Shown here piece after piece: positions 1 through 32,000 of a stretch of DNA of 32,000 nucleotides. The position numbers and the translations under genes are program-made. The notes beneath the pieces were generated by a model. The model was not told the DNA's origin. It ran no database searches and was given only the letters and a program-made list of their open reading frames with translations. The stretch lies in NCBI RefSeq assembly GCF_000023205.1, contig NC_012803.1:690001-722000 (forward strand). Reading direction: 5' to 3'. Origin of the DNA: Micrococcus luteus NCTC 2665. Lineage in GTDB: Bacteria > Actinomycetota > Actinomycetes > Actinomycetales > Micrococcaceae. How positions within the stretch are numbered: the first letter of the stretch is position 1; every line of letters begins with the position of its first letter.

Positions 1-1161
1 GGAGGGCACCTGCACGGAGCCGGGCTCGCACACCCGGGAGAGGTCGTTGCGCAGCAGGTCCACGATCATGAGATTCTCGGCGCGTGTCTTGGGGTCGGCG
101 GCGAGCGCGCGGGCCGCCTCGGCGTCCTCGGCCGGGTCGGCCAGTCGGGCGGCCGTGCCCTTGATCGGTTTGGTGCTGTACCGCCCGTCCCGGCCGGAGA
201 GGAAGCGCTCGGGGGAGGCGGAGACCACGGCCCACCGGCGGGCGCCCGTGCCGTGCTCCAGCAGCGCCGCATACGGGGCCGGCTGGTGCGCGGCGAGCTC
301 GTGGAAGAGGACCAGCGGGTCCACGCGCAGCCCGGCGTCGGCGTCGAAGCGGGTGGTCAGGCACAGCTCGTAGGAGTCGCCGGCGTGCAGCGCGGCGCGG
401 CAGCGGGCGATCTGCTCGGCGTATGCTGCCCGGTTCTCGCGCCACGTGCCCGGCGCCTCCTCGTCGGCCCGGGATTCCGGGCCGGCGTTCTCCGGGGGCG
501 GCACGACGGCGTCGCCCGCCGCCGTCTCGAGAGCGCGGCGGGCCGCGGCGAGGGCACGGCGCACGTCCACTGCCCAGCGGTCGACCCCGGCCTCCGCGGC
601 GGTCGGATCGAGGGAGACGACGCAGCAGTGCAGCACCCCGGCCGCATGGTCCGCCACGACGTAGCGGGACGGGCGCACCCAGAACTGCGCGGGCAGGGCT
701 GCGGGGTCCCCGGGTCGACGTGAGGGCGGGGACACCCCCAGATCCGCCAGGCCGAGCTCGTAGCCGAGCCAGCCGACCAGGCCGCCGCGCAGGGGCAGGC
801 CCTCGCCGCCGACCACCGGTCGGGGCGCGGCCGCGGCCGCGAGGTCGGCCCACGCGCGGTCCGGATCGGCGGGGTCGTCGTGCCGGACCAGCCGCGTGCC
901 GGGGGAGGGCACGCGACCCTGCTCCTCGCCGAGCACATCCAGCCCGTCGCCCGCCACGGACCAGCGCGCCTCGGCCGGGTCCGGCAGGGCGGAGTCCAAC
1001 CAGAACGACGCGGCCCCGCGCATGACGGCGTGCGCATAGACCGCGGCCACGGCGCTCGCCGCCGTGTGCCCGGCCGCCGCGAGCGCCGCGGCGTCGAGCG
1101 TGCGCACGGCCACATGCAACGGGGTGGCGGCGGCCTCGGGCGGTGCGGGGGCGGTGGGCAT
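1..1161 (-). CDS. Chorismate-binding enzyme, aminodeoxychorismate synthase (PabB) / anthranilate synthase component I family; 3' end runs off the window
   Basis: Absent from the ORF track because it has no in-window stop. My own minus-strand translation from ATG (cat at 1159-1161) stays open to position 1 with strong GC3 bias. It reads MPTAPAPPEAAATPLHVAV...GDSYELCLTTRF...SPERFLSGRDGRYSTKPIKGTAAR...RAENLMIVDLLRNDLSRVCEPGSVQVP, motifs typical of the TrpE/PabB family. Confidence 0.75.
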   Translation of the reverse strand, partial: MPTAPAPPEAAATPLHVAVRTLDAAALAAAGHTAASAVAAVYAHAVMRGAASFWLDSALPDPAEARWSVAGDGLDVLGEEQGRVPSPGTRLVRHDDPADPDRAWADLAAAAAPRPVVGGEGLPLRGGLVGWLGYELGLADLGVSPPSRRPGDPAALPAQFWVRPSRYVVADHAAGVLHCCVVSLDPTAAEAGVDRWAVDVRRALAAARRALETAAGDAVVPPPENAGPESRADEEAPGTWRENRAAYAEQIARCRAALHAGDSYELCLTTRFDADAGLRVDPLVLFHELAAHQPAPYAALLEHGTGARRWAVVSASPERFLSGRDGRYSTKPIKGTAARLADPAEDAEAARALAADPKTRAENLMIVDLLRNDLSRVCEPGSVQVPS

Positions 1162-1214
1162 GGCCCCCAGCGTAGGGGTCAGCCCCCGCCCGGATCGCTC
1201 CGTACGCTGGCGGC

Positions 1215-2246
1215 ATGCCGTCCGCACCGCCCCGCCGCGCCCTGGTCGCCGCGCTCGAACGCCACCAGGTGGCGCTGTACCTCGCGGGGATCGCCGCGGG
1301 CGCCGTCGTCGGGTGGGCCGTGCCCGGGGCCGACGCGTGGGCGGTGCTCGTCGAGCCGGTCCTCGCGCTGCTCCTGCTGGCGACGTTCCTGGCGGTGCCG
1401 TTCGCCGCGCTGGGCGCGGGCCTGCGGGACGGCAGGTTCCTCACGGCACTGCTGGTCCTGAACTTCGTGGTGGTGCCGGCGGTGGTGTTCGGGCTGAGCC
1501 GGTTCGTGGCCCACGACGACGCGCTGCTCGTGGGCGTGCTCCTCGTGCTGCTGGCCCCGTGCGTGGACTATGTCATCGCGTTCACCGCGCTCGCGGGCGG
1601 GGCGGCCGAGAGGCTGCTGGCGGCGGCTCCGCTGCTCATGCTCGTCCAGCTGGTCGTGCTGCCCGTGCTGCTGCGCGTCGTCGCCGGCGAGGCGGCCGTG
1701 GCCGCGGTCGACGTCGGGCCCTTCGTCCGTGCCCTGGTCATGCTGATCCTGGTGCCGCTCGCGCTCGCGGCGCTGCTCCAGTGGGGTGCGGTGCGCGGCC
1801 GCGGTGGGGTGCGGGACACGGCGGCCGGGGTAGTGCGCGGGTTCACGGCGGCGATGGTCCCGCTCATGGTCGTCACGCTGTTCACGGTGGTCGCCTCGCA
1901 GATCCGCGGGGTGGGGGAGCGGCTGCCCGCGCTGGCCGCCGTCGTGCCCCTGTTCGCGGCGTTCGCCGCCGTGATGGTGGCCCTCGGCGTGGTGGCCGCG
2001 CGGTGGGCGCGTCTCGACGTGCCCGCAGGACGGGCGCTCGTGTTCTCGGGCGTGACGCGGAACTCCCTGGTCGTGCTGCCGCTGGCGCTGTCCCTGCCGG
2101 CGAGCCTGGACCCGGCCCCACTCGTGGTGGTGACGCAGACGCTCGTGGAGCTCGGGGCGATGGTGAGCCTCGTCCGGCTGGTGCCCCGGCTGCTGCCGCT
2201 GCACGGGCAGTCCGCGGGGGCGGGCGCGCGGCGAACCGTGACCTGA
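1215..2246 (+). CDS. Polytopic membrane transporter, ACR3 / bile acid:Na+ symporter (BASS) superfamily (the type often annotated as arsenic resistance protein)
   Basis: 343-aa ORF with about 9-10 hydrophobic segments. Motifs include ERHQVALYLAGIAAGAVVG, LLLLATFLAVPF, RFLTALLVLNFVVVPAVVFGLSRF and LLVLLAPCVDYVIAFT. Overlapping alternative frames are Arg/Gly/Ala-rich junk. Confidence 0.6.
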   Translation: MPSAPPRRALVAALERHQVALYLAGIAAGAVVGWAVPGADAWAVLVEPVLALLLLATFLAVPFAALGAGLRDGRFLTALLVLNFVVVPAVVFGLSRFVAHDDALLVGVLLVLLAPCVDYVIAFTALAGGAAERLLAAAPLLMLVQLVVLPVLLRVVAGEAAVAAVDVGPFVRALVMLILVPLALAALLQWGAVRGRGGVRDTAAGVVRGFTAAMVPLMVVTLFTVVASQIRGVGERLPALAAVVPLFAAFAAVMVALGVVAARWARLDVPAGRALVFSGVTRNSLVVLPLALSLPASLDPAPLVVVTQTLVELGAMVSLVRLVPRLLPLHGQSAGAGARRTVT

Positions 2247-2308
2247 CCGCCCACAATGTTGCCTTTCCGTGACCGGAATCACGGTACCGGGTGGCTATCG
2301 TGGGCGAC

Positions 2309-2539
2309 ATGAGCCTCTCGTTCGTGTCCTCGGCGCGCCGCCGGCGTGGCGGCCTGGCTTCGGCAGCACTGTTCCACCCGCTCGTGGAGGCGGCCACCGG
2401 CGCCCTGCCCGTGATCGACCCGGTGACCGGCCGCCCGGCGGAGCCGGCCGACGCCCGCCCGGGGTCCGGGCACTCGACTCCTGCACAGGGCCCGCAGGAG
2501 TCCCGCGCGTCCACGGAGGCCGGTTCCGCTCGGGGCTGA
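2309..2539 (+). CDS. Small hypothetical protein (76 aa from ATG 2309; ORF opens at GTG 2291)
   Basis: The frame has very high GC3, like neighbouring real genes. It lies between the transporter and dnaG. No recognisable domain. Confidence 0.3.
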   Translation: MSLSFVSSARRRRGGLASAALFHPLVEAATGALPVIDPVTGRPAEPADARPGSGHSTPAQGPQESRASTEAGSARG

Positions 2540-2560
2540 CCGCTCCGCCCCGTCCCTAGA

Positions 2561-4480
2561 ATGGTCCCCATGGCTGGACTGATCGTGCGCAAGGACATCG
2601 ACCTCGTCCGCGAGCGCACGGACCTCAAGGCCGTGGTGGAGGAGTTCGTCACCCTGCGCTCGGCGGGTGTGGGCTCGTTCAAGGGGCTGTGCCCGTTCCA
2701 CGACGAGCGGACGCCGTCGTTCCACGTGCGCCCCGGCGTGGGCACCTATCACTGCTTCGGCTGCGGCGCGCACGGGGACGTCATCAGCTTCCTGATGGAA
2801 CTCGAGCACACCACGTTCATGGAGACCGTGGAGCGTCTGGCGTCCCGGGTGGGGGTGGAGCTGCACTACGAGGACGGCGGCACCGGCCCGGACAAGGCGG
2901 AGACGGGGCGCCGTCGTCGCCTGTTCGAGGCGAACAAGGTGGCGGACGAGTTCTTCCGTCGGGCCCTCGGCTCGCCCGAGGCCCAGGCCGCCCGCGACTT
3001 CCTCACCCAGCGCGGGTTCACACAGGAGCACGCGGCGCAGTTCGGCCTCGGGTACGCCCCGCAGGGGTGGTCGCACCTGCTGGACCACCTCCGGCAGCGC
3101 GGCTTCCGGGACGAGGAGCTGCGCGCCTCCGGGCTGGTGTCCGAGGGGCAGCGCGGCCTGTACGACCGGTTCCGCGGCCGCCTGCTCTGGCCCATCCGGG
3201 ACATGACCGGCGCGACCATCGGCTTCGGCGCCCGCAAGCTCTACGACGACGATCCCGGCCCCAAGTACCTGAACACCCCCGAGACGCCGCTCTACAAGAA
3301 GTCGCAGGTGCTCTACGGCATCGACCTGGCCAAGCGGACGATCGCCAAGGAGCGCCAGCTGGTGCTCGTCGAGGGCTACACGGACGTGATGGCGGCCCAC
3401 CTGGCCGGCGTCGGGACGGCCGTGGCCACGTGCGGCACCGCGTTCGGCGCGGACCACATCAAGGTGGCCCGCCGCCTGATCTCCGATGACGGCACGGGCG
3501 GCGAGGTGATCTTCACCTTCGACGGCGACGAGGCCGGGCAGAAGGCCGCGCTCAAGGCGTTCGACGAGGACCACCGGTTCCTCGCCAAGACGTTCGTGGC
3601 CGTGGAGCCCAGCGGCATGGACCCGTGCGACCTGCGCATGCAGAAGGGTGACGAGGCGGTGCGCGCGCTCATCGCCTCGCGGCGCCCGCTCTTCGAGTTC
3701 GCGATCCGGGCCGGGCTCAAGCACTACGACCTGAACACCGTGGAGGGCCGCGCCGGCGCCCTGCGCCACGCCGCGCCGATCGTGGCGGGGATCAAGGACG
3801 CCGTCCTGCGCCCGGGCTACGAGCGGGAGCTGGCCGGCTGGCTCGGTCTGGACCCGAACGCCGTGCACCGGGCCGTGGCCGCGGCCGGGCGCGCACCGCG
3901 GCGGGGGCCCGAGCCCGAGGCGCGGCCGACCCTGGCGAGCGACGGGCAGGCGGTCGGGCCCACGGGCCGCCACGGGGAGGCTGCCGCCCCGGCGCCGCGG
4001 ATCGTGGTGCCGGTGGACCCGCGTGACCCCGTCGCCCGCCGGGAGCGGGAGTCCCTCGAGGTGGTGCTGCAGCACCCCACCCTGCTCTCCGCGGAGCAGT
4101 GGACCGCGCTGTACGCCGCCCGCTTCACGGTCCCGCAGTACGCCGCCGTCCACCAGGGTGTGAAGGTGGCCGGGTCGGCGGGGGCGACGCCGCAGCGCTG
4201 GGTGGACGCCGTGCGGGATGCCGTGCCCCAGGAGGTGGCCGGCGTCGTGTCCGAGCTGGCGGTCCGCGACCTGCCCGCCCGCACTCCCGAGGATGTGGAC
4301 CGGTACTGCCGGGACATCATGAACCGCCTGTTCGCCCTGCAGATCGTGCACCGCAAGGAGGAGCTGCTCGGGCGCCTGCAGCGGCTCGGCCCCGAGGGCG
4401 ACCCCGCCGAGTTCACCCGCCTCAACAGCGAGCTCATGGAACTGGAGGCGCGCCGCCGGGCCCTCCGAGCCGACGACTGA
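2561..4480 (+). CDS. dnaG: DNA primase DnaG
   Basis: CHC2 zinc finger CPFHDERTPSFHVRPGVGTYHCFGCGAHGDVISF; TOPRIM region LVLVEGYTDVMA ... IFTFDGDEAGQKAA; C-terminal helical domain. An alternative start is ATG 2570 (MAGLIVRKDID). Confidence 0.95.
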   Translation: MVPMAGLIVRKDIDLVRERTDLKAVVEEFVTLRSAGVGSFKGLCPFHDERTPSFHVRPGVGTYHCFGCGAHGDVISFLMELEHTTFMETVERLASRVGVELHYEDGGTGPDKAETGRRRRLFEANKVADEFFRRALGSPEAQAARDFLTQRGFTQEHAAQFGLGYAPQGWSHLLDHLRQRGFRDEELRASGLVSEGQRGLYDRFRGRLLWPIRDMTGATIGFGARKLYDDDPGPKYLNTPETPLYKKSQVLYGIDLAKRTIAKERQLVLVEGYTDVMAAHLAGVGTAVATCGTAFGADHIKVARRLISDDGTGGEVIFTFDGDEAGQKAALKAFDEDHRFLAKTFVAVEPSGMDPCDLRMQKGDEAVRALIASRRPLFEFAIRAGLKHYDLNTVEGRAGALRHAAPIVAGIKDAVLRPGYERELAGWLGLDPNAVHRAVAAAGRAPRRGPEPEARPTLASDGQAVGPTGRHGEAAAPAPRIVVPVDPRDPVARRERESLEVVLQHPTLLSAEQWTALYAARFTVPQYAAVHQGVKVAGSAGATPQRWVDAVRDAVPQEVAGVVSELAVRDLPARTPEDVDRYCRDIMNRLFALQIVHRKEELLGRLQRLGPEGDPAEFTRLNSELMELEARRRALRADD

Positions 4481-4491
4481 CCCCCGCCCGC

Positions 4492-4543
4492 TTTCGTTCG
4501 GGAAACGGCGGCCCCAGGCGCATTTTCGTTCGGGAAACGGCGG
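4492..4543. repeat. Two exact copies of the 20-bp motif tttcgttcgggaaacggcgg (4492-4511 and 4524-4543) in the convergent dnaG/lipoprotein intergenic region
   Basis: Read directly from the sequence. Copy starts are 32 bp apart. Confidence 0.8.
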
Positions 4544-4561
4544 TCCGTCGGCCGTGCGGCG

Positions 4562-5227
4562 TCAGTGCTCGTCGACCGTGAGCACCTCGCCGGACCTGGC
4601 GTCGATCTTGACCTCGGGGCCGTCGGAGCCGTCCTCGCGGTCGAACTCGACCGCCCACTGGAGAGTGCCGTTGTCGTCGTCCAGGTCCATCTCGTCCAGG
4701 GTCACCCCGTCACGGCCCTCCCGGGCGGTGTCGAGGGCCTGCTGGGCGGTGACCTCGGCCTCCTTCGCCTTCTGGACGTCCTCGGGATCCGAGTCGCGGT
4801 CGGTCTCGGTGATGTCGCCGTCGGCGGTGACGTCCAGCTCCTTCACCTCCTCGCCCACCACGACGTCGACCTCCCAGGTCGTGTCATCGTCGTCGGCATC
4901 CACCGCGACGATGATGCCGTCGCCGTGCCTCTCCAGCACCGCGTCGATCACCGCGTAGGCGGGCTCGTCGGCCTGGCCGGTGGCCGAGCCGCCGCCAGCC
5001 GCGGGGGCCGTCGATGAAGCCGGGGCGGAGGAGGCTGACGACGACGCCGAGCCCGACCCGTCGTCCGTGGTGGGGGTGTTCGCCACGGACGAGGAGGCGT
5101 CGACCCCCGGCGAGGCGGAGCCGTCGTCGCCGTTGTCGGAGGTGGTGCCGCAGGCCGCGAGGGCGAGCGAGACCAGCACGCCCGTGCCGGTCAGCGCGGT
5201 CTTGCGCGTGAGGGTCGTGATGGTCAT
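4562..5227 (-). CDS. Secreted lipoprotein with two PepSY-like repeats and a low-complexity Ser/Ala/Asp linker
   Basis: Start MTITTLTRKTALTGTGVLVSLALAACG has a lipobox LAAC. An aaggaga RBS lies upstream on the minus strand. The repeats are AYAVIDAVLERHGDGIIVAVDADDDDTTWEVDVV and AQQALDTAREGRDGVTLDEMDLDDDNGTLQWAVEF...KIDARSGEVL. Confidence 0.65.
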   Translation of the reverse strand: MTITTLTRKTALTGTGVLVSLALAACGTTSDNGDDGSASPGVDASSSVANTPTTDDGSGSASSSASSAPASSTAPAAGGGSATGQADEPAYAVIDAVLERHGDGIIVAVDADDDDTTWEVDVVVGEEVKELDVTADGDITETDRDSDPEDVQKAKEAEVTAQQALDTAREGRDGVTLDEMDLDDDNGTLQWAVEFDREDGSDGPEVKIDARSGEVLTVDEH

Positions 5228-5432
5228 GGTCACGTCTCTCCTTCGGGTCCGTTCCTGATGGTTCTGGGAATGTCCTCGCACCGTAGGCCCGCCGGAGCCG
5301 TGCCTGGCAAGGGCCCGGTCCCCGGGCGTGGGCAGGACGACGACGGCGCCCCGCGGCCGGGTGGCGCGCAGGCGGGTGGCTCTGGTAAAGTTCCATCCGT
5401 TGTCCGAGCGGCTCCGGCGGTTCGCGGCACAT

Positions 5433-5504
5433 TCCCCCGTAGCTCAACGGCAGAGCATTCGACTGTTAATCGAAGGGTTGTTGGTTCGAATCCAACCGGG
5501 GGAG
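5433..5504 (+). tRNA. tRNA-Asn (anticodon GTT), CCA not encoded
   Basis: Manual cloverleaf, 72 nt: acceptor tcccccg/cggggga, D stem gctc/gagc, anticodon stem ttcga/tcgaa with loop ctGTTaa, 5-nt variable loop, T arm gttgg-ttcgaat-ccaac, discriminator g. Confidence 0.9.
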
Positions 5505-5798
5505 CGATCCTGAAGCCCCTGCACCGACCATGTCGGTGTGGGGGCTTCTTCGTGCCTGGAGGATGACCGGGCCGAGCAGTTCCGCCAGCGTGATGTCGAA
5601 GACCTCCGCGATGGTGGCCAGCTCCTCCAACGTAAAGGCCACCCGAGCGCGAAGCCGGTGTGAGATGCCGCTCTGTGAGACGCCGAGCGCCGCTGCTAGG
5701 TCTGCCTGGCGTTTGCCGGAGCGGGCGAGCCAAGCACGCACCTCTGCGGCGACCATCGAATTGAAATCCGAGCCGCTCTCCTCGTTCGAGTTCGTCAT
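5466..5798 (-). CDS. XRE-family helix-turn-helix regulator (repressor-like arm of a divergent switch)
   Basis: MTNSNEESGSDFNSMVAAEVRAWLARSGKRQADLAAALGVSQSGISHRLRARVAFTLEELATIAEVFDITLAELL is a classic HTH_3/XRE layout. Start ATG is cat at 5796-5798. The C-terminal about 30 codons run through the tRNA terminator hairpin and into the tRNA on the opposite strand. Confidence 0.7.
   Translation of the reverse strand: MTNSNEESGSDFNSMVAAEVRAWLARSGKRQADLAAALGVSQSGISHRLRARVAFTLEELATIAEVFDITLAELLGPVILQARRSPHTDMVGAGASGSLPRLDSNQQPFD
5512..5548 (+). terminator. Long hairpin directly after the tRNA: gaagcccc-tg-caccgac cat gtcggtg-tg-ggggcttc, followed by ttcgtg
   Basis: Inverted repeat read from the sequence. 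It sits between the tRNA and the island. Confidence 0.6.
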
Positions 5799-5850
5799 GG
5801 GCAAGACCCTATGGCTCAGGCGAACGACGCACAAGGTCAGAGAAAAAAAG

Positions 5851-5899
5851 TTGCGATGACCGCAAGGCGAGGGCTGGGCAGATATGCGTACAGCGCATA
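5851..5899. promoter_or_regulatory. Divergent promoter/operator region with two related palindromes, TTGCG-N5-CGCAA (5851-5865) and TATGCG-N5-CGCATA (5883-5899); shared core TGCG-N5-CGCA
   Basis: Read directly from the sequence. It lies between the two divergently transcribed XRE genes and is locally AT-richer (agagaaaaaaag at 5839-5850). Confidence 0.5.
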
Positions 5900-5910
5900 C
5901 AGTGTGGGCC

Positions 5911-6153
5911 ATGAGCAATCACACCCGTTGCGTCAGGTCGAACCTGGCAGCCGAAATCAGTAGACGAGACCTAACCCAGGCCCGCGCAGCGGCACTGGCC
6001 GGTCTCACCCCGGACGGTCTTTCCAAGCGGATGTCCGGGCAGGTCGAATTCCGCCTAGGCGAGCTGCTGGAGCTCGCCCGTGTCCTGGGCGTGCCGTTCG
6101 CGACGTTGGTAGCCGGCATCGATGCTGCAGATGAACAGCTGGCCGAGGCATGA
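5911..6153 (+). CDS. XRE-family helix-turn-helix regulator (Cro-like arm); alternative start ATG 5884
   Basis: MSNHTRCVRSNLAAEISRRDLTQARAAALAGLTPDGLSKRMSGQVEFRLGELLELARVLGVPFATLVAG. The stop overlaps the next start (ATGA at 6150-6153). Confidence 0.7.
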   Translation: MSNHTRCVRSNLAAEISRRDLTQARAAALAGLTPDGLSKRMSGQVEFRLGELLELARVLGVPFATLVAGIDAADEQLAEA

Positions 6154-6986
6154 ACGGCTATTCACTTCAGCTGGCCTACACCCCAGAGGCAGCGCGAGAA
6201 GTCACAGACCAGATCAAGACCGGCCTGGAGTCCGTGTACCACCTGATCCGGTCCGCGTATCGGGGGCGGGCTTGGGAAGTTCTGGGGTACCGGAGCTGGG
6301 ACGAGTACGTGACTCGGGAGTTCGGCAACTTGCATCTTCGGCCACCGCTGGAAAAGCGACAGGACATCGTGCTGTCCCTCCGTGAGGTGGGGATGAGTAC
6401 TCGGGCGATCGCGTCCGCGACACAGATCAGTGAGGCCACGGTGCGGCGGGAGCTTAAGCACGCAGGTGCGTCAAAAGACGCACCTGGACGTGCACCGGCC
6501 TCCGTCGTCGGGGTCGACGGGAAGACCTACGAGGCCACGAGGCCCACTCGCATTGGAAACCTCGAGCCCTCCATGGGGGTCCGAGGTGGTCAAAGTGACG
6601 TTGACGCGGTCTTGGACATGCCGGCCGAGGACTTCGGGATCGAGCCGCTGGACTTGGTCCGGCACGACGAGGAACAGAAGGGCCGCGCGCGTCGTGTGCT
6701 GACTGCGTTCAACGGATCGGGTGCGGCCGCGGTGCCAGCGCTGATCAAGGCGGCTACCCCGGTGGCTTCGCTGGTGTCGCCCGCGACGGGCAAGGCGCTG
6801 GTCGAGGACGAGGACCTTCACGGGGTCGTGTGGGACTCGGTGCGGTGCGTGCGGACTCTGGCGCACGTGATCCGTTCTGTGGGGCATGTCGACGGCGAGT
6901 CTCAGGCAGAGATCCGGTCAACGCTTCGGGACGCGGTGGACGACCTGGATGAGGTGCTGAAGAAGATCGAGGAGGGCACGCGATGA
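6150..6986 (+). CDS. HTH DNA-binding protein of ICE/phage type (ParB/KorB-like region without an obvious nuclease domain)
   Basis: N-terminal RAWEVLGYRSWDEYVTREFG, then the HTH GMSTRAIASATQISEATVRREL. Coupled by ATGA overlaps to both neighbours. The family assignment is tentative. Confidence 0.5.
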   Translation: MNGYSLQLAYTPEAAREVTDQIKTGLESVYHLIRSAYRGRAWEVLGYRSWDEYVTREFGNLHLRPPLEKRQDIVLSLREVGMSTRAIASATQISEATVRRELKHAGASKDAPGRAPASVVGVDGKTYEATRPTRIGNLEPSMGVRGGQSDVDAVLDMPAEDFGIEPLDLVRHDEEQKGRARRVLTAFNGSGAAAVPALIKAATPVASLVSPATGKALVEDEDLHGVVWDSVRCVRTLAHVIRSVGHVDGESQAEIRSTLRDAVDDLDEVLKKIEEGTR

Positions 6987-8134
6987 GCGCGCAGCAGATG
7001 TGGGAGGCCCGAACGTCTGGGCCGAAATGGCCGGAAGCCCCGAGCAGCGGCCAGGCTGTCAGGGCTTCCGAAAACGCTCAATCGGAGACGGTGCACATTC
7101 CAAAGAACACGCTGGTCGAGTACTCGAAGGATAGCACCGGTACGCGGCCCACGGGCAGTGGGATTCGGTCGCTTCCGCGCCGGGTCAACCCGAACGATGG
7201 CCGGTTCATCCGGGCCGTGGTGGCCGGGACCGCTGTGGCCGGGCTGGTGGCGTTCTCCATTTCGTTCGCGGCGCTGTACGAGGTCGCGGCGTGGCTGGGG
7301 CTGCCGCCGTTCATGCATTGGGCAGTGCCGGTCTTCATCGATCTGGCGATCCTGGTCTACGCAGGCTCCGTACTGGTGCACGAGTCCCGAGGGGAGTCCG
7401 CGCGGGCGTCGTGGTGGGCGCTGGGGGCGTTCACGGGCCTGTCGATGATCGCCAACGGGGCGCATGCGTGGAGTGCTGAGAACGCGAGCGTGTGGCAGTC
7501 CGTGGTGGGTGCGCTCATCGCAGTGATGGTTCCGGTGGCGGTGTTCGTGGCCACGAATCAGCTGGCGCGGGTCGCAGTGGAGAACCCGGACTCGCGGCGG
7601 GCCGAGCGCGCATCGCAGGTCTCGGAGGAGGCAGAGCAGCTGAAGGCTCAGGCGGAGCTGGATCGTCGGCGCGCGGAGCTGGAGGCCGAACTCGCGGCGA
7701 GCCGCCGGCAGATCGAGGCCCAGCGGCGCGAGGCCGAGCGGGAGGCCGAAGTGGCCGAGGCTCGGCACCGGCAGGAGCTGGAGCGGATGGAGCGTCAGGC
7801 CGAACTCGAGACCGAACGCGAGGCCCGTGAGGTTCAGCAGGCCGTGGTCGAGGAATCGCAGGTCGCCCAGGGGGTCGAGGTCGCCCAGGGGGTCGAGGTC
7901 GTCGAGACCGTGGCGTCGTCAGAGCCGGTCGCCGCAGAGACGAAGACGGTGGAGAAGGCATCGGGTGCGGACATCACCTCATGGATCGTGGCCCGTGCGC
8001 AGGAGGGCCAGGTGCCCTCGGCAGCAGAGGTCGCAGAGAAGTTCGGATGCTCAGAGCGCACCGGGCGTCGCCGCTTGGCTGATGCCCGTGAGACGCACGC
8101 TGAGGCATTCGGGGCCGGGGAGGAGCAGGCATGA
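6983..8134 (+). CDS. DUF2637-like membrane protein with a long Glu/Arg/Ala coiled coil and a C-terminal HTH-like tail
   Basis: Four TM segments (AVVAGTAVAGLVAFSISFAALYEVAAWLGLPPFMHWAVPVFIDLAILVYAGSVLV...). The coiled coil is EEAEQLKAQAELDRRRAELEAELAASRRQIEAQRREAEREAEVAEARHRQELERMERQAELE. An 18-bp x2 tandem (gtcgcccagggggtcgag, 7862-7897) is present. The tail is AEKFGCSERTGRRRLADA. Confidence 0.6.
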   Translation: MSAQQMWEARTSGPKWPEAPSSGQAVRASENAQSETVHIPKNTLVEYSKDSTGTRPTGSGIRSLPRRVNPNDGRFIRAVVAGTAVAGLVAFSISFAALYEVAAWLGLPPFMHWAVPVFIDLAILVYAGSVLVHESRGESARASWWALGAFTGLSMIANGAHAWSAENASVWQSVVGALIAVMVPVAVFVATNQLARVAVENPDSRRAERASQVSEEAEQLKAQAELDRRRAELEAELAASRRQIEAQRREAEREAEVAEARHRQELERMERQAELETEREAREVQQAVVEESQVAQGVEVAQGVEVVETVASSEPVAAETKTVEKASGADITSWIVARAQEGQVPSAAEVAEKFGCSERTGRRRLADARETHAEAFGAGEEQA

Positions 8135-9189
8135 CCATCGACGCGATGAAGTGGGCGTGGAAGGCTGCGGAGACGGGCCACCTCAACACCGGCCAGGCGT
8201 TCGTGCTTTTGATACTGGGTGACCACGCGGACGAGGCGTGGTCTTGCTACCCGAGCCAGGAGACGTTGGCCCGGCGGTCGGCCCAGACGGTGCGTTCGGT
8301 GGAGCGGCACATCGCCCGCCTGCGAGACCTGGGCCTGGTGGAGACCGAGTCCCGGTACGGGGACGGGCGCGGGCGGATCGGCTTGAGGTACTACCTCCGC
8401 GAAGAGGCCCTGAACGACCTTGTCCAAGACCCCAAGACCCGCATGAACACGCGACCCGACAATCTGGCGGGTAAATCTGAGACCCGCATGAACACGCGAA
8501 CCGACAATCTGGCGGGTAAATCTGAGACCTGCATGAACACGCGACCCGACAATCTGGCGGGTAAATCTGAGACCCGCATGAACACGCGACCCGACAATCT
8601 GGCGGGTGATTCGACTCACCCGACAATTTCGGCGGACTCACCCGACAATCGCGACTTTGCCGACTATAAGGATCGCGCGCGGACTAACCCCCAAGAACCC
8701 TCATCTGTCCGTCCGTCAGTCCGTCAGTCCGGTGCAGTGCGCGCGGAGACGACGACGGACGACGGACGACGGACCGATCAGGCCATCGACGGTGGGGAAG
8801 GCGTGGGGCTGGTCCATCGGGGTGTGGTCCTGGCGGACCTGGTTCAGCGGGTGCCGGCGGCTGCGGACCTCGGGGACGGGCAGCTGCGGTCCATCGTGGA
8901 CGTGGTCTTGGCGCGGGCCTCGGGGCCGGTGCGCAAGCCCACGGCGTTCGTGGCGCGGTCCTTGGCCTCGGAGTTCGAGGAGTTGGTCGCGGTGACCCGG
9001 CCCCGGCCGGTCGCCGTGGCTCAGGCTCCGGCTGCGTCGGGGCAGGTGCGTGAGCTGCGGACCGGTGAGCCGTGCCAGGACCCGGACGTGCACGTCTCGG
9101 CGTACGGGCAGGCCGTGCTTGCGGATTGCCCGCACTGCCGGCTGGAGCGTCGGGCGATGCCACGGGCGTTGGTGGAGGCGGTGGAGTGA
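8131..9189 (+). CDS. Winged-helix DNA-binding protein, replication/transfer-initiator-like, with an internal 15-aa x4 repeat
   Basis: N-terminus MKWAWKAAETGHLNTGQAFVLLILGDHADEAWSCYPSQETLARRSAQTVRSVERHIARLRDLGLVE is a helix-turn-helix fold common in plasmid/ICE/phage Rep-like proteins. The repeat is TRMNTRPDNLAGKSE x4. C-terminal GPVRKPTAFVARSLA motif and a Cys pair. Confidence 0.55.
   Translation: MTIDAMKWAWKAAETGHLNTGQAFVLLILGDHADEAWSCYPSQETLARRSAQTVRSVERHIARLRDLGLVETESRYGDGRGRIGLRYYLREEALNDLVQDPKTRMNTRPDNLAGKSETRMNTRTDNLAGKSETCMNTRPDNLAGKSETRMNTRPDNLAGDSTHPTISADSPDNRDFADYKDRARTNPQEPSSVRPSVRQSGAVRAETTTDDGRRTDQAIDGGEGVGLVHRGVVLADLVQRVPAAADLGDGQLRSIVDVVLARASGPVRKPTAFVARSLASEFEELVAVTRPRPVAVAQAPAASGQVRELRTGEPCQDPDVHVSAYGQAVLADCPHCRLERRAMPRALVEAVE
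8436..8607. repeat. 45-bp tandem repeat, about 3.8 copies (gacccgcatgaacacgcgacccgacaatctggcgggtaaatctga; unit starts 8436, 8481, 8526, 8571), followed by two degenerate cccgacaat cores (8619-8627 and 8641-8649)
   Basis: Counted directly. Copies differ by 1-2 nt. The array is in frame within the 8131-9189 CDS. The core ccgacaatctggcgggt recurs. Confidence 0.9.
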
Positions 9190-10034
9190 TGGCCGGGCAG
9201 GCGGACCGGGTGGCTCCGGCGGGGATGGTGCTGGTGACCGGTGACGAGCTGGCGGAAGCGGTGGCCTCGGTGCGAGGCACGGTGGTGGCCGTGCTCGGAC
9301 CCTCGGGCAACGGCGACGTCGTGGAGGACGTGCTCCAGAGCACGTGGGAGTCCGCGTGGCACTCCCGGGAGCGGTTCGATCCGGACCGGGGTTCCCTGCG
9401 GACCTGGGTCGGCACCATCGCCCGGAACCGGGCGGTGGATCATCTGCGGGCGGTCGGCCGGTCGCGGGCGGGCCAGGAGGCGCTGGAGGCTTCCGCGGTG
9501 GCGCGGGAGAAGACTGCGGTGTCGATGGTCATGGAGGACCCGGCCGAGGCTGTGGTTGAAGCGCTGGCTGCACACCGGGAAGTCGCGGAGGTGATGCGGG
9601 TGGTCGAGTCGGTGATGGAGTCCTCGGAGATGACGGCCCGTGCCCTGGCCGTGGTGCTGGCGTTCGGGGATGACGTCGTGGCGGCATCGGAGGCGATGGG
9701 CGTCTCGGTGACCGCACTGCGTCAGGCGCGGCGTGAGCTGGTGCGCTGTGCCCGGGTGGTCCGGGCGGCGCAGGAGGTGGCCCGTTCGGGGCAGGCGGTG
9801 ACGATGCGCGTGCTGATCAGCTGCCTTCCCGACGACGGGGACGCGGGGGACTGGGCGCGGCAGGTCGCGTTGGCCTGCGCGCAGGCTGGGGGCCGGATGG
9901 AAGCGGTCACGGTCGAGGACGTCATGCAGGCCACCGGGTTCAGCCACTCCACGAGTCGGCAGTACCTGGCCGAGACGCGGCACCTGCTGCGGGTGGCGAC
10001 AACGGTGATCCGAAACGAGAGGGCAGAGAAGTGA
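9189..10034 (+). CDS. ECF-type sigma-70 family RNA polymerase sigma factor, with a long C-terminal extension
   Basis: Region 2-like DVVEDVLQSTWESAWHSRERFDPDRGSLRTWVGTIARNRAVDHLR. Region 4-like AASEAMGVSVTALRQARRELVRCARV. ATG 9189 overlaps the upstream stop (TGATG). The ORF-track start 9072 lies inside the upstream gene. Confidence 0.65.
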   Translation: MAGQADRVAPAGMVLVTGDELAEAVASVRGTVVAVLGPSGNGDVVEDVLQSTWESAWHSRERFDPDRGSLRTWVGTIARNRAVDHLRAVGRSRAGQEALEASAVAREKTAVSMVMEDPAEAVVEALAAHREVAEVMRVVESVMESSEMTARALAVVLAFGDDVVAASEAMGVSVTALRQARRELVRCARVVRAAQEVARSGQAVTMRVLISCLPDDGDAGDWARQVALACAQAGGRMEAVTVEDVMQATGFSHSTSRQYLAETRHLLRVATTVIRNERAEK

Positions 10035-10330
10035 GCGAACAGACGGAGTTCGAGCAGAGCCAAGACGTGCCGGAGGGCCAGGAGCCGCGCGTGGTCTACG
10101 TAGAGCGGGACCGGGGGCTGTTCTCGTCCGTGCGGCGGCTGCGCCAGAGCACGGGTGAGGCCGGGCGGCGGTGGGTGGCGGAGTCCGTGGACGCGCCACT
10201 GCCGACGTCGTGGCAGGAGCGTGTACCGGCCGGGTGGGACTCGGCCCGGGGTCGGTGGGCGATTGCGGCCGTGGCGCTGGTGGTACTCGTGCTGTGGGTG
10301 CTGGCGGTGGTGCAGGCGATGGCGGGCTGA
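10031..10330 (+). CDS. Small single-pass membrane protein, candidate anti-sigma factor by position
   Basis: GTG start overlaps the sigma-factor stop (GTGA). Acidic/charged N-terminal part, then one C-terminal TM segment WAIAAVALVVLVLWVLAVVQAMAG. Confidence 0.45.
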   Translation: MSEQTEFEQSQDVPEGQEPRVVYVERDRGLFSSVRRLRQSTGEAGRRWVAESVDAPLPTSWQERVPAGWDSARGRWAIAAVALVVLVLWVLAVVQAMAG

Positions 10331-10415
10331 CAGACCTTCGCGGTGGCGACCGCGAACCCAGGACGAGACACGGCAACGAAGCAAGACGGGTCAGACGAGC
10401 GACGAGGAGTCGGAC

Positions 10416-11078
10416 ATGTTGAACGGAATCAACCCGGACGGGCTGTCGGGGTGGTCACAGATCAGTGGATGGGTGGTCGGGACGGCGCTGGTCGTGCTGG
10501 TCCTGGCGGTGGGTGCTGGCGTGGTGCTGGCGATGTGGGGCAGGGCCTGGTTTTCGCCTGGCGGGATGCGGAAGGGGTGGACGATGGTCGGGTTGGCGGC
10601 GGTGGGGGCGACGGTGCTGGGCGCTGGCACGGCCGGCGCGAGCTGGGGGGCTGGGCTGGGCACGAGCGAGCTGATGCCCGCCGGGGCCAGGCCACAGTCG
10701 GTCGCGATCGAGAAGAACGCCCCGAAGCAGACCTGCAACCGGCAGGCGGTGCGGGACTTTGACAAGGAGGAGCCGTCGCCGGATCGGGCAGAGCGTGAGC
10801 GTGTGATCAGTGCGTTGCTCGGTGGACAGCCCGCGTTGGACGGGTACGAGTGGGGCAAGGAGCCTACGGGCACGGAATCCTCGTACACGGTCGTCACATC
10901 GGTGAAGTGGTATGCCACGGGCGAGGTGAACGGGTCGGGTGAGCCGGACTGCTCGGCGCAGAACGAGGCCACGGCCGAGTGCTCGCCGGTCGAGGTGCAC
11001 GTGGCGCGTCAGTCGCTGACCAACGGTGCTCAGACCGGGCGGACCCTGACGCTGACGCGGGGTCAGAACTGCTCTTGA
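10416..11078 (+). CDS. Membrane-anchored extracytoplasmic protein (2 N-terminal TM segments, Cys-containing C-terminal domain), function unknown
   Basis: ATG 10416 preceded by a gaggag RBS (10404-10409). MLNGINPDGLSGWSQISGWVVGTALVVLVLAVGAGVVLAMW...MVGLAAVGATVLGAG. Three Cys in the C-terminal domain. Confidence 0.55.
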   Translation: MLNGINPDGLSGWSQISGWVVGTALVVLVLAVGAGVVLAMWGRAWFSPGGMRKGWTMVGLAAVGATVLGAGTAGASWGAGLGTSELMPAGARPQSVAIEKNAPKQTCNRQAVRDFDKEEPSPDRAERERVISALLGGQPALDGYEWGKEPTGTESSYTVVTSVKWYATGEVNGSGEPDCSAQNEATAECSPVEVHVARQSLTNGAQTGRTLTLTRGQNCS

Positions 11079-11093
11079 TCTGATCTGAGGGTT

Positions 11094-11131
11094 GCCCCCA
11101 CCTGCTGCGGATGCAGCGGGTGGGGGCTTTC
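11094..11131 (+). terminator. Intrinsic-terminator-like hairpin gcccccacctgctgc-gga-tgcagcgggtgggggc followed by tttc
   Basis: Inverted repeat read from the sequence, directly after the 10416-11078 CDS. Confidence 0.6.
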
Positions 11132-11261
11132 TCGTGTGCGGGGCAGGTGACATGCGTGGCGGTGCGGCGCGTCGTACATCTGGCAGCGGGCAGGAGGTGC
11201 CCGCGCGGGCCGGAAGACATCCGGGCCGTCGTCACATCACATCCCTACGGGAGGACCTCTG

Positions 11262-11567
11262 ATGAGCAATCTGATTCACGCGGCCACCACGGTGGCTGCC
11301 GGTGTCCCGGACATCGCACCGAGCTTCGATGGGCCCTGGATGCCCACCATCCAGAACATCACGGGCCTGGCGTTGGGCACCTTCCTGGTCATCCTGATCG
11401 TCGCCGTCGGCATCGGCGTGCTGGTCTGGATTTTCGGCAAGCTCTCCTCGAGCGGCCGCGCGCAGGACGTGGGTATCAGCTTCGTGGTCTGGGGCATCGT
11501 GGCTGCGGCCCTGATCGCCGGTGCTGCGAGCCTGATCGGTTGGGGCGCGGGCCTGCCGCTGTTCTGA
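11262..11567 (+). CDS. Small 2-TM membrane protein at the head of the transfer operon (pilin/VirB2-like size and topology; homology not established)
   Basis: gggagga RBS before the ATG. 101 aa with two hydrophobic helices, LALGTFLVILIVAVGIGVLVWIF and ISFVVWGIVAAALIAGAASLIGW. Confidence 0.55.
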   Translation: MSNLIHAATTVAAGVPDIAPSFDGPWMPTIQNITGLALGTFLVILIVAVGIGVLVWIFGKLSSSGRAQDVGISFVVWGIVAAALIAGAASLIGWGAGLPLF

Positions 11568-11599
11568 GGTCCTGAGCGCACTCACGGAGGGAGAGAACG

Positions 11600-12640
11600 A
11601 TGTGGGAGAAGGACTTCGAGGAATTCGTGCGAGGTTCGATCCTGGGGCTGGCGAAGGCCGCTGCCGGGCTGATCGAGCAGGCTTTCTCCGTGGGTGCGCT
11701 GACCCCGGAGTGGTGGGTCACGGTCGTCGGCGGTCAGGTCACTACAACGGTGGCCGGTGGCGAGAGCGCGGTGATCGACCACCCGGGGATGCTGAACGTC
11801 ATCGTGCTGGCGATGATCCCGCTGCTGGTGATCTTCGTGGCCGTCCAGGTCGCGCTCTCGGCGGTGCGCGGGTCCACGGCTGGCATGCTGCGCGCGTTCC
11901 TGGCGGCGGTGTTCAGCATCCCGGCGACTTACGTGGTGGTCGGGCTGGTGTGGATGGCGATGGGAGCGACCCAGCAGCTGACCTTGTGGATCTTGCAGGT
12001 CGGTTCCGGTGGCACCGATGGCCAGGACGAGGCAGTGGCCGGCGTGCTGGGACTGTTCGGTCTGACCTACGACGCCGCCAACGACAAGATCTTGCTGGAC
12101 GAGAACTTCGCGCAGTGGGAGATGGCCAGCGAGAACGCGGAAAACGGGATGATCCTGGTCGCGTGGATCATCGCGCTGGTGATCTTCTTCGCCTGCTTCG
12201 TGCTGATGGCGATGATGATCTTCCGTCTGGTGCTGATTCTGATTTTGGCCTCGTTCGCGGCCCCGGCGATCTTCTCGCTGGCCCTGGAGCCGGCCAAGGC
12301 CCTGGCGGGGCGGTGGCTGTCGATGATGCTGGGGCTGATCATGGCCGGGCCGATCGCAGCCGCCGTCGTGCGGCTGGGTATGGCGATGGCGGCATTGTCC
12401 ACGGATTGGGTGCAGACCGTGGCTGGCATGGTGCTGGTGTTCGTGGCCGCGGCCATGCCGATCTTCATGCTTGCGGTCACCGCGTGGCTGGGCGGCGGTG
12501 CTGGCCAGGCTGAGCAGGCGGGCGTGATGGCCGCGAGCCGGGCCGGGCGTGGAGGAATGAATTCGATGCGGGGCGTTTCGGCGCGGGCTGGCCGGATGCG
12601 CCAGCGTGCCGGGGCGATGGTGATGCGAGGAGGCCGCTGA
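11600..12640 (+). CDS. Polytopic membrane protein, VirB6/TrbL-like conjugation channel component
   Basis: 346 aa with about 6-7 TM helices. ggaggga RBS. Positioned before the SCO6880-like and VirB4-like genes. Gly/Arg-rich C-terminal tail. Confidence 0.55.
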   Translation: MWEKDFEEFVRGSILGLAKAAAGLIEQAFSVGALTPEWWVTVVGGQVTTTVAGGESAVIDHPGMLNVIVLAMIPLLVIFVAVQVALSAVRGSTAGMLRAFLAAVFSIPATYVVVGLVWMAMGATQQLTLWILQVGSGGTDGQDEAVAGVLGLFGLTYDAANDKILLDENFAQWEMASENAENGMILVAWIIALVIFFACFVLMAMMIFRLVLILILASFAAPAIFSLALEPAKALAGRWLSMMLGLIMAGPIAAAVVRLGMAMAALSTDWVQTVAGMVLVFVAAAMPIFMLAVTAWLGGGAGQAEQAGVMAASRAGRGGMNSMRGVSARAGRMRQRAGAMVMRGGR

Positions 12641-14229
12641 TGGCAACGATGATTCAGGAGTCGATGGACTCGGAGTACGACGACGTCCGATTCCCCCAGG
12701 AACGGACTCAGGGACTGATCCTGGGGCTGACCCTGGAGCAGGTGATCGTGGTTCTGGCCGGCGTGCTGATCGGCATGGCGTTCATCCTGCGTGGCGGGCC
12801 GGCCATGTTCGTGGGTATCGGGCTGATGGCCGTGATCGGCGCGTTCGGTGCGACCCGGTTCCGTGGCCGGTCCCTGCCTGGCTGGGTGTGGGTGGCGGCG
12901 CAGTACCTGCGGCGGGGGGCAACGGATCAGCTCGAGTACCGCCAGGGGATGGCCCCGGCACACGTGCTGGAGCTGGTGGACGGCGAGCCGCAGGCACCCG
13001 TGAGTGAGGCAGGGCCGCAGGCCCAACGTGATGCGAAGGGGCGGATCAAGCCGGGTGAGCCGGCGCGGTTCCGGCTGCCGGGTGTGGCCGGAGAGCTGAT
13101 GGTCTACGCGATGCCCAACGGGGCCGGGTTCGTCTGGGACCCGCGCGCCCGGGAAGCGGTGGTCTGCGCGAAGGTCATGACGACGCGGGGCTTTGATCTG
13201 GAGTCCTTCGACGCTCAGGAGGAACGGTCCCTGTCGTGGGGATCGTCGCTGGCGGCGCTGTCGCGTCTGCCGGGTGTGGTGCGGATTCAGGCGTCGGATC
13301 AGACGACGCTCATCTCCGGTGCGGCCGTGGAGGACTTCTACGAGTCCAAGCAGGAGGACGCGGGCCGGTCAGGGGCAAGCATCGACCCGTTCCTGGACCA
13401 GGCGTTCCGTGAGCTGATGAAGGAGGCCCAGTCGATGCCGGTGCACGAGCAGTGGCTGACGCTGGTGGTCTCCCCGTCGAAGATCACCTCGCAGGTCAAG
13501 GCGCTCGGCGGGGGCACCCCGGCGCTCATGGAGCACATGCTCAAGCTGATGACGACGGTGGAGAGCACGCTGCCGCGCTCGGGGACCCAGGTGACCGCCT
13601 GGCACTCCCCGCGCACGCTGGCCGGCCTCTCGCGGTCGGCGTTCGACCCGGACGCCTCGGTGATGGTCTCGACCATGAAGGCGGACGGGCAGCCGGCGGG
13701 CACCGCGCCCTCGAGTGCGGGACCGATGGCCGTGGAGGTTCATGCGGGCCACATGGTCACGGACGGGAACTACCACCGCACCTACAAGGTCTCCGAGCTG
13801 CCGCAGAACCTGGCCCGGCTGGGGTTCCTGGACGAGCTGGTGTTCGCCGGGGACTTCCGGCACACGGTCTCGGTGTTCCTGGCGCCGGTCGAGCGTGGGG
13901 CCGCGGTGCGGTCCGTGCAGCGGCGCAAGACGGACTGGCACACGAACTCGCGGCTGATGAGCAAGCTCGGTCGCATCGGTTCGTTGGAACATGACCAGTC
14001 CCTGGAGGACGTCGAGCGTGAGGAGGCCGAGCTGCGGCGTCGGCACACGGGCGTGGAGGTCGTCGTGCTGGTCACGGTGACCGGGTCCTCGCGGTCCGAG
14101 CTGGAGTCCGCGGCGGCGGAGGTCATGACCGCCGGGATCACGGCCGAGTGCGAGCTGCGCCCGGTGTGGATGGAGCAGGACGCGGCGTTCGTGGCCGGTG
14201 CCCTGCCGTTCGGAAGGATGAAGCTCTGA
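12640..14229 (+). CDS. SCO6880-like conjugative T4SS protein (N-terminal VirB3/PrgI-like membrane hairpin plus large soluble domain)
   Basis: N-terminus DVRFPQERTQGLILGLTLEQVIVVLAGVLIGMAFIL...FVGIGLMAVIGAFGATRFRGRSLPGWVWVAAQYLRR is the layout seen in actinobacterial SCO6880-family proteins that precede VirB4-like ATPases. The start overlaps the upstream stop. Confidence 0.6.
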   Translation: MATMIQESMDSEYDDVRFPQERTQGLILGLTLEQVIVVLAGVLIGMAFILRGGPAMFVGIGLMAVIGAFGATRFRGRSLPGWVWVAAQYLRRGATDQLEYRQGMAPAHVLELVDGEPQAPVSEAGPQAQRDAKGRIKPGEPARFRLPGVAGELMVYAMPNGAGFVWDPRAREAVVCAKVMTTRGFDLESFDAQEERSLSWGSSLAALSRLPGVVRIQASDQTTLISGAAVEDFYESKQEDAGRSGASIDPFLDQAFRELMKEAQSMPVHEQWLTLVVSPSKITSQVKALGGGTPALMEHMLKLMTTVESTLPRSGTQVTAWHSPRTLAGLSRSAFDPDASVMVSTMKADGQPAGTAPSSAGPMAVEVHAGHMVTDGNYHRTYKVSELPQNLARLGFLDELVFAGDFRHTVSVFLAPVERGAAVRSVQRRKTDWHTNSRLMSKLGRIGSLEHDQSLEDVEREEAELRRRHTGVEVVVLVTVTGSSRSELESAAAEVMTAGITAECELRPVWMEQDAAFVAGALPFGRMKL

Positions 14230-14236
14230 TGCGTGA

Positions 14237-15670
14237 GGGCGTGTCAGATGGTCTGTGTAAGCCGTACCGAGAGGAACGGTAAGAATCATGACCATGACCG
14301 ACGAGAAGAACCCAGGCGAGCCCTCGGGCCAGGACCTGGTCGAGCAGCTGAAAGCCTCAGGGCAGCTTGATTCCCTATTCGCGCAGATCGACGCGGGCGG
14401 CGTCGAGCTCACCGGTGACGGCGGGTTCGTGCCCGCGCTGGTCAAGGCCGCGCTCGAGCGGGGCCTGCAGGCCGAGCTGACCAGCCATCTGGGCTACGAG
14501 AAGGGCTCGAGCGAGGCGCCGAAGCACGCCAACTCCCGCAACGGGACCACCCCGAAGACCGTGGAGTCCGAGGTCGGGCCGATCGAGCTGGACGTCCCGC
14601 GAGACCGGGGCGGGTCGTTCACCCCGCGCCTGGTGCCCAAGGGCCAGCGGCGCCTCGGGGGCCTGGATGACATGATCATCAGCCTCTATGCCGGCGGAAT
14701 GACGATCCGGGACATCCAGCACCACCTGGCCTCCACGATCGGCACGGACCTGTCGCACGAGACGATCTCCAACATCACCGACGCCGTGAGCGAAGAGGTC
14801 CTGGCGTGGCAGTCGCGGCCGCTGGAGGAGTTCTATCCGGTGATCTATCTCGACGCAATCCGGATCAAGATCCGAGAGAACAGCCAGGTCCTCAACCGTG
14901 CCGCCTACATCGCCGTCGGCGTGGACCTCGAGGGCATCAAGCACGTGCTGGGGATCTGGGTCCAGGACACCGAGGGCTCGGCGTTCTGGGCCCACGTCTG
15001 CGCCGATCTCGCCAACCGGGGCGTGCAGGACGTGCTGATCGTGTGCTGCGACGGGCTCAAGGGCCTGCCGGAGGCGGTCGAGGCGACGTGGCCGGACTCG
15101 ATGGTCCAGACCTGCGTGGTTCACCTGATCCGGGCCGCGATGCGGTTCGTGGCCTACCAGGACCGCAAGAAGGTCGCCGCCGCGCTGAAGCCGATCTACA
15201 CCGCCCCCAACGAAGAGACCGCGAGGAAGGCGCTGGCCGAGTTCGAGGCCTCCGAGCTCGGCACGAAGTACCCGTCTGCAGCCGCGACCTGGGCGAACTC
15301 CTGGGAGCGGTTCATCCCGTTCCTGCAGTTCCCACCCATGCTCCGCAAGGTCATCTACACGACCAACAGCATCGAGTCGCTGAACTTCCAGCTACGGAAG
15401 GTGACCAAGAACCGCGGCCACTTCCCCTCGACCGAGGCGGCGGTGAAGCTGCTCTGGCTGGCGATCTGCAACATCGAAGACAAACGCGCCGCCGAACGCG
15501 CTCGGGACCGGGGCAAACCCGCCGGCCAGCGCAAAGCCCAGGGCCGGCTCGTCGAAGGCCAGGCCGTCACGAACTGGAAGCAGGCCCTCGCCCAGCTCGC
15601 CGCGGCCTACCCCGACCGGATCAACCCCTACCTGTGACCACCCCGCTTACACAGACAAGTTGACACGCCC
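14237..15670 (+). mobile_element. IS256-family insertion sequence (1434 bp) with imperfect about 26-bp terminal IRs and an 8-bp target duplication ATGCGTGA
   Basis: IRL is gggcgtgtcagatggtctgtgtaagc (from 14237). The reverse complement of IRR is gggcgtgtcaacttgtctgtgtaagc (ends 15670). Direct repeats atgcgtga sit at 14229-14236 and 15671-15678. Confidence 0.9.
14288..15637 (+). CDS. IS256-family (Mutator-like) DDE transposase
   Basis: 449 aa. Motifs include GGFVPALVKAALERGLQAELTSHLGYEK, NSRNGTTPKTV, PRDRGGSFTPRLVPKGQRR, IISLYAGGMTIRDIQ, VIYLDAIRIKIRE, IVCCDGLKGLPEAV and IYTTNSIESLN. Confidence 0.95.
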   Translation: MTMTDEKNPGEPSGQDLVEQLKASGQLDSLFAQIDAGGVELTGDGGFVPALVKAALERGLQAELTSHLGYEKGSSEAPKHANSRNGTTPKTVESEVGPIELDVPRDRGGSFTPRLVPKGQRRLGGLDDMIISLYAGGMTIRDIQHHLASTIGTDLSHETISNITDAVSEEVLAWQSRPLEEFYPVIYLDAIRIKIRENSQVLNRAAYIAVGVDLEGIKHVLGIWVQDTEGSAFWAHVCADLANRGVQDVLIVCCDGLKGLPEAVEATWPDSMVQTCVVHLIRAAMRFVAYQDRKKVAAALKPIYTAPNEETARKALAEFEASELGTKYPSAAATWANSWERFIPFLQFPPMLRKVIYTTNSIESLNFQLRKVTKNRGHFPSTEAAVKLLWLAICNIEDKRAAERARDRGKPAGQRKAQGRLVEGQAVTNWKQALAQLAAAYPDRINPYL

Positions 15671-17173
15671 ATGCGTGAAGAACCGAAGGTCGATCTGTTC
15701 CAGATCATCGAGCCGGGCAAGGACGAAGCCCGGGAGGCCAAGCGTGCGGCCCGGGAGCTGGAGCGAGGCCAGCGGGCGCTGCGGAAGGCGATGGCGGCGC
15801 AGGCTAAGGAGGTGCGGTTCCCTCAGCCGCAGTGGGGCAAGGCCGGACCGCGCGGGGCACGGCAGCTGCGGGGAATGCGCACGCTGGCCCCTCGGCCGGT
15901 CCGCACGACGACACACACGGTCTCGACCGCGTACCCGTTCGTGGCCGGCCCCGGTCTGGGTGCGCGCGGGCTGATGATCGGCAAGGACATGCACGGCGGC
16001 GGCGCGTTCTGCTTCGACCCGTGGGCGCTCTATGAAGCCGGGATCATCTCGGGCATGTCGATGATGCTGTTCGGGCAGGTCGGCACCGGGAAGTCGTCAC
16101 TGGCCAAGTCGCTGGCAGTGCGGCAGGTGCTGGCCGGCCGCAAGCTCTCGGTGGCCTCGGACAAGAAGGGCGAGTGGACCCGCGTGGTCAAGGGCCTGGG
16201 TGGATCGGTGATCCAGGTCGGCCCTGGCCTGGACACGCGCCTGAACCCGCTGGACCCGGGCACCCGGCCATCGACCGACGTGCAGGGCGAGCCGATGACC
16301 GACCGGGCGTGGGCCTCAATGGTGCGGACCCGGCGCATGTCCATCTTGGTGGCCCTGGTGAAGATCCTCACCGACCGGGACATGACCTCGCCCGAGCACC
16401 ACGTGCTCTCTGCGGGCCTGGACGCGGCCGTGGCGGTCGCAGACGCCGAGGACCGGCCGCCGATCATCCCAGACGTGATCCGGGCGCTGGACGAGGCCCG
16501 CACGGACCCGGACGCGATGAAGGCGCAGGCCGCGTCGGTGACGATGATGACGCTGGGCCGCGTGTCCTCCGGCGACCTGGCCGGCATGTTCGACGGGGAG
16601 ACCACGGTCGTCCTGGATGAGCAGGCGTGCGCGACGAGCATCGACACCTCCGCGTTGCTGGGTGCCTCCCCGGAGGCGGTGCGCGTGGTCAACGCGTGCG
16701 CGGGCGCATGGACCGAAGCGATGGTCACCACCCGCGATGGCGGGCAGCGGATCGTGATCTACGAAGAGGGCTGGGACAACATCAGCTCCGAGGCCGACCT
16801 GCGGCGCATGGTCGAGCAGTGGAAGCTCAGCCGCGCGTACGGCATCTTCAACGTGCTCGTGCTGCACAAGATCGCTGACCTGGACATGGCTGGTGATCAG
16901 AACTCGAAGATGGCCGCGATGGCCCGGTCCCTGCTGGCCGACGCGGACGTGAAGGTGATCTACCGGCAGGACCGGTCCGCGCTGAAGATCACGACGTCGG
17001 AGATGGAACTGTCCGACCGGGAGCGGTCCCTGGTGCGGTCCCTGCCCAAGGGCACGGGCCTGTGGCTGCTGGGGGATTCCTCGTTCGAGGTGCAGAACGT
17101 GCTCACGCGGGCCGAGCTGCCGCTGTTCGACACGGACGAGCGCATGGACAAGGCGAAGGAGGCGGTGGCCTGA
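15671..17173 (+). CDS. VirB4-like conjugative T4SS ATPase
   Basis: Walker A FGQVGTGKSSLAKS. The later IVIYEEGWD is Walker B-like. 500 aa, immediately before the coupling protein. Its ATG lies within the right-hand copy of the IS256 TSD. Confidence 0.75.
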   Translation: MREEPKVDLFQIIEPGKDEAREAKRAARELERGQRALRKAMAAQAKEVRFPQPQWGKAGPRGARQLRGMRTLAPRPVRTTTHTVSTAYPFVAGPGLGARGLMIGKDMHGGGAFCFDPWALYEAGIISGMSMMLFGQVGTGKSSLAKSLAVRQVLAGRKLSVASDKKGEWTRVVKGLGGSVIQVGPGLDTRLNPLDPGTRPSTDVQGEPMTDRAWASMVRTRRMSILVALVKILTDRDMTSPEHHVLSAGLDAAVAVADAEDRPPIIPDVIRALDEARTDPDAMKAQAASVTMMTLGRVSSGDLAGMFDGETTVVLDEQACATSIDTSALLGASPEAVRVVNACAGAWTEAMVTTRDGGQRIVIYEEGWDNISSEADLRRMVEQWKLSRAYGIFNVLVLHKIADLDMAGDQNSKMAAMARSLLADADVKVIYRQDRSALKITTSEMELSDRERSLVRSLPKGTGLWLLGDSSFEVQNVLTRAELPLFDTDERMDKAKEAVA

Positions 17174-19077
17174 TGCGACGCGAACGTGGCAACAACTCGG
17201 TCCTGGAAGGGGACAACCCGGCCGAGACGGCACTGATCTGGCTCATGGGGCCGGCGGTGCTGCTCTACGGGGCGTACCTGCTGGCCGGGTTCCTGGCCGG
17301 GCGTATCCACTGTGGAGCGCCGACGAAGCCGGACTCGCTGTTCGCGCCGCTGGGCTTCCTCGTGGGCGAGCACGACCCGGCCGCGTTCGGGGCCACCGCG
17401 CAGGGATGCATGGCGACCACCGGCGGGGTCATCGGCTGGCTGATCGGTCTGGGGGTGCTGGCCCTCGTGCTGATCGGCGTGGCGGTGACGGCGTGGAGCC
17501 GGTACCAGCAGTCGGACAAGAAGTTCATCAAGGAGCTGCGCGAGCGCGAGGGCCTGGCCCGGTCTGCGGAGATCACCAAGACGGTGGGCCGCAAGTCGGT
17601 GCTGTCCCGGGTGAAGAAGGTGCGGCCCTCGATCAAGAAGCCGGCCATCACGGACGGGGCCATGCGTCTGGGCAAGGCCGAGGGCGTGGACGTGTTCGCG
17701 TCCTACGAGGAGTCGGTGGTGCTGATCGGCCCGCCGCGCTCGGGCAAGGGCGTGCACCTGCTGATCGGTGCGATTCTCGACGCACCCGGCCCGGTCATCA
17801 CGACCAGCTCTCGCGCGGACAACCTGGGGGCCACGGCCGAGCTGCGCAAGGCCAAGGGGCCGGTGGCCCTGTTCGACCCGCAGGGGCTGACCGGTCAGCC
17901 CTCCACGCTGAAGTGGTCCCCGATCACGGGCTGTGAGGAGCCGCGCGTGGCGAATCAGCGGGCGGCGTCGCTAATCGGTGCCTCCGGCCTGGGGTCCTCC
18001 AGCTCGAACGCGGAGTGGCAGGCCCCGGCGATCACGATCATGGAGTGCCTGCTGCACGCCGCGGCGCTGGGTGAGCGCACCGTGGATGATCTGATGCGGT
18101 GGGGCAACAACCCGGCCGAGGCCAAGGAGGCCGTGAAGATCCTCACCGAGCACCCCAAGGCAGCGCTGAACTGGAACCTGGTGCTCAAGGGCATCATCGA
18201 GGGCGACCCGAAGCTGCTCCAGTCCAAGTGGTTCGGCGTGGAGGGCGCGGTCAAGGGCCTGTCGGTGCCCGAGGTCCGCGACGTGCTGCGACCCAACCGG
18301 TTCGAGGAGACCCTGGACATCGACAAGTTCCTCACCGAGTGCGGGACGCTCTACATCGTGGGCACCAAGACCGGTGGCTCGTCGGCGGGGCCGTTCCTGA
18401 TCGCGATGATGGACGCCCTCACCGAGCGTGCCCGTGAGCTGGCGGCGAAGTCGCCCGGGAACCGGCTGGACCCGCCGCTGTCCCTGGTGCTCGATGAGAT
18501 CGCGAACATCTCCGGTGCCTGGCCGGGCCTGACCCAGCTCATGGCGGACGGCGGCGGCGTGGGCATCTCTCCGTTCGCGGTGTTCCAGTCGATGGCCCAG
18601 GCCCGCAACGAGTGGGGCGAGCAGCAGGCCCAGGCGCTGTTCGACGCGGCCACGGTGAAGGTCCAGCTCGGGGGTGCCTCGAACGTGTCCGACCTGGAGC
18701 AGTTCGCCAAGCTGGCCGGTCAGCGCAAGATCATGCGGACCTCGAAGTCTCGCGGCAAGGACAACACCTCGGTCTCCGAGCAGATCCACGACACCGAAGT
18801 GGTCTCGGTCGCGGAGCTGCGTCGGCTGCCGTTCGGGTGGGGGATCCTGCTGAATCGCAACGGCCGGCCGATCCTGATGCAGATGACCCGCTGGTGGGAC
18901 CGCAAGGACGGCAAGCAGATCAAGGAGGCCGCGGGGCGGTACTCGAAGGCGCTGCTGGCCGAGCTGGAGTCCAAGGACCCGGCTCCCTCGACACCGACCG
19001 ACGCGGACCGGGCCGAGGACTCCGTGGCGGCGTTGGACCCGGTGCCGGAGACGGCCCCGGCGATCCCGGTGCGGTGA
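17173..19077 (+). CDS. Type IV coupling protein, TraG/VirD4/TraD family
   Basis: Two N-terminal TM helices. Walker A LIGPPRSGKGVHL. LVLDEIANI is Walker B-like. 634 aa from ATG 17173, which overlaps the VirB4-like stop (TGATG). The ORF-track start 17062 is inside the upstream gene. Confidence 0.8.
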   Translation: MRRERGNNSVLEGDNPAETALIWLMGPAVLLYGAYLLAGFLAGRIHCGAPTKPDSLFAPLGFLVGEHDPAAFGATAQGCMATTGGVIGWLIGLGVLALVLIGVAVTAWSRYQQSDKKFIKELREREGLARSAEITKTVGRKSVLSRVKKVRPSIKKPAITDGAMRLGKAEGVDVFASYEESVVLIGPPRSGKGVHLLIGAILDAPGPVITTSSRADNLGATAELRKAKGPVALFDPQGLTGQPSTLKWSPITGCEEPRVANQRAASLIGASGLGSSSSNAEWQAPAITIMECLLHAAALGERTVDDLMRWGNNPAEAKEAVKILTEHPKAALNWNLVLKGIIEGDPKLLQSKWFGVEGAVKGLSVPEVRDVLRPNRFEETLDIDKFLTECGTLYIVGTKTGGSSAGPFLIAMMDALTERARELAAKSPGNRLDPPLSLVLDEIANISGAWPGLTQLMADGGGVGISPFAVFQSMAQARNEWGEQQAQALFDAATVKVQLGGASNVSDLEQFAKLAGQRKIMRTSKSRGKDNTSVSEQIHDTEVVSVAELRRLPFGWGILLNRNGRPILMQMTRWWDRKDGKQIKEAAGRYSKALLAELESKDPAPSTPTDADRAEDSVAALDPVPETAPAIPVR

Positions 19078-19081
19078 GGGC

Positions 19082-19462
19082 ATGGGCAGGTTCGGGCTGC
19101 ACCGCACCGGCTCGGCCGAGTACAAGCGGTACCTGCGGTCCCAGGCGTGGGGGTACAGGCGGGCGCGGTGGTTCGCGGACTGCCGGCAGGCCGGCCAAGA
19201 GCCGGCCTGCCAGGTCTGCGGGATCACGCTGACCCAGGCCGGGACCCTGGACCTACACCGCGTCTCGTACAAGGGCGTGGGCCAGGATGTGGAGGGCCGG
19301 TGGCAGGCCCGTGAAGCGCACAACGACCTGATGCCGTTGTGCCGGGACCATCACCAGCGGCTGCATCAGATCATGGACGGCACGAAGGAGTTCTTTGGAT
19401 GGGACCGCAGGCGGGCCACGGTCGTGATCGTGGCCAGGATGATCCGGCAGAGTCAGGCATGA
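19082..19462 (+). CDS. HNH-nuclease-like zinc-binding protein
   Basis: CQVCG...LDLHRVSY...HNDLMPLCRDHHQRLH matches the C-x2-C / H-N-H arrangement of HNH endonuclease folds. 126 aa. Confidence 0.5.
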   Translation: MGRFGLHRTGSAEYKRYLRSQAWGYRRARWFADCRQAGQEPACQVCGITLTQAGTLDLHRVSYKGVGQDVEGRWQAREAHNDLMPLCRDHHQRLHQIMDGTKEFFGWDRRRATVVIVARMIRQSQA

Positions 19463-19731
19463 GCACGGACGGGGGTGCACGGTGCCATGTCTGCCAGCGG
19501 ACCGTCTCCACGAGGTGGCACTGCACGGATGGACGGCACCTGGACCGCGCCGAGTGTCGTGCCGCCGGCGGAATCGGGGTGTGGTTGTGCGGGACGTGCG
19601 AGGACGCCGCACATCGCTACATGCGCTCGACCGGGGCAGGCGGGCGCGAGGCCGTTGAGGAGCTGTTCGCCCGGCTCGAGCGGCTGTTGGGCGGGCCAGC
19701 GCGTCGGTACACGAGGGAAGGACGGAACTGA
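19459..19731 (+). CDS. Small Cys-rich (zinc-ribbon-like) protein
   Basis: ATG 19459 overlaps the upstream stop (ATGA). CHVCQ...HCTDG...LCGTCEDAAH gives two CxxC pairs. 90 aa. Confidence 0.45.
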   Translation: MSTDGGARCHVCQRTVSTRWHCTDGRHLDRAECRAAGGIGVWLCGTCEDAAHRYMRSTGAGGREAVEELFARLERLLGGPARRYTREGRN

Positions 19732-20579
19732 TGGCATCGCCCTGGGTTGAAGACGAGGAGCCCACGGACTGGGAGGGGCCGGCGGCCGCCGATGACGACG
19801 GACAGACGGGGACTCCGCTGCCCTACGTCGACCCGGAGGTCGCCGCGGAACTCGCGGGCGAGGGTCCGCCGGTGTGGATGGGCACGCGGTGGCGGGAGAT
19901 CGAGGCAGAGCACCAGTGGGAGGCGTGGAACACGCTGCGTCGCTGGGTGGACTGGTTCGTAGCCGAGTACCGGCTGGTGACCTCGGTGGTGCCGCCGTGC
20001 TGGTACAAGCACTCGGACCTGACGGCCGAGCTGTATGCGGCGATGTGCATGGAGTACAAGGTTTGGGAGGAACAGGCTCCGGGGCTGGGCCCGATGATGA
20101 TGTGGCACCCGCATGTGGAGATGCTCACCGCGCGTCTGCGCCGCATGGTGGATGAGGCCGGCTGCGCGAAGATCGGGAGGCACAAGGAGCCCGAGGCATA
20201 CGGAGACCGGCCAGCGTTCACGCTGGACTACGACGAGGACGACTTCACGGCCTGGGCTGGTACCACCCGTGAACAGGACACCCTCGAACGACCCACGACG
20301 GGCGTGCAATACGTGCGGGCACGTGTGGTGGACGGCGACGGCGGGCAGGTCGCGGTGTCGAACCCGGTGGGGCTGGCCGCCTCCCGGCAGCCTGAAGACG
20401 TGGCCGTGGTGCTGGAGATGTCCTCGTCTACGCCGTCGGCTCCACGGCTGGCGGTATCCGTGGCTGATAGCCGGGACGACCTCAGTGTGGAGTGGGAGAG
20501 CTCCCCGGACGGGCACATCTGGGGCACCCTGGGAGATGAGCAACAGCCGGAGGACTCGAGCGAGGAGGAACGACGATGA
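19731..20579 (+). CDS. DUF4913-like protein (typically found next to actinobacterial TraG-like coupling proteins)
   Basis: Acidic N-terminus, then WEAWNTLRRWVDWFVAEYRLVTSVVPPCWYKHSDLTAELYAAMCMEYKVW, the conserved core I associate with DUF4913. The start overlaps the upstream stop. Confidence 0.55.
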   Translation: MASPWVEDEEPTDWEGPAAADDDGQTGTPLPYVDPEVAAELAGEGPPVWMGTRWREIEAEHQWEAWNTLRRWVDWFVAEYRLVTSVVPPCWYKHSDLTAELYAAMCMEYKVWEEQAPGLGPMMMWHPHVEMLTARLRRMVDEAGCAKIGRHKEPEAYGDRPAFTLDYDEDDFTAWAGTTREQDTLERPTTGVQYVRARVVDGDGGQVAVSNPVGLAASRQPEDVAVVLEMSSSTPSAPRLAVSVADSRDDLSVEWESSPDGHIWGTLGDEQQPEDSSEEERR

Positions 20580-20953
20580 ACTGGGTTCGCGGCACCGGTA
20601 GCCCGTGGAACATGCACTGGGTCCAGCAAATGGACAGGCAGGAGTGGGACCTCTATGAGGACGACCGCACCGGCGCAGTGTGGGTGGAGCGGGAGTACGG
20701 CACCGTGCTGGCCATGCTCAGCGACGGTGGCTGGCGGATGACGAAGAACGGGGCGCCGTACCGGTCCCGGTACCGCGTATTCGAGTTGGTCGGAACAGAT
20801 GTTATCGAGCGCACGGATGTGTTGTTCTCGGGGCTGGCCCATGGTGGGCACTTCGATGAGCGCCAGGAGGGTGCTGGGCGGTATCAGGCCGTGCGTCGGG
20901 AATGCGTCGAAGCAATCGAACGGAAGCTCCAGGTCGCTGTGACGCAGAGCTGA
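20576..20953 (+). CDS. Hypothetical protein, last gene of the transfer operon
   Basis: 125-aa ORF coupled by an ATGA overlap to the DUF4913-like gene and followed by a strong hairpin. No domain recognised. Confidence 0.45.
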   Translation: MNWVRGTGSPWNMHWVQQMDRQEWDLYEDDRTGAVWVEREYGTVLAMLSDGGWRMTKNGAPYRSRYRVFELVGTDVIERTDVLFSGLAHGGHFDERQEGAGRYQAVRRECVEAIERKLQVAVTQS

Positions 20954-20974
20954 CTACAGGAGCACCATGACGGA

Positions 20975-21007
20975 GCGGCCCCGATACCGGTGAGGTATCG
21001 GGGCCGC
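20975..21007 (+). terminator. Perfect 14-bp stem / 5-nt loop hairpin (gcggccccgatacc ggtga ggtatcggggccgc) ending the transfer operon
   Basis: Read directly from the sequence. No T tract follows, which is common for high-GC actinobacterial terminators. Confidence 0.6.
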
Positions 21008-21278
21008 GGGCTTCTCGGTCTGACGTAGGAGATCCAGTCAGGACGGCCAGCCTGTGATGCCTTCGAATAGTTGGCTCAGGCTGAGGCTGGCCGTCGTGTT
21101 GGGGTCAGTCAGTGCGATTGGTGGCGCGACGATGCCGTGCGGTCTCGAAGATCACGTGCAGGATCGAGGCAACCAGAATCAGAGCAAGTGCAAACCACGT
21201 CCACCCGTCCAGGCTGAAGCGCCCTGGGTTTCGTTCCGGCCTCAGGATGCAACCGGCGGTGAGTCTTGCTGCTAGGGC

Positions 21279-21713
21279 GTGTTGCTAAAGGGTTCGGGGA
21301 CGTGGATGCGCGAGTCTGGGGTCATGTCGCGTGATGTCATCTCGGACGAGGTCTGGGCCGTGATCGGCCCGCTGTTCCCTGCCCCGAAGTCCACCGGTCG
21401 GCCCCCGGTGGATCGGCGCGCGGTGGTCGAGGCCACCGCGTGGCGCTTCCGCACCGGAGCTCCGTGGCGGGATCTGCCCGAGCGGTTCGGGAACTGGAAC
21501 ACGATCTACAAGAACTTCAACCGGTGGGCCGCCCAGGGTGTGTGGGAGCGCGTGCTCGAGCGCACTCAGTCGATGGCACAGCAGGCTGGCGAGCTGGATT
21601 GGGTGGCCTCGATCGATTCCACGATCGTGCGCGTCCATCAGCACGGGGCGACCCTGCCCCGCCCCACAGGGGGCCTGGATGAACTACAAGAAATCCGGGG
21701 ACGAGCCGGCTGA
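21279..21713 (+). CDS. IS5-family transposase orfA (copy 1)
   Basis: MSRDVISDEVWAVIGPLFP...GRPPVDRRAVVEATAWRFRTGAPWRDLPERFGNWNTIYKNFNRWAAQGVWERV is the DUF4096/HTH N-terminal part of IS5/IS427-type transposases. Confidence 0.8.
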   Translation: MLLKGSGTWMRESGVMSRDVISDEVWAVIGPLFPAPKSTGRPPVDRRAVVEATAWRFRTGAPWRDLPERFGNWNTIYKNFNRWAAQGVWERVLERTQSMAQQAGELDWVASIDSTIVRVHQHGATLPRPTGGLDELQEIRGRAG

Positions 21714-22204
21714 TCATGCCATCGGACGCTCCCGCGGCGGTCTGACGACGAAGTCTCATCTGGTCTGTGATGGCAAGGGCAGGGTGCTGGCGTTCGTGGT
21801 GACCGGCGGGCAGGTGGCTTCACACCTCGATGCTGGCCACCACGCTGGAGCTGATCAGCGTGGCCGGGGCCCGTGGGCGGCCCAGGGCGCGGCCTGACCG
21901 CCTGATTGCAGACAAGGGCTACCCCTCGAAGGCGAACCGGGCCTGGCTGCGCCGGCATGGCATCGCGGCCACGATCCCCGAGCGGGCCGATCAGATCACG
22001 CACCGGCGCAGACGCCCGGGCCGGCCGATCGACTTCGGTGAAGACCAGCGCCAGCGCTACCGGGGACGCAATGTCGTGGAGCGGTGCTTCAACCGGCTCA
22101 AACAGTGGCGAGGAATCGCGATGCGCTCGGACAAGTACGCCCGGAACTATCACGCCGGGCTCAGCCTCGCAGCGACACTGCACTGGCTGACTACCCTCCT
22201 TTAG
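21679..22204 (+). pseudogene. IS5-family transposase orfB (copy 1), frameshifted
   Basis: The DDE part is split between frames. Frame 1 reads MNYKKSGDEPADHAIGRSRGGLTTKSHLVCDGKGRVLAFVVTGGQVA, then junk. The 21830-22204 frame resumes MLATTLELISVAGARGRP...RYRGRNVVERCFNRLKQWRGIAMRSDKYARNY. Confidence 0.75.
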
Positions 22205-22220
22205 CAACACGCCCTAGGGC

Positions 22221-22655
22221 GTGTTGCTAAAGGGTTCGGGGACGTGGATGCGCGAGTCTGGGGTCATGTCGCGTGATGTCATCTCGGACGAGGTCTGGGC
22301 CGTGATCGGCCCACTGTTCCCCGAAGCCAAGACCACCGGGCGTCCGCCCGTGGATCGGCGCGCGGTGGTCGAGGCCACCGCGTGGCGCTTCCGCACCGGG
22401 GCGCCGTGGCGGGATCTGCCCGAGCGGTTCGGGAACTGGAACACGATCTACAAGAACTTCAACCGGTGGGCCGCCCAGGGCGTGTGGGAGCGGGTGCTGG
22501 AGAAGACCCAGTCCATGGCACAGCAGGCTGGCGAGCTGGACTGGGTGGCCTCGATCGATTCCACGATCGTGCGCGTCCACCAGCACGGGGCGACCCTGCC
22601 CCGCCCCACAGGGGGCCTGGATGAACTACAAGAAATCCGGGGACGAGCCGGCTGA
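22221..22655 (+). CDS. IS5-family transposase orfA (copy 2)
   Basis: 144 aa, close paralogue of the copy 1 orfA with scattered substitutions. Confidence 0.85.
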   Translation: MLLKGSGTWMRESGVMSRDVISDEVWAVIGPLFPEAKTTGRPPVDRRAVVEATAWRFRTGAPWRDLPERFGNWNTIYKNFNRWAAQGVWERVLEKTQSMAQQAGELDWVASIDSTIVRVHQHGATLPRPTGGLDELQEIRGRAG

Positions 22656-23145
22656 TCATGCCATCGGACGCTCCCGCGGCGGTCTGACGACGAAGTCTCA
22701 TCTGGTCTGTGATGGCAAGGGCAGGGTGCTGGCGTTCGTGGTGACCGGCGGCCAGGTCGCGGACACCTCGATGCTGGCCACCACGATGGAGCAGATCAGC
22801 GTTGCCGGGGCCCGTGGGCGGCCCCGGATACGGCCTGACCGCCTGATTGCGGACAAGGGCTACCCCTCGAAGGCGAACCGGGCTTGGCTGCGCCGGCATG
22901 GCATCGCGGCCACGATCCCCGAGCGGGCCGATCAGATCGCGCACCGGCGCCGCCGCCCAGGAAGACCGATCGACTTCGGTGAAGACCAGCGCCAGCGCTA
23001 CCGGGGACGCAATGTCGTGGAGCGGTGCTTCAACCGGCTCAAACAGTGGCGAGGGATCGCGATGCGTTCGGACAAGTACGCCCGGAACTATCACGCCGGG
23101 CTCAGCCTCGCAGCGACACTGCACTGGCTGACTACCCTACTTTAG
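22621..23145 (+). CDS. IS5-family transposase orfB / DDE domain (copy 2), presumably expressed as an orfA-orfB fusion by recoding
   Basis: HAIGRSRGGLTTKSHLVCDGKGRVLAFVVTGGQVADTSM...LIADKGYPSKANRAWLRRHGIAATIPER...RYRGRNVVERCFNRLKQWRGIAMRSDKYARNY. The frame is open far upstream of the ATG and overlaps the orfA end. It is in the +1 frame relative to orfA (400-nt offset). Confidence 0.85.
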   Translation: MNYKKSGDEPADHAIGRSRGGLTTKSHLVCDGKGRVLAFVVTGGQVADTSMLATTMEQISVAGARGRPRIRPDRLIADKGYPSKANRAWLRRHGIAATIPERADQIAHRRRRPGRPIDFGEDQRQRYRGRNVVERCFNRLKQWRGIAMRSDKYARNYHAGLSLAATLHWLTTLL

Positions 23146-23186
23146 CAACACGCCCTAGTGGCGGCCGGCCGCCGCGCACCGACCCA

Positions 23187-23279
23187 GCCCGGTACGACAA
23201 ACTCGCCTCGACCTACCGCGCCGCGGTGCTCCTACGCGCGATCCTGATCTGGCTCTCTACCCTGGCCCAGGTGTCGTAG
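23187..23279 (+). pseudogene. 3'-terminal remnant of a different IS5-family transposase gene
   Basis: It encodes ARYDKLASTYRAAVLLRAILIWLSTL followed by a stop. This resembles the conserved C-terminus of IS5-family transposases (compare RSDKYARNYHAGLSLAATLHWL in the adjacent copies). Nothing transposase-like lies upstream of it. Confidence 0.4.
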
Positions 23280-23289
23280 ACGCGGCACC

Positions 23290-23311
23290 GGGGGGGGGGG
23301 GGGGGGGGGGG
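23290..23311. repeat. Homopolymeric tract of 22 consecutive G
   Basis: Counted directly: g at 23290 followed by 21 more. Confidence 0.95.
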
Positions 23312-23473
23312 CAGTGCGCTCATGCCGAGAGCCGGATGCCTGGCGAACACGTTCAGTGCGCACCGATTCCTCCCACACGCCAAGCTGGGCCCGCACCAGT
23401 AGTATTTGTCCATGGATCTATCACGCAAGATGGGACTGCCCCCACTTTGGTTGACACGTATGGGTTGGGGTGT

Positions 23474-24355
23474 TCAGGCCGCTGCTGCGGTCGTGTAGAT
23501 CATCTCAAACTCGACGGGCGTGAGCTTGCCTAGGGCGCGCTGGCGACGTCGGCGGTTGTACTTGGTTTCGATCCAGGTGACCATCGCGAGGCGGAGGTCT
23601 TCGCGGGTGTCCCAGCGTCGGGTGTTGAGCACGTTCTTTTGCAGCAGTGCGAAGAAGCTCTCCATGCTGGCGTTGTCGCCGGCGCCGTAGGAGCGGCCCA
23701 TCGATCCGACGAGATCGTTGTTCGCGAGCAGCCGTTGGGTCTTCTTGGCGCGAAATTGGCCGCCCCTGTCCGAGTGGCACACGGTGTCGACTGGTGAGCG
23801 CAGCGCGATGGCGTTGCGCATCGCGGCCCGGGCGAGCGAAGACTTCATCCGGGAGTCGATGGAGTAGCCGACGATCTTGTTCGACCAGACGTCCTTGATC
23901 GCGCAGATGTAGATCTTCCCTTCCCGCGTGGGGTGCTCCGAGATGTCCCACAGCCAGACTTTGTTCGGGCCGTTGGCGACGAACTCGTGTCGGACGATGC
24001 CGTGCTCGTCGACCACCGCGAGGAGGTCGTCGTGCGGCGCCGGACCGGTGGAGCCCGCCTTGCTGCGCTTCTTGTGGTGTGACGCGGTGATGCCGGCGAT
24101 CCGACAGAGCCGGTGGACGCGGTTCTCGCCGACCCTGATGCCGTGCTCGAGGTCGAGCTCGTCGCTGAGGAACCTGTAGCCCAGCGTGGCGTCGTCCTCA
24201 TGGATGTCGTAGAGGACGTCGATGAGGTGTGCGTCATCCCAGTCGCGCTGACAGACCGGGTCTTTGAGCCACTTGTAGTACCCCTGGGTCGACAAGCCCA
24301 GGACCCTGCACGCCACCGCGACCGGCACCCTGATCGGGGCGCCGGTCTCGGCCAT
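23474..24355 (-). CDS. IS3-family transposase orfB (rve/DDE integrase domain)
   Basis: WLWDISEHPTREGKIYICAIKDVWSNKIVGYS...VCHSDRGGQFRAKK...GSMGRSYGAGDNASMESFFALLQKNVL...KYNRRRRQRALGKLTPVEFE. A -1 slip at GGGAAAA reads GKIVFPLVREMAETGAP, joining orfA to orfB. Confidence 0.9.
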   Translation of the reverse strand: MAETGAPIRVPVAVACRVLGLSTQGYYKWLKDPVCQRDWDDAHLIDVLYDIHEDDATLGYRFLSDELDLEHGIRVGENRVHRLCRIAGITASHHKKRSKAGSTGPAPHDDLLAVVDEHGIVRHEFVANGPNKVWLWDISEHPTREGKIYICAIKDVWSNKIVGYSIDSRMKSSLARAAMRNAIALRSPVDTVCHSDRGGQFRAKKTQRLLANNDLVGSMGRSYGAGDNASMESFFALLQKNVLNTRRWDTREDLRLAMVTWIETKYNRRRRQRALGKLTPVEFEMIYTTAAAA

Positions 24356-24375
24356 CTCACGGACGAGCGGGAAGA

Positions 24376-24663
24376 CTATTTTCCCGGCAGGTTCGCCTGC
24401 GACAGGTAGGCAGCGGCCCGGCGTAGGACCTCGTTCTCCTGCTCGAGGAGTCGAATCCTCTTGTTTGCCTCACGCAGCTGCTTGCGCTCGTCTTCAGTCA
24501 GGCCGGGACGGCGGCCGTCCTCGATGTCGGCCTGTTTCATCCAGTTCGCCAGCGAGCCTTCGGAGATGCCGAAGTCCTTCGCGATCTGCGACAAGGGCGC
24601 CCGGCCCTGGCGGGCCACGGCCACGACGTCGTCACGGAACTCTTTGGGGTAGGGCTTTGCCAC
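24376..24663 (-). CDS. IS3-family transposase orfA (HTH)
   Basis: MAKPYPKEFRDDVVAVARQGRAPLSQIAKDFGISEGSLANWMKQADIEDG...LREANKRIRLLEQENEVLRRAAAYLS. A slippery heptamer G-GGA-AAA (24379-24385, minus strand) lies just before the stop. Confidence 0.9.
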   Translation of the reverse strand: MAKPYPKEFRDDVVAVARQGRAPLSQIAKDFGISEGSLANWMKQADIEDGRRPGLTEDERKQLREANKRIRLLEQENEVLRRAAAYLSQANLPGK

Positions 24664-24742
24664 GGGGACATCCTTCCGCCTGAGGCCGAAACCTCAGAGG
24701 TCAGGTGTCAACCGAACTCGGGGCAGTCCCAAGGACTGGTTC

Positions 24743-25681
24743 GTGTTCCTCGGTGCCCAGAACCTGGACTGGTGTGAGGTGCGATTGGAGAACGTCGCCG
24801 AGTTCGTCGCCTGGCTACGCCGACCGCCGCAGCTGCGCGACGGGACGGTCCCGATCCTGCCGTCGGTGGAGCATCACTGCACTGAGTCCACGGTCAACCG
24901 GAAACTCTCCGCGCTCAGCGCTTTCTACCAGCACGCGGCGCGCCACGGCGTCGACCTCGGGGAGTTGCTCAGGGCGTGGCAGCCGGCCGGAGGTCGTGGC
25001 TCGGGGTGGAAGCCGTTCTTGCACCACATCAGCAAGGGCAAACCGCAGGCTCGGCGGGCCATCGTGCTGAGCGCGCAGAGCAAGCTCCCGCGCGTGCTCT
25101 CCGCCGCCGAGGTGCAGACGATCCTCGATGCCTGTGACCATCTGCGGGACCGGTTCTTGTTCGCGGTGCTGTTCGACACCGGGATGCGGATCGGTGAGGC
25201 GCTGGGGCTGCGGCATGAGGACATTGCCGCTGCCGAGTCCCAGATCACGGTCCAGCGCCGGGTCAATGACAACGGTGCCCGCTCCAAGTCATGCGCACCG
25301 CGGACGGTGCCGGTCAGCGCGGAGCTGGTCCGGCTCTACGCCGACTACCTTCACCTGGAGTACGACGATCTAGACTCCGACTACGTCTTCGTCAACCTCT
25401 GGGGCCGACCCCACGGTCACCCGCTGACCTACACGGCCGTCTACGACCTGGTCAAGCGTCTGCGGCGGCGCACCGGGATCGACTTCGACCCGCACTGGTA
25501 CCGCCACACCGCCGCGACCCGGATGCTGCGCGACGGTGTGCCGATCGAGGTGGTCTCCAAGCTCCTCGGCCACGCCGACATCACCACCACCACCGCCGTC
25601 TACGGGCACCTGAGCGCCGAGGACGCTCGCAAGGCGCTGGAGGAAGCGGGTTGGTTCACCGGCCGAGAGGTGCGACTGTGA
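24743..25681 (+). CDS. Tyrosine recombinase, Tn554 TnpA-like; its true 5' end (ATG 23412 plus 5 codons) is displaced by the IS3 insertion
   Basis: SAM-like N-domain (VAEFVAWLR...STVNRKLSALSAFYQHAARHG). Catalytic region FDTGMRIGEALGLRHEDI ... HWYRHTAATRMLRDGVPIEVVSKLLGHADITTTTAVYGHL (R..H-x-x-R..H..Y). The frame is open back to the IS3 end at 24732. Confidence 0.8.
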   Translation: MFLGAQNLDWCEVRLENVAEFVAWLRRPPQLRDGTVPILPSVEHHCTESTVNRKLSALSAFYQHAARHGVDLGELLRAWQPAGGRGSGWKPFLHHISKGKPQARRAIVLSAQSKLPRVLSAAEVQTILDACDHLRDRFLFAVLFDTGMRIGEALGLRHEDIAAAESQITVQRRVNDNGARSKSCAPRTVPVSAELVRLYADYLHLEYDDLDSDYVFVNLWGRPHGHPLTYTAVYDLVKRLRRRTGIDFDPHWYRHTAATRMLRDGVPIEVVSKLLGHADITTTTAVYGHLSAEDARKALEEAGWFTGREVRL

Positions 25682-27153
25682 GTGCGCCGAGCCCGCTGGC
25701 GCCCGAACAGCCATCAAGGGCCGGGCGTGAGCGGCGCCGAACGTCCCTTCAGACCAACAGCTGGGATGCTGAGTACGGCAAGGACGTCTGGCGGCTGCGT
25801 GAACTTGGCATCAAGGACAGACGGCTGGCCCGGATCACCTTCGAGGACATCCCGCAGCCCTGGCTCAAAGCCTTGGCCAAACGCTGGGCCCGCTGGCGCC
25901 TGGCCACGGGCCTCGGGGTGGTCAGCGTCTCCTCGGGCACCCGGGCGATCGCGCACTTCGGGCAGTTCCTCGCGGACGTGGCACCCTCCGTCCAGGGGCT
26001 GGCAGACCTGGACCGGGACCTGCTGGAGCGCTACCTCGCGCACCTGCACGCCCGGTTCTCGGGCACCGTGAAGCACCGCATGTTGATCGGCCAGCTGAAC
26101 CTGTTCTTCACCACCATCCGGCAGCACGGCTGGGACGATTCCCTGCCTTCGACGGTGATGTTCTTCAGCGAGGACTTCCCCAAGGAGGCCATCCGGCAAC
26201 CGCGCGCGCTGAGCGAAACCGTGATGGCTCAGCTGGAGAACCCGGACAACCTCGCCAAGTGGAACAACGCCGCCTATGAGCTGATCACGCTGATCCTGAT
26301 GGGCTGCGGGCTGCGCATCACCGACACCGTCCGTCTGCCGACCGACTGCATCGTCTACGACGGCGAGGGAGCGCCCTACCTGCGCTACCTCAACCACAAG
26401 ATGAAACGCGAAGCCCTGGTGCCCATCGACGCCGACCTCGCCGAAGCCATCACTGCGCAGCGTCGCCGTGTGCACGAGCGGTGGCCGGGCGGGGAGCCGG
26501 TGCTCTTCCCGCGAGTCACGGACAACGACGACGGCCGCGAGTCGGTCGGGGACGGGGTCTACCGCAAGGCGCTGCACAGCTGGCTCAAGCGCTGCGACGT
26601 CCGTGATGAGCACGGCCAGCCCGTTCGCGTCGTCCCGCACAGTTTCCGGCACACCCTGGGTACGAGACTGATCAACCGAGACGTCCCCCAAGAAGTGGTC
26701 CGGCGGATTCTCGACCACGACTCCCACGTCATGACCGCCCACTATGCCCGGCTCAGTGACACCACGATCCGCCGGCACTGGGAAGCTGCACGGAAGGTCA
26801 ACATCAAGGGCGAGACCGTCACCCTCGACCCGCACGGCCCCTTGGCCGAGGCGGCCTGGGCCAAGCAGCGCGTCGGGCGGGCCACCCAGGCCCTGCCCAA
26901 CGGCTTCTGCGGACTGCCGGTCCAGCAATCCTGCCCGCACGCGAACGCGTGCCTGAGCTGCCCAATGTTCATCACCACCTCCGAGTTCCTGCCCGAGCAC
27001 CGCCAGCATCGTCAACAGGTCGTGCAGATCATCACCGCTGCCGAAGCCCGCGGCCAGCAACGACTGATCGAGATGAACCAGCAGGTCCTGGGAAACCTCG
27101 ATCAGATCATCACCTCGTTGGAGGACGACCAGGACGACGAGGCAAGTACCTGA
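25678..27153 (+). CDS. Second tyrosine recombinase, Tn554 TnpB-like
   Basis: GTG 25678 overlaps the upstream stop (GTGA). The ORF-track start 25291 lies inside the upstream gene. LILMGCGLRITDTVRL, HSFRHTLGTRLINRDVPQEVVRRILDHDSHVMTAHYARL and the Cys-rich FCGLPVQQSCPHANACLSCPMFITT tail seen in this class. 491 aa. Confidence 0.8.
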   Translation: MSAPSPLAPEQPSRAGRERRRTSLQTNSWDAEYGKDVWRLRELGIKDRRLARITFEDIPQPWLKALAKRWARWRLATGLGVVSVSSGTRAIAHFGQFLADVAPSVQGLADLDRDLLERYLAHLHARFSGTVKHRMLIGQLNLFFTTIRQHGWDDSLPSTVMFFSEDFPKEAIRQPRALSETVMAQLENPDNLAKWNNAAYELITLILMGCGLRITDTVRLPTDCIVYDGEGAPYLRYLNHKMKREALVPIDADLAEAITAQRRRVHERWPGGEPVLFPRVTDNDDGRESVGDGVYRKALHSWLKRCDVRDEHGQPVRVVPHSFRHTLGTRLINRDVPQEVVRRILDHDSHVMTAHYARLSDTTIRRHWEAARKVNIKGETVTLDPHGPLAEAAWAKQRVGRATQALPNGFCGLPVQQSCPHANACLSCPMFITTSEFLPEHRQHRQQVVQIITAAEARGQQRLIEMNQQVLGNLDQIITSLEDDQDDEAST

Positions 27154-27542
27154 TGCATGCCGATAACAGCCACCACTTGATCGCCGCCGCCCAGCGGCGC
27201 CACGAGACCGCCCGTGCCAAAGCCACCCAGGCTCTTCGCGACCTCGACCGCGAGGGAGGAGCAGTCACCTTCCAGATCGTCGCGCAGAAGGCACACGTCT
27301 CGCGGTCCTGGCTCTACACCCAGGACGACATCTGCGCCGAGGTCCGCCGGCTCCGCGGCCTCCAGCAGGGTGCCGTCGGCGCACCACTGCCCGCGTCTCA
27401 ACGTTCCACCGATGCATCCCTGATACGCCGCCTCGAAGTTGCCAACGCGCGCGTCCGCGACCTCACCGCCGAGAACCAGCGACTCCGGAAACAACTGGAA
27501 CACGCCCTCGGGCGACTACGGGCGTCGAACCCGGAGCGGTGA
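27153..27542 (+). CDS. Small third protein of the recombinase module (Tn554 TnpC position; DUF6262-like), C-terminal coiled coil
   Basis: ATG 27153 overlaps the upstream stop (TGATG). 129 aa. VTFQIVAQKAHVSRSWLYTQ is HTH-like. LEVANARVRDLTAENQRLRKQLEHALGRL is leucine-zipper-like. Confidence 0.65.
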   Translation: MHADNSHHLIAAAQRRHETARAKATQALRDLDREGGAVTFQIVAQKAHVSRSWLYTQDDICAEVRRLRGLQQGAVGAPLPASQRSTDASLIRRLEVANARVRDLTAENQRLRKQLEHALGRLRASNPER

Positions 27543-28099
27543 CTGGGGCCGAGCAGCTTGACGGACGACCCCAGATAACCACGTCCACAAGGAAGACCCC
27601 CGATCCGCTGAGTCTTGTGCTGGACGTCACGGCCACGTCTGACCAGACTCCAGATAACCACCGTTTCCGCCCCTTGGTGCAAGATGTCGGGACTGGTGTG
27701 TGATCAGGTGCCAGGTGGATCGAACCGCCTGACTGACATCGGACGGAACCGGGGCACGACGCCGTCGGCGACGTTGGAGGCACAGGAGAAGACGCGCCGT
27801 CTCGTAGCCTGGCCGTTCGTGGCGGGGCAGGTCTGGGATCTGCTCGGTTTCGGTAGGTGCGCGTCGCTGTGGAGGGAGCTTCGTCGATGACGGTCTTCGG
27901 GATCATCTGGCTCAGTGTGCTCACCCACCTGCCGTCCGGAATCGACCCGTTCCGGGCCGTGGGCCTCCATCTGGGGGCAGCCGCGCTCAGCGGCTTCATC
28001 CTCCACGTGCTGACGGGCGGTTCTGCCGACCGGGCGGCATGCACCGCCCCCTACGAGCGCCGTGTCGCGTTCAGCACTCTGATGGGCCTCCCCGCCCCC

Positions 28100-28945
28100 T
28101 CACTCCGCCAGGAACTCCAACAGGATCCGGTTGAACTCCTCGGAGTGGCTGATGCTGAAGCCGTGCGGGGCATCCTTGACCAGTTCGACGCGGCTGCCGT
28201 CGATCGCCTTGTGCGTCCGCTTGCCGGAGCCCTTGAACGGCACGATCTGGTCGGCGTCGCCGTGCAGGACCAGGGCCGGCACGGTCACCGCCGGCAGGTC
28301 GCGGCGGAAGTCGGTGGCCCCGAACGCGTCCATGCAGGCCAGCGCCGCCGTCTGGTCGGACTGCAGCGCCATCCGGATGGCCTCCTGGCGCTGCTCCTCG
28401 GTGACCTTGAGGCTGCTGGTCAGGCCGGCGAGCTTGGGGGTGGAGAAGAACGTCGTCGTGAAGTCGTCGAAGAACGACTCGCGGTCCTTCTCGAGACCCG
28501 CGCGCATCTCGGCGGCCTGCTTCTCGGTCAGCGGGCCGTCCGGGTTGTCGTCGGTCTTCAGCAGGTACGGGGGCACCGCGCCGGCGAACACCACCGAGTG
28601 GATCCGGTCCGCGCCGAACCGGGACATGTAGCGCGCCACCTCGCCGCCGCCCATCGAGAAGCCCACGAGCGTCACGTCGCGCAGGTCGAGCTCGGTGAGC
28701 AGGCCGTGCAGGTCGGCGGTCATCGTGTCGTAGTCGTAGCCGCCGGCGGGCTTCTCCGAGGCGCCGAAGCCCCGCCGGTCGTAGGTGATCACGCGGTAGT
28801 GCGGGGACAGGGCTGCGACCTGGTCCTTCCAGGAGTCGAGGGTCAGCGGCCAGCCGTGGATGAGGACCACGGGACGCCCGTGGCCGGCCTCCTCCACGTT
28901 CAGCCCGATCGTGCCGTGGTCCGTGGGGATCTGCATGAGGGTCAT
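28100..28945 (-). CDS. Alpha/beta hydrolase, non-haem haloperoxidase/arylesterase-like
   Basis: PVVLIHGWPL, YRVITYDRRGFGAS, nucleophile elbow LVGFSMGGGE, HGDADQIVP and the C-terminal DAPHG. Confidence 0.85.
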   Translation of the reverse strand: MTLMQIPTDHGTIGLNVEEAGHGRPVVLIHGWPLTLDSWKDQVAALSPHYRVITYDRRGFGASEKPAGGYDYDTMTADLHGLLTELDLRDVTLVGFSMGGGEVARYMSRFGADRIHSVVFAGAVPPYLLKTDDNPDGPLTEKQAAEMRAGLEKDRESFFDDFTTTFFSTPKLAGLTSSLKVTEEQRQEAIRMALQSDQTAALACMDAFGATDFRRDLPAVTVPALVLHGDADQIVPFKGSGKRTHKAIDGSRVELVKDAPHGFSISHSEEFNRILLEFLAE

Positions 28946-29032
28946 GTGCGTCTGCCTTCCTGTGCTCTCGGGGGACGACGGCGGCGCTCGGCCGCCGCTT
29001 CCTCCTCACGCTAGGCAGGCGCTCGGCGCGTG

Positions 29033-29695
29033 TCAGGCTTCGGCCTCCGCCATCCGGCGCAGCGTCGGCGCGTTGAGGGCGGCGTGGCCGTGGTTGTCGT
29101 TGTAGAAGGAGACGTAGGCGGGCGGTGCTCCCGCCGGGTCCGCGTTGGGGAAGCGCACGTAGGCGAGACGCCCGGTCGCGCGCAGCACCGGCTCCCGCCC
29201 GGCGATCACCGAGACCACGAACCCCGCCCCGTGCCGGTCGAGGAGGTCGAACACGTCCTCGTCCAGCCAGGACTCGTGCTGGACCTCCACCGCCACGCGC
29301 ACCCGCTCGGGCAGCAGGCCGAGGAACCCGGCGAGCCGGTCGTCGTCGCGGTGCAGGTGGGCCGGCAGCTGCAGCAGCAGCGGCCCGGCGTGGTCACCGA
29401 GCAGGTCCAGCGTGTGCACGATGCGCTCCACCCAGTCCTGCGGCTCGTTCAGCTTGCGGTAGTGGGTCAGGTAGCGGGAGGCCTTGACGGCCATCTCGAA
29501 GCCGGCGGGCAGGCGCTCGCGCCAGGCCTCGACGGTGCTGTCCGCCGGCCAGCGGTAGTGGGAACCGTTGAGCTCGACCGTCCGGAATCGCTCCGTGTAG
29601 TGGTCGAGCTGATCGGCGATCCGCAGCCCCTGCGGGTAGAAGGTCCCGCGCCAGTGCTTGTAGGTCCAGCCGGAGGTCCCGATCCGCACATCCAT
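29033..29695 (-). CDS. DUF72 (YecE-like) family protein
   Basis: MDVRIGTSGWTYKHWRGTFYPQGL...FRTVELNGSHYRWP...FEMAVKASRYLTH...LLLQLP. Start taken at internal ATG 29695; the ORF extends to 29740. Confidence 0.8.
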   Translation of the reverse strand: MDVRIGTSGWTYKHWRGTFYPQGLRIADQLDHYTERFRTVELNGSHYRWPADSTVEAWRERLPAGFEMAVKASRYLTHYRKLNEPQDWVERIVHTLDLLGDHAGPLLLQLPAHLHRDDDRLAGFLGLLPERVRVAVEVQHESWLDEDVFDLLDRHGAGFVVSVIAGREPVLRATGRLAYVRFPNADPAGAPPAYVSFYNDNHGHAALNAPTLRRMAEAEA

Positions 29696-29769
29696 CCCCC
29701 GACGATAGCCCCGGCCCGGGTCCCCGGGTCTTGCCTGCACCCTCCGTCGCCCGCGTAGCGTCCCGGGCC

Positions 29770-30699
29770 ATGAGCACTTCCGAGTCGACCCCCACCACCG
29801 CCGTCGAGGACTCCCAGCTGGCCCACGACGACCCGCGCACCCGCCACCCGAAGCTCCGCGTCGCCAAGCAGCGCCAGCCCGAGCCGGGCCTGGACGTGAA
29901 GACGGATCCCGTCCCGGACATCGGTCTGGACTCGTACCGGGGGGCGGGCCGGCTGACCGGCCGCAAGGCCCTGATCACCGGCGGCGACTCCGGCATCGGT
30001 GCCGCGGTCGCCATCGCCTACGCCCGTGAGGGCGCGGACGTCGCCATCGCCTACCTGCCTCAGGAGCAGCCCGACGCCGACCGCGTCCTGGCGGCGATCG
30101 AGGCGGCCGGGCGCACCGCCGTCGCGCTGCCGGGGGACCTGATGGACGCGGACTACCGTGCCGCCCTCGTGGACGAGGCGGCGAAGCGCCTCGGCGGCCT
30201 GGACATCCTCGTGAACAACGCGGGCAAGCAGTTCATCTCCGATGACCTGACCGATCTCACCGACGAGCAGGTCCACGAGACGTTCCAGATCAACATCATG
30301 TCCATGTTCACGCTCAGCCGCGCCGCGCTGAAGCACATGGGCCCGGGCAGCACGATCGTGAACACCACCTCGGTGCAGGCCTACAACCCCAACCCGAGGC
30401 TCCTCGACTACGCCGCCACCAAGGGCGCCATCAACAACTTCACCAAGGGCCTGGCCGAGCAGCTCGGCCCGAAGGGCATCCGCGTCAACGCGGTGGCGCC
30501 CGGGCCCATCTGGACGGTGCAGCACGTGTCCTACGGTGAGCCCGAGGAGAAGCTGCCCGAGTTCGGCCACAGCACCCCCATCGGCCGCGCCGGCCAGCCC
30601 GTGGAGATGGCGCCCGCCTATGTGTTCCTGGCCTCGGGCGAGTCCAGCTACGTCAACGGCGAGACCCTGAACGCCAACGGCGGCACGCCCACCCCGTGA
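29770..30699 (+). CDS. SDR-family oxidoreductase (YghA / general-stress-protein-39-like)
   Basis: GRKALITGGDSGIGAAVAIAYAREGADVAIAYL, ILVNNAG, YAATKGAINNFTKGLAEQLGPKGIRVNAVAPGPIWT. Start taken at ATG 29770. Confidence 0.85.
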   Translation: MSTSESTPTTAVEDSQLAHDDPRTRHPKLRVAKQRQPEPGLDVKTDPVPDIGLDSYRGAGRLTGRKALITGGDSGIGAAVAIAYAREGADVAIAYLPQEQPDADRVLAAIEAAGRTAVALPGDLMDADYRAALVDEAAKRLGGLDILVNNAGKQFISDDLTDLTDEQVHETFQINIMSMFTLSRAALKHMGPGSTIVNTTSVQAYNPNPRLLDYAATKGAINNFTKGLAEQLGPKGIRVNAVAPGPIWTVQHVSYGEPEEKLPEFGHSTPIGRAGQPVEMAPAYVFLASGESSYVNGETLNANGGTPTP

Positions 30700-31766
30700 C
30701 CGCCCGCCTCCTCGCCGACGTCGACACCGGCATCGACGATGCCTGCGCCCTGCTCCACCTCGTGGGCGCCCACCGCCTCGGCGCCGGCCCCGAGCTCGTG
30801 GCCGTCACCACCACGGGCGGCAACGCGACCGCCCGGGACTGCGCCCTGAACACGGCCGCGGTGCTGGACCTGGTCGGCCGGGCCGACGTCGAGGTGGCCG
30901 TCGGTGCCGAGACCCCGCTGCGCCGGCCCGCGGTCACCACCCCGGAGACCCACGGCGACGGCGGTCTCGGCCATGCCCGGATCGATCGGCGCCCTGAGTG
31001 GCTCTCGCCCCGGCCCGCCGTGGAGGTGTGGCTGGACGAGCTTCGGGCCCACCCCGGGGAGACGACGATCCTCTGCACCGCGCCGCTGACGAACCTGGCC
31101 CTCGCGCTGCGCGTCGAGCCGCGCCTGCCGTTCCTCGCCCGCGGCATCGTGATCATGGGCGGCTCCTTCTATCATCCGGGCAACACCACGCCCACCGCCG
31201 AGTGGAACACCTGGGTGGACCCGGACGCCGCGAAGGAGGTGTTCGCGGCCTTCGAGGGCCTGCCCGAGGATCGCCTGCCGGTGGTGTGCGCGCTCGAGAC
31301 CACGGAGCGGATCGAGTACACGCCGGCCCTGCTGGACGGCCTCCTGGCCGACGCCGGGGCCAGCCCCGTCGGCTGGTCCGCGGACCGACCGCGGGTCGCC
31401 GGGCCGGCCGCCGCGACCGGCCGCCCCGTCCTGGACGTGCTCGCCGACGCGCTGCGCTTCTACTTCGAGTTCCACCACGACTACGACCAGGGCTACATCG
31501 CCCACCTGCACGACCTCTTCGCCGCCCAGGTGGCCGCGGGCCAGGCCCGCATCGCCACCCGGGCCACCGTCGTCGACGTCGAGGCGGACTCGGAGCTGCT
31601 GCGCGGCACCACCGTCCACGACACGCGGGACATCTGGGGCAGGCGCCCCAACGCCCGGCTCGTCACGGCCAACGACCCCGCGGAGGTGTTCGCGGCCTTC
31701 GCCCGCGCGGTGGGCGCCGTCGTCGCGGAGGAGCGGACGTCCGACGGCGGCGCCCCGGCCCGGTGA
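30696..31766 (+). CDS. Nucleoside hydrolase (IUNH family)
   Basis: N-terminal DVDTGIDDACAL aspartate cluster, later ILCTAPLTNLALAL and EWNTWVDPDAA. The GTG start overlaps the upstream stop. Confidence 0.8.
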   Translation: MTARLLADVDTGIDDACALLHLVGAHRLGAGPELVAVTTTGGNATARDCALNTAAVLDLVGRADVEVAVGAETPLRRPAVTTPETHGDGGLGHARIDRRPEWLSPRPAVEVWLDELRAHPGETTILCTAPLTNLALALRVEPRLPFLARGIVIMGGSFYHPGNTTPTAEWNTWVDPDAAKEVFAAFEGLPEDRLPVVCALETTERIEYTPALLDGLLADAGASPVGWSADRPRVAGPAAATGRPVLDVLADALRFYFEFHHDYDQGYIAHLHDLFAAQVAAGQARIATRATVVDVEADSELLRGTTVHDTRDIWGRRPNARLVTANDPAEVFAAFARAVGAVVAEERTSDGGAPAR

Positions 31767-31846
31767 CCGCCGTCGGGAATGCCGGCCGCCCGCGCGCGGT
31801 TGCATCCGACGCATCCGCCCGACCCCGACCTTCCAGGAGCTCCCTC

Positions 31847-32000
31847 ATGACCAGCGTGTCCACCGTTCCCTTCCACGACGGCCAGCAGATCCCGCAGCTC
31901 GGACTCGGCGTGTGGCAGGTCGAGGACGACGTCGCCGCCGACGTCGTCGAGCAGGCGATCCGCGCCGGCTACCGCCACATCGACACCGCCGCGATCTACG
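31847..32000 (+). CDS. Aldo/keto reductase (2,5-diketo-D-gluconate-reductase-like), 5' part only
   Basis: caggag RBS, then MTSVSTVPFHDGQQIPQLGLGVWQVEDDVAADVVEQAIRAGYRHIDTAAIY. Runs off the window. Confidence 0.75.
   Translation, partial: MTSVSTVPFHDGQQIPQLGLGVWQVEDDVAADVVEQAIRAGYRHIDTAAIY

Follow-up and report, generated by a model that had tools for sequence, protein, structure and literature searches.

The island at the tRNA-Asn gene of Micrococcus luteus NCTC 2665 is probably the channel half of a Micrococcaceae conjugative element that has lost its second module and attR and persists as a non-autonomous remnant. Family matches in the window (the whole 32,000-nucleotide stretch of DNA analyzed here) and synteny with relatives agree with an earlier reading made from the sequence alone (the sequence-only reading), which called a T4SS-type actinobacterial conjugative element at this tRNA gene.

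The family appears to have two forms, circular plasmids and integrated elements seated in the 3' half of tRNA-Asn. A complete member would have one long operon, headed by an XRE/HTH_3 regulatory switch and a sigma factor, that encodes the channel (a VirB6-like protein, a split VirB4, and small membrane proteins), the coupling protein, and a conserved trio of HNH nuclease, zinc-ribbon protein, and DUF4913-like protein. Beyond the cargo, 10 to 40 kb off and in the opposite orientation, a second module would code for a MobF/TrwC relaxase with its coiled-coil accessory protein and for an operon of peptidoglycan hydrolases, with the integrase outermost, next to attR. NCTC 2665 lacks the second module and attR, has only IS5-type, IS3, and Tn554-order DNA at 21272 to 27655, and has its ATPase and coupling-protein genes uncoupled from the upstream operon by ISMlu11, such that the element is presumably unable to nick, excise, or integrate alone. 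The ancestor of this copy was probably complete, insertion sequences presumably caused the loss of the second module, and the channel genes of the island may still work.

Borders and gene content of the island

The tRNA-Asn (GTT) gene is at 5433 to 5505 on the plus strand (ARAGORN and Rfam), and the attachment core (attL) is presumed to be the 3' half of this gene, starting at 5467. Bases 5467 to 5496 recur inverted at the end of one contig (L051), beside a tyrosine integrase, and the junction between tRNA and element is the same in three relative loci (L018, L020, and L024). The G+C content is 0.71 to 0.79 in the flanks versus 0.63 to 0.70 across about 5500 to 28000, a drop of 5 to 7 points, and housekeeping genes lie on both sides as previously described: dnaG and a PepSY gene on the left, and alpha/beta hydrolase, DUF72, SDR, and nucleoside hydrolase genes on the right. 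The island does follow directly on the tRNA, where the G+C content falls, but its start had been placed after a G+C-rich hairpin read from the sequence at 5513 to 5549 (no strand); because the attachment core lies inside the tRNA, this hairpin is element DNA. It is found at the equivalent place in all three relatives and, lying between the convergent tRNA and XRE genes, could be a terminator of both. The right border, previously set at 27560, moves to a junction zone at 27656 to 28036 (no strand), where homology to the hydrolase flank of other strains begins at 27656, 27803, or 28032 to 28036, depending on the strain. No second copy of the tRNA-Asn 3' end is present in the window, the right junction included, and no empty tRNA-Asn site was found among the strain contexts compared.

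The first gene was taken for a plus-strand open reading frame but is on the minus strand (5798 to 5466), coding for a 110-aa XRE-type helix-turn-helix repressor with weak HTH matches. It is divergent from the next gene, and its tail reads into tRNA-Asn; it is annotated with HTH_3/HTH_31 in L034 to L038, and homologues (48 to 60% identical) occupy the equivalent position in L018, L020, and L024. All remaining genes up to the coupling protein are on the plus strand, in a long operon that starts with an 89-aa HTH_3 regulator (5884 to 6153; Pfam HTH_3, E 1.4e-7). The XRE/HTH_3 module is swapped for an unrelated allele in strains with identical DnaG. Next are a 278-aa DNA-binding protein (HTH_23; 6150 to 6986; Pfam and PHROG 29861) with homologues in chromosomal and plasmid relatives, a 383-aa DUF2637 membrane protein (6983 to 8134; Pfam DUF2637, E 9e-10) also kept in relatives, a 352-aa HTH_36 protein (8131 to 9189; Pfam HTH_36, E 2e-15) resembling phage and plasmid replication initiators (PHROG replication-initiation families, down to E 1e-16), and a 281-aa sigma-70/ECF-type sigma factor (9189 to 10034; Pfam Sigma70_r2, E 8e-15, and NCBIfam). 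A tandem array of about four 45-bp units, palindromic at their core, lies within the HTH_36 gene (8390 to 8612; no strand), and its units are candidate iterons; relatives have repeat arrays of like layout but other sequence.

The following genes code for a 99-aa protein with a C-terminal membrane segment (10031 to 10330; an ORF with high GC3, found in M. luteus relatives) and a 220-aa membrane or secreted protein (10416 to 11078), which has no Pfam or NCBIfam match but is kept in all relatives and is a probable channel component. The small two-TM protein described earlier is the 101-aa product of 11262 to 11567, with two membrane segments and kept in relatives. The T4SS core was likewise correctly recognized, as judged by Pfam and NCBIfam matches: a 346-aa TrbL/VirB6-like membrane protein (11600 to 12640; Pfam TrbL, E 6e-4, below the cut-off, but conserved in relatives), a 529-aa SCO6880-family protein (12640 to 14229; NCBIfam SCO6880_fam, 229 bits against a cut-off of 60), a 500-aa VirB4 C-terminal-type ATPase (15671 to 17173; sub-threshold matches to four VirB4 models), and a 634-aa VirD4/TraG-type coupling protein (17173 to 19077; Pfam TraG-D_C, E 1e-23; T4SS-DNA_transf, E 1e-17; and TrwB_AAD_bind). 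The SCO6880-family protein also aligns with positions 192 to 365 of a VirB4 model and appears to be the equivalent of the VirB4 N-terminal half. Ten or eleven stop/start overlaps, evident from ORF coordinates and sequence, connect about 15 genes, as had been reported.

Three plus-strand genes following the coupling protein are kept together in every chromosomal and plasmid relative. The 126-aa product of 19082 to 19462 is a probable HNH-type nuclease, with a CxxC...DLH...CRxHHxxLH motif, weak matches to HNH families, and best fold matches that are all HNH nucleases, albeit non-significant (E >= 0.1). A 90-aa Cys/His-rich, zinc-ribbon-like protein (19459 to 19731) overlaps both neighboring genes, and an equivalent gene of 89 to 103 aa is called in relatives. 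The third is a conserved 282-aa protein (19731 to 20579) with a helical domain and a beta-sandwich; its 103 homologues carry no Pfam domain, and a search of PDB folds with its structure model (pLDDT 81) gave no match. The DUF4913-like protein of the sequence-only reading is represented, faintly, by this protein (DUF4913 matches 5 of 40 homologues, best E 0.005), whereas the 126-aa protein looks HNH-type. The last gene before the IS block, a plus-strand 125-aa ORF (20576 to 20953), was seen only in the NCTC 2665 lineage and has no homologue in the other loci compared.

The IS256-family element ISMlu11 (14237 to 15670, plus strand; Transposase_mut, E 3e-116) was previously overlooked. Its inverted repeats are 26 nt long, and a target duplication of 8 bp (ATGCGTGA, at 14229 to 14236 and 15671 to 15678) flanks it. 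The element is 99.7% identical to a copy on plasmid NC_022599 and has inserted precisely where the stop of the SCO6880 gene overlaps the start of the ATPase gene, a junction that is uninterrupted in L001. The ATPase ORF is intact, being the same length as uninterrupted copies and 98% identical to them. Past 20953, ahead of the right junction, the window holds only two tandem plus-strand IS5-family copies (21272 to 23158, as 21272 to 22217 and 22214 to 23158; DUF4096 and DDE_Tnp_1 domains, 19- to 20-nt terminal inverted repeats), a minus-strand IS3-family element (23431 to 24731; HTH_Tnp_1 and rve domains, 27-nt inverted repeats, flanking 3 bp mismatched as AGA versus AGG), and a lineage-specific plus-strand unit with Tn554 gene order (24732 to 27655; Pfam). 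The last of these codes for tyrosine recombinases of 312 and 491 aa and a 129-aa DUF6262 protein (genes 24743 to 27542), and these are, as stated earlier, the only recombinases, located behind the IS cluster.

The second module of related elements

The backbone, its gene order unchanged, adjoins tRNA-Asn in M. antarcticus (where dnaG is upstream), in Citricoccus nitrophenolicus, and in the uncultured Micrococcaceae MAG UBA3381; it is also found on three circular plasmids, one each from Citricoccus, Arthrobacter, and Pseudarthrobacter. In intact relatives, a second module lies 10 to 40 kb from the transfer operon and comprises a 1,230-aa MobF (TrwC) relaxase together with an accessory gene, an operon for peptidoglycan hydrolases, and a distal integrase. 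All three plasmids have MobF and the accessory gene far from the channel operon, although MobF of the Pseudarthrobacter plasmid matches in three pieces only and is unannotated, and thus may be disrupted. In the Glutamicibacter uratoxydans chromosome, the channel, SSB, giant helicase, and MobF (in opposite orientation) are contiguous, and in the Citricoccus SGAir0253 chromosome a large serine recombinase, the hydrolase operon, and MobF are about 27 kb from the channel operon. An M. luteus-type contig has the order tRNA-Asn 3' half, tyrosine integrase, hydrolase operon, accessory gene, MobF, and giant helicase, and we read the tRNA half-copy beside the integrase as attR. No single contiguous M. 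luteus sequence showed both the channel half and the MobF/integrase half; the tRNA half-site at the contig end and the synteny in other genera suggest that the two are linked.

The relatives' MobF, accessory gene, hydrolase operon, and distal integrase have no homologue in the window. Pfam, NCBIfam, and PHROGs searches find no relaxase family in any island ORF, and tblastn with the MobF relaxases of related plasmids gives no match in the window, which upholds the earlier report of a missing relaxase within these limits. That no integrase adjoins the tRNA also stands, the family integrase being absent from the island. The missing relaxase thus has an ordinary explanation, as the relaxase/hydrolase/integrase half is gone and insertion sequences are in its place. 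Of the explanations offered previously, that of a truncated remnant is therefore supported; its further detail, that the loss was IS-mediated and started right after 20953, is plausible.

In every M. luteus context seen, cargo directly follows the 282-aa gene, with no MobF within 10 kb of it, and no family-type MobF was found on M. luteus contigs of >175 kb among the best 120 homologues, suggesting that the relaxase-less state may be long-standing and widespread in M. luteus, and not a loss peculiar to NCTC 2665. The transfer genes are under purifying selection across M. luteus chromosomes, with channel ORFs of full length in five copies (dS 0.07 to 0.11, dN/dS 0.10 to 0.25). We note that intact, selected channel genes are an oddity, and would be unexpected for a dead remnant.

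Alternative readings

This selection would fit a relaxase-less channel that is maintained as a chromosomal helper for a relaxase supplied in trans (by a plasmid, another island, or an intact copy), or that is co-opted like the Streptomyces cmdABCDEF genes. All M. luteus contexts retrieved include the left half, the large contigs have no family-type MobF among those best homologues, and a related Streptomyces cluster is needed for SLP2 transfer (PMC2782261). We nonetheless regard such a role as unlikely, as the NCTC 2665 operon is broken by the IS256-family element between the two VirB4 halves and the family peptidoglycan hydrolase is missing; moreover, the low dN/dS may date from complete ancestors, before recent independent truncations, and the islands of other strains could hold a divergent relaxase in their remaining 10 to 20 kb. 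An unrecognized DNA-processing protein was suggested earlier, but it is very unlikely that the element is still self-transmissible through such an enzyme encoded beside the coupling protein. The enzyme could be the HNH nuclease together with the zinc-ribbon and DUF4913-like proteins, or else the HTH_36 initiator working on the internal repeats. In favor of this reading are the conservation of the trio, the HNH motif, the 282-aa protein without a known fold, and the conserved layout of the repeats. However, relatives with the trio also carry a canonical MobF, so the trio is no substitute for it, and since the family relaxase is an ordinary MobF an unrecognized one is no longer needed. We know of no HNH nuclease that forms the covalent 5' adduct used by relaxases, and no integrase or attR is present for excision.

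Integration and excision of the whole island by the distal recombinase pair and DUF6262 protein, also proposed earlier, is highly improbable. The island has no other site-specific recombinases, and these are encoded at its distal end, next to the core flank. However, this exact protein was found in NCTC 2665-type records alone, the unit is missing from the hydrolase flank in nine other strains, no tRNA-end repeat lies beside it, and intact relatives have their own integrase adjoining the tRNA-Asn half-site. Strain L013, 99.7 to 99.9% identical up to 27656, where homology resumes, has no such unit, as expected of a separate insertion. That these are ordinary, vertically inherited Micrococcaceae core genes is scarcely credible. 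They do occupy the same site in M. antarcticus and all M. luteus contexts seen, and identities between the two species (coupling protein 83%, VirB4 78%) are near that of DnaG (80%). Against this, the G+C content is below that of the flanks, the backbone of the Citricoccus plasmid is 96.6% identical to a Citricoccus chromosome over 8.7 kb, divergence is mosaic (dS 0.05 to 1.4 in element genes versus 0.002 in adjacent dnaG), the regulatory module is exchanged between strains, and a scan of species representatives with two exact peptide patterns found only 12 loci.

Comparison with known systems

Actinobacterial T4SS-type ICEs combine an integrase, a VirD4-like T4CP, a VirB4-like ATPase, and a MOBF/TrwC relaxase (Ghinet et al. 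2011, PMC3218068). Complete relatives of the island likewise possess the full set of four signature genes and use a tRNA gene as their integration site, whereas the window copy has only the T4CP and the split VirB4 and would thus be missed by a signature-based screen. The family also differs from these ICEs in that its relaxase and integrase are 10 to 40 kb from the channel operon, with the integrase at the tRNA-distal end. Defective ICEs ("DICEs") are described in Streptomyces populations (Choufa et al. 2022, PMC9513070), and the island resembles them as a conjugation module without integrase and relaxase that remains in the chromosome; it differs in host family and backbone, and the genes it has kept are intact and show purifying selection across a single species.

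The plasmids NZ_CP133844.1 (Citricoccus), NZ_CP015735.1 (Arthrobacter sp. U41), and NZ_CP047899.1 (Pseudarthrobacter) share the gene order from HTH_3 to the 282-aa protein, with 33 to 72% protein identity to the window, but they carry MobF, the accessory gene, SLT/CHAP hydrolases, ParA/ParB, and SSB, and have no tRNA junction. Among the Streptomyces T4SS-like clusters (the SLP2 transfer genes, cmdABCDEF [SCO4126-4131], and SCO6871-6884; Xie et al. 2009, PMC2782261), there is a similar set of SCO6880-type protein, adjacent ATPase, and membrane proteins, a likeness compared for the SCO6880 family alone. The SLP2 cluster is required for conjugal transfer, whereas cmdABCDEF, unlike the island, is a core chromosomal cluster that affects sporulation (PMC2782261).

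Gene content and borders of the island

The island follows a tRNA-Asn (GTT) gene at 5433-5505, the sole Rfam match in the window, and a hairpin lies after the tRNA at 5513-5549; a bile-acid/sodium symporter homologue, dnaG, and a PepSY gene lie to its left. The G+C content is 0.63 to 0.70 inside the island and 0.71 to 0.79 in the flanks. Genes for an alpha/beta hydrolase, DUF72, SDR, and nucleoside hydrolase proteins lie to the right, beyond about 28036, and homology to the flank of other strains begins at 27656, 27803, or 28032-28036, depending on the strain. The left limit set in the sequence-only reading stands, and the right limit is moved to where this flank homology resumes (27656-28036). 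We note that the DNA beyond the hydrolase gene varies in nearly every one of the other M. luteus strains (loci L007-L016), with copper resistance, cadmium resistance, MmeI/Abi defense, and glp genes, many IS copies, and an inversion in one strain; the hydrolase flank at this end of the island is a place where M. luteus strains carry copper-resistance or defense genes.

An XRE-type regulator gene (5798 to 5466, minus strand), whose ORF crosses the hairpin into the tRNA gene, is divergent from a plus-strand operon, much of which is joined by stop/start overlaps. The operon codes, in order, for an HTH_3 regulator, a 278-aa HTH protein, a DUF2637 protein, an HTH_36 protein, and a sigma-70/ECF factor, followed by three small membrane or secreted proteins, a TrbL/VirB6-like protein, and an SCO6880-family protein, and then by a 500-aa VirB4 C-terminal-type ATPase, a 634-aa VirD4/TraG coupling protein, and proteins of 126, 90, 282, and 125 aa. 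The SCO6880-family protein scores 229.1 bits against a curated cutoff of 60 (NCBIfam NF042935), and the coupling protein matches TraG-D_C (1e-23) and T4SS-DNA_transf (1e-17). Matches of the 500-aa ATPase to VirB4 models are sub-threshold; the N-terminal half of the VirB4 model is matched by the SCO6880 protein (12640-14229) and the C-terminal half by the ATPase (15671-17173), and VirB4 is therefore split into two genes, an arrangement that holds throughout the element family. The T4CP and VirB4 ATPase of an autonomous ICE are thus both present, and no FtsK_SpoIIIE translocase of the FtsK/TraB-type AICEs was matched among the island proteins.

The HTH_36 protein matches phage and plasmid replication initiators, and its gene (8131-9189) contains about four 45-bp tandem units with the palindromic core CCCGACAAnCTGnCGGG at 8390-8612, directly 3' of the winged-helix-coding region. 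Relatives have a repeat array at the same place in the HTH_36 gene, with a different sequence and copy number. In layout the array may be likened to the iterons of the lambda origin, which lie within the O gene, and the repeats are a candidate oriV or oriT.

The element family on chromosomes and plasmids

A scan based on the ATPase, with one genome per species, returned 12 loci. In Micrococcus antarcticus, Citricoccus nitrophenolicus, and the metagenome-assembled genome UBA3381, the gene order from the XRE gene to the 282-aa gene is the same and directly adjoins tRNA-Asn; each has an XRE ORF that runs into the tRNA gene and a hairpin after the tRNA, and in M. antarcticus dnaG is upstream of the element, as in the window. 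The element occupies the tRNA-Asn site in every M. luteus context retrieved with an identical DnaG, and exact-protein look-ups with DnaG and the right-flank hydrolase recovered no empty site (20/20 contexts carry the island); the same look-up with the PepSY protein returned no record.

Related elements are also carried by circular plasmids of Citricoccus, Arthrobacter, Pseudarthrobacter, and others, found by tblastn with the 126-aa and 282-aa proteins. The full HTH_3-to-282-aa gene order is present on all three plasmids examined in detail, and over 8.7 kb the plasmid from Citricoccus shares 96.6% identity with the copy in the chromosome of Citricoccus sp. SGAir0253. Matches to a tRNA-Asn-like attP on the related plasmids are at chance level. 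Within M. luteus, synonymous divergence (dS) of the element genes is mosaic along the element, ranging from 0.05 to 1.4, compared with 0.002 for the adjacent dnaG, and the XRE/HTH_3 module is replaced outright between strains: loci L030 and L031 have XRE/HTH_3 alleles unrelated to window 5640-6172 despite identical DnaG, in the manner of swapped immunity regions. Element G+C is below that of the flanks in high-G+C hosts. The plasmid copies, the divergence, the module swaps, and the low G+C together speak for a horizontally exchanged element and against the alternative that these are ordinary core genes.

Two short contigs labeled Streptomyces sp. NPDC (L025 and L027) code for proteins with 96 to 98% identity to the M. 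luteus ATPase and are probably Micrococcus contamination of those assemblies. In a metagenome scaffold (L034, 8642-13329), the element's sigma-factor gene is truncated and joined to OEP/RND efflux genes of Gram-negative type; the scaffold is probably chimeric.

The relaxase and integrase half

No relaxase family was matched among the island proteins in Pfam, NCBIfam, or PHROGs, and the earlier claim of a missing relaxase withstands this profile check. Searches by tblastn with the family MobF proteins, the MobF accessory protein, the integrase, and every hydrolase-operon protein found no match in the window, and the TrwC relaxase domain (PF08751) with C-terminal helicase that marks MOBF systems is absent. 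The window contains no homologue of the family integrases, whether tyrosine (M. luteus-type contig L051) or serine (locus L056), or of the peptidoglycan hydrolase (the SLT/M23 or SLT/CHAP gene of relatives), and exact 11-mers, a repeat finder, and 7-nt-seeded BLAST gave no second tRNA-Asn 3' end (attR) above chance. It thus lacks the integrase, attL/attR direct repeats, relaxase, and peptidoglycan hydrolase of an autonomous ICE; in place of the element's own site-specific integrase there is only a lineage-specific trio in Tn554 order.

These functions are present in relatives, where a PF08751-bearing MobF is found both on plasmids and in chromosomes. The Citricoccus and Arthrobacter plasmids have an annotated MobF family relaxase of 1,230 to 1,265 aa behind a conserved 239- to 277-aa gene; on the Pseudarthrobacter plasmid, MobF homology is in three pieces only, with no annotation, and the gene may be disrupted. 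On all three plasmids, MobF is tens of kilobases from the channel operon. We note that MOB-suite typing in PLSDB lists NZ_CP133844.1, NZ_CP015735.1, and NZ_CP047899.1 (L044-L050) as non-mobilizable, while the first two have a RefSeq-annotated MobF relaxase. TrwC-domain homologues are chromosomal in Citricoccus, M. terreus, M. cohnii, Glutamicibacter, and Nesterenkonia, and some M. luteus assemblies also have them; several are on contigs equal in length to those listed for the 282-aa homologues, which suggests that the contigs are the same. In Glutamicibacter uratoxydans, made contiguous by joining two overlapping loci, the channel operon is followed by the 282-aa gene, SSB, a 2,227-aa helicase-related protein, and then MobF and its accessory gene, both reversed. 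In Citricoccus SGAir0253, about 27 kb separate the channel operon from a stretch with a large serine recombinase, a hydrolase operon (glutaredoxin/ATPase/SLT-CHAP), the accessory gene, and MobF.

L051 appears to show the far end of the element. Its first 30 nt are an inverted exact copy of window 5467-5496, a segment that reaches from the final base of the anticodon into the T-arm; genes for a 74-aa protein and a 285-aa tyrosine integrase come next, then the hydrolase operon, the accessory gene, and MobF, with the giant helicase last. The homology breaks off at the anticodon loop, which makes this a tRNA half-site of a type expected at attR. From the gene orders in relatives and this half-site, the complete integrated form is best read with the integrase and attR at the far end: tRNA-Asn (attL) would be followed by the regulators, channel, coupling protein, HNH/zinc-ribbon/282-aa trio, and cargo, and then by SSB and helicase and by MobF, the hydrolase operon, and the integrase, these last three reversed, up to attR. 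No single M. luteus contig was found in which the channel half is joined to the MobF half; in the contexts retrieved, the 282-aa gene is followed by cargo. In strain L013, a 74-aa gene downstream of glpK was considered as an element end and rejected, since its alignment shows similarity limited to the coding region.

The sequence-only reading of a T4SS-type island with neither a relaxase nor a tRNA-proximal integrase is confirmed, and its interpretation is supported in part. Of the explanations it offered, a truncated remnant is favored, the second module being absent from the window and present in relatives. The two tyrosine recombinases and DUF6262 protein at the island's distal end (24743-27542), which were proposed to integrate it, fit a Tn554-type element by gene order and domains only; they were found only in NCTC 2665-type records and are missing at the right end of nine other strains, which argues against that role. 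An unrecognized DNA-processing protein was also proposed, and the candidates are the genes at 19082-20579 for a probable HNH nuclease (126 aa), a 90-aa Cys/His-rich zinc-ribbon-like protein, and the 282-aa protein. In every relative, chromosomal or plasmid-borne and also where MobF is present, these three genes come after that of the coupling protein, and the trio therefore accompanies the relaxase rather than substituting for it. With no MobF, accessory gene, integrase, hydrolase operon, or attR, and with a lineage-specific recombinase trio, the island is non-autonomous, a derivative whose half for DNA processing and integration has been lost.

Within the HNH/zinc-ribbon/282-aa trio, the 126-aa protein has a CxxC...DLH...CRxHHxxLH motif with H59 invariant and weak, sub-threshold profile matches to several HNH families; the best fold matches of its model (pLDDT 87) are all HNH nucleases (Cap5, Cas5-HNH, and phage T5 SciA), although not significant (E 0.1 to 0.5). 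The 282-aa protein was considered as a hidden relaxase and rejected, having no family match and no PDB fold match to a confident model (pLDDT 81). Its description as DUF4913-like holds only as a faint likeness: the protein itself does not match DUF4913 (PF16259), and 5 of 40 homologues do (best E, 0.005).

The island also carries insertions. ISMlu11 (14237-15670), overlooked earlier, has a Mutator-type transposase, 26-nt terminal inverted repeats, and an 8-bp target duplication, as in the IS256 family; a Micrococcus plasmid carries a 99.7% identical copy. Its target is the exact TGATG overlap of the SCO6880 and ATPase genes (the two VirB4 halves), and comparison with an uninterrupted relative shows that the duplication ATGCGTGA (site 14229-15678) restores the ATPase start codon. 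Both ORFs are left intact yet uncoupled: the ATG is kept, but the upstream ribosome-binding context of the ATPase gene is gone. A tandem pair of IS5-family copies (21272-23158) follows 20953, and then an IS3 (23431-24731); the 3 bp on either side of the IS3, AGA (23428-23430) and AGG (24732-24734), are not a matching duplication and would fit rearrangement or deletion at one IS3 end. A 50-bp stretch at 21209-21258, 86% identical to DNA between the ADH and giant helicase genes of the M. luteus MobF contigs (L051-L054), may be a remnant of the lost region or a mere short repeat. Judging from the present occupants of the space, IS elements may have caused the loss of the second half.

Retained channel genes and comparison with known systems

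Some features sit poorly with a simple wreck, above all the intact state of the channel genes. Five M. luteus copies have complete channel ORFs, with dS of 0.07 to 0.11 and dN/dS of 0.10 to 0.25. Variable cargo begins about 50 to 700 nt after the 282-aa gene in all M. luteus copies examined, consisting of mer, cad, cation-efflux, or zinc/manganese-uptake genes or IS copies, and it is in this stretch that M. luteus strains carry resistance genes for mercury, cadmium, and zinc/cation efflux. No family MobF among the best 120 homologues is on an M. luteus contig of >175 kb. The truncations may be recent and independent, or selection may instead keep the channel half, for example for moving DNA processed by a relaxase supplied in trans. 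We consider it rather improbable that the module is kept by selection as a mating apparatus fixed in the M. luteus chromosome, serving mobilizable plasmids or islands or chromosomal transfer, possibly with the HNH/zinc-ribbon/DUF4913-like trio in DNA processing. The retained genes do look selected, raising the question of whether a chromosomal channel helps other DNA to move in a naturally recombinogenic skin bacterium.

The NCTC 2665 island was not found described in the literature searched for SCO6880, DUF4913, and M. luteus ICEs. SCO6880-type clusters have been tied both to the transfer of SLP2 and to an effect on sporulation (PMC2782261), and defective ICEs are described in Streptomyces (PMC9513070). 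The puzzle of the missing relaxase dissolves because the MobF and integrase of this family are ordinary, encoded far from the channel genes, and lost in the window copy. ICE and plasmid typing tools can miss or mislabel such a family, as signature screens need four genes close together. A 2011 survey of actinobacterial ICEs demanded an integrase, T4CP, VirB4, and TrwC relaxase together (PMC3218068), and this four-gene signature would miss the window copy.
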